64,000 nucleotides of DNA, from the IMG/VR virus record IMGVR_UViG_3300035126_000982; one strand, written 5' to 3'. Within the stretch, counting starts at the first letter, position 1. The number at the start of each line of letters is the position of its first letter. This document shows, in pieces, positions 1-64,000 of this stretch. The position numbers and the translations under genes are program-made. The DNA comes from an uncultured virus (IMG/VR IMGVR_UViG_3300035126_000982) (Duplodnaviria; Heunggongvirae; Uroviricota; Caudoviricetes). The notes under the pieces are model-generated. The model was not told the DNA's origin. It worked only from the letters and a program-made list of their open reading frames with translations, and ran no database searches.

Positions 1-74
1 TACTGAAGATCGGCGTACTGAAGATCGGCACCCGGTTCAATAGTGTACTCTTTTCCGTTAATGGTTTTTTTCAT
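1..74 (-). CDS. Pentapeptide-repeat protein, 5' part (runs off window start)
   Basis: ATG at 74 reads [24 protein letters not shown], identical to the start of the ORF at 50115. Confidence 0.8.
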   Translation of the reverse strand, partial: MKKTINGKEYTIEPGADLQYADLQ

Positions 75-146
75 AATGTTGTTTTTGAACTCACTAAGTA
101 TATCAGACTTTTGTTCTCTGGGTCTTATGAGTGGTCAGTTTTTAAA
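1..146. repeat. Inverted duplicate of 50043-50188 (upstream region plus 5' end of pentapeptide gene)
   Basis: Manual reverse-complement alignment: 145/146 identical, mismatch at 120/50069. Confidence 0.9.
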
Positions 147-343
147 CTGGCCAGGTAGGAAGTCCACCATTCAGGATCTTTTTGAATTTTCCAGTCAGGT
201 TCTGGCAGACCATTCTCCAAATACCAGTCGGAAATAGCCTGTGAGAGCGTCTCAGCGGTCTCTAGCTGCTTCTTTCGCCTTGTCAACGTCTTCATATGAT
301 GATTCCAGGTATTTGTGGGGTTTTGTGGATTCTTCTCGGACAT
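125..343 (-). CDS. Hypothetical protein
   Basis: 72-aa ORF in the local gene orientation. Confidence 0.45.
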   Translation of the reverse strand: MSEKNPQNPTNTWNHHMKTLTRRKKQLETAETLSQAISDWYLENGLPEPDWKIQKDPEWWTSYLASLKTDHS

Positions 344-458
344 GATGGATCTCAGATGCGCTGGATGAAAGAAGTAGCGAAATTTTGGTAATTATGAATA
401 TTATTGCTATGGGAAGAAAACATAGGGTAATTATCATTTTATGTGGTATTTATTGTAG

Positions 459-583
459 TGGGAAATCCGGGTGCTGCCCCCGATTCTGCCAGTTATGAAG
501 TTAAGAGGTAATGCTCCTCAAATACAATTGTATTGAACTTTCAAACTCCTAAGCTGGCGGTTTTACTGATAAACTAATCTCCC
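459..583 (-). tRNA. tRNA-Ile2/Met(CAT)-like gene with a 54-nt insertion in the anticodon loop (498-551)
   Basis: Acceptor GGGAGAT/ATTTCCC+A, D stem GTTT/AAAC, anticodon stem GCCAG/CTGGC, T stem TCGGG/CCCGG with non-canonical loop GGCAGCA; removing 498-551 gives loop CT-CAT-AA. Confidence 0.7.
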
Positions 584-669
584 ATAAAATTTCCATAGAT
601 TTTTATGGAGAAGAGGGCGAGGGGTGCTGCCCCCTGCTCTACGAGAGATTCGAGATACTCCTTTTCCAT
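574..669 (-). pseudogene. Truncated endonuclease-like gene remnant (MEKEYLESLVEQG...)
   Basis: ATG at 669 with AGGAG RBS, preceded by the same cassette found before intact endonucleases; stops after 31 codons. Confidence 0.45.
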
Positions 670-684
670 AAAATTTATACTCCT

Positions 685-780
685 TTAGTTGATTCGCAAT
701 ACTATTTATAAAAGAAAAGGACTCAAGAAGAGTCCCTTTCTACCTTATAGAATGCGAATCAACTAAGGTAAAAGTATTTA
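685..780 (-). promoter_or_regulatory. Late promoter-antisense sRNA-terminator-late promoter cassette (copy A)
   Basis: TAAATA 775-780; stem TACCTTA/TAAGGTA; 753-766 complementary to 685-698; hairpin 714-740; TATAAATA 703-710. Confidence 0.7.
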
Positions 781-817
781 GTAGATAATAAAAATTAATT
801 ATACACTAAACATTTAG

Positions 818-1110
818 CGTCTCGTGCAAGGCTCGAACTTGCGACTTATTGCTTAGCGTACCACTACAGATTTCCCTGCCAATCTTCCAATTGTTTGTGG
901 TCTGGACCATCCCTCCATCATATCCATAAAGACTTAGATGCTTCCCGTCTGGCCTCTACACCTTCAAGATTTCTCTTGCTTGGCTCGGGATTGCCATATT
1001 CATAAAGAACTTAGGTTTCCCCGAATTTGAGAAGTTACATTCATAAAATTTCTTCTATGAAGCTCCGTTTAACTTAAGGCAATTGTTCTAATCCACTGAA
1101 CTAACGAGAC
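818..1110 (-). tRNA. tRNA-Arg(TCT) interrupted by a group I intron
   Basis: Exons 1110-1076 and 856-818 join to GTCTCGT..ATTGC CT-TCT-AA GCAAT..TTCGAGC..ACGAGAC-G. Confidence 0.9.
857..1075 (-). mobile_element. Group I intron, 219 nt, IC3-like, no ORF
   Basis: 5' exon ends in U, intron ends in G; P1 CUU/GAG; P2 TTCATAGAA-GAAA-TTTTATGAA; AAATTCGGGGAAACC, GGCAATCCCGAGCCAAGC; P7-like GGCCA/TGGTC. Confidence 0.9.
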
Positions 1111-1199
1111 ATAAAAACCCCAAAACATAAAAACCAATAAAAACCAGTAATTCCTAAAAATTCCTAGATTTTACTTAGGTCTAAGGGGTTATTTTTGAT

Positions 1200-1558
1200 G
1201 GACCAGCCGTGATCGGACTTCATAAGAGCCCGCCAGAGGACTGATCGCTATCAGTGTTATTTAGACAAGGCCGGTGAGGTATCCCCATACGTTTCCAAAG
1301 TGTCACTGGTTCCCATTCTCCGTTTACTTTCCTTACCTTGTAAAAGGGTCTCCAATAGCTGTTCTTATCTCCCATAACAGAAGATGCAGATATCGCATCT
1401 GCAGAAGACAGTCCCATAAAGGAACCGCTGGGAATTCCACCCAGAACCCATAATAAGAGGATCAGGGGTGATCAGTCCCCCGACCTAAGAAAACTTAGGA
1501 TTTAATCAAAAGACCGGATTTCTCCAGAATTTTGCGATATGTGGCCCCTCAACCACGA
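1200..1558 (-). ncRNA. Candidate structured ncRNA(s) in the tRNA cluster
   Basis: GC-richer than flanks with dense hairpins (CTGGA-GAAA-TCCGG, CCTAAG/CTTAGG, CTGGG/CCCAG, TGCAGAT/ATCTGCA, GGGCT/AGTCC). Confidence 0.45.
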
Positions 1559-1565
1559 CTAAAAC

Positions 1566-1613
1566 TAGATGATTTTTTTTACATTGCAAGTAATTAAATT
1601 GCTGAATCACCTA
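1566..1613 (-). ncRNA. CAGCA mini-RNA unit 1 (inner anticodon-like loop TT-GCA-AT)
   Basis: Stem TAGGTGATT/AATCATCTA, CAGCAATT, inner TTAC-TTGCAAT-GTAA. Confidence 0.65.
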
Positions 1614-1615
1614 AA

Positions 1616-1729
1616 TCGGGGAAGAAAGATTCAAACTTTCACTGAACCGGCTCCCAAAGCGTATAATTGCGGTTAATATCTTAAACAAGATACCTTTTAC
1701 GGCGCCTCTATCAATTGGGCTATTCCCCG
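1616..1729 (-). tRNA. tRNA-Pro(TGG) with a 39-nt insertion in the anticodon stem (1661-1699)
   Basis: Acceptor CGGGGAA/TTCCCCG, T arm GAAAG-TTTGAAT-CTTTC; deleting the insert restores CCGGC-TTTGGGA-GCCGG. Confidence 0.75.
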
Positions 1730-1734
1730 GAAAC

Positions 1735-1784
1735 TAGATGGTCTTTTATGTACCCAAAACATATGAGAATTGCTGAACCATCTA
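1735..1784 (-). ncRNA. CAGCA mini-RNA unit 2 (inner anticodon-like loop TT-TGG-GT)
   Basis: Stem TAGATGGT/ACCATCTA, TCAGCAATT, inner TATGT-TTTGGGT-ACATA. Confidence 0.65.
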
Positions 1785-1797
1785 TGTGTTTATTTAT

Positions 1798-3264
1798 CTA
1801 AGCAAAAACCTCCCCAATAGCCGCATAACGGTCACTATAAACGGTATCGTTCATGGTGTCAACCGGAGTAACGACTTTATCAGTCATAATGGACTTAAGA
1901 ATCGAAGGACTACAACCAGACACAAGACAAGTACCAGTATCGTGGATAGTCATAGGGACGTTACCACCAATTGCGTTAACATTCCAGAAAACCAGTTGTG
2001 GCATCTCATAGCCTGCCTTTCGGTAGATTTTTTCAATTTGTTCAAAGTTAGTTCTCTTATTAGAACTACATGCCTGATCAAACTGCATATCAGAAACAAT
2101 AATTAGTTTCTGTGGCATATCCTCAGGTGCAACATCATTACTCATACCTGCATCAAGAACAGTTTTAAAAACGGCCATAAGATTAGTATTCATACCCCAG
2201 GCCGCACGGGAAAGATTCTCAATACGTTTGCCAATAGTAGAACCAACAATAGTTTGTAGTTCAGGACTTTCAGAAAAAGTCAGGAACCTATCTTTCCATA
2301 CAGGAGCAGTATTTCGCTCTGCAATATACATCGCAAGGGAGATGGAAACCGCCATAGGACGACCATACATCGAACCAGAAACGTCGGCAACTACTAGACC
2401 GTTAAATTGATTATCTTCCATATAATTAGGAAGTGCTTCCCACTGAAGATCAATGGTCTTGTCACCGCGAGCGCCCTTATAAAGATACTGTTCAACAATA
2501 TCATAAGGATACAAAGTAGAAGCATTGATTTTTGCTTCACCATTTTCGACAGCACTCAGATATTGGGCATAACGCTCGCCATCTTGCTTCTGGAATGCCT
2601 TACGGTACATAAATGCGGCGCGAGAAGGCACCTTGGAATAGTCAATTGCAGACCATTCTTTGGAGCACATTGCTTGCTCAACAATGCGAATTTGAGTGCG
2701 GAGATTGCTTAGAACCTTACGATATTCTTTTTCGGAAAGACCCAGATGTGATGCGATTTTACGGCCTAGGCGCTTGCTATCTTTACTGGAAGCATTGATA
2801 GATGGCAGCCACTTTGCGAGCAGAGAAACCTTACCATCAGTCTTCAGATGAAGACGGTCAAGATCAAGTTGTGCCTGAATTACATTAAGAACAGTATTCC
2901 AAGCAGGAGTATTTTCTAGAACAAGCAAGTCATCCCAACGACCATATTCTGGAACAAGAGAAACGAGTTTCACACCAACTTCGCCATTTTCCTCAACAAG
3001 ATACTTGAAAAGTTGACGGAAGATAGATCGTTCTCCCTGTCCTCCACGAATATCGCGTGCCCAGAAAAGAATACGGGTTGCAGTCTCAGGCTCTTCCTTA
3101 AAAGCAAGAGCAAAAAGTTTTTGGGCCTTATTAATGTCATTTCGACAGGCCGCGATCTGACCAAAAAGATCCACACAAGAATCAAGAGTAGACTTATAAG
3201 CCTTGGCTCCATTAAGAGTCTCGGTGGCATTCAGTTCAGATTTAATAGCAGTAATAAAAGTCAT
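1798..3264 (-). CDS. DUF2828-type protein, helical N-terminus plus C-terminal vWA domain (TROVE/Ro60-like architecture)
   Basis: Motifs RDIRGGQGER, YGRWDDL, AKWLPS, IDYSKVPS, MIDAS DVSGSM, SDMQFD, LVFWNV; probable start MTFITAIK at 3264. Confidence 0.8.
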   Translation of the reverse strand: MTFITAIKSELNATETLNGAKAYKSTLDSCVDLFGQIAACRNDINKAQKLFALAFKEEPETATRILFWARDIRGGQGERSIFRQLFKYLVEENGEVGVKLVSLVPEYGRWDDLLVLENTPAWNTVLNVIQAQLDLDRLHLKTDGKVSLLAKWLPSINASSKDSKRLGRKIASHLGLSEKEYRKVLSNLRTQIRIVEQAMCSKEWSAIDYSKVPSRAAFMYRKAFQKQDGERYAQYLSAVENGEAKINASTLYPYDIVEQYLYKGARGDKTIDLQWEALPNYMEDNQFNGLVVADVSGSMYGRPMAVSISLAMYIAERNTAPVWKDRFLTFSESPELQTIVGSTIGKRIENLSRAAWGMNTNLMAVFKTVLDAGMSNDVAPEDMPQKLIIVSDMQFDQACSSNKRTNFEQIEKIYRKAGYEMPQLVFWNVNAIGGNVPMTIHDTGTCLVSGCSPSILKSIMTDKVVTPVDTMNDTVYSDRYAAIGEVFA

Positions 3265-3273
3265 AGTTTTTAC

Positions 3274-3339
3274 AAGTTGATTGGTAAATTGTCTTTTACC
3301 TAAGTTGTTTTGGAGACAGTTTGTATGCTGTATCAACTT
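3274..3339 (-). ncRNA. CAGCA mini-RNA unit 3, in the DUF2828 leader
   Basis: Stem AAGTTGAT/ATCAACTT followed by ACAGCAT, inner TGTCT/AGACA stem. Confidence 0.55.
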
Positions 3340-3344
3340 TAGGC

Positions 3345-3392
3345 TAGATGGGTGGTTTCCGATAGTGAAGGATTTAATTGCTGTCCCATCTA
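3345..3392 (-). ncRNA. CAGCA mini-RNA unit 4
   Basis: Stem TAGATGGG/CCCATCTA followed by ACAGCAATT. Confidence 0.6.
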
Positions 3393-3437
3393 AAATGGCG
3401 TCTTTTTAGGCTATGTGCCTAACGACTTCCACCTTTT

Positions 3438-3485
3438 AAGTATCCCACATGTTCTCTGATTTGTCAAGAGGATTGTGCCAGTTGA
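3438..3485 (-). promoter_or_regulatory. Sigma70-like early promoter with upstream ACTGGCACA motif
   Basis: TTGACA (3467-3462) and TG-G-GATACT -10; ACTGGCACA recurs near 3916-3924 and 11286-11294. Confidence 0.6.
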
Positions 3486-3516
3486 TCAAGTGTCAAAACG
3501 TTAGATTAACTTTTAA

Positions 3517-3858
3517 TCAAGTTAAGTCATAAATGTATTCGGGTTTAGGTTTAGTTTTACTTAAACGCTTGAGAGATTCGTTAAATTCTAAATCACTACG
3601 CAACTCTTCTTTTGCTTCTTCTAAAGTGAGAAAGAAACCCTGGCCAAGAAACCCTCGACCTTCATTTAGAAAAGGTTTAATGTGGCTAGGTTGATATATA
3701 TCCGTCCACCAAAACCACAAAAATTTTCGTTGAACATAGTAAATTGTATTTCCACGTTCAACAACTTTTTTGATACGATAGTTTTTCATAGGATTTGGAT
3801 CTCCTGGTAGAAAACCTTCGCGGATAAGTCGGCCAGGAGGGGGTTCAGGTTTTTTCAT
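3517..3858 (-). CDS. Hypothetical protein
   Basis: 113-aa ORF downstream of an early-promoter motif. Confidence 0.65.
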   Translation of the reverse strand: MKKPEPPPGRLIREGFLPGDPNPMKNYRIKKVVERGNTIYYVQRKFLWFWWTDIYQPSHIKPFLNEGRGFLGQGFFLTLEEAKEELRSDLEFNESLKRLSKTKPKPEYIYDLT

Positions 3859-3926
3859 TTTAATCTCAACAACCCTTTAATTAAAGCACACCTCATCAAA
3901 TCTATCAAGGAGCATGTGCCAGTTGA

Positions 3927-4169
3927 TCAACCGGAGATCTCTTGCATAATCTCCGAAAGTCGCATCTGCGTATCATAAGACAAAGATTCTAGTTCTTTTT
4001 TATGATCATCGACCCGCTTTAAAAACCGCCAATATTCCTCTCTCACCTGATCAAAAGTAACGGCCCGATTAAGAATCAGCCAATCATAATCATTCTGAAC
4101 AACGGCAGCCGTGTCCATAATTTCAGAAGTCAGGGCCTTAAAGCGATTAAACAATTGTTCTTCGTTCAT
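3927..4169 (-). CDS. Hypothetical protein
   Basis: 80-aa ORF coupled to the upstream ORF. Confidence 0.6.
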   Translation of the reverse strand: MNEEQLFNRFKALTSEIMDTAAVVQNDYDWLILNRAVTFDQVREEYWRFLKRVDDHKKELESLSYDTQMRLSEIMQEISG

Positions 4170-4447
4170 TAGATATTCTCTAGTTCATTGGCAATGGCGA
4201 GGAATTTGCGGCGAAAATGTTGATTGTTTTGCCACTCACGATCAGCTTCATCGTCCCAGAACTGACTCAATCCTGGGTCTGGTTCATCTGGGACCAGCTG
4301 ATCCACGGTGGCGCGGAGGGTGGTGGCGGCAATGTGAGCCATACGAGCCGCCTCATTTGGGATGTCGGCGGGATCAAGTCCATATTCGCTTTGTGTTAGG
4401 GTGGTCAGCACCACCCGAGTATCTGAAGAAATGTCTTTCATAATCAA
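4169..4447 (-). CDS. Hypothetical protein, tandem paralog family
   Basis: Shares AA.LRA.VDQ and IA.EL motifs with the next two ORFs. Confidence 0.65.
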   Translation of the reverse strand: MIMKDISSDTRVVLTTLTQSEYGLDPADIPNEAARMAHIAATTLRATVDQLVPDEPDPGLSQFWDDEADREWQNNQHFRRKFLAIANELENI

Positions 4448-4731
4448 AACTCTAGTTCATCGGCAATAGCAAGAAGTTGATCCTGTGCCTGGGTATGTCC
4501 CCCATAAGCGGTTAGCCCAAGTTGATCTTTAAATTGAATCTGAAGTGCAGCAGAGCGAATAGCGGCGGCAGCAATCCATCTAGCATAAGAATCGGATTCT
4601 CCAGCGGACATCCGATACATCACATCACTTAGGACTTCCTGGGCAGAAGGAGAGAGGTTATCCAAGTGGCATTCCTCCATCGTTGAACTCACTAAGAGGA
4701 CCTTCAGAGTATTCATCCATAATATAGTCAA
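4444..4731 (-). CDS. Hypothetical protein, tandem paralog family
   Basis: LSPSAQEVL..AAAIRS..IADELE; true start probably internal. Confidence 0.6.
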   Translation of the reverse strand: MTILWMNTLKVLLVSSTMEECHLDNLSPSAQEVLSDVMYRMSAGESDSYARWIAAAAIRSAALQIQFKDQLGLTAYGGHTQAQDQLLAIADELEF

Positions 4732-4969
4732 TTTTTAGCTCAGAGGCAATTTCGTTAAGAGCATCAATACAATTTTGGACTCCACTTATAAACTCTGTTT
4801 TGGATTGTTTCTGGATCTCGTTTTTCCACTGGTCAGCAACAGCTTGAAGAGCAGCAGAGATCTGTGACCGACGAGTACCTTTAATGTCACCACATTGGAC
4901 TGGGCAATTTGTCCAAGCAGCGTCCCAGACTGTCTGGGTAATAGGAGATAAATCAGTCATAATCAGCAC
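4658..4969 (-). CDS. Hypothetical protein, tandem paralog family
   Basis: MTDLSPITQTVWDA..AALQAVADQ..IASELK. Confidence 0.65.
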   Translation of the reverse strand: MLIMTDLSPITQTVWDAAWTNCPVQCGDIKGTRRSQISAALQAVADQWKNEIQKQSKTEFISGVQNCIDALNEIASELKIDYIMDEYSEGPLSEFNDGGMPLG

Positions 4970-5178
4970 CTCATAAGTTCGCCGCCATGAATCTGATTTA
5001 ACTGATTCTGGTGAGAAGGGGGACCATAAGACGGGTCGATTTCATGTTTAAAAACCAGGGCAAGATGCCTCTCAATAATCTCTACCTGCTCATGAGTAAG
5101 AGACATACCAGATTGAGCCTCGCCGCGACGAAGTTCAAAATAACCTTGTAGCCAATAGCAAAATTCAGTTGATTTCAT
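4963..5178 (-). CDS. Hypothetical phage protein
   Basis: FCYWLQGYFEL..QVEIIERHLALVF. Confidence 0.7.
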   Translation of the reverse strand: MKSTEFCYWLQGYFELRRGEAQSGMSLTHEQVEIIERHLALVFKHEIDPSYGPPSHQNQLNQIHGGELMRC

Positions 5179-5253
5179 AAACCCCTAATAACTTTCAGTA
5201 TAATACCCCAATAAATCCATAAAAACCAAATAAGTAGACAGTTTAAAAAGTGT

Positions 5254-5427
5254 CTACTTTTTCTCAACAAAATCCTTGATCTGATCAGCCAGGACTTCGA
5301 TCTGTTCTACTGTAGGGAATGGAGTGTACGTGCCTTCCCTGGCAGCTTCTCTTTTATTTGCAAAATCTTCGGTAGCAATTAGTCTGGCTTCCTGAAAAAT
5401 TTGAAAGCGTAATTCATAAGGTGTCAT
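5254..5427 (-). CDS. Hypothetical phage protein
   Basis: MTPYELRFQIF..IKDFV with GGAG RBS. Confidence 0.6.
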   Translation of the reverse strand: MTPYELRFQIFQEARLIATEDFANKREAAREGTYTPFPTVEQIEVLADQIKDFVEKK

Positions 5428-5469
5428 TTGTTTTCTCCTGTGTTTGTGTGTGTTTGGCACTAGGGCCAA

Positions 5470-5544
5470 TCCGGTTATTAAGATTTGAACTTAAATTTTT
5501 CCTCCTCCCAAAGGAGGTGCCATACCAAGTTAGGCGATAACCGG
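5470..5544 (-). tRNA. tRNA-Pro(TGG), uninterrupted
   Basis: CCGGTTA/TAACCGG acceptor, CCTCC-TTTGGGA-GGAGG, TTAAG-TTCAAAT-CTTAA. Confidence 0.9.
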
Positions 5545-5567
5545 TTATAATCTATATAGCACACCTT

Positions 5568-6014
5568 TCAATCTTTGTGAACCCACGGGGCCTTTATGCC
5601 AATTTCCCCACCTAAAAGACTCTGAGCAGTACTTCCATCAGGCTCTTTTTCATAAAAAACGGCATCTTTAATAATCTTTTTTTGCTCTTCGGTATAATCA
5701 CCAGTTTCTATTTCTTTTAAAATAGTCTCATTGACCATATTAACCGGTTCAGGTTCTTCTAATTTCTCATAATTTTCTATTGCCTTATCAACATCCCTCT
5801 CGACCCTTTGATCAAGAAGTTCTGGGGTTTTTATAATGTACTCATTTAGGGTATTATCGATCCAGCCTCTTTTATGAAATTCTCTTTGAATTTCATCAAC
5901 CAGGGGCCATAATTTATCCTTGGGAATCTTAAACACCCTAGAAATAAATTCAATAATCGCCTCAATAATCAGGCTAATCTTGGCCCAATCAAAGATAGTT
6001 CGTTTGGTTTTCAT
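5568..6014 (-). CDS. Hypothetical protein
   Basis: 148-aa ORF. Confidence 0.65.
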   Translation of the reverse strand: MKTKRTIFDWAKISLIIEAIIEFISRVFKIPKDKLWPLVDEIQREFHKRGWIDNTLNEYIIKTPELLDQRVERDVDKAIENYEKLEEPEPVNMVNETILKEIETGDYTEEQKKIIKDAVFYEKEPDGSTAQSLLGGEIGIKAPWVHKD

Positions 6015-6271
6015 GAGTCCAGAAATCGTCGTTAATCATGTCATCATCATATGGTTCATGCATGAGTTCTTGGACTTTTAAATGCCAGACTCTCTCAAAC
6101 AAATCTCTATAATCTTCTTCTTTAATCATCGTTCAATAATTTTTCTAATGGATCACCACCGCCTTTTAAGATTTGACAGGCTCTTTTATAATACATATTG
6201 TTTGTATTTCCTGATGCCTCCATGGCTTCTTTGACTTTTTTCCAATTTTCTCTAGTTGTTTCGTCCAATGT

Positions 6272-6643
6272 TTAGTACCCGTGATTTTCGATGGTTTTTG
6301 TATAATGACGCATAATTTCTCCAGCAACAGAGTTTGCCTCATTTTCACAATCTGATCCAGATGTTGGATCTAATTCTGCCCCTGAAATTTTCTGCTTGTA
6401 ATGCACCATCTCATGAGCCAAAGTTCTCATCACGTCCAACGGATGTCTGTTAGCTATTTGAATTTTAATAATATCATTCATAAGATCAAAACATCCAAAG
6501 GTTTTGTTTTCAATAGAAAACTTTGGATCATTAATAATAACAATCTCTGGTAGATCATCTAGGCCAAGATAGTCCTTTACAAAACTAGTAAAGGACTGAA
6601 TCTGTTTTTCTCTAGACTCTACAAGAAATTGTTTGTATAACAT
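6272..6643 (-). CDS. Putative zinc metallopeptidase-like protein
   Basis: RTLAHEMVH (HExxH) and downstream ENEAN. Confidence 0.7.
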   Translation of the reverse strand: MLYKQFLVESREKQIQSFTSFVKDYLGLDDLPEIVIINDPKFSIENKTFGCFDLMNDIIKIQIANRHPLDVMRTLAHEMVHYKQKISGAELDPTSGSDCENEANSVAGEIMRHYTKTIENHGY

Positions 6644-6655
6644 TTTTAATTCTAT

Positions 6656-6901
6656 TTATCGAACTTCAAAGTCCAGCCTTTTTACTCCACGTTGTTTCCT
6701 CTCCTCTTGCCACATAAGATCCGAATTAGTCAGATGCTTATTTGAGGCCTTTTCATAAGACTCAAGCATAACCACCTGAGAAAGATCCAGGGCCGTGATT
6801 TTATCGTTGCGGATAGATGCCATATTTGGACACCCGCAGGTTCCAAAACCATGTACCTCATTTCCACACATTCTACATCTAATTTTAAGCATAAAAAACA
6901 C
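6656..6901 (-). CDS. Small Cys-rich hypothetical protein
   Basis: CxxC..CGCPN..LDFEVR. Confidence 0.6.
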   Translation of the reverse strand: MFFMLKIRCRMCGNEVHGFGTCGCPNMASIRNDKITALDLSQVVMLESYEKASNKHLTNSDLMWQEERKQRGVKRLDFEVR

Positions 6902-6931
6902 CTCAAGTTATTTAAACCTGAGGTATTTATA

Positions 6932-9271
6932 TCACTCTGCTTTAGCGAAGAAATTGTGCAAGCATTGGCTTGCATTAATTCTTACATGCTCAAGAGTATA
7001 ATCAACCAAAAGTTGACCATTCTCATAAATAGTTACTAACTCGTCTTTATTCCAGGGTCTTTCTGGAACAGTCTGATATTCTCCTTGTTCATTTTTGATG
7101 AGCTGAAGTCTACCCTTTTTAGATGTTTTGCCTGGGTCGGTTACAGGGTCTTTATAAACGTCACGCCAGGTTCCGTTTACATTTACCGAACTGCACTTCA
7201 TTGCGAATTTAAAATCATCACGATTTACGTGTTGAAGCAATCCGCCACCTTGACCGAAGGCAATGTTATCCGAACTGTATCCATTTGCTTCTAGAACGTG
7301 AAGAACCCGGTCAATAGTTTCATAATTCACACCGTCCCCTTGAATGAGTCTGACGTGATTTAGAACCTTATAACCCTTAGAGTTCATAGTACTTCCAAAG
7401 TGATTATCAAGAATTTGAGCACACTTTAGATTGACTTCTACTGGGTCCCCAGAATTACCAGAAACCGCGATTCCCCTATTCCTTTTTACTAGAACCATTC
7501 CACTAGGAACTTTAACGCAATGTATAGTTCCTTTATAATTTACTTTAGTTTTAGTAATAGATTGCCCACCAGCATAGGGAGTATCTAATATGTGGGTAGT
7601 ATAGACTGTAGAGAAATGTGGTTTTCTATTGTCCTCCGCTACTGAAATTAAAACCCCCTTCCCAGCTGAAATAGAAATGTATTCTACTACATCCACGTTA
7701 GATTTGATAGTGGTATCATACTTAAATCTACCATCGTTTCTAATGGACGAATCCCAATGCTTCAATTCTTCGATGAATTGTTCACACCAATTGCCATCTA
7801 AATTAGAAATGTCAACCCAATCAAATGTTTTAGATACTAAATTATCTATGGGAACTGAAATAGTTATAGTAGATTGACCTTTTCTACTAGTAAGATAATA
7901 CACATTAAATTTATAATCTAGATTATTAAGTATATTAAGTAATCTGTTGTGCTTTCGTTCCTTTTGAAAATTAAATTCTATTTTATAATTCATTGAAGAT
8001 GCTTTTTTAATACATCCATCTGCTTGTAGAGCGATTAAAAATCTCTCATGCCAAGTTAGTTGTTTTCCGGATGTCTTTGCTTTTGCTGAACGCAATTTTC
8101 TATAAGCCCAATTTCCTGGTTTATAATCTTGAGCCTCTTGTATACGAATTTTATCATTTCGATCAATAGTTACCACCCTATGATTGGGTGTAACTAATAG
8201 ATCAATTTTACCATGAAAATCACGAATTTCATACATATCCCCCTCATATTGTTCATTTACAATTTTAAGAGGTTTAACAAATTCATAAGTCATGTCATCA
8301 TTAACTTGTGCAACTAGATCGTTCTCTGTTAGGTTAGAAAAATATTTCCATCCACTAGGAGTCAAAATCTGCGTCTGATCGTCGTAGCAATCAGGCCTGA
8401 CCACCAAGGTAGCCCCAGATTCAATTACTTGTTCTTTAAGTTCTTCTCCCCAAAGTTTATCGCAAGCATTGTAGATGTCATAACTATCACTTACACAAGC
8501 AATAATAGCACCCGGCCTCGCATAAAGATTCAACATATTACGATATGCCTCTACTTCATTTTCCTTACCCCAACTCGTGATAGTACTATGTTCTGATGCT
8601 GGAATACTGTAGCCCGCCATATCTTCGTGATAAAATTCTTTACCATAAAGAAGCGCCGCAACAGTGTCGGTGCCCTTAAAATTAACTAGGTGAGCTAGTC
8701 CACCAATTCCTGCTGATTCATAAGAACTCACTCCGCGAAATCCAAAGTCTTGCATCTTAAAATCAATAAGATTTGGGTCTCCATTGCGGATAAGATAATT
8801 GAGAATAAGTTTCTTAGAATTATAAGAATTACTTGCAACAGTCGTTGGATACCAAATTGCGCGAAGTAGAGCAGTTTCTAGGAAACTAGTCAACCAATAG
8901 CAATTTGGGTCAGTGTTCTCAATTGTAAGTAAAACGTTCTTTACGGGGACTACAGTTCCCTCTGGAACAGCCTTGATTCTTACGGGGAGATGTCCACCGT
9001 GCTTTTTGACGATGTATTCCCAACCACCACGGTAGAATGGTTCACCGTGAGCCTGAATAATTGCCTCGGCAATATCAATATCTTCCATTCTAATTGGCTT
9101 CATCAGATAGTCTTTTAGAAACATCTGAAGACCAAAGAAGAGAGTTTCATCGTGATGACCACCACGACTTTCAATGTAAGAAAATACACCTTCCGTCTGT
9201 GGGGGATATTGATTAAACTGCGAATACTTGTAAGAATCCGAATTGAGCAGTAAATTTTTGTTTAGGTCCAT
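6932..9271 (-). CDS. nadV: Nicotinamide phosphoribosyltransferase with intein
   Basis: DSYK, DFGFRG, ASEHS, VSDSYD, RPD|SGDP, QGDG, FGQGG; spliced length 467 aa. Confidence 0.92.
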   Translation of the reverse strand: MDLNKNLLLNSDSYKYSQFNQYPPQTEGVFSYIESRGGHHDETLFFGLQMFLKDYLMKPIRMEDIDIAEAIIQAHGEPFYRGGWEYIVKKHGGHLPVRIKAVPEGTVVPVKNVLLTIENTDPNCYWLTSFLETALLRAIWYPTTVASNSYNSKKLILNYLIRNGDPNLIDFKMQDFGFRGVSSYESAGIGGLAHLVNFKGTDTVAALLYGKEFYHEDMAGYSIPASEHSTITSWGKENEVEAYRNMLNLYARPGAIIACVSDSYDIYNACDKLWGEELKEQVIESGATLVVRPDCYDDQTQILTPSGWKYFSNLTENDLVAQVNDDMTYEFVKPLKIVNEQYEGDMYEIRDFHGKIDLLVTPNHRVVTIDRNDKIRIQEAQDYKPGNWAYRKLRSAKAKTSGKQLTWHERFLIALQADGCIKKASSMNYKIEFNFQKERKHNRLLNILNNLDYKFNVYYLTSRKGQSTITISVPIDNLVSKTFDWVDISNLDGNWCEQFIEELKHWDSSIRNDGRFKYDTTIKSNVDVVEYISISAGKGVLISVAEDNRKPHFSTVYTTHILDTPYAGGQSITKTKVNYKGTIHCVKVPSGMVLVKRNRGIAVSGNSGDPVEVNLKCAQILDNHFGSTMNSKGYKVLNHVRLIQGDGVNYETIDRVLHVLEANGYSSDNIAFGQGGGLLQHVNRDDFKFAMKCSSVNVNGTWRDVYKDPVTDPGKTSKKGRLQLIKNEQGEYQTVPERPWNKDELVTIYENGQLLVDYTLEHVRINASQCLHNFFAKAE
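7454..8389 (-). mobile_element. Contiguous intein (312 aa) with LAGLIDADG-type endonuclease
   Basis: Starts CYDDQT, block B VTPNHR, IALQADG, ends VSGN before Ser (Gly instead of penultimate His). Confidence 0.88.
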
Positions 9272-9342
9272 TTTAAACTCCTTAAAATAGGTTTAATTTC
9301 GGCGTCTATCGCCTGATTGTGTTTTTGTGACTTTAACACCTG

Positions 9343-9651
9343 TCAAGCATTCAATGCCTTAAGTTCTCGCTCAAGACTTTCTTTTTTTAAGGCTAATTTA
9401 GATAATTCAGTTTGAATTTCCTTTACCTTATCATCTCTATCTCTATGTTGCTGATACCATGCCAAAGTATCATCAGATAGTCTATGTTGCATATGAAGCT
9501 CAAAAATTACTTCCCCCATTTCACAACACATATTCAACAAATATGTAATTAATTCAGAATTAGTTTTATTAATTCCATATTTTTTATTGTTATTACTTTT
9601 TTGTTCGAGTTTAATTTCTTCTTGCGTAGGTTCCGGTGTAAAGCATGGCAT
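9343..9651 (-). CDS. Hypothetical protein
   Basis: 102-aa ORF inside the NAD cluster. Confidence 0.6.
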   Translation of the reverse strand: MPCFTPEPTQEEIKLEQKSNNNKKYGINKTNSELITYLLNMCCEMGEVIFELHMQHRLSDDTLAWYQQHRDRDDKVKEIQTELSKLALKKESLERELKALNA

Positions 9652-9662
9652 AATTTTTTACC

Positions 9663-10154
9663 TCAAGGTTGATATTCTACTACTGTGACATCAGCATAAT
9701 CAGAAACGTCTTCTGAAAACTTTTCAATAATTTTGGAAATTCTACTCCAATCACCACCAGCAAGTCCAGCGCCAATTTGAGGGAATCCAATGCTTACTTT
9801 TCTATGTGGTCCCCGTGTATAATCAGGGACACATTTAGAAAATAACTCTAAGAATTTTTCAAAGGCACCATATTCAAATACATCTTTAGTATTACTCATT
9901 TCATACTGAGTGTAGGCATTTATCACAGTAAAAATTGTTTTTCCTGTGTTTATTTGAGCCATAGTAAACCTACCCAACTTTAATTTATCCCCCCTAGTTG
10001 TACACATATCCGCTTGTTTTACTTTGGGATATCGGTCTGCAAGTTGTTTTGCCAACCCCCCACCCATAACATTATAGCAGTTACAACCTTGAATAATAAT
10101 ATCAAAATTACCTTTTTCGGCAAGTTTAATTAGATCTCCTTTGATAGTTTTCAT
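9663..10154 (-). CDS. Macro-domain (ADP-ribose binding/hydrolase) protein
   Basis: IKGDLI, QGCNC..MGGGLA, FPQIGAGLAGGDW. Confidence 0.85.
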   Translation of the reverse strand: MKTIKGDLIKLAEKGNFDIIIQGCNCYNVMGGGLAKQLADRYPKVKQADMCTTRGDKLKLGRFTMAQINTGKTIFTVINAYTQYEMSNTKDVFEYGAFEKFLELFSKCVPDYTRGPHRKVSIGFPQIGAGLAGGDWSRISKIIEKFSEDVSDYADVTVVEYQP

Positions 10155-11197
10155 ATAAAATATCGAATAATTTGATAATGGTCTTCAAAGCACTCTCTTG
10201 GGTCAAGTTCAGAGAAAGGAATCCAGAATGCCTTATCAGCATCAGAACCACCTTTTACTCTTGGAAGTTCTCCATCAGGAAGAACAATATTAAAGGCATG
10301 AGTAATTGTTCGCCCTCGGCTGCTTCTATAAATATCATCAAATACATGAGTATTTTTAATACATCCACGAAGAACCGGAGAAGGAACCTTAAGTCCGGTT
10401 TCCTCTCGGAGTTCTCGAATCATAGCATCTTCTAGGGAGGAATCGGTGTTTGCGTCTAGAAAACCGCCTGGCAAGGCAATCAGGCCCTTTCCAGGATAGG
10501 CATTTCTACGGACCATCAAGACATGACCAGATTGAAACACTACAGAATCTACTGTAACAAAAATTGGTGGCCAGGGCAAGGAAGCATACTGAGACTTATA
10601 TTTCTCGACAAATCTACGCTCATTTACGATATGATTATGCCATTCAGAACTCTTCATACTATCAAGATAGTTGAAGATTTGTTCTGGAACAACACTTTTC
10701 ACAAAGTCCATATTCGGTTCTTCTACAAAGTAGAGTTCCCTGATCTGAGTTGCACTTAGATTTTGCTCAAGAGGAACCTCAATTAGTTCCCATTGTGGAA
10801 ACATCTTCAGGTAATAAGAAGTCTCGTCTTTTTCACAACCGATGATACCAACATTAGCAGATGGTGAAATAGTCTCAAGACAATATTTTACCTTTTCTTG
10901 AACTTCATTACACCACTTGGTATCACCATAAATATCTTCTTGAATTTCAATTTCTAGTGGAGCTTCTTCTGAAGTCACTTCTAAAATGGATTGCCTCAAG
11001 GCAGACCAGTAACTATGAGTATTCAGGTGCTCAAGAGAAATTTGAAATGGATTTTTGTAGGTTACTGGTTTATACTGAGAACCAATAATCATAATGAGAT
11101 TATCAGTCAGTTCATATGCTCTTTTTACAATTTCTAGATGAGCATTATGAAAAGGCTGAAATCTTCCAATAAAAACAATTGCGTCGTATTTTTTCAT
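10151..11197 (-). CDS. nadM: Bifunctional NMN adenylyltransferase / Nudix ADP-ribose pyrophosphatase
   Basis: GRFQPFHNAH, SATQIR, Nudix box GGF..RELREETGL. Confidence 0.9.
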   Translation of the reverse strand: MKKYDAIVFIGRFQPFHNAHLEIVKRAYELTDNLIMIIGSQYKPVTYKNPFQISLEHLNTHSYWSALRQSILEVTSEEAPLEIEIQEDIYGDTKWCNEVQEKVKYCLETISPSANVGIIGCEKDETSYYLKMFPQWELIEVPLEQNLSATQIRELYFVEEPNMDFVKSVVPEQIFNYLDSMKSSEWHNHIVNERRFVEKYKSQYASLPWPPIFVTVDSVVFQSGHVLMVRRNAYPGKGLIALPGGFLDANTDSSLEDAMIRELREETGLKVPSPVLRGCIKNTHVFDDIYRSSRGRTITHAFNIVLPDGELPRVKGGSDADKAFWIPFSELDPRECFEDHYQIIRYFI

Positions 11198-11450
11198 GAT
11201 TCTAAACTCCTTAGAATTTTAAGTTTGGCGTGGTCTATCCCACATCCATAGTATATAGCACAGATAAATCCTAAAGTAAGGCGTATGTGCCAGTTCTTAA
11301 ACCGGCTCGTTCTTATAAATTTCTAACTTAATCCAATTGATCAAGGCATTTAGCTCCATCCGTTTTTCTTGTGATAGATCGAACTTATATGCATAAGACT
11401 CCAAGGCCTCAATAGCAAGTTTTCGATCTTTTTGTGAAATAAGTGACATT

Positions 11451-11876
11451 TTAATCCTCCCAGTTTTCATAAACGAATCCATTATCGGTGGAATAATGGA
11501 TATTATAAATTTTATTCTTTATAAGAAAAACCGAACACAATTTACAGGGTCTGGCATTTCTTATGTATTTCTTGCCATGACCACCAACACGGCAAACAAC
11601 AATAGTATCAGCGGTCTCTTTTGCCTTAATTAGACAATTTATCTCACAATGACAAAATACCTTTTTTGCAAGAGAATCATCATTGAAGATCTTGGCAGCA
11701 TTTTGAGCGGCCCAATACTGAACCGGATGGGTCTTTTCATAATCATTAACCGCAGCCGAAATGATTTTATTTCTCTTAAGAAGAATGGCTCCCATTTTCT
11801 TAGGGGCATCCGAGGCCATGGCAACGGCAATGGCCTGATCAAGAATACTTTTTTTTAGATGACTTTTTTGAATCAC
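11451..11876 (-). CDS. Cytidine/dCMP deaminase-like protein
   Basis: HCE and ARPCKLC zinc motifs. Confidence 0.75.
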   Translation of the reverse strand: MIQKSHLKKSILDQAIAVAMASDAPKKMGAILLKRNKIISAAVNDYEKTHPVQYWAAQNAAKIFNDDSLAKKVFCHCEINCLIKAKETADTIVVCRVGGHGKKYIRNARPCKLCSVFLIKNKIYNIHYSTDNGFVYENWED

Positions 11877-12163
11877 GATTTACCATTAATCAATGAATAA
11901 AAATATTCCCTGGTACTAATATCATAAGAATACATGAGCTGACCCCAATATTGGAAAGGTAGCCAAAGACGAGAAATCTGGTAACGTAATTCGGACATGG
12001 TACATAATGCAACGAAACCAAATAATAACACAAAAAACAAACAATTGTGCAATGAGTGGTCAGTTTGCTTTTTGTCCATTAGAGCAGTGCGAGTAGCGGT
12101 ATAATGATTGCCAAATAACCAATAATCGCTCCAGACACCTCATTTAGTGCCTGGAGCATTGTA

Positions 12164-12490
12164 CTATCGTCTTCCATTTTGCCAGTTAATAATTTCAGAC
12201 AGTCTGTCTGTTGTGAAAAAGTCTTGCTGTAAATACCAATCAGACCAAAATTGATGGCCTTTAGAATGATTACATTTGTTGCAGGCACAAACAATATTGG
12301 TAATTCGATCAGATCCACCTTTAATTCTAGGTGTTATGTGGTCTAATGTCAAGTTTTCAGAGGAACCACAATAGGCGCATTCGTAATTCCATTCTTCTTT
12401 TATTGACTCTCTCCATTTTTTCCTTGCTTCTGAACTTGTTGTTGCTTCCAGGTTAAACAATAAATCTTGAGACGTTTGGTACAGTCGCAT
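12164..12490 (-). CDS. HNH endonuclease
   Basis: CAYCG..TLDHITP..GG..NIVCACNKCNHSK. Confidence 0.88.
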   Translation of the reverse strand: MRLYQTSQDLLFNLEATTSSEARKKWRESIKEEWNYECAYCGSSENLTLDHITPRIKGGSDRITNIVCACNKCNHSKGHQFWSDWYLQQDFFTTDRLSEIINWQNGRR

Positions 12491-12553
12491 TTAAAATTAA
12501 CAGACCTTGATTATTTAGTGAAAAATCTAAATACTTAAAAGAAGTTTCCTATA

Positions 12554-12805
12554 ATGGATAACAAAAAAAAGACATTAACAAATTTAATTTTCGTAATTTG
12601 TTTATCATTAATAGGATTTATTGGAATTAATTTTGTTTCATGTAATTTCCTGGTGCCTGGTTCCATTAATAGGGCCAACGTAATGGGCGGGCTTAAAAAT
12701 CCACCACCTCTAGATTGCAAAGAATCAGAAAGAAGGGGTTATGAGGTCTTGCTCACACTTCTGACCACTATTATCGCCTTAAAAACAAAAATAGATGAAA
12801 GGTAA
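12554..12805 (+). CDS. Small membrane protein
   Basis: Two hydrophobic segments; CTAAATA late promoter upstream. Confidence 0.6.
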   Translation: MDNKKKTLTNLIFVICLSLIGFIGINFVSCNFLVPGSINRANVMGGLKNPPPLDCKESERRGYEVLLTLLTTIIALKTKIDER

Positions 12806-12808
12806 ATA

Positions 12809-13000
12809 ATGCCAAGAGAATTTGACACTGATTCTAGAAAAGACTGGAACACCCCGATTCATAATTTGCTGAAGGCCATCGACAACCACAATAGAGAGTA
12901 TTTTAAAAGTGGCGATTTATGGCACCTGGAAAAAGCGAATCAGTTAAGGTCTTATGTTTGTGAATTAAAGGAGTGGATTAAGAAGAATGAGTCTAATTAA
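12809..13000 (+). CDS. Hypothetical protein
   Basis: 63-aa ORF following the previous gene. Confidence 0.6.
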   Translation: MPREFDTDSRKDWNTPIHNLLKAIDNHNREYFKSGDLWHLEKANQLRSYVCELKEWIKKNESN

Positions 13001-13358
13001 CATAAGAAGTTTCTTCTACTAGACAAGTTCCTTTTGTTTCTAATTTTACAGACTCATCTGGATAAACAACAAAAATATCAAAATAATTCCGGCCCTCTAT
13101 TAGGTCAGAAGTTACTAGGTTATCCATGGTTAATTTTATTTGACCTTGTGCCCTATTAACATAAACGATACTGAACGTTTCAAAAGTAGGAGAAGTCGGG
13201 AATTTCTTTATCCTTGCAATAACAGTACAACCCGTGAGGTTAATAGGAGTTTTTATTTGAGATTTTTGAAATAATTGAAAGGGTTCATCAAAATCCGTTC
13301 CCTTAAAAATCCTAAATCTGACTACTTCTGAAACGGACATTAGAGACCTTCCATCCAC
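12993..13358 (-). CDS. Hypothetical protein, possibly virion-associated
   Basis: GTDF..PINLTG..GQIKLTM..GRNYFDI. Confidence 0.6.
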   Translation of the reverse strand: MDGRSLMSVSEVVRFRIFKGTDFDEPFQLFQKSQIKTPINLTGCTVIARIKKFPTSPTFETFSIVYVNRAQGQIKLTMDNLVTSDLIEGRNYFDIFVVYPDESVKLETKGTCLVEETSYVN

Positions 13359-13960
13359 AATTTTCCTTCGGCAATTCTTCTGCGCAACAATCCTGCTTCA
13401 ACAGAACTACCTGGATTCCTATAAAGTTCTAAAGTTTTAGGAATTGCTTTCCAATCTTTTTCTCTCAGGTTTTTAGAAATTGTATTAAAACCAGAAGAGC
13501 CATAAAAATTAGCACCTAAATTATAAGCGAAAGATAAAAGTGCTCCTTGCTGATTCTCACTCATTTCATTCCAATAAGGAATTTTCTGTAGAGAAGGTAA
13601 AAACTCACGGCGAAGCTGGAAGTATAGAAGATCATCTGCCTCATCTTGGGTGATAGTGTTCCCGATCATAAAACGAGTTCCGTCTTTTCTACGAGTGCTG
13701 CCCCATCCGATTGTAATTGGGAGAGAATTTGTGAGGGGATCATAATATGCTTTGAGATGACACCCCTCAAATTCCTTGATAAGTTTAATTCCAGGTTCTG
13801 GTAGTCCTTCAAGTGTCGGTTCTACTTTTTCATTTCTAAAACGTCTTGAAAACTCGTCTAAAATCTCTTTATGAATAGATGCCTGGAGAAAATTCCATGC
13901 ATCTACTTGATGTGGGAGTTCTTTATAAAACTTGGCAGCATCAGTGAATTTAATATTCAT
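13340..13960 (-). CDS. Lysozyme (GH24 family)
   Basis: LIKEFEGC.L.AY.D..TIGWG, ALLSFAYNLG, GLLRRRIAE. Confidence 0.9.
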   Translation of the reverse strand: MNIKFTDAAKFYKELPHQVDAWNFLQASIHKEILDEFSRRFRNEKVEPTLEGLPEPGIKLIKEFEGCHLKAYYDPLTNSLPITIGWGSTRRKDGTRFMIGNTITQDEADDLLYFQLRREFLPSLQKIPYWNEMSENQQGALLSFAYNLGANFYGSSGFNTISKNLREKDWKAIPKTLELYRNPGSSVEAGLLRRRIAEGKLWMEGL

Positions 13961-14730
13961 TTATCGTTCTCCGTATTATACATTACTCTCCACCCTTTCC
14001 ATTTTCCTTTTGTGGCTGGAGTTCCTCTTTTAGCAAGTCTAGAAACTGTTTGATTTTTAATACCTAGTTTTCGTTCGGCTTCCTGCATAGAATAAAAAAT
14101 AAATTTGTCTCCATTAGGACTAATAATAATTATTGATTTACTACAAACTTCTTTTGATCTTTCTATTCTTTTTTTATTATCATCTATAAATTTTTGAGAA
14201 TTTCTGTACTCTGGGCTAAAGATTCCAATTTTATTCTCATAATTTTGTTTTCCAATTACTAAACCTACCATTCTACCGACCATTTTCGGTTTATCTGATT
14301 TTTTATATTCTTTACTATGAATTCCAATTTCATTTTCAAAACATTTTTTTCCAGTTTCATGTAGCATTTTTTTATGGTCAAAAGAATTTATATATTCTGG
14401 ATTATGAAATCCAAGTTTTAATTCTTTAACTCTCATTCCAATTTTATAATTTGCCTCAAAATTTGTTGAAGGACAGTTGGCAGTAGGACTCAAATTATAA
14501 CACATTTCTTTACCATACCACATATCTAATAAAGATTGTTCAAGAATTCTTTCTTCACTATCGTCTTCTATTACTTCCCATTCAAAACAATCTGGGGTTT
14601 TTCTTAATGCTATATGAAAAGGATAATTAGAATTAGATTTTAGATGTTCATTTTTTCTTCTATTGAAATTAATAGTACTTCCAATATAAAATTTTCCATT
14701 CATAGTATTTCTGGCAATATAAGTAATCAT
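13957..14730 (-). CDS. GIY-YIG homing endonuclease
   Basis: ITY..FYIGST..R..H, YN motif, internal GIxSxEY repeats. Confidence 0.85.
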   Translation of the reverse strand: MITYIARNTMNGKFYIGSTINFNRRKNEHLKSNSNYPFHIALRKTPDCFEWEVIEDDSEERILEQSLLDMWYGKEMCYNLSPTANCPSTNFEANYKIGMRVKELKLGFHNPEYINSFDHKKMLHETGKKCFENEIGIHSKEYKKSDKPKMVGRMVGLVIGKQNYENKIGIFSPEYRNSQKFIDDNKKRIERSKEVCSKSIIIISPNGDKFIFYSMQEAERKLGIKNQTVSRLAKRGTPATKGKWKGWRVMYNTENDK

Positions 14731-14740
14731 TTGCTTTATA

Positions 14741-14843
14741 AATTGACTTGCACTACTATTTATAAAAGTTTATACTTGAAAGGGAGGTAAAAATACCTCC
14801 CAACCTGGAAAGATGCAAGTCAATTACAGGCACTTCTATTTAT
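14741..14843 (-). promoter_or_regulatory. Late promoter-antisense sRNA-terminator-late promoter cassette (copy B)
   Basis: CCTG/CAGG stem enclosing 14814-14825, complementary to 14741-14752; hairpin 14782-14801; TATAAATA 14757-14764. Confidence 0.75.
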
Positions 14844-15553
14844 GATAGAAATACTCTACCCCACCCGTCAGCAGGATGTTTTATGGTCCACCTTTTTTCT
14901 AATGTTATTCTTGAATAAACAACCCCTCTCCCTTTAGATACGGCTCCAGTGTAGCCATCCGCAAGATCCCCGTATGGATCATTCGCCACGTAGTCTCCCT
15001 TATCAGTTTTTCCAATCACCACAATAATATGCCCTGAACCTGTAGGAGCACTTTCAGGTCCTCTATGAAGAATGCCAATCGCAACTGGTCTTCCGGCCTC
15101 TAGTTCTCTATCAAGATCTGCAAATGTCATGTCATATCTAAAAACCGACTCAAGACCATAACTCCTCAAAACTCTAGTCTGAACACCATGATCAGTAGAG
15201 CTACCAATGGCCAATACTTTTCTCAAATAAGCGTCGTCTCCTCTTGGTCCAGGTGGAAGTGATCCGGGTTTTAGAAACTCTAGACACATTGCACAAGCAG
15301 AGGAATTACAAGTGGAATCAGGCAAAGTGAAATTATCCGTTTGCGGGTACCAGGGGACATTTAATAAGATACCAGATGGTTTTGCGGTTTCTTCTGGTGC
15401 CCTATAAATTCTTACCCAATTTGCATTGTCCTCAAGAAGTTCAGGGGCCTTCTGCTCTAAAACTCTGGCTAAATCATCAACCGCCGCACGGTGCTTTGGT
15501 AGATTATGATTATAATACCTAAAGAAATTCTGAAGTTCTATTTTCATGACCAT
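14840..15553 (-). CDS. Peptidase C39-like cysteine protease / cell-wall hydrolase
   Basis: Q..TCNSSACAM, GHIIVVIG, NDPYG (Cys-His-Asp). Confidence 0.8.
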   Translation of the reverse strand: MVMKIELQNFFRYYNHNLPKHRAAVDDLARVLEQKAPELLEDNANWVRIYRAPEETAKPSGILLNVPWYPQTDNFTLPDSTCNSSACAMCLEFLKPGSLPPGPRGDDAYLRKVLAIGSSTDHGVQTRVLRSYGLESVFRYDMTFADLDRELEAGRPVAIGILHRGPESAPTGSGHIIVVIGKTDKGDYVANDPYGDLADGYTGAVSKGRGVVYSRITLEKRWTIKHPADGWGRVFLS

Positions 15554-16019
15554 AAATACTGCTATATTACTATTTAGTTTTGTGTGGTATTTTAACGGTC
15601 AAGAATTTGATGAGGTCGATAAAAAGTATGAGGGATTTGTTTACTTAATAACAAACCTAGAAAACGGGATGAAGTACATTGGAAAGAAACACTTCTGGGA
15701 AAGAAGAAAAAACGCAAAGACTGGAAGACGGCAAACCAAAGAAAGCGATTGGAGAAAATATTTCGGTAGTTGTGACCAACTAAAAGAAGACGTTAAATCT
15801 TTAGGTGAAAACAAGTTCAAAAGAGAAATTTTGTATTTATGCCCTCATAAAAAAAGTATGTCCTATTATGAGACATACGAGCAGTTTAAAAGAAATGTTT
15901 TATTAGATGAGGCCTATTATAATACTAATATTGAAGGAAAATTTTATTCTAGCGAAGTAGAAAGAATTTATGGGCTGGTTATTTCAGGAGAGAATCCACA
16001 AGGAAAAGAACCTCATTGA
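15546..16019 (+). CDS. Small GIY-YIG nuclease-like protein
   Basis: GFVYLITN..KYIGKK, YYNTNI; real start probably GTG near 15582. Confidence 0.75.
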   Translation: MTINTAILLFSFVWYFNGQEFDEVDKKYEGFVYLITNLENGMKYIGKKHFWERRKNAKTGRRQTKESDWRKYFGSCDQLKEDVKSLGENKFKREILYLCPHKKSMSYYETYEQFKRNVLLDEAYYNTNIEGKFYSSEVERIYGLVISGENPQGKEPH

Positions 16020-16130
16020 GGTAATCATCAGCGAGGTTCTTTTCGTTTTGTGGATTTTGTTCTCTTTGGAGTTTATTTTTAAGGCCGTTTAATTTGGCCT
16101 TAAGAGAGTAAACATCAGTAGAGTGGATCA

Positions 16131-17408
16131 TCAGTCGTTAAAATAATCAAGTGCAATATCAATTACACTATCTTCGGTCAATGATTCAAATAGATCAAGA
16201 GCTTCTAGTACATCAGAAGCATAACCTTCTGAAATCATGTCCTCAAGAATATAATCAACTAGAGTGTTATAATCTTGCTCGGATAGTTGAGATGCAAACT
16301 TGGCAAGACGCTCTTTATAACCAGTCTTGGTTCTTTGGCTAGAAAGACGAGCCCCTGGACCAGAAAATCGAGTTCCCCTAGCAGTTGAACCTTCTGCGGC
16401 CTTGGCAATTTTCTTGGCGGCCTCTTGTTTACGAGCCGAAACTGTTCTTTGGACAGCAGGCTGGCCAGAGGTTTTTGCTGGAAGAGCAAGCATTGGTTTT
16501 GGCTTTGCAAATGCATCACCCACTTCTTTCTTGGCAGATGTAGTTCTTTCGGACTTACGAGACTCATAATCAGCCCGACTCATTTTGGGCTCATCTTTCT
16601 TACCCGCCTTTCTTTGAAGCGCAACACCTACTTTACGAACAGCCCGACCAACAGCCTGCCTTTTACTACCACCAGGCTCTGTGGTAGTGGTAACAGTGGT
16701 GCGACCAACCTTGGCGGTTCTAGTGGTTGCTGGAGCAGCGGATGCCGCTCTACCACTACCCTCAATTGCCTTTCCAGCACCATAGATGGCCTTACCACCA
16801 CGACGAAGAATCGATTTTAACATGGCCTTACCTTTTTCTACTACTTTACCACCCATAGCCTTAGTGGCACGGCCTAGACCACCAGCAGAACCTGAGATAG
16901 ACTGTTTTACAGAAGAAATAGGACCACTGAGTTTGGATTTAACCTTAGAAATAGCATTACCAACTCGTGCGGCGCGAGCTGACATTCTTTGCTTTGATTC
17001 TGCATCCAGGCCAGCCGCAACCGCCTTACCAGACTTTCTGGCTAGTTTTTTAGCAGCAGATTGTTGGGCCATAATATCACCACGACCAGAAGTCACTCTA
17101 TCCTGAGCAGAGCCAGCATATTGAGAACGCTGGGATCCTTTGGTAACAGTTGCCTCGGTGAGAATATCTTCAATAAGCTCATCGTAAGACTCACAAATTA
17201 CCTCATCGGTCGAGGCAAATGAGAGCATTTCAAATGATTCGTCTAAGGTATTACCATAATCACGGAATTCCCAAACGAGTTCTTCGACTACTTGTTCAAT
17301 ATCTCCATCTTGCATGTAATCAACAAATCGAAGATTATCAAACAGATCTTCGACCTTTCGGTGATCGTAGATTTCCGAATAGGCTTCTGTTAGACTATAA
17401 AGTGACAT
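16131..17408 (-). CDS. Putative head-internal/virion protein
   Basis: Acidic ends with EGY and LxE motifs around a basic Ala/Lys/Gly-rich core; late promoter upstream. Confidence 0.6.
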   Translation of the reverse strand: MSLYSLTEAYSEIYDHRKVEDLFDNLRFVDYMQDGDIEQVVEELVWEFRDYGNTLDESFEMLSFASTDEVICESYDELIEDILTEATVTKGSQRSQYAGSAQDRVTSGRGDIMAQQSAAKKLARKSGKAVAAGLDAESKQRMSARAARVGNAISKVKSKLSGPISSVKQSISGSAGGLGRATKAMGGKVVEKGKAMLKSILRRGGKAIYGAGKAIEGSGRAASAAPATTRTAKVGRTTVTTTTEPGGSKRQAVGRAVRKVGVALQRKAGKKDEPKMSRADYESRKSERTTSAKKEVGDAFAKPKPMLALPAKTSGQPAVQRTVSARKQEAAKKIAKAAEGSTARGTRFSGPGARLSSQRTKTGYKERLAKFASQLSEQDYNTLVDYILEDMISEGYASDVLEALDLFESLTEDSVIDIALDYFND

Positions 17409-17468
17409 ATTTTTTAGAAATAGGTTTTCTTTTAGTATTTAGTAAAAAAACCCTTAAAGGGGCCGGGG

Positions 17469-17564
17469 TTATTTAATTCTTATTCGTTTTGATTTATCTA
17501 TTCCTCTATTTCTCTGATATAAAGTAATTTTATATGTATAAATTCTCGGATTTAATTTAGTCAT
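17469..17564 (-). pseudogene. Internally deleted endonuclease (31-aa mini-ORF)
   Basis: MTKLNPRIYTYKITL fused to YQRNRGIDKSKRIRIK; the tail resembles the end of the HNH at 42779 (YQKKRGIDTSNRIKII). Confidence 0.7.
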
Positions 17565-17570
17565 TTATAT

Positions 17571-17668
17571 TCTGTTAGTACGACATTAATATTTATAAAA
17601 AAAGGTGCTCATATGAGCACCTAATCCTGTCTGTGGAGTATTGTCGTACTAACAGACTAATATATTTA
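17571..17668 (-). promoter_or_regulatory. Late promoter-antisense sRNA-terminator-late promoter cassette (copy C)
   Basis: GTCTG/CAGAC stem; 17642-17656 complementary to 17571-17585; hairpin 17603-17622 with T-run; TATAAATA 17590-17597. Confidence 0.75.
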
Positions 17669-17669
17669 G

Positions 17670-18818
17670 TCAAAGTTTGAAGTTGGCGAAACTATCTGGT
17701 TTAATGTCCTGATTAAGACCCCCTACTAGATAAGAAGTAATCTGAACCTCTTGAGGTGCAACCTGCACCCCCTTTGAACTGAGCCAGTTATCCGTCCATG
17801 GAAGAGGATTATTATTGGCCGGAATATCATAAAGAGGTTTAAAACCAATAGCCTTCATACGTCTATTACAAACCCACTCAACATATTGACAAAGAAGAGC
17901 GGAGTTTAACCCTATAAGTGAGCCGTCTTTAAAAATATATTCGGCCCATCTTTTTTCTTGATTAACTGCTTCTTCAAATGTCTTATAAACCCATTGCTCT
18001 TCTTCTTTTGCAATTTTAATCATATCAGGATCGTCGCCTGATTTCCATTTTGAAAGAATATTTTGAGTTATATTTAAATGAACGGCTTCATCGCGGCTAA
18101 TTAGCGAAATAATCTTCGCACTTCCTTCCATTAACTTCAGCTCACCAAAGGCAAAAGAACAAGCAAAGGAAACATAAAAGCGAATTCCTTCTAGGATATT
18201 CACTGCCATTATGGCTCGATAAAGTTTTCTCTTTACCTCATAAAGCTCATTTTTACCTAAATCTACACCCTCATTATTAAATTGCCAAAGATTTGAAGAA
18301 GAGTATTGTTGAGCATGTTGAATATATTCATCGTAATTATCAGTAATACTCTTGGCTCTCTCTAAAATTCTCTCATCTCCAATAATAGTATCAAATATTT
18401 CGGATGGATTAGCATAGATATTTTTTATAATATAAGTATATGATCGACTATGGATCATTTCCATGAATCCCCAGGCTTCTATACATGATTCAAGTTCTGG
18501 TAAAGAACAATATGGCAGAAAAGCAATTGAAGTTCCTCGACCCTGAACAGAATCAAGCATAATCTGATACTTTAAATTAGAAGTATAAATGTGTTTTTGC
18601 TCTGAGCGAAGAGTCTGATAATCTGCCCTATCTTTTTGAAGATTTATTTCTTCTGGACGCCAGAAGAAACTGAGCTGCTGTTGTGTGAGTTTTTCAAAAA
18701 TTGGGTATTTATACTCATCATATCGTTGGATCCCCAATGGAGCACTAAAAAACATTTTTTGCTTTTTAGTGTTAATTTCTTCTGTATTAAAAACTGTCAT
18801 TCCTTTTACTTTAGACAT
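17670..18818 (-). CDS. nrdB: Ribonucleotide reductase class Ia beta subunit
   Basis: FFWRPEE, LDSVQG, EMIHSRSY, LEGIRFYVSF, RDEAVH. Confidence 0.95.
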   Translation of the reverse strand: MSKVKGMTVFNTEEINTKKQKMFFSAPLGIQRYDEYKYPIFEKLTQQQLSFFWRPEEINLQKDRADYQTLRSEQKHIYTSNLKYQIMLDSVQGRGTSIAFLPYCSLPELESCIEAWGFMEMIHSRSYTYIIKNIYANPSEIFDTIIGDERILERAKSITDNYDEYIQHAQQYSSSNLWQFNNEGVDLGKNELYEVKRKLYRAIMAVNILEGIRFYVSFACSFAFGELKLMEGSAKIISLISRDEAVHLNITQNILSKWKSGDDPDMIKIAKEEEQWVYKTFEEAVNQEKRWAEYIFKDGSLIGLNSALLCQYVEWVCNRRMKAIGFKPLYDIPANNNPLPWTDNWLSSKGVQVAPQEVQITSYLVGGLNQDIKPDSFANFKL

Positions 18819-18830
18819 AAATTTCCTAGA

Positions 18831-19922
18831 TTAAACGTTACATGCGATACATTCTTCTTCTGATGATAAGATTTCGGAAATTAAATCATTATTTTTAATT
18901 TCTTCGGCAGAAACATCATCAGTTTTGCCGTCATATGTGTTATGATAATATGCAGTCTTTGCACCATATTTGTATAGTGAAAGAACGTCATTGACTATAA
19001 CACTGATTGGCACTTCATTATTTGGATAATTCTGGGGATTATAGCTACCATTTACACTAATTCCCTGGTCAAAGAACTTTTGCATAACAGAAACACAATT
19101 AATATATCCTTCATTTGAAGGCATGTCCCAAAGAAGTGTATAATTGTTCTTTAGTTTATTATACTGGGGTACAATTTGTTTGAGAGTTCCCTTTTTAGAT
19201 TGTTTAATGGAAAGATAATCTCTAGGAGGTTCTACTCCGTTTGTTGCATTACACGAAACTGAGGATGATTCCGTTGGGGGTTGAGCCGAGAGTGTGGTAT
19301 GGCGAAGACCATATTCTAAAATATCCTGACGAAGTTGTTCCCAGTCATGAGTGTATTCTACATTACAAATTTCATCAACTTCTTTCTTATAAGTATCAAT
19401 TGGAAGAATTCCATCAGAATACTTAGTGTGTTTAAAGTTGTCACATGCACCCTTTTCTTTTGCTAGATTATTGGATGATTTTAGAAGATAATACTGAAAA
19501 CTTTCAGTTAGTTTATGGACAGCTCCCCATGCACCAGGATCAGAATATTTAAATCCTAGTTTAGCAAGATAATGAGCCAGACCAATATAACCAATGCCTA
19601 AAGATCGACTAGCCTTGGTTGTTAGTTCGGCAGCCTTAACAGGATAATCCTGGTGATCAATTAGCTCATCTAAAAATCTAACGGAAAGATCACAACATTC
19701 TTCAAGTTCTTTATCAGACTTAATTGTACCTACATTAACACAAGAGAGAATACACAGAGCAATAGAGCCGTTTACATCATCAATATGTTGAATGGGAGTA
19801 GTTTTGAGTAAAATTTCCATACAGTTATGAACAAGAATATCATTAGCATAGAAATTATGCGTGTCCTCGACTGTAATATCATAAACTGGAATTTCTTCTG
19901 TCAAATGTTCAATTTTTAGCAT
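18831..19922 (-). CDS. nrdA: NrdA C-terminal part preceded by split-intein C fragment (33 aa, 19824-19922)
   Basis: VYDITV..HNFYANDILVHN|CMEI, then PTESSS, DQGIS, KTAYY, C-terminal CxxC. Confidence 0.92.
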   Translation of the reverse strand: MLKIEHLTEEIPVYDITVEDTHNFYANDILVHNCMEILLKTTPIQHIDDVNGSIALCILSCVNVGTIKSDKELEECCDLSVRFLDELIDHQDYPVKAAELTTKASRSLGIGYIGLAHYLAKLGFKYSDPGAWGAVHKLTESFQYYLLKSSNNLAKEKGACDNFKHTKYSDGILPIDTYKKEVDEICNVEYTHDWEQLRQDILEYGLRHTTLSAQPPTESSSVSCNATNGVEPPRDYLSIKQSKKGTLKQIVPQYNKLKNNYTLLWDMPSNEGYINCVSVMQKFFDQGISVNGSYNPQNYPNNEVPISVIVNDVLSLYKYGAKTAYYHNTYDGKTDDVSAEEIKNNDLISEILSSEEECIACNV

Positions 19923-20613
19923 TTTCGTTTCTCCTTTTTTGCCACATAATAGTTAAATTTACAGATGCCTTTTCGGCTAAAATTTTTCTTTGAGCTTCAT
20001 CCCTGTAATATGGATTATAAACTAATCCACTTTTTTCTTCTAAAATTTTAGTATAATTACTGTATTTTGCATTAAATCTATTTTTAGAAAAAGTTTTAGG
20101 GAAATTTAAATTTAATTCATTTTTTGCAAATCGAATGATTCTATTTCTTCCAGGTATAAATCCATATTTTTTTATAAATTTTAAACCTATTTCTACCAGA
20201 TCTTCATCTGTTAGACCACTCCAATTAGGATTAGAATAACCATGAGCCCTTACTCTACAACTTTCTAACCACTGTTCTTGAACTTCTGGAGAACATCTTG
20301 GTAGCATCCAGCCCCCAGTTCCACCAGAAGTAGCATTATATCCTTTTTTAGTATCACTTTCAAAGAGTTTAATGAAATGGGTTTCCTTTTCATTAATAAA
20401 ATTTTCATCTTCTGTTTGATAAGTTTCAATGATCATTAAATCCCAACAATCTTGACCATATTTTCTAATAGCCGAATGAAATCTAAATTTGGATCCATTT
20501 CTTGCTGATGATAAGTGACGATTCCAACGATGTTCTAAAGGATATTCAGTTTTTCCGATGTAGGGTTTTCCGTTTTTCTTGTTTGTAATTTTGTAGATAA
20601 TGTATGTTTTCAT
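19909..20613 (-). CDS. Free-standing GIY-YIG homing endonuclease between split-intein halves
   Basis: IIYKITN..YIGKT..R..H, GYN.TSGG. Confidence 0.88.
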   Translation of the reverse strand: MKTYIIYKITNKKNGKPYIGKTEYPLEHRWNRHLSSARNGSKFRFHSAIRKYGQDCWDLMIIETYQTEDENFINEKETHFIKLFESDTKKGYNATSGGTGGWMLPRCSPEVQEQWLESCRVRAHGYSNPNWSGLTDEDLVEIGLKFIKKYGFIPGRNRIIRFAKNELNLNFPKTFSKNRFNAKYSNYTKILEEKSGLVYNPYYRDEAQRKILAEKASVNLTIMWQKRRNENAKN

Positions 20614-20618
20614 TTTAA

Positions 20619-20663
20619 GAAGTGCAACTTCTTAACTATTTAGGAAAACAGAAGTTACACTTC
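20619..20663 (-). promoter_or_regulatory. Hairpin with a late promoter in its loop, upstream of endonuclease
   Basis: 14-nt arms (13/14 complementary) with CTAAATA in the loop. Confidence 0.7.
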
Positions 20664-20670
20664 CTATAAT

Positions 20671-21879
20671 TTAATTGATCATCAATTCATCAGTTTCAAC
20701 TAAATTTTTTGCCATTACATATCCACGATTTTTTGTGAATACTCTATGATCTGGTGTAACTACAATACTCTTACCACTTTCTTCATCAGTAATTTTAATT
20801 ACTTTCGCCTGTGGGGAAGTTTCTGCAAAAGCAGTAATCGGTTTCCACTCTTGGTGATTAATTCCTGTATTATAAGAAAGAACCTCTATTTGAGGGACAT
20901 CATTAGAAGATCTCTTACATTGTTCAATATAAAAATCTCTGTCTTCAATATAAAATTCTAACTGTTCAATATCAATCACCGCCTCAAATATTTCCCAATT
21001 GCACCTTTTTTCATCGTGATTATAAGGTGCTTTCGGTTCTGGATATCTAATTTTGATTTTAGTATCACCAGCAACACAAAGGTTACTCATTGTAATCTGA
21101 TCCTTAAACGGACTATGAGAATTACAATGGTCAATATTCATAAGATAAATTCGACCAGTCTCTGCACGCTCTTTCAAGATATCAATAATAAGCTCTTGGG
21201 CCTTTACTTTTTTCTTTGGAATAGAAGGATCATTTTCATACTTTACATAAAGTTCATCAAATCCATCTAAACCAAATTTTTCATAAAGACCTGGAACATT
21301 GTGGGGTGAAAACAGAGTGATTTCTCCATCCTGAATAAATCGCTCATAAAAAATTTTACTCAGCTGAATAGCATAATCAAGGTTGCGAACACGATTATCT
21401 TCTGAGCCCTTATTATTTTTTAATACAATAATATCTTCAATTTCTTGGTGCCACACGGGAAAAAATACTGTGGATGAATTATGAGTTAAAGTAAATTTTC
21501 CATTTTTGCCGACAAAATAGTTGTGATATTTATCAACAGTAAAATCATAAAAAGTTTTATCACAATTGGATTTATAATTATGATCATTTAAAATGCCAAT
21601 ATAATCACCATAAACCCCTAATCCAAAAATGTTGTCGATTTCCCGTGAGTCCACCCATTTCTTATTAAGTCCATCATAAAAAGGATGAATACTAGAAGTA
21701 TAAACAACCTCCCCACCAATAAGAATTTCTTCCTGATATTCTTTTTTTATTGTCGGAGTAAATAAGTTTGTTACATTTCCAACACAAAATTTATCATCAA
21801 ATTCGTTATAACAATAGACTCTATCTCCAACGGAGACATCTGAAATTCTTTTCTTTGCCAGATTAATTTTAATTTCCAT
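20671..21879 (-). CDS. nrdA: NrdA middle part (133 aa) between intein C fragment (134 aa) and intein N fragment (135 aa)
   Basis: ..FTLTHN|SSTVFFPVWH..ERAETGRIY..MSNL|CVAGDT..VTPDHRV. Confidence 0.92.
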   Translation of the reverse strand: MEIKINLAKKRISDVSVGDRVYCYNEFDDKFCVGNVTNLFTPTIKKEYQEEILIGGEVVYTSSIHPFYDGLNKKWVDSREIDNIFGLGVYGDYIGILNDHNYKSNCDKTFYDFTVDKYHNYFVGKNGKFTLTHNSSTVFFPVWHQEIEDIIVLKNNKGSEDNRVRNLDYAIQLSKIFYERFIQDGEITLFSPHNVPGLYEKFGLDGFDELYVKYENDPSIPKKKVKAQELIIDILKERAETGRIYLMNIDHCNSHSPFKDQITMSNLCVAGDTKIKIRYPEPKAPYNHDEKRCNWEIFEAVIDIEQLEFYIEDRDFYIEQCKRSSNDVPQIEVLSYNTGINHQEWKPITAFAETSPQAKVIKITDEESGKSIVVTPDHRVFTKNRGYVMAKNLVETDELMIN

Positions 21880-22864
21880 TTTCGTACTTTTCTAATAAGG
21901 TTTCGAGTGTTATTGAGCAATTAGATCTTTTTTTTGAGTTTTCTGATTGAGAAACATATCTAAGATTATAAATAGATCCAATTATTTTTGGAGGGACATC
22001 GTTATAAAACCCCCAAAAAACGCTATACATATGATCTAGAGTTTGACTTTTATCAGTTTTGACAAAAGTATCTTTATACAATCTTAGAGTTTTTTTTGTT
22101 TCGCGTTGAACCTCCTTTTTATAAACGAAAAAAGCATATTCATCACCAATTTCGACACTCTTTTTATTTTGAATATTAGTTTTTTTGGTTTTTTCAAGTA
22201 TAGATTCTTGTATATCAAGAGCCTCAAATTTATCGCACCCATATCGTTTCATTATGGCACTTATAGAATTGTTATCTTGATATTCAGAAACTTTTAATTT
22301 TGCTTCTTCTTCGGTATAACCAATTCTAATCCAATAATATATGCTTCTTGGGCTACTTTCTTTTGAAAATTTTGATACTAATTTTTTTGCATCCTCTAAT
22401 GAGTGACCCCTATTTAACCAATAATCCACTGTTCTAGGAGAACAACTTCTCCTTCTTTGACAACAATATTCATATGCCTCATCATAACTACAATTTAATT
22501 TTTGTTGAACATTTTTAATCTCAACATCAAATCTATTTTGAAGATTTTCTTTTCTTTTATTAAACTTAGCTAGACCCTCCTCCTCTCCGTACTTCTCAAT
22601 ATAAATTTCCAAATCTAAAGGCTTAGATTGAAATTCCCTAACCTTTATTATGGCTTCTTCTTCGCTAAATCCTCGGGTCATCCAATACTCTTTTGCATTG
22701 GGTCTATTATGTTTTTCTTTAAATGGTACATTTTTATCCAAAAATTCCCTGTAAAGTTTCTGAGCTTCCTCTTGATTTCCATTGGTTTTTTTAAGATAAA
22801 AGTAGATACTAAAAGGAGATCTACTTTTTCTAATCGTTTCTTCGTTCCAAATTAAGTCTTCCAT
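21869..22864 (-). CDS. Free-standing putative homing endonuclease (YWxxxGxxxEEA repeats, C-terminal HNH-like)
   Basis: Three repeats; LDHMYS..NLRYV...ENSKK. Confidence 0.75.
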   Translation of the reverse strand: MEDLIWNEETIRKSRSPFSIYFYLKKTNGNQEEAQKLYREFLDKNVPFKEKHNRPNAKEYWMTRGFSEEEAIIKVREFQSKPLDLEIYIEKYGEEEGLAKFNKRKENLQNRFDVEIKNVQQKLNCSYDEAYEYCCQRRRSCSPRTVDYWLNRGHSLEDAKKLVSKFSKESSPRSIYYWIRIGYTEEEAKLKVSEYQDNNSISAIMKRYGCDKFEALDIQESILEKTKKTNIQNKKSVEIGDEYAFFVYKKEVQRETKKTLRLYKDTFVKTDKSQTLDHMYSVFWGFYNDVPPKIIGSIYNLRYVSQSENSKKRSNCSITLETLLEKYENGN

Positions 22865-22867
22865 TTT

Positions 22868-23920
22868 TTACTCCAATAACATAACGGTTTTATTTCCGTT
22901 ATGACTATTTATAATTTCAGACACTTTAACCCCATCAATTTCATCATCGAGTGTATAAATTTTACCATCAATTTCTACACTATCAATTAATAAAACTTCA
23001 GAATCAGAATCAAAACAACCCCCGCGAATTCCATTTTGCGTACAACTTTTTACAGTGGCCTCAAACTTTTTCAGATAAGGAATAACTCCAGTGTGGACAA
23101 CTTCACCGCCACGAATTTTACTGTTTATCCCCCTAATACGCCCAGCATTAATACCTAGACCGGCTCGCTGTGCAACATATCTAAAAACCGCAGCGTCACT
23201 AGCCTCGATACTAGAAAGACTATCTCCTACATCAACAAGAACACAACTACTATATTGCCTTAGTCTGGTTCGGACTCCTGCAAGAATTGGTGTAGGAATA
23301 TTAATTTTATGCTTACTGATTGCATCATAATAACGCTTCACATAAGACATTCTTTTGTCTTTAGGGTATTTTGCAAAGCCCGTAAGAGCAATTAATAAGT
23401 ACATAAACTGAGGAGTCTCATAAAGAACATTATCCACTCGGTCTTGCACAAGATACTTATCAACTACCTGCCGAAGGCCAGCATAAGTAAACAAAAGATC
23501 CCGGTCATGGTCAATAAAAGAATTGACCAGATCTAGTTCTTCTTCAGAATAGTTCTCATAAATGGAGGCATCATAAACACCAAGGTCTACACACTTTTTA
23601 ATGTGCTCACTCAGATGAGGTAGATCAATTCGACCACCATAGATCTTCTTCCGAATTGAAAACAGAAGAAGTCTTGCGGCCACGTATTGATAATTAGGAT
23701 TATCCAGAGAAATAAGATCAGATGCGGCCTTGATCAAGATTTCTTGAATTTCATTGGTTGAAATACCATCATAAAATTGAATCCCAGATGCCATTTCTAC
23801 CTGAGATACTGAAACTCCAGAAAGGCCCTCACAGGCGCAGGCGACCATTTCATGGAGTTTAGAAAGTTGCAATGGCTCAATAGTGCCATTGCGTTTTTTG
23901 ACTTTGATTTCTTCGCTCAT
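22868..23920 (-). CDS. nrdA: NrdA N-terminal part (ATP cone) with short 49-aa intein N fragment (22871-23017)
   Basis: VKKRNG, YETPQF, PTPILAG, SSCVL, QNGIRGG|CFDSDSEV. Confidence 0.92.
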   Translation of the reverse strand: MSEEIKVKKRNGTIEPLQLSKLHEMVACACEGLSGVSVSQVEMASGIQFYDGISTNEIQEILIKAASDLISLDNPNYQYVAARLLLFSIRKKIYGGRIDLPHLSEHIKKCVDLGVYDASIYENYSEEELDLVNSFIDHDRDLLFTYAGLRQVVDKYLVQDRVDNVLYETPQFMYLLIALTGFAKYPKDKRMSYVKRYYDAISKHKINIPTPILAGVRTRLRQYSSCVLVDVGDSLSSIEASDAAVFRYVAQRAGLGINAGRIRGINSKIRGGEVVHTGVIPYLKKFEATVKSCTQNGIRGGCFDSDSEVLLIDSVEIDGKIYTLDDEIDGVKVSEIINSHNGNKTVMLLE

Positions 23921-24878
23921 TTTTCTTCCAATAGTTGAATTTAAGTTGTGCTTCTAGGTCTTTGTAAATATTTTTGGACAAAACGTCCTCAACATCAATT
24001 CCCGCAAGAACTGCATCATTAACGTCTTTTTGTTTTATTGTATCTGGCCATATGACTATTGAATAACCCTCTTTGATTACCTTTGACATTCTAGAATGTA
24101 TTTCTTGGTTGCGAGGTTCGTTGTCATAAACATATACCGGGTAATAGATATTTAGACTTTTTAGATCTAAATCGGCCCCGCACATGGCGACCGAATTTTT
24201 AATAAAGTAAGAATCAAAAGGTCCTTCTAGGACATAAACAAATTCTTTTTTATTAACATTATCATAATTATAAATCTTCGGAGAATGCTCATCAAACATG
24301 ATTGTGATGTATTTTACCGAAGAAGAATTAAGGGCTCGGCCTTGTACTCCTATTAATTTCTTATTATAGTACAAAGGTATTACTATTCTAGGCTCTTCTA
24401 AAAGATTTGGCTCATAAGTAATTTCATTGATCCATTGTTTGAAGTTTTCGGTATAATAAAACTTATCCGGATCAATTTTTCTTTTTAAGAGATATTGTCT
24501 TGCAACATCATTTTTAGATGCAGCCGGAAGCCCAACTCTTTCTCTAAAATTTGGTTTTGATATTTCAAATTTAGGAGCCTCAACAACAAAATTCTTTCCA
24601 GTAAAGCCAGCCTTATATTTTTCAATTGTAAACTCTTTATAAAGAGGTGGGTCTATTTCTTTTAAAAAGTTATTAAGAGAAATACTGATTCCGCAGTTAT
24701 GGCACTTATAATTCGTGTTATTATCTACCGGATAGAGATATCCTCTGGCCTTTTTTTTAGATCTAGAAGAGTCGCCACAATAGGGACATCGAAAATTATA
24801 AAGTTTAGGTTTTACTTTCTTGAAGTTTTGTAGTCTAGGTGCAACACGTTCAATAAAGGTTTCATCAATAAAATCCAA
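23877..24878 (-). CDS. gp61: DNA primase (T4 gp61-like)
   Basis: RCPYCGDS..CHNC, EGPFDS, DNEPRN, KDVND. Confidence 0.92.
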   Translation of the reverse strand: MDFIDETFIERVAPRLQNFKKVKPKLYNFRCPYCGDSSRSKKKARGYLYPVDNNTNYKCHNCGISISLNNFLKEIDPPLYKEFTIEKYKAGFTGKNFVVEAPKFEISKPNFRERVGLPAASKNDVARQYLLKRKIDPDKFYYTENFKQWINEITYEPNLLEEPRIVIPLYYNKKLIGVQGRALNSSSVKYITIMFDEHSPKIYNYDNVNKKEFVYVLEGPFDSYFIKNSVAMCGADLDLKSLNIYYPVYVYDNEPRNQEIHSRMSKVIKEGYSIVIWPDTIKQKDVNDAVLAGIDVEDVLSKNIYKDLEAQLKFNYWKKNERRNQSQKTQWHY

Positions 24879-24884
24879 TTCACA

Positions 24885-25340
24885 TCACTTCTGGACTGGG
24901 GCCATTGTAGCATGAGGAACAGGAGTTGTCAAGTGCTGTGGATGTGCCAGGATCTTAACAAAGAACCCAGAGTTCTGAATGACAAATCCAAGAAATGTAC
25001 CGATGCCTAGAACCACAGCGATTTTTAGATTAATTTTATTTTGACCTTTTTCTACATCAGTTAGACGCTTATCAATATTAGTACTTAGTGTCTTTATTTC
25101 AGTAAGAACATTTTTATGATCTTCCTGCATTTGTGTATAGATTGTGTCTATTTTTTCATTAAGACTCTTTTCGGCTCTTTCTCTAGTGTCAATTTTTTCT
25201 TCATGAACCGCAATCATTTTTGTCAGGCTGACATTTACCTGGCTTATTTTTTCGATTGCTTCATCAACCTTAAGAACAAATTCTTTAAGGTCTTGAACTC
25301 GTTGCTCTAGAACAGCAACTTTGATTAAATCTTCTGACAT
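24885..25340 (-). CDS. Coiled-coil protein with C-terminal hydrophobic segment
   Basis: Heptad-rich region followed by IAVVLGIGTFLGFVI. Confidence 0.65.
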   Translation of the reverse strand: MSEDLIKVAVLEQRVQDLKEFVLKVDEAIEKISQVNVSLTKMIAVHEEKIDTRERAEKSLNEKIDTIYTQMQEDHKNVLTEIKTLSTNIDKRLTDVEKGQNKINLKIAVVLGIGTFLGFVIQNSGFFVKILAHPQHLTTPVPHATMAPVQK

Positions 25341-25395
25341 GGGCTTTAAGTGAGAATGGTTGTATTTTCACCTAAAACATTAAGATTATAACTAT

Positions 25396-25623
25396 TTATG
25401 CAAGTCCTAATGACTGGAGAAGCATCTTATACTTCTTAATAAACGGATTTCTCTTGTCTAATTTGCCACTTTTATTTCTTCTTAGACCAAACATTGGCTG
25501 TGAATATCCCGCAGTCGGTCCTTCTTTAGGTGAATTTTCCCCGAAACCACCAGACTGACCAGGGGCATTTGCCACTGTCATTTCCTCTCTTACCATCTGA
25601 ATGATTTCGTCAATTTTTTTCAT
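25396..25623 (-). CDS. Hypothetical protein
   Basis: Probable start MKKIDEIIQMVREE. Confidence 0.6.
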   Translation of the reverse strand: MKKIDEIIQMVREEMTVANAPGQSGGFGENSPKEGPTAGYSQPMFGLRRNKSGKLDKRNPFIKKYKMLLQSLGLA

Positions 25624-25996
25624 TTGAGAGATCCTTGAGTTTCTGCATACAATATTCATCCATCTCAATCTGATGAATATAACAAATAGGATATTCGGGA
25701 AGACGATTCAAAAAAACAATAAAAGTTTTAATTAAACTCCAAAGCTCTTGGGGCATTTTAAAGAAGAGCATTGGGGTTGCTGCATCACCAAAAATATTAT
25801 AGATAATAATCAAATGCTTTAATAAAAGATTAATTTTTAATTCCCCAGAAGTGACATATTTGTTTAGATGTCTTTTGACATATCTAAAATGAGTCAGATC
25901 TTTATAAAAATCCTTTTCGGTTAGCCCTTGTGGGTTATTATAATTTTTTATTGCAAAGAGAAGAAAATTATCTTCGTTCAGTTCATCAAAAAACAT
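25610..25996 (-). CDS. Conserved T4-like hypothetical protein
   Basis: FDELNEDNFLLFAIKNYNNPQ..MLFFK. Confidence 0.7.
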   Translation of the reverse strand: MFFDELNEDNFLLFAIKNYNNPQGLTEKDFYKDLTHFRYVKRHLNKYVTSGELKINLLLKHLIIIYNIFGDAATPMLFFKMPQELWSLIKTFIVFLNRLPEYPICYIHQIEMDEYCMQKLKDLSNEKN

Positions 25997-26006
25997 ATTA
26001 AATTAT

Positions 26007-26531
26007 TCAGGCGGGAGGATAAACAGGTACATTACCCGTTTCAATTCCAGACATTGCAACCAGAGTTTCGGTCTTTACCCTGAGTTGACCATCACACATA
26101 TAAGTAGTAACACCAACCCAACCAGCATGAGTCAGATCATATCGGGTATTTTCAGCGGCATTTGCTCCTTGCTGAGCAACACCATAAACAAGAGCATCAT
26201 AAGTAGTATTAATACCAGTCCTCTTAGTATAGTGGGGATCGTGAATAGTGTATTTTGGTAGTTGGCTTACTTCAAATGCCGTACTTGCAATACCCACCCC
26301 ACTTAGACCAGAAGTACTTGCGATGGATAGTTGGGTAGTGCTTGCAATACCAACAATTACAGCATCACCAAAATAGGTTCCAGAGCGACTACCGAAGCGA
26401 ATCACATCTCCAGTAGACGCGGCTCCTGTTCGTCCAAAAGTAGTTCCGGTTCCTGTGACAACTAGAGTTGAATAATTAAGTGATACTAGACCACCAGAAC
26501 CAACATTGTCTTTTACGCCCCAAAGAGACAT
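26007..26531 (-). CDS. Putative virion structural protein
   Basis: MSLWG..HAGWV..RVKTETLVAMS; late promoter upstream. Confidence 0.7.
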   Translation of the reverse strand: MSLWGVKDNVGSGGLVSLNYSTLVVTGTGTTFGRTGAASTGDVIRFGSRSGTYFGDAVIVGIASTTQLSIASTSGLSGVGIASTAFEVSQLPKYTIHDPHYTKRTGINTTYDALVYGVAQQGANAAENTRYDLTHAGWVGVTTYMCDGQLRVKTETLVAMSGIETGNVPVYPPA

Positions 26532-26714
26532 GGTTATCTTTCCTAATTTAACTTTATGATACTATTTAGTAATTTTATTCATCAGCAACAAAATCTATAA
26601 AAATCCACAAAAATGGTGTAATTAAAAGTGCAAACAAAATTGTCGGTAGTGGAACAATTCCTGATAGCCAAATAAGACCAGGAGGAAGTCCCACCAACAA
26701 CGACAATGTTCTCA

Positions 26715-26891
26715 TCAACCTAGAAGTTTTGTACGAACAAGATCCACTACCATATTGTCAATATCGGTATCAGTAGACTTTGCATAACGCTCTAGAAGAT
26801 GTACAACAAATTCCTTGACCTCACGGGATTGCCAGAAAAAATCAACTACTTTTTCTGCAGCAACAAGAATTAGATTCCAGCTAAATGACAT
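26715..26891 (-). CDS. Small hypothetical protein (58 aa)
   Basis: Manual translation MSFSWNL..VKEFVVHLLERYAKSTDTDIDN; late promoter upstream. Confidence 0.6.
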   Translation of the reverse strand: MSFSWNLILVAAEKVVDFFWQSREVKEFVVHLLERYAKSTDTDIDNMVVDLVRTKLLG

Positions 26892-26929
26892 TGTTTTATC
26901 CTTTAATGGGGGACATAACTATTTAGAAA

Positions 26930-28249
26930 TTAGCTGTTTTGTCTAACAAATTGAATAACTTTCTCTGCAAGCTCTTTCTTTTCGGGAACATCCTCATGTT
27001 GAGTTGCGGCATATTTGCGAATTTCTGCCTCGCTCATGGTATTCACAATTTTTAGAACTTCTGGACTCACTTTATCTCTTGAGGTTTCACCCCTTTTTAC
27101 AGAAAGAGCCAACCCAAAGAGTTTTTGTTGTTGTTCAGAAACCGCTTTTTCTTGAAGTTTATACTCTTCATACAGTTCGTCCCAGGTGTATTCGGAAAGA
27201 TCATAACCTTCTCCTAGAAGGCTGTCTACCCATTCTCTAAATTGAGCAGTTCCTTTTTTAAAGAAACTCCCGAGAGCAGCCCCAGCTCCACCACCAAGTT
27301 GTTGGGCAAGAGAACCACCTTTCTTTTTAATTTCCATTGCTCTTTGATGACCTTTGGCAGCAGAAAGGACTCCTCTGGAAACAGTATCAAGAGCACCTCT
27401 CACTGTAGTCCTAATATTTTCAGGAGAACCTGCCGATTGTGCAATACTTCTTACACCTTTAATAATTCGTTCTTGACCAGGGGGGCGAGAAGATTTGGGC
27501 GCTGGCGTTGCTGCTTTTGAAGAAACAGTTGTTGGTTTTTTAGAGGCGGCTTTTTTAGCGGCTGCTGCCTTTTCTCTAGAATCGATTTCGGCCTTAATTT
27601 GCTCTACTGTTTTTTTTGGTTTTGCCCTTTTGGCTGTTCTTTCTTCATCAAGAAGTGTCTCATAACCAAGTTGCATAACCCACTCACTAAATTCTTCAGC
27701 CCCAAGTTCATCAATAAGATCCTCAACATCCTCAACAGAAAGACCTTCTTCACAAAGATATTCGGTTGCAATGTCAATGGATTCTTCAATAAAATCTTCA
27801 TTGAGTTCTTCAGAATCAATCAGAACTGATTCAGTTTTCATTTCAGGATTTATGGTAACCACAGGGGTTTTACCTGAATAATTATCAACTTTCTTTTCTT
27901 TTACAATCTTATTGTCCGAAACGTCATTGATTTCATGAAGAAGAGATTCTTCTACAGTGTCTCTCCAGCTATAAAAAATATTTTCAGCTACTGGTGGTTT
28001 AATATTCTTATTTATTTGCCTAGTTCTTACGGCTCTTCGTTTTAGAAGATATCTATCAGTTTTATCAGTATCACCATCATTATCAATGTCACTATCTTCT
28101 TGCCCAACTGGATCTAGTTTATTTTTTTTATATTCAGTAACCTGTTGCATTTTTTCTTCTAGAACTCTTTGTTGAGGATCATTGTCACGAACCTGCTCAA
28201 CATAAAGCTCTTTCATCTTGGCAAGAGCACCTACAATTCTTTCAGACAT
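26930..28249 (-). CDS. Putative head-internal/virion protein
   Basis: LDPVGQEDSDIDNDGD, EGYDLSEY, EKAVSEQQQKLFGLAL. Confidence 0.65.
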   Translation of the reverse strand: MSERIVGALAKMKELYVEQVRDNDPQQRVLEEKMQQVTEYKKNKLDPVGQEDSDIDNDGDTDKTDRYLLKRRAVRTRQINKNIKPPVAENIFYSWRDTVEESLLHEINDVSDNKIVKEKKVDNYSGKTPVVTINPEMKTESVLIDSEELNEDFIEESIDIATEYLCEEGLSVEDVEDLIDELGAEEFSEWVMQLGYETLLDEERTAKRAKPKKTVEQIKAEIDSREKAAAAKKAASKKPTTVSSKAATPAPKSSRPPGQERIIKGVRSIAQSAGSPENIRTTVRGALDTVSRGVLSAAKGHQRAMEIKKKGGSLAQQLGGGAGAALGSFFKKGTAQFREWVDSLLGEGYDLSEYTWDELYEEYKLQEKAVSEQQQKLFGLALSVKRGETSRDKVSPEVLKIVNTMSEAEIRKYAATQHEDVPEKKELAEKVIQFVRQNS

Positions 28250-28272
28250 AAGAAATTATTTGCGATTTATTA

Positions 28273-29481
28273 CTATTTAGAACTTTTTCTCTTCTTAATG
28301 AAATTTTGAATTACTTTCATTCCAGTCATCTTCATAGCATATTCCCTGTAAGCGTCAGTACCCACCTCTCTCTGTTCGGCAGGAACACCAGAAACATCGG
28401 TCCATTCTTTAATATCCTCGATCCAAGACTTAAACATAATATTCAAATCCTCATTTACACAAATGACGTAGTTAGGACCTCTTCTTATAATTTTACCAGT
28501 TAGCCCAGTATTGAGATTTTCAATAAGGTCCCCGGTTTTATAAATGTTTTCTTTATAATATTCTTCTTTAAGAATCTCATAATTTGAGGATGGATCTATT
28601 TTCCAGGATTCCTTTTTCTCACCTGAAAGAGCCCTCTGAACAGCAAAAAATAGGGCCTGCTGTTGCTTTGCATTTAATGTTTTTGGGAGACCTCTTTGGA
28701 ATGCAAAGAAATCATCTTCTAGGGCTGCCTTTCTGAGTCTTGCAGAAGAAGATGGATTAGGGCTATTTTCTAGATCTGGATCCTCACTAGGAAGGGCAAT
28801 TACATTAATATCTGCAAGATTATAAATTTCTCCATTGTATTGATTTGCTAGACGATCAAATTCCGATCTTCTCTTTGCACCGGTTACAAGATTAACAGTT
28901 TCATAGCCTTCTTCATCGGCCAATTTAAGAACATCAAAAATTGTTTTCATATCATCATCATTGATGATATTATCAGCAAATTTTGGAAAGGCCTTTCTCA
29001 TATAATAAATCTTATCAGAAGGACTTAAAGGGTTGGAAGGATCTCCATATGACCTTGAAGGATAGATCTTTAGATCACCCGATTGGGCTATTTCTTTAGC
29101 CTTCTTTAATAGCTTTTCATGACCAATTGTTGGTGGATTAAATCTCCCAAAAACAACTGTGAGAACTTCTTGAGTTTCTGGTTCTGGGGCCTTTTCTTGT
29201 TCTTTTGGTGGCGAGACTTGTCTTTCGGGTGGTTGCCTTTTTGCAAGAGGTGTGGCGGTTCTTGCGGAAGGTTTCATTGATGCAGAAGGTGGGGTGGCCT
29301 TTTCGGCTGCTGGGGATTTTCCTTTTATAAAAACCAATTGACCACCTTCGGTTTTTGCAACCTTACGACCGGATCTATCTACCCAATATCCGTGACCGTC
29401 AGATGCAAGACCTAGATTTAGGGCCTTTTCTGAGGCTTGGGAACCTCTGGCCTCATATAGAAATTCAAAGTACTTTTTCAT
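28273..29481 (-). CDS. Cytidylyltransferase-like protein
   Basis: FGRFNPPTIGHEKL (HIGH-like), SSARLR. Confidence 0.8.
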   Translation of the reverse strand: MKKYFEFLYEARGSQASEKALNLGLASDGHGYWVDRSGRKVAKTEGGQLVFIKGKSPAAEKATPPSASMKPSARTATPLAKRQPPERQVSPPKEQEKAPEPETQEVLTVVFGRFNPPTIGHEKLLKKAKEIAQSGDLKIYPSRSYGDPSNPLSPSDKIYYMRKAFPKFADNIINDDDMKTIFDVLKLADEEGYETVNLVTGAKRRSEFDRLANQYNGEIYNLADINVIALPSEDPDLENSPNPSSSARLRKAALEDDFFAFQRGLPKTLNAKQQQALFFAVQRALSGEKKESWKIDPSSNYEILKEEYYKENIYKTGDLIENLNTGLTGKIIRRGPNYVICVNEDLNIMFKSWIEDIKEWTDVSGVPAEQREVGTDAYREYAMKMTGMKVIQNFIKKRKSSK

Positions 29482-29483
29482 AA

Positions 29484-30098
29484 TTATCCACGTTGCCTAG
29501 GGAATCTGGCTCCAGTTCTAGATTGACCAAGATTCGGTAGTGCGGAGGTTGCTCCACTTGCTGACATGCTTGTATATTTACCTGTTCTTCTCACACCGGT
29601 AGATTGTCTAGATGCAAATCCGGCTCTATCTACTTCTGGTGAAGTATTTGTTTGCCTAGATACTTCTCTCTCTGCTGCAGCAGCAAAACGGGGATCATTA
29701 AGTCTTGATCCTGTCATGGGACGATCAGTTCTAGATGCGGCGGTTCTGGTTGTTGCAATATCACTAGTTTGGGCTCTTTCTCCTCTTGGACCAGTTGGAG
29801 TTTTTTGGGAACTTTTACTTCCACTTCTTTGAGCCAATTCTGTAGCAACAGGTCCCTTTAGTCCGGTTATTTTTTTTCTAAGATGACTTACTTTTTTTGG
29901 ATTAAAGGTGGGGGATGCTGCTCTTCGCATTTCAGCATCCATCTCTTTTCTTGCCTTGGCAGTTGCATTAATAGCAGATATTTGAGCCTCAATAAGATAC
30001 TCATAAAAACTATCACTTACTGATTCTAGAATCTTTACGGCCTCTAATTCACTGTTACAATATCTTTCTTCGATAAGAAAGTCTACTAGTTCTTGCAT
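29484..30098 (-). CDS. Putative head-internal protein
   Basis: Acidic N-terminus ending LIEA, then basic low-complexity body; late promoter upstream. Confidence 0.55.
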   Translation of the reverse strand: MQELVDFLIEERYCNSELEAVKILESVSDSFYEYLIEAQISAINATAKARKEMDAEMRRAASPTFNPKKVSHLRKKITGLKGPVATELAQRSGSKSSQKTPTGPRGERAQTSDIATTRTAASRTDRPMTGSRLNDPRFAAAAEREVSRQTNTSPEVDRAGFASRQSTGVRRTGKYTSMSASGATSALPNLGQSRTGARFPRQRG

Positions 30099-30344
30099 TT
30101 TACTACAATTGTTTTAGTTATTTAGTAACAAAAAAGCGCCTAGATGGCGCTTAAAATTGATAGACTATTTACCTTTTAGAGTCATAATTAATCATACTCT
30201 ACACCATAAAGAATTTCATTTTTAGCATAATAACCAAGTTTTTTTTGGATATTATAAATTTCATGGTGTAATTCTTTTTGTCTTTCGTTTACTTTTTCTA
30301 ACTCACTTCTAAGAGATTTAAGAGTGTTTTTTAATTCAACCATT

Positions 30345-30752
30345 TCAAATATCTCCTTCTCGTCGGTTTTCGGAGCGTTCGACAGTAAAATGGCCTTCTG
30401 GATATCGTGCAGAAAGTTTTTCATAATTCATTTGCATAAGATCTTCAAAACTTACACCCATTGCAATACAAAATTGGGCAAAATACCAGAGGCAGTCTCC
30501 AGCCTCCTTCATAGCATGGACTTTTGCTTGATCGTCCAGGCATTTTCCTTGTAAGAGACACTTTTTAATAATCTCTACACATTCACCCATTTCAGCAGAT
30601 GCCCCTAGGGCAAAAGTAAGAAGGTGAGTAAGTTTTACTCCCTCACCTTCTAGTACACGAATTCTGTCAATAAGAACATTAACATCTGAACTTGCCGCAC
30701 TTGTGGTCTGTTGTACAAAATCAATATATTCAGTAGAAGTAATATTAGTCAT
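30345..30752 (-). CDS. mazG: MazG-like nucleotide pyrophosphohydrolase
   Basis: AEMGECVEIIKK..EAGDCLWY..NYEKLSARYP. Confidence 0.88.
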   Translation of the reverse strand: MTNITSTEYIDFVQQTTSAASSDVNVLIDRIRVLEGEGVKLTHLLTFALGASAEMGECVEIIKKCLLQGKCLDDQAKVHAMKEAGDCLWYFAQFCIAMGVSFEDLMQMNYEKLSARYPEGHFTVERSENRREGDI

Positions 30753-30757
30753 AATAA

Positions 30758-31189
30758 TTAATCAAAGTTAATAGTTTTAAATTTGGATTTTAAATCTGGT
30801 GAATCATTATTTGATATTCTATTTTCAATCAGTTCCTCTTGAGCCGACTGATCCACATCATACACCCTCATCTTGGATCTGTCAACCCCCACCACAAATT
30901 TACGATACCGATCCAAAGGCCCATAACGATTCTTTAGTTGTTTAATAATAATCTGGTTCATCTGCTCTAGTTCCTCTGTTGAAATAAGAGCCAGGAGTAA
31001 ATCAGCAGTAAAGGCGATGCCATAAGAATCCGAAACGTCTTCTAGAGATGATTCGGTTGTGGAGGAGCCACTATTGTGGGTCAAAATATCATTGGCGAAA
31101 AACAAATTATCGCCCGATACATTAATATCTATGGTTTCTCGTTCACCAATTTTTTTAATGGAAACGATTTCATCTAAGCAAATTTGCAT
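30758..31189 (-). CDS. gp41: gp41 helicase C-terminal part with split-intein C fragment (39 aa, 31073-31189)
   Basis: IDINVSGDNLFFANDILTHN|SG..TADL..QLKNRY. Confidence 0.9.
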   Translation of the reverse strand: MQICLDEIVSIKKIGERETIDINVSGDNLFFANDILTHNSGSSTTESSLEDVSDSYGIAFTADLLLALISTEELEQMNQIIIKQLKNRYGPLDRYRKFVVGVDRSKMRVYDVDQSAQEELIENRISNNDSPDLKSKFKTINFD

Positions 31190-32505
31190 TTTTCCTCCTC
31201 AGTAAGTTGCAAAACATCAAACATTTTTTGTAAGTCCTCATCAATTTTCCAGGAGCGTAAAATTAAAACAGTATAGCCTCTACTTTCCGCTAACCACTTT
31301 TTATAAAAATCTTTATTATATTCAAGTTTAGTTAAATCATCTTTTTTCACTCCAATAGTTGAATCGTAATCAATATCATCATGAAATCTAACACCATTAT
31401 ATTCTATAAGAATGTTTAAATCAGGAATATAAAAATCATAAAAAAACATTCTAGGTATTTTATATACAGAATATTCTTCTGGTGTTAGAAACATTCCAAG
31501 TTCTTCTTCTTTGTATTTGCATTCATAGCCTTTTGAAGTGAGAATTTCATTTAGCTTATCAAAATAAACCAAAGATTCTTTTGAAAATCTATTTACTTTT
31601 CGGTTTCGCTCATATTGTATTTTTGTTATAATTTCAAATGCTACTTCTTCTGGAATATTATTTTTTTCATAATATTCCATGCAAAGTAGATTATTTTTCT
31701 TATGGTTAACAAGAAATTCATTATATTTTTTTATACCATCTTCTTCTCCATATCTGGATATAAATGATCGTAATGAGGTAACACTCCATCTATCACTGAT
31801 CGCTATTTGTATTTCTTCAAATGATAGACCTTGTTTTAATAATTTTTCAACAAAAGCATCTTTACTTAATGATTTCGATTTTTTAGAATTAGCCTCTTTA
31901 AATTTTTGTAGACCAAGTTCTTCACCATACTTTAAAATTTTACCCTCAAGAGTATTATTTTGTGCTATTGAATTTCTAAATTCATTATAATGCTTTTCCC
32001 AGTCATCTCCAAATTTTTGTTTAAAGGCTCTTTTTGATGTGCCAAAACCAGTATTGTCCCAATAATTTCTAAAAACTTTAGGTCCTTCTATTTCACCGTG
32101 TCTTTTAATACACATTTCTAAAGACATTACTCTACTTTTACTATATTCTTTAAATTTTATTGGACCTTCTATTTCGCCATATCTTTGTATGTAATTTTCT
32201 AAACTTTGAGCAGTTTGTTTAATTCTTTCTTCAAATAACTTAACGCCCTCGATTTCACCATATCGAAGTTTGTGTACCTCTAAAGAAACTGAATCCTTAC
32301 CATATTTTAATGAATCTATTGTTCTTTGATAGATATTATCCACATTTAATTCAATTTGTTTTGTTAATACTTTAAATTTTCTATTTAAATTTAGTTCCTC
32401 ATTATTATGGGCTTCGACTAATTTTTCAATGTCCTCTAAATAATGGTCAAGAGAATCTAGGCCAGTTAATTTTTTTAATTTGTTTACCGCAAAATTGATT
32501 TCCAT
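31174..32505 (-). CDS. Free-standing endonuclease, YGExxG repeats plus Vsr-like/PD-(D/E)xK domain
   Basis: Repeated YGE(I/E)xG; C-terminal FYDFYI..LIEYNGVRFH. Confidence 0.8.
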   Translation of the reverse strand: MEINFAVNKLKKLTGLDSLDHYLEDIEKLVEAHNNEELNLNRKFKVLTKQIELNVDNIYQRTIDSLKYGKDSVSLEVHKLRYGEIEGVKLFEERIKQTAQSLENYIQRYGEIEGPIKFKEYSKSRVMSLEMCIKRHGEIEGPKVFRNYWDNTGFGTSKRAFKQKFGDDWEKHYNEFRNSIAQNNTLEGKILKYGEELGLQKFKEANSKKSKSLSKDAFVEKLLKQGLSFEEIQIAISDRWSVTSLRSFISRYGEEDGIKKYNEFLVNHKKNNLLCMEYYEKNNIPEEVAFEIITKIQYERNRKVNRFSKESLVYFDKLNEILTSKGYECKYKEEELGMFLTPEEYSVYKIPRMFFYDFYIPDLNILIEYNGVRFHDDIDYDSTIGVKKDDLTKLEYNKDFYKKWLAESRGYTVLILRSWKIDEDLQKMFDVLQLTEEEKCKFA

Positions 32506-32512
32506 TTTTGTA

Positions 32513-32562
32513 TTATCGGGTACTCAGTTATTTAGAAAAAAGTTAAGTTGAGTACCCGATAA
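32513..32562 (-). promoter_or_regulatory. Hairpin with a late promoter in its loop, upstream of endonuclease
   Basis: Perfect 14-bp arms TTATCGGGTACTCA/TGAGTACCCGATAA with CTAAATA in the loop. Confidence 0.75.
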
Positions 32563-32564
32563 GA

Positions 32565-33887
32565 TCATTTAACAAACAACTTATCCCCAATGGTCAGTCC
32601 ACTCAAGATATTTTTCTCCCCTTCAGTAGTTGGGAATATGTGTCTGTCAGAGCAGACGATTTTCTTACCTGATTTAGTTGTAATTTCATAAACTTCTTGA
32701 GTCTCTATCGGATAAACTTCATTAACCTTGACATGTCCAGAATGAGATAAAATTTCATCTCCAACTTTAACATCTTTTATTTCAATTTTTTGGCCATCTT
32801 TTTTAGTTACTATAGTATCTAAACCGAGACATCGATTAAATTGTACCGCCGAGACTGTTGGTATATTATATTCCACACCCAATCCCCTCAATTCTTCTGC
32901 AATAGATTTTACATAAGTGTAAGAATTGGAAGTGCTTGTTTTATATCTAGATGAAGAACAGAGATTTAAATAATCAATTACAATTGCATCAGGAATAAAA
33001 TTCTTTTTCATTTCAAGTTCTTTCAATAATACTTTAAAATGATTTGCACTTGCAGTTCCGGGTGGATACTCCTTAATGATAAGTTTACCTTGAGTCTTTT
33101 TACTCAATTGAGTTGTCTTACTTAAAAACTGCTCTTTTGATAATTTTGAAATATCTTGAACCGGTACATCAAGAAGATTGGCATCAATTCGTTCTGCAAT
33201 TCTCTCCTCGGCCATTTCAAGAGTGATGTATAAGACATTCTTTCCTTGAAGAAGAGTTGCCGCTGAAAAATGGCAAAGAAAAAGACTTTTACCAACACCA
33301 GGCGGTGCCACAAAAAGATTTAAAGTTTTGGGTGATAAACCACCATCTGTAATTCTGTTAAGATAATCAACATCAAAAGGAATTTTAAGATCTTTTTTAT
33401 GATAAAACTCATAACGAGCCTCAACGTCTTCGATATAGTCATGCCCAATTGATATATCAAATGAAACAGAAAGTGCCTCTTGTAAGATAGAAGGAATAGC
33501 ATCTCGATTTCTTTTCGAGTCACCACCATCCGCAATATGAATAGATTCCATAAGGGCCAGATAAATCGCCCGATCTTTACACCACTTTTCGGTGGTCGCA
33601 AAAAGCCATTCACTTTCTACTGGATTGTAATCAAGCCCAGAAGTAATCTCCATACAATCCTTAAAGGACTGTTCAGTTAAATCAGTCCTGTTCTCAATTT
33701 CAATCTCAATTGCTTCTTTGGTTGGTAGTTGATTATAAGAAGAAAAGAATTCTTGAATTTCTTCAAAAATTACTTTTTCTGAATAATTCTGAAAATATTC
33801 AGATTTTAGGTAAGGTAGAATTTTTCGTACAAATTCTTCATTATATATTAAGTTTTTTAAAATCAGTAGTTCGACTTTATCCATCAT
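32565..33887 (-). CDS. gp41: gp41 helicase N-terminal part with split-intein N fragment (88 aa, 32568-32831)
   Basis: GVGKSL, ITLEMAEE, IDYLN, QFNR|CLGLDT..CSDRH. Confidence 0.92.
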   Translation of the reverse strand: MMDKVELLILKNLIYNEEFVRKILPYLKSEYFQNYSEKVIFEEIQEFFSSYNQLPTKEAIEIEIENRTDLTEQSFKDCMEITSGLDYNPVESEWLFATTEKWCKDRAIYLALMESIHIADGGDSKRNRDAIPSILQEALSVSFDISIGHDYIEDVEARYEFYHKKDLKIPFDVDYLNRITDGGLSPKTLNLFVAPPGVGKSLFLCHFSAATLLQGKNVLYITLEMAEERIAERIDANLLDVPVQDISKLSKEQFLSKTTQLSKKTQGKLIIKEYPPGTASANHFKVLLKELEMKKNFIPDAIVIDYLNLCSSSRYKTSTSNSYTYVKSIAEELRGLGVEYNIPTVSAVQFNRCLGLDTIVTKKDGQKIEIKDVKVGDEILSHSGHVKVNEVYPIETQEVYEITTKSGKKIVCSDRHIFPTTEGEKNILSGLTIGDKLFVK

Positions 33888-34465
33888 TTATAATGTAAGT
33901 ATCCTGTTAGGATGTATTTGTCATTGGTCACTGGGACTTCTCCTTTATGGGGGAACATCCACATGGGAGGAAATATTAGTAGAGAACCCTTGGTGGGATT
34001 GACTCTAAAATTGGTAAAAGATGTATCTCCACCAAGCTCCACAGTGTTAAGATAATAAGTAAAAGATAAAAATCTTCTAGCAGAATTATAATCGAGAACG
34101 TCTACATGCGTATTAAAGAATTCATCTCCATTATTTTTATATCTTTTAATTCTAAACTGCTCAAAATTGTGTTTTTCAGGAAAGCACCGATCATCAACAT
34201 ATTCATAATACTTATTTTTATACTCAAAAGTTTTTGAGATTATGTAATTATGAACAGTATTGACTTCATCGGTGATTTTGCAATTTTCTGTAAGATTAAC
34301 TTGAGTGAAATTTGGAGTCCCATCATTTTCAATTTTTTCTTGAAGATGGTACTGGGACTCAAAAAAGTTAATTAAGAAATCACAAACATTATCCTCAATT
34401 GCATTGGGATATAGCTGAATTAGATCATTTAGTTCAATCATCAATTGGTTCCGGTTCTTGTTCAA
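33884..34465 (-). CDS. 2OG-Fe(II) oxygenase
   Basis: HVD..YLN...GG.T.F..FPP.W..PH.G...KYI. Confidence 0.85.
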   Translation of the reverse strand: MNKNRNQLMIELNDLIQLYPNAIEDNVCDFLINFFESQYHLQEKIENDGTPNFTQVNLTENCKITDEVNTVHNYIISKTFEYKNKYYEYVDDRCFPEKHNFEQFRIKRYKNNGDEFFNTHVDVLDYNSARRFLSFTYYLNTVELGGDTSFTNFRVNPTKGSLLIFPPMWMFPHKGEVPVTNDKYILTGYLHYK

Positions 34466-35489
34466 CTACCAGATCTTCGGTTAAAGAAGAGCCATACTTA
34501 AATTTCTTCTGGGCATAAGCATCTAGTTGTTCAAGAAGTTCTGGGGTGAAATATTCTTCTGGATTTGCATAAATGACGTTTTTGCCAATCTTTTTACCGT
34601 TGATCTCATAACGGTTGCCGACCCTGGGAATTATACCAGATTCCTCACCGATGTCCAAAAGTCCGTAGTAACGGTCGAGTCCGCGATGATCATAGTATAA
34701 ACGTACTGATACTTCTTGATTCTCTCTACTTAAACGAGACTTAAATGTTTTGGCCTTAATAATACTACCAACGATTTCGGTTCCGTCTTTTTCTTTAGAT
34801 TTGGTTAATTCAACAATTGTAGAAGCCGAATATTGCATTCCAGAACCAGAACTTTGAACAAATGCCGGACCATAACCTCCCACATTTGCATAAATGTGAT
34901 TGGTCACAATCATTGGAATGTTTGCCTTACCAAGTTTAAGTGTAAGCATTCTAAACGCCGCCTTTGTAAGTTGGGCTCTTGTCATATCACGTTTTTCTTC
35001 ACCAGCAAGGGTATCATTAATCTCCTTATTAGTCGAAAGCATCCCAAGAGAATCAAGAACAAACATACATGGTCTTCTTTCTTCCTCTGGCTTCTTCATA
35101 TAAATGTCAACCGCCTTAAGAGCCTTAGTTCTAAATTCTTCCACAGTAACCACGTTTAAAACTACTACCCTTGAAAGGTCAATTCCCTTTTCCGATAGCA
35201 TTTTTCTAGTAACGGCAGCCTCAGTGTCAAAATAAAGACAATATCCTTCTGGATTCATTTCTAAGTAATTCTTGACTACAGCAAGAGAGAAGAAAGTTTT
35301 TCCCGATGCGTTCGCCCCAGAAAATGTAGTAATTTTATTACCAGAAACTCCCCCGAAAAGAGAACCACTGACAAGGGCATTAAGCATAAATGACCCAGTA
35401 TCTACATAAATTTCGTCTTCACTAATATCTTCGGCTAGTTGAGCATATTCTGAGCCGACTTCCTTAATAAGATTTTCTAAAAATTCCAT
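34434..35489 (-). CDS. uvsX: RecA-like recombinase
   Basis: GANASGKT, YFDTE, LDSLG, KSRL; probable start MEFLENL. Confidence 0.9.
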   Translation of the reverse strand: MEFLENLIKEVGSEYAQLAEDISEDEIYVDTGSFMLNALVSGSLFGGVSGNKITTFSGANASGKTFFSLAVVKNYLEMNPEGYCLYFDTEAAVTRKMLSEKGIDLSRVVVLNVVTVEEFRTKALKAVDIYMKKPEEERRPCMFVLDSLGMLSTNKEINDTLAGEEKRDMTRAQLTKAAFRMLTLKLGKANIPMIVTNHIYANVGGYGPAFVQSSGSGMQYSASTIVELTKSKEKDGTEIVGSIIKAKTFKSRLSRENQEVSVRLYYDHRGLDRYYGLLDIGEESGIIPRVGNRYEINGKKIGKNVIYANPEEYFTPELLEQLDAYAQKKFKYGSSLTEDLVVEQEPEPIDD

Positions 35490-35494
35490 AAGTT

Positions 35495-37993
35495 TTAAAT
35501 GAAAAATTGATCGAGTGTAATTGTTTCTTCTGTTTTCCAACCAATAATATCCAATATTGCCTTTAACGGTTGCACAAAAGTTTTATCGAACTGGGTCTCA
35601 TAATCCACGTAAGCATGTAGACCGAATTCTTTTGGTAGAGTCTGTATAAATCCAATCACATTTTCCATGATCGGATTGGGCATCTTCAAGTAGCAATATT
35701 TTATCTTTTCGCCGTTGGATATAAAGTTGTATTTGTTCTCCAGGCCATGTTTTTTGAGGCTGTTGTTGTATAGGATGGAACCTCGTACATGGATAGGTGT
35801 TCCCTTTTTATATAGGGAGGTTGTTGACGAAAATTTGGTCACGTCTGATACACCTTTTGGAAATGCCACTTCTTCTGGGTCAAGTTTGAAGAATTCTTTC
35901 TTCGTTTCCTCAACAAAGTTAATCATGTCCTCTTCGGTATAATTCATAAGAACCTTAAAAGCCGCATTGAGTTTGTTTCTACAAAATGCCGGAGTAGAAG
36001 ACTTGACCGCCTCAATCCCAGTAACAGAAATCTTTGGCTCAGAATACCTTACCCCCTCATTATCCCAAACATTAATAATGTAATGCTTTTTGCCTGTAAT
36101 AAGAAACTTATCGGCAATTTTTTCTCTCTTCATGTGTAGCTTGTTTTTATAAGCATGAAGATAATTGGCTAGTTCAGTATAAGACTCATTGATGTATTCT
36201 TGAATCTTGGTTGAAAATATAGTGTTAATAAAATTAACAATCTTTTCTTTTGAGGCGTCTTTTCCTTCAAATATTTTATTGACTAGTGGATCAACATTGA
36301 GCATCACCGAATCAGTATCACCATAAATGCAGTAGTCAACTTTTTCAGTCTTAAGGAGTTTATTGAAATAAATGTTTAGTTTATTCTCGATCCATTTGAG
36401 GGCAAGTTGACCTGATGAGGTAATGGCCTCGGCATTTCTTAGTTCATAAAACCTAAAGTATGGAGATCCAAGAGCCCCGTAACCACTGTTTAGACAGACC
36501 TTAAGACTCAGTTGCTTTACCTTATAATTGGAGATTTTATATCTTAAGGAATTGTCTTTAGATTTTTCGTATTCCTTTTCGGCGGCGATCTGAAGATTTT
36601 TATACAGTTTTCTTTTTTCATACATGTCCTCAAGAATAGCCGGAATAAACCCCTGTCGTTCTTTTGAATACATTGAACCATTAGGGCAAATTGAATACTC
36701 TGGATAGATTGATGTATCTACTTGTTTTTTAACAATCTTATCAACAGATATTGAAGGAAATGGTTGGTCTATAAGAGTCTCAGGGCTCACGTTGTGTTGC
36801 ATCATAATATGTGGGTAGAGTGACGTAAGGTCAAGAGTCACTGTCCAACCATAAAGACCCGGAATTGGTTCTTTTACATAAGCACCAGCAAACTTTTCTG
36901 ATTTGTTTGATTGCTTTTTAAGTGGAATGGCAATCTTTCTTTTATTGAGGTAATTGAAGATAATATTATCCCACATTCGGACCTGATAAAAAACGTCCTC
37001 ATAATTAGACTTTGATTGATAAGCAAGATCAATCGCCATATTAATCAGTTGAAGTTTTTCTTCTAGTCGATCAACAAGTTCTACGTCGATCTTATTATAT
37101 TTGACGTAAGTATCCCAACCATAAGTATAAAAGTCCTTAAAGGTCTCATACTGAGAGTGATCCAGTTTATTCTGACCTAGTTCATTATAGGCAATTGTAT
37201 CCAGTCTATAATTTTCTGGGTTTTTGAATGAATACTTTTTATAAAGCTCCATGTAGTCAAGAAGACTTACCCCATAAATTTCGTATTGGGTTTCTGTTCT
37301 GTTGTTCTTTTGGATCTGACGATCACGGATGAATTTCCAAGGAGAAAGCCTTTTTGCATCGGCAGTCCCGAGGACTCTTTTGATTCGGTTGATTATGTAT
37401 GGGATATCGAAGCCATTTGTGTTCCATCCGGTTACAACATCTGGATAATTAGCCTCCCAAAATGTCAAAAACTTATTAAGAAGATCAACCTCATTGGCAC
37501 ATTCTTGATAAACATAATTATCCATTACCTCAGAAAAAGGCCGACTTCCCCAGGTATAGATTTTTTTGGTTGAATAATCCTGAATAGTAATCAGAAGAAT
37601 TTCTTCTTGGGCAATATCCGGTTCAGGGAATCCTCCAAGTTCGGCGGCAGTTTCAATATCAAGTGTATAAAGCCTGATTTTATTGATATTAAAATCTTCA
37701 ATCTCTTCTGGATACTTTTCGGAAAGGTACTGATAAATCGCAGTTTCATGACCATAGACAGAAATTCCGTCAACGTCTTTGTACTTTTCAAGCCATTCCC
37801 TACATTCATACATTGATCCGGGGTTGATCGCGGCAACGTTTTTTCCATCCAATGTTTTCCAATTGGATTCTTTGTTAGAGGAAATATAAAAAGTGGGTCT
37901 GAAGGCTACCTTGTCTTGAAAGGGTACTCCTTCATTATCATAACCTCGTTCATAAACATAGCTTCCAATTTGTTTAACACTTGTATAAAACAT
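35495..37993 (-). CDS. gp43: Family B DNA polymerase
   Basis: LDIET, DLTSLYP, KVCLNSGYG, YGDTDS. Confidence 0.96.
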   Translation of the reverse strand: MFYTSVKQIGSYVYERGYDNEGVPFQDKVAFRPTFYISSNKESNWKTLDGKNVAAINPGSMYECREWLEKYKDVDGISVYGHETAIYQYLSEKYPEEIEDFNINKIRLYTLDIETAAELGGFPEPDIAQEEILLITIQDYSTKKIYTWGSRPFSEVMDNYVYQECANEVDLLNKFLTFWEANYPDVVTGWNTNGFDIPYIINRIKRVLGTADAKRLSPWKFIRDRQIQKNNRTETQYEIYGVSLLDYMELYKKYSFKNPENYRLDTIAYNELGQNKLDHSQYETFKDFYTYGWDTYVKYNKIDVELVDRLEEKLQLINMAIDLAYQSKSNYEDVFYQVRMWDNIIFNYLNKRKIAIPLKKQSNKSEKFAGAYVKEPIPGLYGWTVTLDLTSLYPHIMMQHNVSPETLIDQPFPSISVDKIVKKQVDTSIYPEYSICPNGSMYSKERQGFIPAILEDMYEKRKLYKNLQIAAEKEYEKSKDNSLRYKISNYKVKQLSLKVCLNSGYGALGSPYFRFYELRNAEAITSSGQLALKWIENKLNIYFNKLLKTEKVDYCIYGDTDSVMLNVDPLVNKIFEGKDASKEKIVNFINTIFSTKIQEYINESYTELANYLHAYKNKLHMKREKIADKFLITGKKHYIINVWDNEGVRYSEPKISVTGIEAVKSSTPAFCRNKLNAAFKVLMNYTEEDMINFVEETKKEFFKLDPEEVAFPKGVSDVTKFSSTTSLYKKGTPIHVRGSILYNNSLKKHGLENKYNFISNGEKIKYCYLKMPNPIMENVIGFIQTLPKEFGLHAYVDYETQFDKTFVQPLKAILDIIGWKTEETITLDQFFI

Positions 37994-38244
37994 TACTTAA
38001 TAAGTTCTTGATATTTTTCAAGTAGTGGAGAATTTGGATCAGCAATAGTCAGGAATTTATCCGAATGCATCATAAAAGTATTTTGTGTAGAGTAATTTAT
38101 CAACCAGGGTTCTAAAAAGTCACCTTTAATCTCAAAAGGTTCAATGATCTTACAGTCTGGTTGTCCAATATCTTCTGGGACAACTTCCATAATCTGAGAA
38201 ATAAGAATCAGAGAATTTGGAAATAAAATTAGTTTAATGTTCAT
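37993..38244 (-). CDS. Hypothetical protein
   Basis: 83-aa ORF with upstream TTGACA..TGCTATAAT promoter. Confidence 0.7.
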   Translation of the reverse strand: MNIKLILFPNSLILISQIMEVVPEDIGQPDCKIIEPFEIKGDFLEPWLINYSTQNTFMMHSDKFLTIADPNSPLLEKYQELIK

Positions 38245-38406
38245 GAAAAAGAGGGCCTCTGTGGACCCTCGTATTATAGCACCTCTTGGGCTTTTGTCAA
38301 GAGGTCTTGTTGCGCCGACGTTATGGGGTGGGTAGCCAGAAGTATTTATATCTAATGTATTAAATTACTACAAGAGGGATCCAGTTTATTATGTAATAAG
38401 TGGTGA

Positions 38407-38850
38407 TTACCGTACTTGAGGAGTCTCCTTTTTTTTACCCAAAGAATATTTTTCAACCAAATTCCAGTTCGTTTTATCCGCAAAAGAAATAATTTTTATC
38501 TGGTTTAATGGCGCTCGATCCTCCACCTGTGCAGGGTTTTTGATTTTTACAAGACCCCACTGCTCCAAAAGCGCCGAAATCGTGTGAAGCCTTTCCAAAT
38601 CGTTTACAGTGATTGTGGCCTGACGATTATCCAGTGCAAACCCAAATTTATAATGAATAATATAATATTTCGCAGATTTATATAAAATATGTGCCGTCTG
38701 AAAAAGCTCTTTCTTATACCTAGAAGCCACCCCAATTCGGGTTAGTGTTTCTTTTGCAAGTAGAAAAGAATCTGGAGTTTCCAGTTCTACTTCTACCATA
38801 AGGTCTGGACTCCAACGCACATATTGTCCATCCATTTCATAATTAGCCAT
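38407..38850 (-). CDS. regA: Translational repressor RegA
   Basis: ETLTRIGVAS..LFQTAHIL..YYIIH. Confidence 0.88.
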   Translation of the reverse strand: MANYEMDGQYVRWSPDLMVEVELETPDSFLLAKETLTRIGVASRYKKELFQTAHILYKSAKYYIIHYKFGFALDNRQATITVNDLERLHTISALLEQWGLVKIKNPAQVEDRAPLNQIKIISFADKTNWNLVEKYSLGKKKETPQVR

Positions 38851-38993
38851 AAAAATTCCTCAAAATAAAGTAATTATCAATTATTTAGTTTTAACGTAAT
38901 GCAACTCTCGCCTGTCTTGCTCTCCGTTCCGGATCAGTTGTCGAATCTACATCCATTCTTCCCGGCTTAAGGGCCGCTTTTTTTGTGGAGTCA

Positions 38994-39461
38994 TCACCAT
39001 TCCAGATTTTTTGGAGATCTGCCGGATTGACCTTTACGAAATCTTATTTGTCCACTACCAGTCACCTCATCTAAAATACCATCGCGCCATTCTTCCGACA
39101 TGTTTGCCATAATTACACCAGCGTCCTCATAAGAATCACAGAACCCTTCAGAGACAAGATACTCGGAAACGATGTCGTAGAGGTCTAATTCTTCATTATA
39201 GGGGCCACCAACATGTCTCATAGTACCAAAAGCACTTTTAGCACCCTTTTCTTTTTTCTCTCCCCTTCCGGCTTTATGATACGATCTACGTTCACTAGTT
39301 TGATCGCCAACAGGCATTACTAAATTTCCTTCTTTATTTCTTTTTCTAATTTTCTGAAGAGGAGTTAGACCTTCATCAGCTTTTGCCTCAGAAAGAGTTT
39401 CCTCGGCATAAACCTCGTTGCGATAAATTTCGTTTATTTGCATTAAAATTTTGGGGTCCAT
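38994..39461 (-). CDS. Putative head-internal protein (paralog of 41910-42713)
   Basis: Shared block EELDLYDxVSEYLVSEGFCDSYEDAxVIMANMSEEWR. Confidence 0.65.
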   Translation of the reverse strand: MDPKILMQINEIYRNEVYAEETLSEAKADEGLTPLQKIRKRNKEGNLVMPVGDQTSERRSYHKAGRGEKKEKGAKSAFGTMRHVGGPYNEELDLYDIVSEYLVSEGFCDSYEDAGVIMANMSEEWRDGILDEVTGSGQIRFRKGQSGRSPKNLEW

Positions 39462-39486
39462 TTTTAAATAGTAAATTATTAACTAT

Positions 39487-39861
39487 TTAGATCCCGCCAA
39501 CATTTAACTTCTCTTTGATATAATCAATCTGTTCTTTGGATAATAGTTTCAATGCCTCGATTGCCTTTTCATTATTATAACCATAATAAGACTTAACTAA
39601 TTCTAGATCTTCTAATGAATTCTTTTTTAAATAATTAGAAAATCTTTTTCTTTTAGGAACTGCATAAAGAAGAAACTTGTATTGCATTTCCTTGTCCATC
39701 GTGAACCTTTCATTCAGCTCACTTGCAAAAAGAGCCGTATCAATATTTCCTGATAACATTCGATTGACAATAAAGGCTGGATATTGATTGGGATTATCAA
39801 CCTCTTCTAATAAGTTTTTCTTGCTAAAATAAATTGAATTCAGCCAGTCTTTTAATTCCAT
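39487..39861 (-). CDS. gp62: Clamp loader small subunit
   Basis: ELKDWLNSI..YPAFIVNR..YYGYN.EKA. Confidence 0.85.
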   Translation of the reverse strand: MELKDWLNSIYFSKKNLLEEVDNPNQYPAFIVNRMLSGNIDTALFASELNERFTMDKEMQYKFLLYAVPKRKRFSNYLKKNSLEDLELVKSYYGYNNEKAIEALKLLSKEQIDYIKEKLNVGGI

Positions 39862-40784
39862 TCACACTCGACCATCAATTTAATAAAACAGGCAATCAGA
39901 TTAATTTCATTATCCACAACATTCTTACTCATATGATCATGAATAATCAAAATGGCCTGTGGAATTGAAGGCTTGGGCATAACATTCTCTAGACCATCAA
40001 AGACCTTTCTTAGGATAACATTTGGATCACTGTCTAGGTTATTAATCACCCACTTTCGAGTTTCTGTAAAGTTTTTCTCTTTAAGATACTTATAAAGATC
40101 AGAAATCTTGACATCAGAAGACTGGGCCAGAACAGAAGAATCAATCACACCAGAATTAGAATATTTCTGAAGGACATTCAGAACTCGTCTAAAATCTGGA
40201 AAATGTTTAATCAGAAGTTTGACAATAATCTTATCATCTTCACATTTAATTCCTTCTTGATCTAGGATATAAAGAATTCGATCATTAAACTGCTTGGCTA
40301 GAGCAGGCCTTTCTTTTGAAGGAATTGTGAAATCAATTACCGGGCATCTTGATTGCAGGGCCGGGTCAATTCGGTTTTTATAATTACAGGTAAACACAAA
40401 GGAACAATTAGACTGTAGATCCTCAATAATGGCCCTGAGAGCCAGTTGAGAATCATTGGTCAGATTATCTCCCTCGTCAATCAGAAGAATCTTCTTTCCA
40501 GAAGAACAGAGTGAAACCGTAGAGGCGTAATTCTTGACCTTATTACGAATCACATCAATGGATCTTTCATCAGAGCCATTAATAATCAAAAAGTCTCGGT
40601 CAAGACTTTTTGCAAGAGCCTTAATTACATTTGTTTTTCCAATTCCTGGCGGACCAGAAAGAATCATGTTCGGAACATTTCCTGATTGTTCGATCTCAAG
40701 AAAGACTTTTTTAATAGATTGTGGAAGAACACATTCCTCCACATTTTTAGAAGCGTATTTTTCGACAAAAAGGAAATTACTCAT
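39852..40784 (-). CDS. gp44: Clamp loader large subunit
   Basis: GPPGIGKT, INGSDE, IDEGD, SRC, FPDFRR. Confidence 0.92.
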   Translation of the reverse strand: MSNFLFVEKYASKNVEECVLPQSIKKVFLEIEQSGNVPNMILSGPPGIGKTNVIKALAKSLDRDFLIINGSDERSIDVIRNKVKNYASTVSLCSSGKKILLIDEGDNLTNDSQLALRAIIEDLQSNCSFVFTCNYKNRIDPALQSRCPVIDFTIPSKERPALAKQFNDRILYILDQEGIKCEDDKIIVKLLIKHFPDFRRVLNVLQKYSNSGVIDSSVLAQSSDVKISDLYKYLKEKNFTETRKWVINNLDSDPNVILRKVFDGLENVMPKPSIPQAILIIHDHMSKNVVDNEINLIACFIKLMVECEWN

Positions 40785-40790
40785 AATAAA

Positions 40791-41456
40791 TTACTCAAAG
40801 GTGGAATCAGGCTCCATTGCAACCCAATATGTCAATGGAATTTTTTTGTTTATAAACTTGGAAATACCCTTCCTTGAAATCACCACATCATAAGACCCTG
40901 GATAGAACTGCAGATTCTCATTTTTGATGTGCATACAGAACTTTTCGGTGGTTGATCCAACTTCAATAGAATATTCATTTGAGGTGTCGTTCTTTTTATC
41001 GTGAACGATCAATTGAATAGTCTCTCCATCACCAACCACCGAGAGGTCATCCAAGGAATAAATCTGCCTGGCCTTTACAATCTTATCAAGAAAGGCCTGT
41101 TCCATAATGAAGCAAATGTCCTGAGAAGGCATTTTGATTTGCTTGTCTGGAAGATTTGGAATTGTTGAAAGACTTGCATAAAAATACTTGATCTTTCTTT
41201 TTCCTTCACTTAGAACGACGTACTTATCACTGGAAAAATCTAGATCTGGATCATCTAAGAGATTAAAGCTATTGAGAAATTGATTGAGATTGTAAATTCC
41301 AAATTCCTTTTCAAATTTCTCTGGGATGGTTGCTTCTCCATAAACGGCCCTGGATCCTTTGACTGTTTTTAGAGAATTTCCGGGTTTAATATGAATTGAT
41401 TGACTGATTGATGCGAAGTTCTTTAGAAGAGCAAGAGTTTCTGGTGAAAGTTTCAT
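40791..41456 (-). CDS. gp45: Sliding clamp
   Basis: MKLS..LKNFASI..FGIYNL..YWVAME. Confidence 0.9.
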   Translation of the reverse strand: MKLSPETLALLKNFASISQSIHIKPGNSLKTVKGSRAVYGEATIPEKFEKEFGIYNLNQFLNSFNLLDDPDLDFSSDKYVVLSEGKRKIKYFYASLSTIPNLPDKQIKMPSQDICFIMEQAFLDKIVKARQIYSLDDLSVVGDGETIQLIVHDKKNDTSNEYSIEVGSTTEKFCMHIKNENLQFYPGSYDVVISRKGISKFINKKIPLTYWVAMEPDSTFE

Positions 41457-41740
41457 TTATTTTCAATTAGGTCAAGATGATTAATAAGAAGCATAGTATA
41501 ATGTAGAACCTTAAAGAGATCTGCTCGGGGAGTTCCCTTGCAATCATATCTGTCGATATATTTTGTGACATTTCCAGCGCAGAATCCTTCTCTTCGGGAA
41601 TACTTAATTTTATCTATTGTTTGATCATTACTCCCAGAAGACCTATCAACATAATGTTGATTATATGTAGTTTTCAGATATTCTTCTAGTTGTTTGAGAA
41701 TCCTGTCCTCATTATATTTCCAAAAGTGTTCGTTACTCAT
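41453..41740 (-). CDS. Conserved hypothetical protein
   Basis: TYNQHY..FCAGNVTKY..DLFKVLHY. Confidence 0.7.
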   Translation of the reverse strand: MSNEHFWKYNEDRILKQLEEYLKTTYNQHYVDRSSGSNDQTIDKIKYSRREGFCAGNVTKYIDRYDCKGTPRADLFKVLHYTMLLINHLDLIENK

Positions 41741-41909
41741 AATATTACAATAAAAAATCGGCTCTCTTGTGGGAGAGAACCGATTTTAGCACGTTAATGG
41801 GGAATTTGTCAAGTAGTCAGGAGATCAGGGCACCTAGGGCCGTGTTTTTTACAAAGTATTGCATCTGGTGTTTGTGCATAATTTTCTTCTATTAAGAAGT
41901 TTATTGGGT

Positions 41910-42713
41910 TCATCGACCACTTGCTCTACGACGACGGGCGCGATAGTTTGTTGGAACTGTTCTATATCCAGACAAAGAGTTTGTTGATACTGTTTCTACA
42001 TCATCATTACCATCATAATCATGTTTCACTTCAACATTCTTTTCAGCATTCATGCGTTCTACACTTGCTTTTGCTTGTTTAGTTGCTCCTGAGCCATATT
42101 GATATGGATTTTTATGTCCTTCCTTACCCATATCACGTCTAACGCCAGTTTCTACTCTATCTTGCCATTTTGGTTTTTTATATATGGTTGAACCTCCACG
42201 CCTTACCTGACGAATATCATTCCCAGTGATTCTATTTCCAAGAGATCTTTGAGAACCTTTAACTGCTTCATCAAGAACCTCTTCAACAATGCCTTCGCGC
42301 CATTCTTCGGACATGTTAGCCATAATTACATCAGCGTCTTCGTAAGAATCACAGAAACCTTCTGACACCAGATATTCAGAGACTAGATCATATAGGTCTA
42401 GTTCTTCTTTTTGCTCTTTTCTTTTATTATTCTCCACTTTGCTAGGATTATGAACTCTAGCGGGTCCAGCATTTTTCATCAGTAGTGGATTTTTAGAGGA
42501 TTTTATAATTCTTTTTGGCGCTTCTTCATCAAGAGCACTTAAATAAGCCTTATAAAGTTCTTCATCACTGTATTGATCAAGATCGTAACCCTCTTCAATA
42601 AGGGCCTCAACCCATTCTTCAATGGAAAGCATTTCTTCTTCAGAAAGGGTTTCTTCATTATAAACACCGTGGCGATAGGCTTCGTTTAGGCGCATTAAAA
42701 TCTCGTATTGCAT
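41910..42713 (-). CDS. Putative head-internal protein
   Basis: EGYDLDQY and SEGFCDSYEDA blocks, repeated LxE motifs, basic C-terminus. Confidence 0.65.
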   Translation of the reverse strand: MQYEILMRLNEAYRHGVYNEETLSEEEMLSIEEWVEALIEEGYDLDQYSDEELYKAYLSALDEEAPKRIIKSSKNPLLMKNAGPARVHNPSKVENNKRKEQKEELDLYDLVSEYLVSEGFCDSYEDADVIMANMSEEWREGIVEEVLDEAVKGSQRSLGNRITGNDIRQVRRGGSTIYKKPKWQDRVETGVRRDMGKEGHKNPYQYGSGATKQAKASVERMNAEKNVEVKHDYDGNDDVETVSTNSLSGYRTVPTNYRARRRRASGR

Positions 42714-42778
42714 TTTTAAATAGTAAATTATTGATTACTATTATTTAGTTTATTTTAAATTTAAAAATTTTAACATGA

Positions 42779-43591
42779 TCATATAATTTTTATGCGGTTA
42801 GAAGTATCGATTCCTCTTTTTTTTTGATAATTTGAAAGACCACATGGTGTAGAGACATAACCAGTAATGGTACATTGCCATCTCTGAGCGTGTTGAACCC
42901 TTGATCCCTTTTTACCTCCTTTTTTACCCCCTTTTTTACCAGCTTTTCTACCGTTCTCACTTCTTTGCTCAAATGTCAATCCGCAAATTCCAGTTTTATT
43001 TTTTTTGTTTTTTTCCCCTCCTACTTTACCTCCTTTCTTACCGTTCGCACTTCTTTGCTCAAATGTCAATCCACAAACTCCAGTTCCATTTTCTTTATGT
43101 TTTTGCCCAACTATTTTACCTGCTTTTTTACTAGCCTCACTTTTTTGTTCAGGCGTCATTCCAAAAATTCCAGTACCATTTTCTTTATTTGTCTGTGCCC
43201 CCTTTCTACTAGCTTCACTTTTTTGTTCTGGTGTCATCCCAAAAATTGCAATACCCCTTTCTTTGTTAGATTGAGCTATTTTTTTACTATTTTCGCTTCT
43301 TTGCTCAAAAGTTAATGCAAAAATTCCAGTGCCATTTTCTTTATGTATTTGTCCTCCTTTTTTACAACCTAAAATTTGAGCCTCTTGTTTCGCCTCATCA
43401 ATAGTTATCTGCCCAGATAAGCACCTCCATGCAATCCGGTCTTCCTCATTACCCCATAATTGAAAATTACAGAAATGAAACATTGCGTGTTGAGTTACTG
43501 TTACCTCAACAAGATTTTCAGGTTCATTGCTCCCACCCATGTATCTCGGTACTAGATGATGTTTATGGGTGCGCTCGTTTGGTCTACACAT
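42779..43591 (-). CDS. HNH homing endonuclease with ~25-aa tandem repeats
   Basis: HKHHLVP..GG.N..NL..HAMFH; five GIxG(M/L)TxEQxSE-like repeats. Confidence 0.85.
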   Translation of the reverse strand: MCRPNERTHKHHLVPRYMGGSNEPENLVEVTVTQHAMFHFCNFQLWGNEEDRIAWRCLSGQITIDEAKQEAQILGCKKGGQIHKENGTGIFALTFEQRSENSKKIAQSNKERGIAIFGMTPEQKSEASRKGAQTNKENGTGIFGMTPEQKSEASKKAGKIVGQKHKENGTGVCGLTFEQRSANGKKGGKVGGEKNKKNKTGICGLTFEQRSENGRKAGKKGGKKGGKKGSRVQHAQRWQCTITGYVSTPCGLSNYQKKRGIDTSNRIKII

Positions 43592-43604
43592 TTTTACTGC
43601 TCTA

Positions 43605-43704
43605 AATTAGTTCGCTATTTCTATTTAGAAAATTTTATTGTTAAGGAGGAGAAATAAATCTCCTCCACCTGTTAAGCGCGAACTAATTCAGGTAATGTTA
43701 TTTA
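43605..43704 (-). promoter_or_regulatory. Late promoter-antisense sRNA-terminator-late promoter cassette (copy D)
   Basis: CCTG/CAGG stem enclosing 43678-43688, complementary to 43605-43615; hairpin 43645-43666; CTAAATA near 43622. Confidence 0.75.
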
Positions 43705-45417
43705 GACAATTTGTTCTTTAAAAGTAAAATGTCCTCTCTTTTCAAACTTAATAATTTTATCGAACTTACTGTCCAAATTATCCCTATGTGAAATCATAAA
43801 GATATTCTTGTTCTTCATGTCTTGGCGAATAATATTCAAAAATAATGAAATTCCCTCAGCATCCATCGAGCCATCTAGGATTTCATCGAGAATCAAGAGG
43901 TTCGTGTTGACCGAGTTCTTAAGAGCCGCAACACTCATAAGACCAAAGGTAAGGGCCAGATTGATCCGTTGCTTTTGTCCTTCTGAGAAATTACCATAAG
44001 AAAAGTTCTCAAAAGTAGGAGTCAAAATTGTTTCATTGAATTCACCATCTAAAGTAAAATTCACATAAAGCTCCATCATCTTCAGATATTCATTGATCTT
44101 TTGATTAATCAAAGGAAGATATTTATTGATAATTACGGTCTTAACCCCGCCATCTTTAAGAATATTTCCAACAAACTCATAGTATTCTGAGGCTTCTTTG
44201 GTCTGAATAATTTCATTCTTGACTGCATGAAGCTCTTCATAAAAGAATTCTAATTTGGCATTTTCTTCTTGTAGATCATCAACTTTTTGTAAGTCATTAA
44301 TCTCATTTTGAATCTCGGAGATCAGTCCAGAATATTGATTCATTCTTGATTGATTCTGAGAAATTGTCTGATTTAAAGAACTAATCTCCTGAGAAATCTC
44401 AAGAAACTTCTTTTCCTTTCTCTGTTCAGATCGAATCGTATTCAAAAGATCCGAATAACCAGAAGATACTTCTTCAATAGTTTCTTCAGATTCTTTGAGT
44501 CTTTTTTCTTTAATCTCTGATGAGATATCCTGAGAACAAGTCGGACAAACATCATTATGTTCAAAGAAGGAATGGTTCTCTTTTAATGATTCAATTCTTT
44601 GAGAAATCTTTCCTTTAAGAGATCCGAGTTTTTTTAGCTGGGCAGAGGCCTTGGAATAATCCTGCAATTTATCCTGAAGTGTTTTGACTTCTTCTTCGTG
44701 TTCTTTGGTCTGAGTAAATAATTCCGAAATAAGATCCTGATACTTTTTAATCTTGTCTTTTTTATCCTGAAGATTCGCAGAGTCCTTTTGTTTGATCTGT
44801 TCAATAAACTGCTTTTGAAGTTCTAGCTTTTCTTCAAGCCCAACTTCCTTAACGCGAAGTAGCTTGATGGCATCTCTAGAGGCCTTTATGTTGTCTTTAA
44901 CCAACACGTTCATTGAAGAGAATACTTTTATGTCAAGAAGCTCTTCTATAATTTCTCTTCTGTCCCCGGTGGTGAGCTGCATGAAAGGAATAAAGTTTGA
45001 TGTCCCAAGAACAATGATCTGGGTAAACGTCTTAAAGTTCATCCTTAGGACATTTTGCTCAAACCATTTTTGCTGCTCAATTACTGATGAATGTTGATCA
45101 AGCAGTTCGCCATTTTTATAAATCTCAAACACAGCCGGGGCCAGACCTCTTACAACTTTCCATTCGGTTTTATTGATTTGAAATTCCAGTTCTGCAACAC
45201 AATCTTTTTTGTTTATATTATTAATTAGTTGCGGGAGATTTACTTGTCTATAGGCCTTTTTAAATAAGCAAAAAGTTAATATGTCTGCTATGGTTGATTT
45301 TGATACACCATTAGCTCCCCTTATGAGAGTTAAATGATCAGCATTTAAATCATATTCAAGAAAAGAATTTCCAATAGAAAGAAAATTCTTGGCTCTGGCT
45401 TTTTTAAAGATCAGCAT
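43702..45417 (-). CDS. gp46: Recombination endonuclease ATPase subunit (SbcC/Rad50-like)
   Basis: KNFLSIG, CPTC hook, FSEGQK, LILDE, ISH. Confidence 0.92.
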   Translation of the reverse strand: MLIFKKARAKNFLSIGNSFLEYDLNADHLTLIRGANGVSKSTIADILTFCLFKKAYRQVNLPQLINNINKKDCVAELEFQINKTEWKVVRGLAPAVFEIYKNGELLDQHSSVIEQQKWFEQNVLRMNFKTFTQIIVLGTSNFIPFMQLTTGDRREIIEELLDIKVFSSMNVLVKDNIKASRDAIKLLRVKEVGLEEKLELQKQFIEQIKQKDSANLQDKKDKIKKYQDLISELFTQTKEHEEEVKTLQDKLQDYSKASAQLKKLGSLKGKISQRIESLKENHSFFEHNDVCPTCSQDISSEIKEKRLKESEETIEEVSSGYSDLLNTIRSEQRKEKKFLEISQEISSLNQTISQNQSRMNQYSGLISEIQNEINDLQKVDDLQEENAKLEFFYEELHAVKNEIIQTKEASEYYEFVGNILKDGGVKTVIINKYLPLINQKINEYLKMMELYVNFTLDGEFNETILTPTFENFSYGNFSEGQKQRINLALTFGLMSVAALKNSVNTNLLILDEILDGSMDAEGISLFLNIIRQDMKNKNIFMISHRDNLDSKFDKIIKFEKRGHFTFKEQIV

Positions 45418-45676
45418 TACTATATCCTGGTGGCACTACAAAATCATTTCGACTAATTTTAGTATACTTAAATCCGACTAGTTTACAGGTTTTTATGAGA
45501 AGTTCCTCTTCATATTCTGCGATTCCTAGATTATCCACATCCATTTCTTCAAGCATCATCATGTAACGATGAGCATCATCAAAATCCTCAAAGAATAAAA
45601 TAACCTTTTCGTCCAATTCATTAATAACCGAAAAGGCTCCTTTTTCTCGACCCTCAGTAGAAACAATAACGTACAT
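45404..45676 (-). CDS. Hypothetical protein
   Basis: 90-aa ORF between gp47 and gp46. Confidence 0.7.
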   Translation of the reverse strand: MYVIVSTEGREKGAFSVINELDEKVILFFEDFDDAHRYMMMLEEMDVDNLGIAEYEEELLIKTCKLVGFKYTKISRNDFVVPPGYSNADL

Positions 45677-46725
45677 CAGACAGCATCCATTGAAGAAACG
45701 TACAATTGATTAATAATATTTTTAATCTTAGATTTATCCAGAGTGATATCGCATTCATCAACATAAGAATGAAGAATACTCATAGTATCTTCTGATTCGA
45801 TTTGCTCAATAGCCGAAGAATCAATAATATTCTCCAGACTTTCAATAATCTTCAGTTCAAATGGTCCTTGATCATTGATCTTTTGAATAAATCGCTCAAA
45901 GAGCTTGACTGACTTTTTATTTCTGACCACAACCCGAACCAGCTTTCCTTCTAGGTCTTTAGGGACCCGAATTCGATCCTCATCATAAACAATCTGGTAA
46001 TGAAGTTTATAAGGATTATCAACGTGATAATGCTCTAGGGTTTCCGTGTCAAGAATCGTGAAGCCTCTAACATCGTCCACATCATTGAAATATATTTCAT
46101 AAGGATTTCCCAGGTAAAAGATCTTTCCATTATCAGACCGGGTGTGATAATGTCCTGAAAAAACCTTTTCAAATTTAAAGAACGGATCAGCATCCCTAGA
46201 ATCTTCCATGACATGTCCTCTATGGGCCACAAAGCCATTGAGTTCTAGATGTCCTACAGCCAGTCTACATTTGGACTTCTCAATCGTCCGATAAACAATC
46301 TCTTCATTTTCACTTGTGATCCAGGGAATAAAGAGAACATCCAGGCCCTCAATATTAACCTCTACTGGTTCTGAATAAACATGAATATTCGGGTATCCCT
46401 GTAAAAGAAGAGAAGGAGAATTAATACGATTAGAATTTCTTAGAAAAATATCATGATTTCCCACGATCATGTGAGTCTCATAATTTTTTAGTGGATCTAG
46501 AACAACTCTTTGAGTCCAATCAAGACCATCATATTCAATAATTCTTCGATTGTCAAAGGCATCACCCAAATGAAGAACCGTTTTAATTCCTTCTTTCTCT
46601 AAAGTGGGAAAAAAGACGTTTTTATAAAACAGCTCAAAATAATCCTGGAAGAGTTTAGATGACTTCCTCGCGCAGTAATGTGTGTCGGTAATACAAGCCA
46701 CCTTAGCCATTGATCTCATCCTCAA
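45676..46725 (-). CDS. gp47: Recombination nuclease subunit (SbcD/Mre11-like)
   Basis: TDTH, LGDAFD, GNHD, GHLE, SGHYH. Confidence 0.92.
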   Translation of the reverse strand: MRMRSMAKVACITDTHYCARKSSKLFQDYFELFYKNVFFPTLEKEGIKTVLHLGDAFDNRRIIEYDGLDWTQRVVLDPLKNYETHMIVGNHDIFLRNSNRINSPSLLLQGYPNIHVYSEPVEVNIEGLDVLFIPWITSENEEIVYRTIEKSKCRLAVGHLELNGFVAHRGHVMEDSRDADPFFKFEKVFSGHYHTRSDNGKIFYLGNPYEIYFNDVDDVRGFTILDTETLEHYHVDNPYKLHYQIVYDEDRIRVPKDLEGKLVRVVVRNKKSVKLFERFIQKINDQGPFELKIIESLENIIDSSAIEQIESEDTMSILHSYVDECDITLDKSKIKNIINQLYVSSMDAV

Positions 46726-46851
46726 AAGACTGCACCAATAGTAATAGCAGTGCCCGATCCTCAGACTTTTCTAGTTTTTCAAACAATTTTTCCATCATTA
46801 CTTTTCTTTTGTCTTTTCTCACCTTAAATTGTTTAGATTCACTAAATCCCA

Positions 46852-47346
46852 TCAGAGTCGATTCTTAAAGTGTACATTATCACGAATAGAAGAATAATCT
46901 GAATAATTATCCATGTAGTCTCCATCATCTACCATCACTTCGCTGAAGTTCAGTCTTTCAATGATGAGAGACTTTTTCTCCGATTCTCTTTTTTCAATTT
47001 TAATTCTTCTTAAGAAAGCATAGTAAGTAATTTGAGTAAAATAAGCAAAGGGGTTGGTTGATTTTTCTGGATCAAAGTTGAGAATATACCTAGACATATT
47101 TTCAACAGCATCAGAAATTAGTTCTTCTTTGTAAGAATAATTTGCATAATTTCCTTGAAAACCAAATCGGGTGGCTATTTGTAAAAAACATTCTCCGATA
47201 TATCTGGGAATTTGTGGTCTTTGTTCTCCTTTTTCTTTGGCAGTTGCACAGTCTAATTTATACTGAACCAAAGCATCTAGAAACTCTTTATTATTTACAT
47301 AATGAACTGGTCTTTTCTTTTTTGTCATTACTGATGTTGTAATCAT
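46852..47346 (-). CDS. gp55: Late-transcription sigma factor
   Basis: HYVNNKEF..YIGECF..NFDPEKSTNPFAYFTQI..AFLRRI; probable start MITTSV. Confidence 0.92.
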   Translation of the reverse strand: MITTSVMTKKKRPVHYVNNKEFLDALVQYKLDCATAKEKGEQRPQIPRYIGECFLQIATRFGFQGNYANYSYKEELISDAVENMSRYILNFDPEKSTNPFAYFTQITYYAFLRRIKIEKRESEKKSLIIERLNFSEVMVDDGDYMDNYSDYSSIRDNVHFKNRL

Positions 47347-47425
47347 ATTAGCTCTTAACTGATATTTATCCAAATTGTAGCATGAAAAGCAACTTCTGTC
47401 AAGCCCCCTAAATAAGACAAGATGC

Positions 47426-47815
47426 ATGGGACAGATGGAGTTTTCAGCAACTATTAAGCTAATTTCCGGAGAAGAGATTTTTGCTAAAGTAACTCCATGT
47501 GAAGAGGACAACAAAGATCTTCTTCTTCTTTATGAGCCGGTAATTATCAGTACAATTAATACAGTCAATGGTTATGGATACAAAATTGAACCCTGGCTAA
47601 AAACTGCTGATGATGATATGTTTATTATCCAAAAAGATCGTATTATTACAATAAGTGAATGTAGAGATCAAGATCTAATTTCTTATCATGAAAAATTCAT
47701 TAGACAAAAGAACAAATTGAGTTATTCTAATCCTTATGAAGAGAAATTAGGAAAAGAACAGGGTTATGTTGATACAGTAAAAGAGATGAGAGAGAAACTA
47801 GAGAAACTTCTTTAA
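47426..47815 (+). CDS. Conserved cyanophage hypothetical protein
   Basis: ATIKLISGEEIFAKV..EPWLK. Confidence 0.7.
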   Translation: MGQMEFSATIKLISGEEIFAKVTPCEEDNKDLLLLYEPVIISTINTVNGYGYKIEPWLKTADDDMFIIQKDRIITISECRDQDLISYHEKFIRQKNKLSYSNPYEEKLGKEQGYVDTVKEMREKLEKLL

Positions 47816-47817
47816 AT

Positions 47818-48165
47818 CTTTATTGTTTATTAATTAATATAGAATATAGCTCCCGCATCTTCGGAACAAACCAACTCTACTAGAAGTCCAAATAAAAGTC
47901 AAGTGCCTATGTGACAATCTCTAGACTGTCATAATACAAAGCATTAAAAAGAAGCAATTGAAAGTCCTTCGGACTTTATTCCCCGAAGGGGAATTGCTTC
48001 TATATTATTTAAATATTTATTGTTTATTTAATATTAATATACTAGTCCTATCAAACCGACAAACCGATTCTAGGCTCGATTCGAGAGAAAGTCAAGTGGG
48101 TATGTGACAATCAAGGAATTGTAACAAGGGTGGTTGACAGATTTGGATATAGGGTGTATTATACG
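47818..48165. promoter_or_regulatory. AT-rich intergenic region with duplicated minus-strand promoters, a plus-strand promoter and a branched hairpin
   Basis: Two copies of TTATTGTTTATT..ACAAACC..AAAGTCAAGTG..TATGTGACAATC; plus-strand TTGACA near 48135; hairpins 47951-48000. Confidence 0.6.
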
Positions 48166-48186
48166 CAAGTTCAATAAATTTTTATA

Positions 48187-48489
48187 ATGTCTAATCTTAA
48201 AAGCCTTTTTCATGTAAGCAACCATGTCGATAAGTCCACTCGGATTTCTTATGAGGAATCCCAGGCCATAGTTGCACTAGCCAATGCAGTAGTAGAAAAC
48301 GCCAGGGCTATTTCGGCCATTTGTAATTTGGCCAGTGTCTCTGGTCCAGTGGCCAATGTTTCTAATTGTAATTTCTACAATAATGCCTCTGATACCTCCG
48401 CAATGAGTGTTGGTTCCGAGGATCCTGAAGAAATGGAAGATCCAGTGGAGGTAGAAGAATCTGAGGATCTGGAAGACTCTGAAGTGTAG
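48187..48489 (+). CDS. Hypothetical protein with acidic C-terminus
   Basis: 100-aa ORF after an early promoter. Confidence 0.6.
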   Translation: MSNLKSLFHVSNHVDKSTRISYEESQAIVALANAVVENARAISAICNLASVSGPVANVSNCNFYNNASDTSAMSVGSEDPEEMEDPVEVEESEDLEDSEV

Positions 48490-48656
48490 AATGGAAGACT
48501 TTAATGGAATGTCCCTCGCGTTAGAAGAACTAAGATTCCATATTAAACTTAATGGAGAAATTAGCGCATCAACACATTCGATGCTTATAAAATGTATATC
48601 AGTACAAAACCCTGGGTAAAAAATAATTACCTCAAAATTCCTTCTAGAAAACCCGA

Positions 48657-48953
48657 TTGGATTTAATTATGCTCGATTCAGAATTTATTGATCAGTTTTT
48701 TGATGGTCCTGAACTTAATGAGGACCAAAAAAGTGCTTTTAATGTCTTGGATGTAAGGCTAACCGACTTTGACCATAGATCAGAATTGGATGTTTATAAT
48801 TCTTGTATGTTCTTCACTAGACTTTTAACAAAAATCCAAAAAATGGAAAACCGAATACAAGAACTAGAAGAACAGCTAGAAAGTACTTCTTATAATCTTG
48901 GAGAACTAGAAGATCGGGTAGAAAAAAAAGGTGTCTACATGGAGGATTGGTGA
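48657..48953 (+). CDS. Hypothetical protein
   Basis: 98-aa ORF. Confidence 0.55.
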   Translation: MDLIMLDSEFIDQFFDGPELNEDQKSAFNVLDVRLTDFDHRSELDVYNSCMFFTRLLTKIQKMENRIQELEEQLESTSYNLGELEDRVEKKGVYMEDW

Positions 48954-49135
48954 TGCTTATAGGTTATTATTGTATTTGCATACATGATTTTCCAGAGGAC
49001 GAGGGCATCGTGTACTTTTATGAAACTCCAAAAGTTGGTGACGAGTTTAAATTACCATCAAGTGACTATAAAGAAACCTGGAAAATAAGTTCAGTTAATG
49101 AAGAAGACTTAGTAATTCATGCAGTAGAAATCTAA
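48947..49135 (+). CDS. Hypothetical protein
   Basis: 62-aa ORF with GGAGG RBS. Confidence 0.55.
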   Translation: MVMLIGYYCICIHDFPEDEGIVYFYETPKVGDEFKLPSSDYKETWKISSVNEEDLVIHAVEI

Positions 49136-49612
49136 ATGAAACCAGTAAATATTTTCAGACTAACACATGAAGTTGCATATAGTTATAGTGATTATGAAAT
49201 GCAATTTCTTTATTTTGATAGACCAGAACCAATAAAATTTTTAAAATTTGACGAAGATACAAATCTTGAAATTAATAAATCAAAAATTTACTCACAAAAA
49301 ATAAAGAAATTAAGTTTCGATAGTGAAACTCTTTTAAATTTCTTCAACAGAAATAATTTCAATATTCAGGGAAATAGTTTTTATTTTGTAGTAGATCCAT
49401 TTCTTGAAAAAGTGTTGGACACACCTTACAGAGAACAAATAATTTCTCTAAATTATTCAATATCAGAAGTAGAACAAGAAAACGAAAAACTAAAAGAAAA
49501 ACAAAAACAATTAGAGAATACTAATCTTAATCTTCTAAAAGAGATTAAAAAGTTTGAACGTTTTCCATTATGGAAAAGATTATATTTAGCATTTATAGGA
49601 AGAACTAAGTGA
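49136..49612 (+). CDS. Hypothetical protein
   Basis: 158-aa ORF. Confidence 0.6.
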   Translation: MKPVNIFRLTHEVAYSYSDYEMQFLYFDRPEPIKFLKFDEDTNLEINKSKIYSQKIKKLSFDSETLLNFFNRNNFNIQGNSFYFVVDPFLEKVLDTPYREQIISLNYSISEVEQENEKLKEKQKQLENTNLNLLKEIKKFERFPLWKRLYLAFIGRTK

Positions 49613-49908
49613 CAAAATTTACAGTAAATCGAGCAGATGGATCTACTTATGAAATCGAATGGCCTCCAGAATTTCATAAAGAGCCCTACAATGAGATTTC
49701 GATCCAATGTGAGGATCCAGAGGCCCTTGTAGCGTCTCTGATAGCCAAATACGAGGCAATCAGGGCTGATGCCCATCAGGACCTCATAAACTTCCCAGGA
49801 GACACAAATTTTATTGGCAATGCTATTTTCTCGGTTCAAGAATCACTTGACAGTCTCCTTTATTTTTTAAAAATGATTGAGTACAGAAAAGAACATGGAA
49901 CATTTTGA
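49609..49908 (+). CDS. Hypothetical protein
   Basis: 99-aa ORF. Confidence 0.55.
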   Translation: MTKFTVNRADGSTYEIEWPPEFHKEPYNEISIQCEDPEALVASLIAKYEAIRADAHQDLINFPGDTNFIGNAIFSVQESLDSLLYFLKMIEYRKEHGTF

Positions 49909-50114
49909 GTTTTATAAAGTTGGTTATATTTACATGGAAAAACAAATGTTTTCGGTCCATTTCTCTTTAGCAATTGCCCAGGCCGCCATGAGAAACATGA
50001 TTGATAGAGGGGTTCAAGTAACCGGGTTAGAGTCTCAGACACTTTAAAAACTGACCACTCATAAGACCAAGAGAACAAAAGTCTGATATACTTAGTGAGT
50101 TCAAAAACAACATT

Positions 50115-50726
50115 ATGAAAAAAACCATTAACGGAAAAGAGTACACTATTGAACCGGGTGCCGATCTTCAGTACGCCGATCTTCAGTACGCCGATCTTCA
50201 GTACGCCAATCTTGTGGGCGCCGATCTTCGGGGGGTCATTCTTCGGAACGCCAATCTTCGGGGCGCCGATCTTGTGGGCGCCAATCTTGTGGGCGCCAAT
50301 CTTGTGGACGCCGATCTTCTGGACGCCGATCTTCGGGGCGCCAATCTTGTGGGCGCCAATCTTGTGGGTGCCGATCTTGGGGGTGCCGATCTTGAAAATG
50401 CAAAACTTCCTAATTTCCAACTCCCTCCAGAAAAAGGTTCCTTTATTGCCTATAAAAAAGTTGATACTGGAGTTATTGAAATTTTAATTCCTGAAGACGC
50501 AAAAAGAACCTCTTCTCTTGTTTCTCGCAAGTGTCGGGCTTCTCATGTTATGGTTCTTGAAGGCTCTGGATTTTCCCCAACACATACTGAAAAGAAATTA
50601 GAATATAAAGAAGGAGAAGTTGTTTATGCCGATGCCTTTAATGACGACATTAGGGTTGATTGTACTTCAGGAATTCATTTCTTTATGACAAAAAAAGAAG
50701 CCGAGGAGTGGGGTTCTAACATCTAA
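50115..50726 (+). CDS. Pentapeptide-repeat protein with C-terminal globular domain
   Basis: A(D/N)Lxx repeats (15-bp tandem units ~50160-50400), then [14 protein letters not shown]. Confidence 0.88.
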
Positions 50727-50845
50727 TGGAAACCCCACACTACAACATTCCCGAACGCTACATTATTTCCGATTTTCATTATGATGATCAGGTATTGGAC
50801 CACCGATGAATACAAAAAAACAATCAAAGACGCTTTGAATCAAGC

Positions 50846-51058
50846 ATGACACTCACTTCAAAATTTAAAAAAGACATCAATACTCTTCGCCAGGCAGCAA
50901 ATTGTGAGCTTCATCTTGGCATTAAAAATCCAAAGCTATATAAGAAGGTAAAGCGATTCTATGAGCAACAAGGAATCGTCTTTTCCGGAGAACCGGAGGA
51001 TGATTATGAGATGCTTATTGATTACCTATACGAAGATCTTGAACTACAAACAGTATGA
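50846..51058 (+). CDS. Conserved cyanophage hypothetical protein
   Basis: KFKKDI..KNPKLYKKV..DDYE. Confidence 0.7.
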   Translation: MTLTSKFKKDINTLRQAANCELHLGIKNPKLYKKVKRFYEQQGIVFSGEPEDDYEMLIDYLYEDLELQTV

Positions 51059-51714
51059 TTGAAAATTTTTCTTGGTTTGAAAACAAAAAAGACAATTTTA
51101 GGGAATATGTTTTAGGACTTCCTGATTCAGAAGTAGAAGAAATTCTTGGAGCGATTCCCTCAGCCTGGAATTACCCACCAAAAAGTCATCGAGAATTTGC
51201 CGAATGGTTAATTAAAACTCTAAAACCAAAAGTTACAGTAGAACTTGGCGTAGATTATGGGTATTCATCTTTCTTAATGGCTCTTTGTCAAAATAATCCG
51301 GTTTATGGAATTGATTGTTTTGATATTTCAAAACATGGAATCCGAATTGATGATGATTATCAATTTGTTCTTGCTGTCAAAGAAAAGTTAAAAATTGATA
51401 ATCTCACGATTATTAAAGATTATTTTGATAATGTGGCAAAAAGCTGGGATCAGCCAATTGATCTTTTGCACATTGATGGTCTTCATGATTATGATAACTG
51501 CAAGAATGATTTTGAAACGTGGTTTACTCTTATGTCTAAAAAAGGAGTTGTCATAATGCACGACACAATTTCAGCACCAGATGGTGTTGGGAGATTCTTT
51601 AATGAATTAGACCATCCAAAAATCAACTTTAAAAATTCTTTCGGTCTAGGTGTTGTTGCAAAAAGTCAGACCCTGATTGATAAAATTCAAAATCAGTTTC
51701 ATGATTGGGTTTAA
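51055..51714 (+). CDS. SAM-dependent methyltransferase
   Basis: VELGVDYGYS, IDLLHIDGLHDY, IMHD. Confidence 0.85.
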   Translation: MIENFSWFENKKDNFREYVLGLPDSEVEEILGAIPSAWNYPPKSHREFAEWLIKTLKPKVTVELGVDYGYSSFLMALCQNNPVYGIDCFDISKHGIRIDDDYQFVLAVKEKLKIDNLTIIKDYFDNVAKSWDQPIDLLHIDGLHDYDNCKNDFETWFTLMSKKGVVIMHDTISAPDGVGRFFNELDHPKINFKNSFGLGVVAKSQTLIDKIQNQFHDWV

Positions 51715-52468
51715 TTCCTTGGGGCATTTGGGTAGACTTGGGAATCAAATGTTTCAATATGCCTCTCTTAGAGGCATTGCAAGAAACAATAATTACGAAT
51801 ATTGCATCCCACAATCTGGCCACGAATTATTCAATTGCTTTACACTAAAGAATTTCTCACCATTAAACATCCAATACATTGATCCAAACCGACCAACTGT
51901 TCAAGAAAACAATTTTTCTTTTGATGAAAAACTATTCAATAATTGTCCCTCTTGGGTAAATTTGTTTGGTTTTTTTCAGTCTGAGAAATACTTCAAACAT
52001 ATTGAAAAAGAGATCAAAGAAGATTTTACTTTTATTGATTCAATTTTAGAACCCGCAAAAGAGGCTATTTCATGCTTTGAAAATCCGGTTGCTCTTCATG
52101 TAAGAAGAACCGATTACCTAACCAATCCAAATCATACTGTTCTTCCATTAGAATATTATAGTAATACAATAAAAAAGTTTAATAATCAACAAATTATTGT
52201 ATTTACAGATGATCCTAAATGGGCCTATGAACAAAAACTTTTTGATGATGATCGCTTTGTGATTTCCGAAAACAATTCAAATTATGTTGATCTTTGTTTG
52301 ATGACGTTATGTAGTGGGCACATTATTGCCAATAGTAGTTTTTCTTGGTGGGGTGCCTGGCTCTCTAATAGTGAGAGAGTCATTGCACCTTCTGGTTGGT
52401 TCGAGGGGTCCGATAATTCACACCTAGATACTGTGGATTTAATTCCAAGTGAATGGGAGCTTATTTAA
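51700..52468 (+). CDS. Alpha-1,2-fucosyltransferase (GT11)
   Basis: GRLGNQMFQYA, HVRRTDY, IIANSSFSWWGAWL. Confidence 0.9.
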
Positions 52469-53175
52469 TGAAAGTTGCAATTATTTTTATTGGTACTGCA
52501 AAGTACATCGATTTTCTTCCGCTTTATTACGAAAAGTGTGAAGAAAATTTCTTGGTAAATACACAAAAAACCTATTTTGTCTTTACTGATGGAGAGATCT
52601 CTGATCCACCAGAAAATGTGAAAATTTATTCTCAAGAACATCTACCCTGGCCCTATATTACTCTAAAGAGATTTGAAATTATAAACAAGGCAAGTGAAGA
52701 TCTTTATAATTTTGATTGGGTTGTTTTTATGGATGCAGATACCCTAGTAGTTGATAAAATTACTGAAGAAGAATTCTTTAGTGATAAACAACTTTTGGGG
52801 GTTCATCATCCATGCGCCTTTATGAAAATGCCTCCGCACAATGAACCACCTGGGGCCTTTGAGACCAATCCCATTTCGACCGCCTGGACTAATGATTTTT
52901 CAATTTATTATCAAGGATGTTTTTGGGGTGGAAAGGTTCCTTATGTGATTGACTTGATTGATGAACTAGAGGACTGTGTAAATCAAGATCTAGAGAAAGG
53001 AATTGTTGCGGTATGGCACGATGAAAGCCATTTAAATCGGTATTTCTCACAACATAAAGATCAGATTAGGCTATTTGGTCCAGAATATGCCTATCCAGAA
53101 TCTCTAAAACAATACTTTGATTTTAAACCAAAAATTGTACATCTTGCAAAAAATAATTCAATCTATCACAAATGA
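52468..53175 (+). CDS. Glycosyltransferase family 6
   Basis: YFVFTD, WPYITLKRF, MDAD, FWGG, WHDESHLNRY. Confidence 0.88.
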   Translation: MKVAIIFIGTAKYIDFLPLYYEKCEENFLVNTQKTYFVFTDGEISDPPENVKIYSQEHLPWPYITLKRFEIINKASEDLYNFDWVVFMDADTLVVDKITEEEFFSDKQLLGVHHPCAFMKMPPHNEPPGAFETNPISTAWTNDFSIYYQGCFWGGKVPYVIDLIDELEDCVNQDLEKGIVAVWHDESHLNRYFSQHKDQIRLFGPEYAYPESLKQYFDFKPKIVHLAKNNSIYHK

Positions 53176-53936
53176 AGTACTCTGTATATTATCATATTTG
53201 GTCTCCTGATCAAACTGATCTCTGGAAGATCATGGTTGATGAACAATTAAAAAGACTTTATAAATCAAATATCCAAGACTATGCGGTAATCAATTGTGCT
53301 ATTAACGGTTCTCAGGCAAGTAGAATCAGGGATTTTGTTTCAATATATGATTGGGTCAATATCTTAGATTATAGAGATAGTGATGAAGAATACGAAGGAT
53401 TTACCTTGAAGTATCTTTATGAAGATTGTGTTTCTAAAAAATACGAGAAGGTTCTATATTTTCATACTAAAGGAATTAGCCATTTTGCCGGAGTGAGAGA
53501 CCAGTATTCGGATAGAAAATTCCGGGCGGTCAATAGCTGGAGGCATCTTATGGAGGCCGGATGTATTGACAATTGGATTCAGAATGTCCTAGAGCTTGAC
53601 AGAAATCAGGTATCTGGGGTAAACTATTGTCTAGACCCCTGGCCGCACATGAGCGGAAACTTTTGGTGGGCTCGGGCTGATTATGTTTCAACATTAAATC
53701 ACCCGACAAAACAAGCATTCAAACAAGATGGCAGAGATTTTGGCCCAATTGAAAGAATGAATTTTGAAAAATGGATTGGGATGAATAATCCAACTGTTTA
53801 CAGTCTTTATGACTCCCCCTTTAGTTATGATTTTAAGGGATTATCTCCTGATATTATCCCAACTCCACTAGGAGAGCCACATTGGTTTTGGCTCTATCGA
53901 GACGATATTTTTCCACATTATATTAAAAAATTATGA
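53172..53936 (+). CDS. Putative glycan-modifying protein
   Basis: YEGFTL..LYFHTKG..HMSGNFWW; located in the GT operon. Confidence 0.6.
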   Translation: MKYSVYYHIWSPDQTDLWKIMVDEQLKRLYKSNIQDYAVINCAINGSQASRIRDFVSIYDWVNILDYRDSDEEYEGFTLKYLYEDCVSKKYEKVLYFHTKGISHFAGVRDQYSDRKFRAVNSWRHLMEAGCIDNWIQNVLELDRNQVSGVNYCLDPWPHMSGNFWWARADYVSTLNHPTKQAFKQDGRDFGPIERMNFEKWIGMNNPTVYSLYDSPFSYDFKGLSPDIIPTPLGEPHWFWLYRDDIFPHYIKKL

Positions 53937-54655
53937 CATTTGGATGTTTTCACACTGTATATGAAAATAAAAGAGCGACCGAGTTTGTTCTAGAGCAATT
54001 TAGAAAGTATCACCCGGATGCTCCTTATACGATTTGTTGTGATGGTGGGGTTGATTATTCTTACCTGGCCAAAAAGTATAATTGTAAATATGTGCATTCA
54101 TATATGAGAATCGGTCGAAGAAATACTGGGCATCCTTCAGGGGTTTATGGATTCACAAAGGACGAATCTCTTCATTGGATTCATATGTTCAGAGAGGCCG
54201 CAATTCATGTCAGGAATTATGGTGGGTCTCATATGATTATGATGGAAGACGACGTATTGACCCAAGGAAAGGTAATCATTGATCCATCCTGGGAATGTGC
54301 TGGATTTGATGTTCCTGGAAATAAAATTGCACCTTCTCTTCTCAAATATATCTCTGATAAGTATCACATTTTTCCGAATGTAGATTGGTATGGTGCCGGT
54401 GGAGGAAGTATCTTCAATATCGAAACTTTCTTGGATAATTATCATCAAATTTATGATTTTATTGATTTTGAGTTTGATTATATTTTAAACAATTTAGATT
54501 ATCGTTTTGGGTGGTTAGATCTTTATATGCAAATTGCTTATTTTGTTTTAGGAAAAGAGTATTTTATTAATACAAATCTAACCGAGGTTTGGAAGACGCC
54601 AAATTATAGGGACACAAATTTCTCTCTTGTTCATGCCTATAAGGAACTTTATTGA
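53933..54655 (+). CDS. Putative glycosyltransferase (GT-A)
   Basis: CDGG, MEDDV, GAGGG. Confidence 0.6.
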   Translation: MTFGCFHTVYENKRATEFVLEQFRKYHPDAPYTICCDGGVDYSYLAKKYNCKYVHSYMRIGRRNTGHPSGVYGFTKDESLHWIHMFREAAIHVRNYGGSHMIMMEDDVLTQGKVIIDPSWECAGFDVPGNKIAPSLLKYISDKYHIFPNVDWYGAGGGSIFNIETFLDNYHQIYDFIDFEFDYILNNLDYRFGWLDLYMQIAYFVLGKEYFINTNLTEVWKTPNYRDTNFSLVHAYKELY

Positions 54656-55626
54656 TGAATATTGCACTAATTGGTCCTGGAATTCTACCCATTCCCCCCA
54701 ATGGTTGGGGGGCGGTTGAGAGTCTTATTTGGGACTATTCTCTTGAACTGAATCAGTTAGGACACACTGGAATTATAACCAACACCCAAGACTGGGATGA
54801 TATCATTTCTGATTTAAATTCGGATAATTTTGATTTCGCCCATCTTCATTATGATGTTTTTTATCCTCTTCTTGATAGAATCAAAAATGAAACCAAAATC
54901 AAGACTATTGGGATGAGTAGTCATTATCCATATATTGATCAATCTCACATGCATCAGAGGGATGGTTATGACAAGATTTTTGATTTTATTATTAAGAACA
55001 ATCAATACTTTATCTTCTGTATTTCTAAAAAAGATTACAAGACATTTAAGAGTCATGGGGCCAATGAGGACTTTTTGATTCTTTCAGAAAATGGAGCAAA
55101 TCATAATACTTTTACTTATAACAAAACTCCTTCTCTTCCTAATAGGTCTTTATACCTAGGCCAGATTTGTCAAAGAAAAAAACAATGGATTTATCAAGAT
55201 ATTGAGTGCATTGATTTTGTTGGCAAGATCATGGCCCAAACACCTTTTGACCCAAATAAAAACTATCTTGCGGAATGGTCTGATGAAGAAAAACGATCTA
55301 ATTTCACTAATTATGGTAATCTTGTTCTGTTGTCTGATGGCGAAAACGGAACTCCTTTGGTCGTTAAAGAGGCCCTGATTAATGGTTTAGGAGTTGTTAT
55401 TTCTAAATACGCTGCCCATGATCTAGAAGATGGTCTTCCCTTTGTTTCTGTTATATCAGATGAAAAATTAGAAGATCTTGATTACATTAAAGAGAAAATA
55501 GAAGAAAATCGAGAAGTTTCTCTTTCTATGAGAGATGATATCAGGCAATATGCAATAGACAATTTTTCATGGGAAAGTCTGGTTAAACTTTATGCGGAGA
55601 ATGTTGAAAAATGCAAATCTGTATAA
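54652..55626 (+). CDS. Glycosyltransferase (GT-B/GT4-like)
   Basis: PIPPNGWGAVE, LLSDGE..PLVVKEA. Confidence 0.8.
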   Translation: MMNIALIGPGILPIPPNGWGAVESLIWDYSLELNQLGHTGIITNTQDWDDIISDLNSDNFDFAHLHYDVFYPLLDRIKNETKIKTIGMSSHYPYIDQSHMHQRDGYDKIFDFIIKNNQYFIFCISKKDYKTFKSHGANEDFLILSENGANHNTFTYNKTPSLPNRSLYLGQICQRKKQWIYQDIECIDFVGKIMAQTPFDPNKNYLAEWSDEEKRSNFTNYGNLVLLSDGENGTPLVVKEALINGLGVVISKYAAHDLEDGLPFVSVISDEKLEDLDYIKEKIEENREVSLSMRDDIRQYAIDNFSWESLVKLYAENVEKCKSV

Positions 55627-56561
55627 TTGGTCCAAATTCTCCAATTCCACCTAAAGGATGGGGGGCTGTTGAGAGCCTAATTTGGGATATGAAAAACGCT
55701 TTAGAAGAAATGGGTCATAAAGTGACCATCATTAATACTGGAGATCCATTAGAAATTATTCGCACTATTAATAGTCTAAGGCCCGATTTTGTTCATATTA
55801 ATTATGATGATTGGATTCCAATTTATCCCTATATTCAATATCCCTGCGCTATCACGACACATTTTGCCTATCTGACGAGACCCGAGTTTATGGGGGCCTA
55901 TAAACAAAGAATTTTTGATCAATTTTCTTATATTAAACCAAATGTCTTTGGACTATCAGAAGAGATCAATGATGTTTATCATTCTGTTTGTAGTATTCCA
56001 AAATCTCAACTCTTTTTAAATCCAAATGGGGTTAATTTTGAAATTTTTAAAAAAACGAACTATCCGGAAAATCCAGATAGTTCAATTTATCTTGCAAAAA
56101 TAGATCACCGAAAAAGGCAATATTTATTTCAAGAAATAGATTCTCTTTTTTATGCTGGAAATATTGCTGATTCTAGATTTAATAAAGAGAAGAATTTTCT
56201 AGGAGAATGGTCTAAGCAACACCTTTATGAGAATTTAACTGATTATGGTAATCTAGTTCTTCTTTCAGATGGAGAGGCTCATCCTCTTGTTTGTTTAGAA
56301 GCATTCGCCGCTGGTCTAGGTGTTGTGATTTCTGAATGGGCATTTGCAAACTTAGATACCTCTAAGGAGTTTATTACGGTTATTCCAGAAGATCAGATAA
56401 GTAATATTGCTTATGTTGAAGAAAAAATTATTGAAAACCGGGAATCCTCAATTAAAAATCGAGATCAGATTCTAGATTATGCAAGAACTTTTGATTGGAA
56501 AAAAATTCTAACAAGACATTACATACCAAATATTGAGAAATTAATTTATGGACAGGAATAA
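55611..56561 (+). CDS. Glycosyltransferase (GT-B/GT4-like), paralog of the previous gene
   Basis: PIPPKGWGAVE, LLSDGEAHPLVCLEA. Confidence 0.8.
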   Translation: MQICIIGPNSPIPPKGWGAVESLIWDMKNALEEMGHKVTIINTGDPLEIIRTINSLRPDFVHINYDDWIPIYPYIQYPCAITTHFAYLTRPEFMGAYKQRIFDQFSYIKPNVFGLSEEINDVYHSVCSIPKSQLFLNPNGVNFEIFKKTNYPENPDSSIYLAKIDHRKRQYLFQEIDSLFYAGNIADSRFNKEKNFLGEWSKQHLYENLTDYGNLVLLSDGEAHPLVCLEAFAAGLGVVISEWAFANLDTSKEFITVIPEDQISNIAYVEEKIIENRESSIKNRDQILDYARTFDWKKILTRHYIPNIEKLIYGQE

Positions 56562-57336
56562 ATCAATCTATAAACTTCAGAATTTTGGTCCGATTTATTA
56601 TATTAATTTGGACGATCATGTGGAAAGAAGAGAATTTATGGAATCCCAATTTGAATATTGGGGTATTGAAAATTACACTCGCATTTCGGCGTATGATGGA
56701 AGAAATGATGATCTAGGGGATATTATTAAAGGAAAGTATCCTGATAATGTTTCCACTTCAGAATTGGGGTGCCTAACTAGTCATCTAAAGGCGATTAAGT
56801 ACTGGTACGAGAATAGTGATACATCATATGCAGTCTTTATGGAAGACGATTGTTTAATTATTGCTAATTGTTGGAATTTTACTTGGCAGGAGTTTTTGTC
56901 TAGGGTTCCCTATAATTTTGATTGTTTACAGCTTGCTATCATCTGTACCGGAGATCTTCATTTGCAAATTCATAGGCATCAAATGAATGAATTTTCTACG
57001 GCTTGTTATGTCATAACAAGACGATACGCCAAGAAACTAATCGATCTCCATTGTAGAGATGGTAAATATAAATTAGATCAAGATATTCGACCTCGTGCGG
57101 TGGCAGATGATTTGATCTATTCCACTGGAATCGTATATTCGACTCCTCTATTTTTATACAAACTGGAACTTGGTTCTACAATACATGAGGATCATGTAGA
57201 AACGTTCCATAAAAATTCTTATGATGGTCTAAAGGCCTTCTGGGAAAATAAGGGTTCTGAATTATCTGTGGAGCAAATAACGACATACAACCCGTATTTC
57301 AACAGCGTTATTGGCTCTTCTGGTCAGGGGGCTTGA
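56548..57336 (+). CDS. Glycosyltransferase family 25
   Basis: YYINLD..RR, ELGCLTSH, MEDD. Confidence 0.85.
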   Translation: MDRNKSIYKLQNFGPIYYINLDDHVERREFMESQFEYWGIENYTRISAYDGRNDDLGDIIKGKYPDNVSTSELGCLTSHLKAIKYWYENSDTSYAVFMEDDCLIIANCWNFTWQEFLSRVPYNFDCLQLAIICTGDLHLQIHRHQMNEFSTACYVITRRYAKKLIDLHCRDGKYKLDQDIRPRAVADDLIYSTGIVYSTPLFLYKLELGSTIHEDHVETFHKNSYDGLKAFWENKGSELSVEQITTYNPYFNSVIGSSGQGA

Positions 57337-57367
57337 CAGAACGACAGACCCATGCTATCGTAGTGAC

Positions 57368-57474
57368 TTCACCTGGTTCCTAAATACTTCCTCATTATGA
57401 ATCAGGTGAATTAGAGCCGGAGATGTTGCCTTTAGAACAGGTAATGCCACAACATCAATCCGGATGTAGAGTTC
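57368..57474 (+). ncRNA. Candidate structured leader RNA upstream of rlpA
   Basis: Stems CCGGA/TCCGG, GATGTTG/CAACATC, GAATT/AGTTC; overlapping hairpin TTCACCTGGTTC/GAATCAGGTGAA with CTAAATA in its loop. Confidence 0.55.
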
Positions 57475-57485
57475 AATTAAAATTA

Positions 57486-57959
57486 ATGCTTTTTTCTAAA
57501 AAAATTCTAACGATTGCGGCCCTAGGTTCAATTGGTGTTTCTATTTTATCTCCAATCGAATCTAAGGCTATTTCTGTATCTAAATTTGTTGACCCATCAA
57601 CTGAAACAAAAACCGAATGGGAAACTAAATTTGAGCAGAAATTTCCCAATTATAAAACGCCATTGGCGAGTGTTTATCAAGGTCGAGCGTCATTTTACGG
57701 GCCGGGGTTTTATGGTAGACAAACTGCAAATGGTGAAGTTTTCCGCCCAGGTACTATGACCGCAGCGCATAAAACACTTCCGTTTGGCACTCGCGTCCGA
57801 GTTACGAACATGAGTAATGGGAGATCGACGGTTGTTAGAATCAACGACAGAGGACCATATGTTGGAGGGCGGATCATTGATCTTTCCGAAACAGCAGCAG
57901 ATGCAATTGGGATGAGAAATTCCGGGGTTTCTCCTGTAAAGATCCAAATCCTAAACTAA
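57486..57959 (+). CDS. rlpA: RlpA-like (DPBB) lytic transglycosylase with signal peptide
   Basis: ASFYG..TANGE..TAAHKTLPFGT..INDRGP..IIDLS. Confidence 0.9.
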   Translation: MLFSKKILTIAALGSIGVSILSPIESKAISVSKFVDPSTETKTEWETKFEQKFPNYKTPLASVYQGRASFYGPGFYGRQTANGEVFRPGTMTAAHKTLPFGTRVRVTNMSNGRSTVVRINDRGPYVGGRIIDLSETAADAIGMRNSGVSPVKIQILN

Positions 57960-57963
57960 GGCC

Positions 57964-58410
57964 ATGATCCCGACAGTAGAGGAAGTGCGTATTGTTGAAC
58001 CAAACTTTGAAGAAGTTTTTATTCAAAATCAAAACGCATTCAATAAGTACAATGGTCGAAGGAACAACTGTTCTAATACAGTAAGGAAATTTCTTTCCTT
58101 ACTAGGTATAAATACTGACAGAGTTACGGCCTGGGCCGATACAGTCCGTAACCTTGGTAAAATCATCTACAACCACAATCAATTACAAAAAGGTGATATT
58201 GTGGCCATGGGGAGACCTGGAGATACCTGGCATGTCGGTGTTTATTTCGGAGACGGAAAGGTTCTCCACCAATCGGCAATGAGAGGCTACAAGGTAGGAA
58301 TCTTCAACGATATTAATGCCTTCATTAACTATCATCGAGGATTCTATATCGTAAGACCTCATACGAACATTCTAGAAAATCAATTTTTCATTTCACCTGA
58401 ACTTACTTAA
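57964..58410 (+). CDS. NlpC/P60-like peptidase
   Basis: NCS..GD..HVGVY.G....H. Confidence 0.75.
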   Translation: MIPTVEEVRIVEPNFEEVFIQNQNAFNKYNGRRNNCSNTVRKFLSLLGINTDRVTAWADTVRNLGKIIYNHNQLQKGDIVAMGRPGDTWHVGVYFGDGKVLHQSAMRGYKVGIFNDINAFINYHRGFYIVRPHTNILENQFFISPELT

Positions 58411-58416
58411 ATTTTT

Positions 58417-59877
58417 ATGAAACTTTATCAACAACTAATGCTTGCCCCAGTAGCCGCTGGTGTTATGATTTCTCCGGCTACCGCTCAAACAGTTAAACTG
58501 GATGTTGTAGATTACTACGCATCTCAGGAGCAAGTAACCAGCATTACACAATTCTCTGATGTTCGCCCTACTGATTGGGCCTATCAGGCACTCACCAATC
58601 TTGTAGAGCGTTATGGTTGTGTTGCTGGTTATCCAGACCTAACCTATCGCGGTGGTCAATCAATGACCCGTTATGAGGCAGCCGCCCTTCTGAATTCCTG
58701 TCTAGATCGTGTAACAGAAGTAACCGATGAAATTCGGAAACTTCAAGAAGAATTTAAGGCTGAACTAATCGTTCTCCGCGCCCGCGTAGAGGGCCTAGAA
58801 GCCCGTGCCGCTGTTCTTGAGGCAACTCAATTCTCTACTACCACCAAACTTAATGGTGAAGTAAGTTTTGTTCTTGCTGGTGTTCCTGATTATCAGGGTC
58901 GCGGTGTCAAGGCAGATGAAACCTCATTTAATTATGATATGCGCCTGAATTTCGATACCTCATTTACCGGTAAAGATCTTCTTCGCACTCGTCTACGGGC
59001 CGGGAATTTTAGTGATCTTCCTTTTGGCTCTAGTTCTTCACTGTTCAAACTTGACAAGGCCGAAACCACTGATAATTCGGTAGAACTTGATCGACTGTAT
59101 TACCAGTTCCCGGTAGGTAGTGACGTAACTGTTACTGTTGGTCCTATGGTACGGAATACTGAAATGGCCTGGGTTCCCACTGCATATCGTTCTGGGATTC
59201 TTGATTTCTTCACGACTGCTGGTGCTCCGGGTGTTTATAACAAGGCAACCGGTTCTGGTATTGGTGTTCAGTATCAGGCAAATGGTCTCGTTGCCGGTGT
59301 AAATTATGTTGCCCAAAACGGCGACAGCACCGAATCGGGCGTATTTGATGCTGATGGTGCCCTGAACGTAATGGCCCAGCTCGGCTACAAGGCCTCTAAT
59401 TGGGGTGTTGGCGTCGGTTATCGTTATGGCTCCGAGGGCACTCGTCCACGCACCTACAACGGCTTCCGTGGGGCCAATGGAGCACTTCTGGACAACCAGG
59501 ACTCGAATAGTGTTGCGGTGAATGCTTACTGGCAGCCCGTTGAATCTCGCGTTGTTCCATCGATCAGTGCTGGTTATGGTTATAATGCCGTAAGTGGCCA
59601 ACCTGGGGACACTGATGCAACCGATTCCCAATCCTGGTTTGTCGGTATGCAATGGAATGATGCTTTTGTTTCTGGAAATTCTGCTGGTGTTGCGGTTGGT
59701 CAACCTGCAAATGCAGAAGATCTTGATGAGGCCCTGATGCTTGAAGTTTTCTATAAGGTTCAAGTAACTGATAATATCAGTGTTACTCCTTCTGTATTTT
59801 ATGTGAGTAATGATGCTGGCCAACGAGGTAATGCTTCTGAGGTCGGTGGCGTAATTCAGACGACCTTTAGGTTCTGA
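58417..59877 (+). CDS. Cyanobacterial porin (SLH domain plus OprB-like barrel)
   Basis: FSDVRPTDWAYQAL..ERYGC, QFSTTTKL.GE, TSFTGKDLL, C-terminal TTFRF. Confidence 0.92.
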   Translation: MKLYQQLMLAPVAAGVMISPATAQTVKLDVVDYYASQEQVTSITQFSDVRPTDWAYQALTNLVERYGCVAGYPDLTYRGGQSMTRYEAAALLNSCLDRVTEVTDEIRKLQEEFKAELIVLRARVEGLEARAAVLEATQFSTTTKLNGEVSFVLAGVPDYQGRGVKADETSFNYDMRLNFDTSFTGKDLLRTRLRAGNFSDLPFGSSSSLFKLDKAETTDNSVELDRLYYQFPVGSDVTVTVGPMVRNTEMAWVPTAYRSGILDFFTTAGAPGVYNKATGSGIGVQYQANGLVAGVNYVAQNGDSTESGVFDADGALNVMAQLGYKASNWGVGVGYRYGSEGTRPRTYNGFRGANGALLDNQDSNSVAVNAYWQPVESRVVPSISAGYGYNAVSGQPGDTDATDSQSWFVGMQWNDAFVSGNSAGVAVGQPANAEDLDEALMLEVFYKVQVTDNISVTPSVFYVSNDAGQRGNASEVGGVIQTTFRF

Positions 59878-59929
59878 TAACTTTGGGGTGCTAGGTCGGC
59901 GCCCCATAACTATTCTTTATTTTTTAACA

Positions 59930-60139
59930 ATGACAGTAGTAACAAACGAACACGGACAAATTAATGTATTTCCAAAAGAACCCACTATGTATATTACGGA
60001 GAAAGATCAGTTGAAACATGAAGAAATGTCTTATGCTGAAAGAGCAGAAATTCTAAATGCCCAATGGGCTATTATTGGTGTGATTGCAGGCATTATTTCT
60101 TATTCCGCAACCGGCAAACTTTTCTTTGGACTTTATTGA
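59930..60139 (+). CDS. hli: High-light-inducible protein, divergent motif
   Basis: NEHGQINVFPKEP..AEILNAQWAIIG..ATG. Confidence 0.75.
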   Translation: MTVVTNEHGQINVFPKEPTMYITEKDQLKHEEMSYAERAEILNAQWAIIGVIAGIISYSATGKLFFGLY

Positions 60140-60149
60140 GGATAAAACT

Positions 60150-60239
60150 ATGATTCTTGGACGAGCCGCAATGATTTCTGTTGTGATTATGATGGTAACT
60201 TATCTTGCCACTGGTCAACTAATTCCAAATGTGTGGTGA
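60150..60239 (+). CDS. Short Hli-like peptide (29 aa)
   Basis: MILGRAAMISV..TYLATGQLIPNVW with GAGG RBS. Confidence 0.6.
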   Translation: MILGRAAMISVVIMMVTYLATGQLIPNVW

Positions 60240-60240
60240 T

Positions 60241-60327
60241 ATGGGAGAAGTTATCTTTACGGTTACAAGCATCAGCTTTCTGGTGCTTCTCTTTCACTCG
60301 ATTAATCAGCTATCTGAAACTTATTGA
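60241..60327 (+). CDS. Small hydrophobic peptide (28 aa)
   Basis: MGEVIFTVTSISFLVLLFHSINQLSETY. Confidence 0.5.
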   Translation: MGEVIFTVTSISFLVLLFHSINQLSETY

Positions 60328-60386
60328 TTTATAGGAGCCTTATGGCTCCTTTTCCTTTCCTAAATAGTCCAAATCAGGATTGTTTC

Positions 60387-60623
60387 ATGGAAGGATTTTT
60401 TAGTGAGTGTGGTAATTATGGGGCCTTTAGATTTGGTAAAAAATTTATGGTGGTTTATAGGGGCCAGCAATTAGAAGTTTTTAACACAATTAACCAATGC
60501 AAAAAGTTCATAAAGACTCATAGCGCCAGTTTAGAAACTGTCATAACCAAACCAAAGACCACCTCAAAACCTGATAAAGTAAAACCAAGTTCTAGGAGAA
60601 CCAAGTGCTCACAACAAAAGTAA
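60387..60623 (+). CDS. Hypothetical protein
   Basis: Probable start MEGFFSEC after a late promoter. Confidence 0.55.
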   Translation: MEGFFSECGNYGAFRFGKKFMVVYRGQQLEVFNTINQCKKFIKTHSASLETVITKPKTTSKPDKVKPSSRRTKCSQQK

Positions 60624-60916
60624 GACTGCAATTGGAAGAAATCTGCCAGCGAATCGAGTTGAAACAAGAAGTTTCTTTCTCGGACATGAATCTGATTCAA
60701 AAATATGCTAATGTAAATAGAACAGTCTATGATATGCTACAGAGAGCCCGAAGGAGGGCAATTCAAGGAAGTTTTCATGAAGGCGGTCTAGATGAATTTT
60801 TGGACCAGATGAACATCGGAAATCCGGATCCTCAAACTCACATCACTAAAGATAGTAGTATTGATGATCTTGCGGATTTCTTCAAAAGCGATAATGACCA
60901 CATGCGGCGAGATTAA
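60605..60916 (+). CDS. Hypothetical protein
   Basis: 103-aa ORF. Confidence 0.65.
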   Translation: MLTTKVRLQLEEICQRIELKQEVSFSDMNLIQKYANVNRTVYDMLQRARRRAIQGSFHEGGLDEFLDQMNIGNPDPQTHITKDSSIDDLADFFKSDNDHMRRD

Positions 60917-61170
60917 TGCTTCTTTCTAATTATCAAATAGTTTTACTTTTTATCTTTTCTGTCATTGCCTATATGGTGGTAGTAGATAAAAATGTTGCAG
61001 AATACATTAATCTTGCTTTTAAGATTTTCTGGATAACCATTCAAAGATATTTCTGGATTCTGAGATACCACCCCAAAAATCCAATCACGAACTTTATTAT
61101 GGCCAGGCGATACGCCAAAATGGCCAAGGAGTTTCACAAGGAAATGACCTCCAAGCCCCCTCTTGACTGA
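60916..61170 (+). CDS. Hypothetical membrane protein
   Basis: N-terminal hydrophobic helix. Confidence 0.6.
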   Translation: MLLSNYQIVLLFIFSVIAYMVVVDKNVAEYINLAFKIFWITIQRYFWILRYHPKNPITNFIMARRYAKMAKEFHKEMTSKPPLD

Positions 61171-61190
61171 TCACACCATCCTGTGCTAGA

Positions 61191-61796
61191 ATGACAACAC
61201 CATCCGATTTTGACATGGAAGACAAACTAGATTTTAAGTCCTTACAATCAAGGATTAATGAAATTAAAGAAGGCGGCGAAGAAAGTGCCGACTTTACAAT
61301 GGAATACATTCAGTGCCTATTTGATCGACATGATCTAAAAGAAAGTATTCCAGATGATTATGAATTACCAGATGTTCCTGATGTTATTTTTGACGCGATT
61401 CGCAAAGGAGAAGTTCCCACACGGGATCAAATTCTTCTAATGGATGCTGATACTCAAAATCATCTTCTTTTTGAACTTGTCTGGGCCTGTGGGATGCTTG
61501 CGGTTTCTTATTACACCCAAGATGAAGAAACAGAAGATGAAGAATCAAGTACTTTTGATGTTATTCTTAATATGGTCAAGGAGGGTCCTGGTCAATGGTC
61601 TGCCTGTTATCTTATTGCGGTCATGACTCTTATGATTGCCAGGGTTCCTTCCCAGACTATGATTGCACGACTCACAAATAATTTTGACGAATCAGAAGAA
61701 CAGGTCCAGGAAAATATTAACAACTTTATCGAACTTGCTTCTGCGTTACTTCTAAGGCATAAAGAAGACAAGATCTATTATGATTCTGAGGAATGA
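61191..61796 (+). CDS. Acidic hypothetical protein
   Basis: 201-aa ORF after TTGACT..TGCTAGAAT promoter. Confidence 0.65.
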   Translation: MTTPSDFDMEDKLDFKSLQSRINEIKEGGEESADFTMEYIQCLFDRHDLKESIPDDYELPDVPDVIFDAIRKGEVPTRDQILLMDADTQNHLLFELVWACGMLAVSYYTQDEETEDEESSTFDVILNMVKEGPGQWSACYLIAVMTLMIARVPSQTMIARLTNNFDESEEQVQENINNFIELASALLLRHKEDKIYYDSEE

Positions 61797-61922
61797 CCGA
61801 TTTTGATCCAACGGCTCCTTGGTTTGAATTTAATTCATATTGCGAGTGTTGCTATTCTTTAGGAGTAGCCCCGTCAATCAGGGCCTTTGTTGGTTATAAC
61901 AAGTTCTTCAAAGAGTATTTTA

Positions 61923-62165
61923 ATGAGAAAACGCAAAAATTCGACGCCAAAGGTTAAACCCCCGGCCATCGCCACCTCAAGCGTTGATTATGAGCTGCCC
62001 CCTTTCCATATTGCATTTCCGTTCAGGCTGTGCTACAATGACCGAGGAGAAGAAAAGACCTGCTACTTTTCTTGTAAGGAGCATGTTCAGTCTTATGTCA
62101 GTCGCTACAAGTTAAAGAAAAATCAGGTTAAAATCGAGAAAACACTACCCAAAGGAGAAAACTAA
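61923..62165 (+). CDS. Hypothetical protein
   Basis: Probable start MRKRKN. Confidence 0.55.
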   Translation: MRKRKNSTPKVKPPAIATSSVDYELPPFHIAFPFRLCYNDRGEEKTCYFSCKEHVQSYVSRYKLKKNQVKIEKTLPKGEN

Positions 62166-62166
62166 A

Positions 62167-62394
62167 ATGGCACTTAGCGAAAAAGTAGAAGACAAGCTGA
62201 AAGAAGCCGAAGGAGTTCTTCGGGATTCTCTTTATTGGGCTTCCAAGAATGAAAAGCCTACGACTATCAGTGCAATCTCTCATGTTCTTCTTGAGATTGA
62301 TGCTCTTCTAAAAATTGATAAATTCCAGGATCAACTAGAAAATCTAATAAATAAACAAGATCCTAACAATCCCTTTGGAGGATTCTTTAAGTGA
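62167..62394 (+). CDS. Hypothetical protein
   Basis: 75-aa ORF with AGGAG RBS. Confidence 0.65.
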   Translation: MALSEKVEDKLKEAEGVLRDSLYWASKNEKPTTISAISHVLLEIDALLKIDKFQDQLENLINKQDPNNPFGGFFK

Positions 62395-62585
62395 TTAATT
62401 ACCTTTCTGAAACTGAGCAAGACGAGCTTTTCGCGTTAAAAAACGCTATTACGGACAGTATTTCTGCTGTTAATTCTGATAAAATGGAACGCTTTACAGA
62501 GCTATTCGTTAGGACTCTTTCAGGAAAAGGCCCTGGTGAGGTTTTTGCAGAACCTTCTAACTTCTAAATAGTCAAAAAGGCTATT

Positions 62586-62831
62586 ATGAAAACATTCAGA
62601 CAATTTCTAGAACAAGATATTTCTTCTTTTGAACAAAGACGTAAAAATACCTTGGACATGAATAGAGAAAGACTTGAGCAAGACGCTGAAAGAAGGAAAC
62701 AAGAGTCTGAAGAAAGAGCAACCAAACTAAAGGCCGAAAGACAAGCTAGGGAAGAAGAACGACACCAAAAAGAGGTCGCTAGAAGAGAACAACAATTACA
62801 ACAAAGATTACGCCAACTAGAGCAACGATGA
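62586..62831 (+). CDS. Charged coiled-coil protein
   Basis: MKTFRQFLE N-terminus; late promoter upstream. Confidence 0.6.
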   Translation: MKTFRQFLEQDISSFEQRRKNTLDMNRERLEQDAERRKQESEERATKLKAERQAREEERHQKEVARREQQLQQRLRQLEQR

Positions 62832-63064
62832 AATTCACAATCTATTCAAAACCTGGCTGCCCTTATTGTGATAAGATTAAAGCAGTCATGTATAATTATA
62901 ATTTTGAACATGTGGTCTACACTCTTGACGAAGATTTTACTCGTCAACAATTTATTGATCAATTTGGGCCAGGACGCACATTTCCTCAGGTTATTATGAA
63001 TGATCAAAAACTTGGTGGCTGTGTAGATACTGTAAAATACCTAAGAGAGCAAAATCTTGTCTAA
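62828..63064 (+). CDS. nrdC: Glutaredoxin
   Basis: CPYC, TFPQV, LGGC. Confidence 0.9.
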   Translation: MKFTIYSKPGCPYCDKIKAVMYNYNFEHVVYTLDEDFTRQQFIDQFGPGRTFPQVIMNDQKLGGCVDTVKYLREQNLV

Positions 63065-63414
63065 TGGAAGAGACTCTTTATGATGTAGAAAAAGCAATTG
63101 ATTTTGCCTTTAAAGAAAAGAAATTTATTATGAATTTCTACTCTTATTTAAAGGTAAAAAATGCTCGTAGGGTTGATGCCCAAGAATTTAAAAAGAGTCT
63201 GACTGCCGAAAATATCAGATCCCTGGCTCAGGAACTGAATCTTTATATCCAAGGCGGCCAGACCGAAGATGCCAGGCAACTCAGGGAGGCTTATGGACAT
63301 CTCTCTAAACCAGAAGCCAGAAAAATCATGACCTATATTTTAGGTTTCATTGATGATTGTGATAAGTACGTTAAGGACAAGAATGCAAAACGGCCAAGAC
63401 GAAAGCCTAAATAA
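63064..63414 (+). CDS. Conserved cyanophage hypothetical protein
   Basis: DVEKAIDFAF..QLREAYGHLSKPEARKI. Confidence 0.7.
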   Translation: MEETLYDVEKAIDFAFKEKKFIMNFYSYLKVKNARRVDAQEFKKSLTAENIRSLAQELNLYIQGGQTEDARQLREAYGHLSKPEARKIMTYILGFIDDCDKYVKDKNAKRPRRKPK

Positions 63415-63569
63415 TATACCAAACCGAGGAATCCTATGGATGATCGGTTCAAAAAGTAATAAGGAGGAGCAGTTTTTCAATTTTCACATTCAGAAAACTG
63501 TTACTCTTTTCTCTAGAAGATTTCAGTTTTCTGCAGGACTTACCGGAACAAAATCTAAGGAGAAAACAA

Positions 63570-63830
63570 ATGTACGGAATGACTATTTACATTAGCATTG
63601 TACTAACATTATTACTTTTTGTGGTGGGTGGAATTGTTGGATGGATTATTTCTTTGTATGTAAATAAAGAAGAAGATACTCGTCCTTTTATTCACCCTGA
63701 GTTCATGGACGCATCAGGAAACATACTTCCAGACGAAATTCTCGCATTAAGATTTACCCCCAAATTAGACATAGAAGAGGATTATTATGACACAGACCCC
63801 GACGAAGACGAAGCCGAAAACTACGGTTAA
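63570..63830 (+). CDS. Small membrane protein
   Basis: TM helix then HPEFMDASGNILPDEILALRF. Confidence 0.7.
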   Translation: MYGMTIYISIVLTLLLFVVGGIVGWIISLYVNKEEDTRPFIHPEFMDASGNILPDEILALRFTPKLDIEEDYYDTDPDEDEAENYG

Positions 63831-64000
63831 ACCAGTTAATTTACCAGCAAATCCATTTCAACATGAGATTTTAGAACTCGCCTGTTCTCAAAGAACTCGG
63901 GCCAAGAAGATTGAGATTCTTCAAAAATACCAAAACAATGCTCTTGTTGCATTGTTTATTTGGAATTATGATGAATCTGTGGTTAGCCTAATTCCTCAAG
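63787..64000 (+). CDS. Hypothetical protein, partial (runs off window end)
   Basis: MTQTPTK..LPANPFQHEILEL..IWNYDE open to the window end. Confidence 0.65.
   Translation, partial: MTQTPTKTKPKTTVKPVNLPANPFQHEILELACSQRTRAKKIEILQKYQNNALVALFIWNYDESVVSLIPQ

Follow-up and report, generated by a model that had tools for sequence, protein, structure and literature searches.

Leaders of homing-endonuclease-type genes in an uncultured phage combine a probable T4-type ribosome-site mask with a putative promoter and terminator for the masking strand

The window, namely the whole 64,000-nt stretch of IMG/VR record IMGVR_UViG_3300035126_000982 that was analysed, is from a T4-like cyanophage and carries four cassettes (S1-S4) of roughly 110 nt on its minus strand, each placed before a nuclease gene or a remnant. 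At all four sites the elements lie in the fixed order given by the initial annotation: a late-promoter box (P1), a stem-loop (SL1) showing a segment A, a terminator-like hairpin (T), a second late promoter (P2), the exact complement of A (A', 11-15 nt) and the ATG. The features are as follows:

667-781, minus strand: cassette S1, with 14-nt exact A/A' complementarity; P1 CTAAATA 775-781; SL1 TACCTTA/TAAGGTA 764-770/741-747; A 753-766; terminator T 710-740; P2 TATAAATA 703-710; A' 685-698 (14 nt); Shine-Dalgarno-like AAGGAG 680-685; ATG 667-669.
577-669, minus strand: 31-codon ORF after S1, a remnant with no family match.
14728-14843, minus strand: cassette S2; P1 14836-14843; SL1 GCCTG/CAGGT 14827-14831/14803-14807; A 14814-14825; hairpin T 14779-14801 (three T only); P2 14757-14764; A' 14741-14752 (12 nt); ATG 14728-14730.
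13957-14730, minus strand: GIY-YIG homing-endonuclease-type gene behind S2, 257 aa (PF01541, E 3.5e-9).
17562-17669, minus strand: cassette S3; P1 17663-17669; SL1 GTCTG/CAGAC 17653-17657/17629-17633; A 17642-17656; terminator 17597-17622 (terminator scan match 17622-17603); P2 17590-17597; A' 17571-17585 (15 nt); ATG 17562-17564.
17472-17564, minus strand: 31-codon remnant after S3, N-terminal end like that of phage B23 gp294 (10/17 identical).
43589-43705, minus strand: cassette S4; P1 43699-43705; SL1 ACCTG/CAGGT 43689-43693/43667-43671; A 43678-43688; hairpin T 43645-43666 (poor T run); P2 CTAAATA 43622-43628; A' 43605-43615 (11 nt); ATG 43589-43591.
42779-43591, minus strand: HNH-type nuclease gene behind S4, 270 aa (Pfam HNH, 16.1 bits).

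The downstream genes had been proposed to be a GIY-YIG, an HNH and two remnants. The GIY-YIG gene and the 31-codon remnants were confirmed, while the HNH match at S4 falls below the Pfam cut-off of 21.4 bits; a relative of this gene at locus L034 passes it with 22.5 bits, and relatives are annotated as homing/HNH endonucleases. From its sequence, the S3 remnant probably derives from a nuclease gene that lost its interior by an in-frame deletion. The TAA of the S4 P1 is the stop codon of a gp46-like gene, and in the cultured phage B23 the S4 leader likewise follows gp46. An identical copy of the S2 cassette is present in four IMG/VR contigs. By eye, the C-terminal end of the S3 remnant resembles that of the S4 nuclease.

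Exact inverted repeats of at least 11 nt with the cassette spacing number four in the window and correspond exactly to S1-S4, against a mean of 1.27 (sd 1.08, maximum 5) in 100 dinucleotide shuffles. At about 2.5 sd above the shuffles this count by itself is only mildly unusual, and it is the common architecture and the relatives, not the repeat count alone, that are decisive for the cassettes being real.

A simpler hairpin, also claimed initially, was found at both of the positions named for it:

20614-20666, minus strand: simple form near 20619; CTAAATA in the hairpin loop, 3' arm ending 3 nt before the ATG.
32506-32562, minus strand: simple form at 32513; 14-bp hairpin (32549-32562/32513-32526) with CTAAATA in the loop.

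The first precedes a GIY-YIG gene (19909-20613) lying between the split-intein halves of nrdA, and the second an ORF (31174-32505) between the split-intein halves of a gp41-type helicase. Hairpins with a TATAAATA box have been described before free-standing endonucleases in split-intein 'fractured genes' from this same world of environmental phages (Dassa et al., 2009; PMC2677866). On the available text of that paper, the two simple hairpins are exactly of this already published form; the four-copy cassette adds three elements that the text does not mention, namely P1, T and the closure of SL1. For the 32513 form, a relative (L165) has a different yet still complementary hairpin, and all four simple hairpins (20619, 32513, L031 and L165) are without these three elements. 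In the simple forms 1-3 nt separate the box from the start of the 3' arm, as opposed to at least 4 nt in the complex forms.

The module is widespread among cyanophage contigs. A motif search with a pattern blind to P1 and to complementarity fetched 80 loci, comprising 52 true cassettes (45 of them distinct) and 28 chance hits. When 20 loci were fetched by nuclease protein similarity alone, 13 distinct types of leader were obtained, of which nine had the cassette, one was a simple hairpin and three had neither. One leader type can precede unrelated nuclease families, the A/A' address ATTTGACCGCA being found before a GIY-YIG gene, an HNH-NUMOD3 gene and a truncated gene; this agrees with the earlier suggestion of a portable module common to unrelated families.

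As had also been noted, A differs between copies but matches its own leader, and 27 different A/A' pairs were found, all complementary. In a set of 35 non-redundant cassettes representing 27 distinct A cores, Watson-Crick runs measured 9-15 nt for cognate and typically 4-5 nt for non-cognate combinations; the 24 of 1190 non-cognate runs that reached at least 9 nt are tentatively attributed to cassette types with a common A core. From a MAFFT alignment of 40 cassettes built without structural information, RNAalifold returned the A:A' helix with compensatory changes at 8/8 pairs. Paired cells in this helix amounted to 91.8% against 76.1% in shuffles and the covariation score was 0.423 against 0.156, with 0/500 shuffles as high in either case; slid controls gave 23-42% paired cells. 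Compensatory changes were also seen in the orthologous pairs S4/L002, S3/L024 and S1/L034. The closing stem of SL1, which has no role in the cis helix, showed U-A in place of G-C and of C-G, and one G-U, although most SL1 columns are invariant in the largest alignment because the search pattern fixed them. Full-length cassettes are predicted to fold at -33 to -45 kcal/mol, dominated by A:A' and by pairing of CCU with a purine-rich stretch beside A'. Between the end of the core helix and the ATG there remain 6-16 nt; the start codon itself was not predicted to be occluded in these folds, and a clear Shine-Dalgarno was not found at S2 and S3.

Upstream of SL1, TAAATA occurs 3-8 nt before CCTGA in 52/52 true cassettes and in 0/28 chance hits. 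All 45 distinct cassettes have a P1 box of the form [A/C]TAAATA and a spacer of exactly 6 nt between it and the hairpin, and the sixth nucleotide after P1 is a purine in 44 of them. This spacing fits the rule for T4 late promoters, in which the box lies at -13 to -6 and is followed by an AT-rich spacer (PMC2988020). CTAAATA is also the commonest box before the genes of this phage, in 17 of the 23 ORFs having TAAATA at most 60 nt upstream. Sequence comparison demonstrates the A/A' complementarity and the cassette architecture, and marks P1 as an obligate, precisely placed part of the module.

A terminator-like hairpin is present at all four window sites, as the initial annotation stated, but those of S4 (two T after the stem) and S2 (three T) are weak as terminators, so that a discrete RNA is doubtful at these two of the four copies. 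Among the 45 distinct cassettes a T run of at least three precedes P2 in 42; the S4-type hairpin (window S4, the L002 type and B23) has 1-2 T after its stem, and that of L040 is weak like S2. With the start set at the sixth nucleotide after P1 (rule from PMC2988020), two of the small RNAs predicted in the window are:

711-769, minus strand: predicted S1 small RNA, 59 nt, starting at the sixth nucleotide after P1 and reaching the T run; two-hairpin fold of -23.5 kcal/mol.
17598-17657, minus strand: predicted S3 small RNA, 60 nt; fold -23.6 kcal/mol.

Each of the 19 predicted RNAs folds into a compact two-hairpin unit made up of SL1 and T, and A' starts at nucleotide 1 of the predicted mRNA in 17/19 cases and at nucleotide 2 in the other two. 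In net cofolding the predicted RNA gave -15.4 kcal/mol with its cognate leader and -2.9 with non-cognate leaders, and the cognate leader was the best partner in 14/15 rows; specific binding to its own leader is predicted by these models.

It is proposed, with a probability of about 0.6, that the cassette masks the ribosome site in the manner of T4, with a promoter and a terminator belonging to the masking strand, and that the mask works in cis on transcripts reading through T and probably also in the form of a separate RNA of 48-67 nt. Each cassette would be a mobile leader module of about 100-130 nt belonging to a homing-endonuclease gene. Its core would be a split mask, in which an upstream anti-Shine-Dalgarno CCU and a variable 10-15-nt 'address' (A) pair with A', at the very start of the late mRNA, and with the Shine-Dalgarno-like purines beside it, T and P2 being placed between the two strands. 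Transcripts from upstream would mostly stop at T. Any that read through would fold shut, the complementarity then serving in cis by what is an established mechanism in phage T4, and those started at P2 would lack the mask and be translatable. Since P1 lies exactly 6 nt before SL1 and T follows, the mask is most likely also made late in infection as the separate RNA, which could pair with the 5' end of the cognate mRNA and damp nuclease synthesis in trans. Masking in cis is taken from the T4 precedent; P1 activity, termination at T and trans action we only infer.

In T-even phages and Aeh1, homing-endonuclease genes (I-TevI, I-TevII, I-TevIII, segB and mobE) have hairpins that sequester the ribosome-binding site and contain a nested late promoter (PMC2988022). 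As far as the available text of that paper goes, the cassettes share with these the homing-endonuclease gene downstream, an upstream arm masking the translation-initiation region, a late promoter between the arms that lets late transcripts escape the mask, and several control layers together, terminators among them. On the same text they differ in that the 5' arm is equipped with a separate late box (P1) and a closing hairpin, an intrinsic terminator lies between the arms, the 3' arm occupies the start of the late mRNA, from its predicted +1 to a point short of the ATG, the paired segment is hypervariable, with 27 variants, and the module is shuffled among nuclease families.

A mask working solely in cis, that is, a T4-type sequestering hairpin with a terminator in its loop and functionless short T-ended RNAs, is considered unlikely. 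P1 would then be silent, very weak, or kept as a stop codon, as a cassette boundary or for promoter occlusion of P2. The T4, Aeh1 and fractured-gene precedents, in the accessible parts of those papers, favour it, as do the strong cis folds, which are intramolecular and highly stable; the T4 precedent works without a separate RNA. Cassettes are co-directional with the upstream ORF wherever this could be scored, or follow a tRNA or intron (13/16 loci and the window's four), so that in most cases the mask could come from read-through, with no need of P1. In about eight types the upstream gene uses the TAA of P1 as its stop codon, and this shared TAA explains part of the P1 conservation, but not for S1, S3, L023, L030 and L033-L035. 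The weak T runs of the S4 type, S2 and L040 also fit, as does the common occurrence, between genes of this phage, of a terminator followed by a late box (before 16131-17408 and 29484-30098, for instance). Against this stands the presence of P1 in every cassette with an invariant spacer and a purine start, even behind a tRNA, an intron or a gene that stops with TGA. The complex forms moreover have P1, T and the SL1 closing arm together (19/19) and the simple forms none of the three (0/4), and a purely cis mask would not require complementarity from the predicted +1/+2 of the P2 transcript, yet this holds in 19/19. Nor would it call for the SL1 3' arm, which is conserved and covarying though partnerless in the cis helix.

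That the small RNA is made but is non-repressive, serving in 5'-RNase protection, RNase III marking or another role such as interference among co-infecting phages with the same address, appears improbable: A' does lie at the extreme 5' end of the predicted mRNA, but the anti-Shine-Dalgarno CCU beside A, pairing with the purines next to A', points to translational masking, and the simple forms and the T4 precedent, in so far as the cited accounts describe them, are repressive. A DNA-level element, with the inverted repeat around P2 as a protein operator or a recombination/insertion signature and no RNA helix, has partial precedent in I-TevI autorepression through an operator overlapping its own late promoter (in the available text of PMC2988022) and in A/A' and C-terminal DNA-binding repeats common to B23 and the window, but is very improbable, given that A' does not track the protein, G-U is tolerated, the sense strand folds better than the antisense in 16/19 cassettes (mean 4.6 kcal/mol), one helix pair shows all four Watson-Crick types with the helix kept, and the helix runs on into the anti-Shine-Dalgarno/Shine-Dalgarno region.

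The RNA expected from a mask with its own promoter and terminator had been called 'antisense' in the initial annotation, which is a misnomer, as it is encoded upstream of its target in tandem on the same strand. In trans-encoded type I toxin-antitoxin systems (tisB/istR-1, zorO/orzO) the gene for a small RNA, complete with promoter and terminator, lies beside the target gene, and the RNA pairs through a short region with the 5' untranslated leader of that target. The predicted cassette RNA shares these traits, and the likeness proposed earlier holds as a functional analogy; it does not extend to membership, as the target is a nuclease of 257-270 aa instead of a small toxic peptide, RNA and target stand in tandem, and no differential RNA stability or addiction logic is evident for these cassettes.

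Three other systems show partial likeness, as described in the available portions of the papers cited. The antisense RNA CfrI of cyanophage S-PM2, annotated as misc_RNA, links psbA and F-CphI (Millard 2010 as cited in PMC12197685) and is, like the predicted cassette RNA, a non-coding RNA tied to a cyanophage homing-endonuclease gene, but it is about 225 nt long, is encoded on the opposite strand and overlaps psbA as well as F-CphI. The S-PM2 F-CphI leader was found to have a terminator and TATAAATA only, with P1 and A/A' absent. The PeSL composite terminator/early-promoter cassettes of T4-like phages (PMC4122927; PMC2839356) are likewise small, conserved, portable terminator-plus-promoter units at gene boundaries that are implicated in modular shuffling. 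Unlike the present cassettes they have early promoters, and the available text of PMC4122927 mentions neither a complementary leader arm nor a tie to endonucleases; the word 'cyanophage' is absent from it. StxS, a regulatory small RNA produced when the late transcript of the Shiga-toxin phage terminates early (PMC7547250), resembles the predicted cassette RNA in that a terminator close behind a phage late promoter yields a short regulator RNA, but it belongs to a lambdoid prophage and an antitermination context and, on the text available, has no built-in complementary leader pairing to the gene immediately downstream.

On the reading preferred here, the module would be an extension of the known hiding of ribosome sites in phage T4, carried in this phage by four nuclease genes, of which two are now remnants.

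Four cassettes (S1-S4) lie on the minus strand of the window, and at all four the elements follow the order proposed in the initial annotation: a late box P1 with the sequence (C/A)TAAATA, a hairpin (SL1) that begins 4-6 nt past P1 and carries a variable "address" segment A in its loop, a GC-rich terminator-type hairpin (T), a second late box P2, the complement of A (A′) and an ATG. The SL1 stems are TACCTTA/TAAGGTA once, CCTG/CAGG twice and GTCTG/CAGAC once. P2 is TATAAATA in three cassettes (S1-S3) and CTAAATA in one, with A′ sitting 4-6 nt past it and the ATG 6-16 nt beyond the end of the core A:A′ helix. The segments differ between copies and, as had been claimed, each matches its own leader, the exact complements being 14, 12, 15 and 11 nt in S1-S4. 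The T hairpins of S1 and S3 are canonical terminators, with 3 T following the stem in S2 and 2 T in S4. The cassettes, the genes behind them and two simpler hairpins ahead of nuclease genes are positioned as follows.

About 667-781, minus strand: cassette S1, followed by a 31-codon remnant
About 14728-14843, minus strand: cassette S2
13957-14730, minus strand: GIY-YIG gene behind S2 (257 aa, E 3.5e-9)
About 17562-17669, minus strand: cassette S3
17472-17564, minus strand: 31-codon remnant behind S3
About 43589-43705, minus strand: cassette S4
42779-43591, minus strand: HNH-type gene behind S4 (270 aa, Pfam HNH 16.1 bits, below cut-off)
20619, minus strand: simple form, ahead of the nuclease in split-intein nrdA
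32513, minus strand: simple form, ahead of the nuclease in the split-intein gp41-type helicase gene

Of the downstream genes expected, the GIY-YIG gene and the two remnants were recovered, the HNH type falling under the Pfam cut-off; a relative of the S4 nuclease (L034) scores 22.5 bits on Pfam HNH and relatives carry homing/HNH endonuclease annotation. The S3 remnant looks like an in-frame internal deletion of a nuclease gene, because its N-end (~17 residues) is identical to phage B23 gp294 at 10 of 17 positions and its C-end (~12 residues) is, by eye, like that of the S4 nuclease. The leader before it is still perfect, with 15-nt complementarity, P1, terminator and P2. About 100 nt upstream of S1 is a group I intron (Rfam RF00028, 53.6 bits, full model) at 884-1081 on the minus strand, with no long ORF beside it on the same strand from ~437 to 1800, and S1 plus the 31-codon ORF behind it may be what is left of an intron-associated endonuclease. 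The ORF-free stretch 1100-1800, which could hold a non-coding RNA, adjoins a gene at 1798-3336 (minus strand) for a 512-aa protein with DUF2828 (E 1e-38) and DUF7788 (E 4e-50) domains. In the phage collection every protein relative comes from a Synechococcus phage, and the window is from a T4-like cyanophage; several IMG/VR contigs are identical to it, and megablast of 14000-18000 gave no match among cultured phages. A search of public sequencing runs for 13900-21900 listed no RNA run containing this stretch.

Relatives were gathered from IMG/VR in two ways. Twenty loci were collected by likeness to residues 1-100 of the HNH nuclease, a selection blind to the leader; 14 of these carry the full cassette (nine distinct types), two the simple hairpin (one type) and four neither leader form (three types). 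The motif search proposed for other cyanophages was also run, with a DNA pattern of CCTGA, gap, CAGG, gap, TATAAATA NNNN TG that left P1 and complementarity unspecified and matched at least 120 stretches, 80 of which were taken for analysis. Complementarity between loop and leader in these 80 of at least 120 loci is bimodal, with 9-13 nt in 52 loci, the true cassettes, and 3-7 nt in 28. TAAATA ending 3-8 nt ahead of CCTGA is present in 52/52 of the former and 0/28 of the latter, and a P2 placed between the two segments A and A′ is seen in 4/4 window copies as well as all 19 + 52 relatives. Among the pattern matches listed there are 45 distinct cassettes, in which P1 is ATAAATA (29) or CTAAATA (16), the spacer from P1 to SL1 is exactly 6 nt (45/45), the sixth nucleotide after P1 is a purine (44/45) and a T run of at least 3 stands ahead of P2 behind a GC-rich hairpin (42/45).

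Sorting by N-terminal motif placed 40 of the same 45 listed cassettes before one of five recurring nuclease-like types, and Pfam supported GIY-YIG, HNH or NUMOD3 for the representatives scanned among the relatives. The same A/A′ occurs before different families, in keeping with the portable module shared by unrelated nucleases that had been suggested. Cultured carriers are phages B23 and S-SRM01. The B23 leader is that of S4 (identical A/A′) in the same place after gp46. The C-terminal repeat region of the B23 nuclease (L020 827-2022) is 51% identical to that of window 42779-43705 and the N-terminal domains differ (PRIYVYKIT type in B23, HNH in the window), which amounts to a domain swap behind a constant leader. 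S-SRM01, a phage of Synechococcus sp. KCZYC6, has its cassette at ~192,421-192,520 of NC_070963. Its homing endonuclease gp297 (L167 746-1447) is annotated as starting within the cassette terminator, and the ATG at 801, past A′, is the better family fit as its start. Decayed and orphaned cassettes also occur. In two loci (L017, L070) the leader is complete and stands before a nuclease gene without its catalytic domain, coding for a 108-aa NUMOD3-only protein, and another (L011 257-420) keeps P1, SL1 and T and has lost P2 and A′. A window scan for such promoter-hairpin-terminator units without a neighbouring A′ returned nothing but S1, S3 and one unrelated structure near 48030, and was not sensitive because its T-run filter missed S2 and S4. 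This last region (~47950-48030), at the switch from minus- to plus-strand genes, is strongly structured with nested GC-rich hairpins and an inverted repeat (47943-47959/47992-48008).

With respect to the boxes, the motif [A/C/T]CTAAATA stands 11-36 nt ahead of many ORFs, often directly past a terminator hairpin; 17 such ORFs are in the window (e.g., 12164, 16131, 26930, 29484, 38994 and 41910). Late promoters of T4 have the box at -13 to -6 (PMC2988020). By this rule and its placement before the 17 ORFs, CTAAATA is probably the phage's own late-type box. From its strict distribution, fixed spacer and purine start, P1 is at the sequence level a predicted promoter for an independent small RNA. 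TATAAATA itself occurs only seven times on the minus strand of the window, three of these being the P2 of S1-S3. At 6896-6928 (minus strand) it leads straight into a 14-bp terminator-like hairpin with a second TAAATA in the loop, this promoter-plus-hairpin unit standing directly before ORF 6656-6892. A sigma-70 scan of 1-20000 was at chance level (66 found vs 60.4 expected). A stop codon is not a sufficient reason for P1, which is also found after tRNAs, an intron and TGA stops.

In transcripts with both arms the long-range helix dominates the predicted folds (-33 to -45 kcal/mol), running on past A so that CCU in the 5′ arm of SL1 pairs with the purines AAGGAG or TAGAG beside A′. In T4 the read-through RNA is masked, and mRNA started at a late promoter between the arms escapes the mask (PMC2988022). 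The window cassettes likewise have a late box between the arms and stand before homing-endonuclease genes or their remains (GIY-YIG, HNH type and two remnants). Read-through cassette RNA would be masked by the long-range helix, as in T4, and P2 between the arms would give a late nuclease mRNA without the mask. The simple form of this device, a hairpin with a late box in its loop, is indeed present at 20619 and 32513 as first proposed, and is the arrangement described by Dassa et al. (2009; PMC2677866). P1, the closing 3′ arm of SL1 and T are absent together from simple forms; the 3′ arm starts 1-3 nt past the box in four of these and at least 4 nt past it in complex forms, and the simple-form helices stop 2-7 nt short of the ATG or run into it.

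Both simple forms of the window are within fractured genes. In nrdA (18831-21879, minus strand) the N-intein part is in 20671-21879 and the C-intein part in 18831-19922, with the GIY-YIG gene 19909-20613 (minus strand) between the halves; the only kin found for this gene were two distant loci, both without a late box. A further break in nrdA is suggested, since the middle piece has a HINT domain at its N-end too. In the gp41-type helicase (30758-33887, minus strand) a Hint domain is at the end of 32565-33887, a weak C-intein match is in 30758-31189 (minus strand) and a 443-aa ORF of no family is at 31174-32505 (minus strand).

Apart from this cis mask, the elements peculiar to the cassette suggest a second product. 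Under the T4 rule the predicted P1 start is the purine opening SL1 and the predicted P2 start is the G of the invariant TG opening A′, so that complementarity would begin at nucleotide 1 (17/19) or 2 (2/19) of the mRNA. The predicted RNAs from P1 to T are 48-67 nt and all fold as SL1 + T, with a mean unpaired probability of 0.62 for A and 0.77 for A′, that is, with accessible complementarity to the initiation region of the target by predicted binding. The closing stem of SL1 shows compensatory variants, from G-C to U-A and from C-G to U-A, and one G-U. Against the opening 60 nt of their own mRNA these RNAs have a predicted net binding of -10 to -20 kcal/mol (mean -15.4), compared to -2.9 kcal/mol for non-cognate mRNAs, the cognate being the best predicted partner in 14 of 15 rows. 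The pairs of S1-S4 are mutually orthogonal by prediction (cognate -12 to -17 vs non-cognate 0 to -7 kcal/mol). It is most likely, we infer, that the mask strand also exists as a late transcript of its own, able to act in trans.

Several points speak against this trans step and for a mask acting in cis only. The cis fold is enough in T4, the cassettes are co-directional with an upstream gene, tRNA or intron wherever scored, and the TAA of P1 doubles as the upstream stop codon in about eight types. In addition, hairpins of the S4 type are almost without a T run and that of S2 has a short one, and neither S2 nor S3 has a clear Shine-Dalgarno sequence. That each cyanophage homing-endonuclease gene has its own address-coded, trans-acting small RNA repressor is put forward tentatively, with a probability of about 0.4. 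Such a repressor unit would run from a late promoter through a 5-8-bp hairpin, with a 10-15-nt address on display, to a terminator, and the address would match the opening nucleotides of the late mRNA of its gene. The address would drift freely by compensatory change (27 variants seen) and the module would move between nuclease families. Free change of this kind would allow several mutually orthogonal RNA-leader pairs per genome, four in the present case.

The pairing of A with A′, on which both the mask and the small RNA would depend, was examined in 35 non-redundant cassettes with 27 distinct A cores. Watson-Crick runs are 9-15 nt for cognate and mostly 4-5 nt for non-cognate combinations, with the cognate partner the row maximum or tied in 28 of 35 rows. 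Runs of at least 9 nt in only 24 of 1190 non-cognate combinations were tentatively attributed to near-duplicate types with a common A core. For a structure-blind MAFFT alignment of 40 cassettes RNAalifold predicted A:A′ as the sole helix, with compensatory double changes at 8/8 pairs and all four Watson-Crick types at one. On the named structure 91.8% of cells are paired (76.1% in shuffles), 108 cells are changed on both sides (33) and the covariation score is 0.423 (0.156), none of these being reached in 500 shuffles; registers slid out of place give 23-42% paired. The paired percentage is lowered because five "GCAAT"-subtype rows are one column off in the alignment (A4), which left out the GTCTG-type S3, L024 and L029 (set by MAFFT in another register), the near-duplicates B23, L025, L026, L028, L016, L008, L015, L017 and L012, and 15 of the 45 distinct pattern matches.

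A DNA operator or recombination signature was rejected as the main reading of these repeats. The same A/A′ before different families and the strand asymmetry argue against an operator, the sense strand out-folding the antisense in 16 of 19 cassettes by a mean of 4.6 kcal/mol, as does the presence of G-U. Judged from the covariation, the A:A′ pairing is real and works at the RNA level. Taken alone, the count of exact inverted repeats of at least 11 nt with cassette spacing, four in the window and precisely S1-S4 compared to a mean of 1.27 (sd 1.08, max 5) in 100 dinucleotide shuffles, is weak evidence, and it is the architecture, the strict distribution of P1 and the covariation that rule out chance.

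The cassette was also compared with known systems. Type I toxins are small (usually <60 aa) toxic peptides with a stable mRNA and a labile antitoxin RNA. The cassette is not such a pair, because the targets are large nucleases of 257 and 270 aa, and the proposed likeness is functional only. Nor is the term "antisense" small RNA apt: P1, SL1 and T lie upstream of the nuclease gene on its own strand, unlike a cis-antisense RNA such as CfrI, which is on the opposite strand and overlaps its target. PeSLs combine a stem-loop terminator with an early (sigma-70-type) promoter, and the cassette is not a PeSL since both its boxes are of late type (TATAAATA or CTAAATA). The F-CphI leader of S-PM2 has only a terminator and TATAAATA. 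Rfam gave only tRNA and the group I intron above gathering score over the whole window, with no family for the cassettes, and only sub-threshold chance matches (E 0.2-0.7) around S1. The literature searched contained the simple hairpin form, PeSLs and CfrI and no description of the composite module.

Among the selfish elements of T4-like phages, homing endonucleases are the main ones. To our knowledge, how their expression is kept in check has been worked out for just a few genes of coliphages and Aeromonas phages. The present comparison suggests that freshwater and estuarine cyanophages restrain these nucleases with a standard RNA device that is mobile, covaries strongly and is found in many sequence variants before at least five nuclease-like gene types. 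As carriers of the module are in culture (S-SRM01, B3/B23), the question of the small RNA is directly testable. Were the promoter-to-terminator unit to be expressed, homing endonucleases would have their first dedicated small-RNA regulator, and the RNA-leader pairs would form a natural orthogonal set. Should each nuclease gene prove to have its own trans-acting repressor, the selfish nucleases would be tamed by regulatory RNAs of a new, phage-encoded class, which together would amount to a natural library of orthogonal riboregulators.
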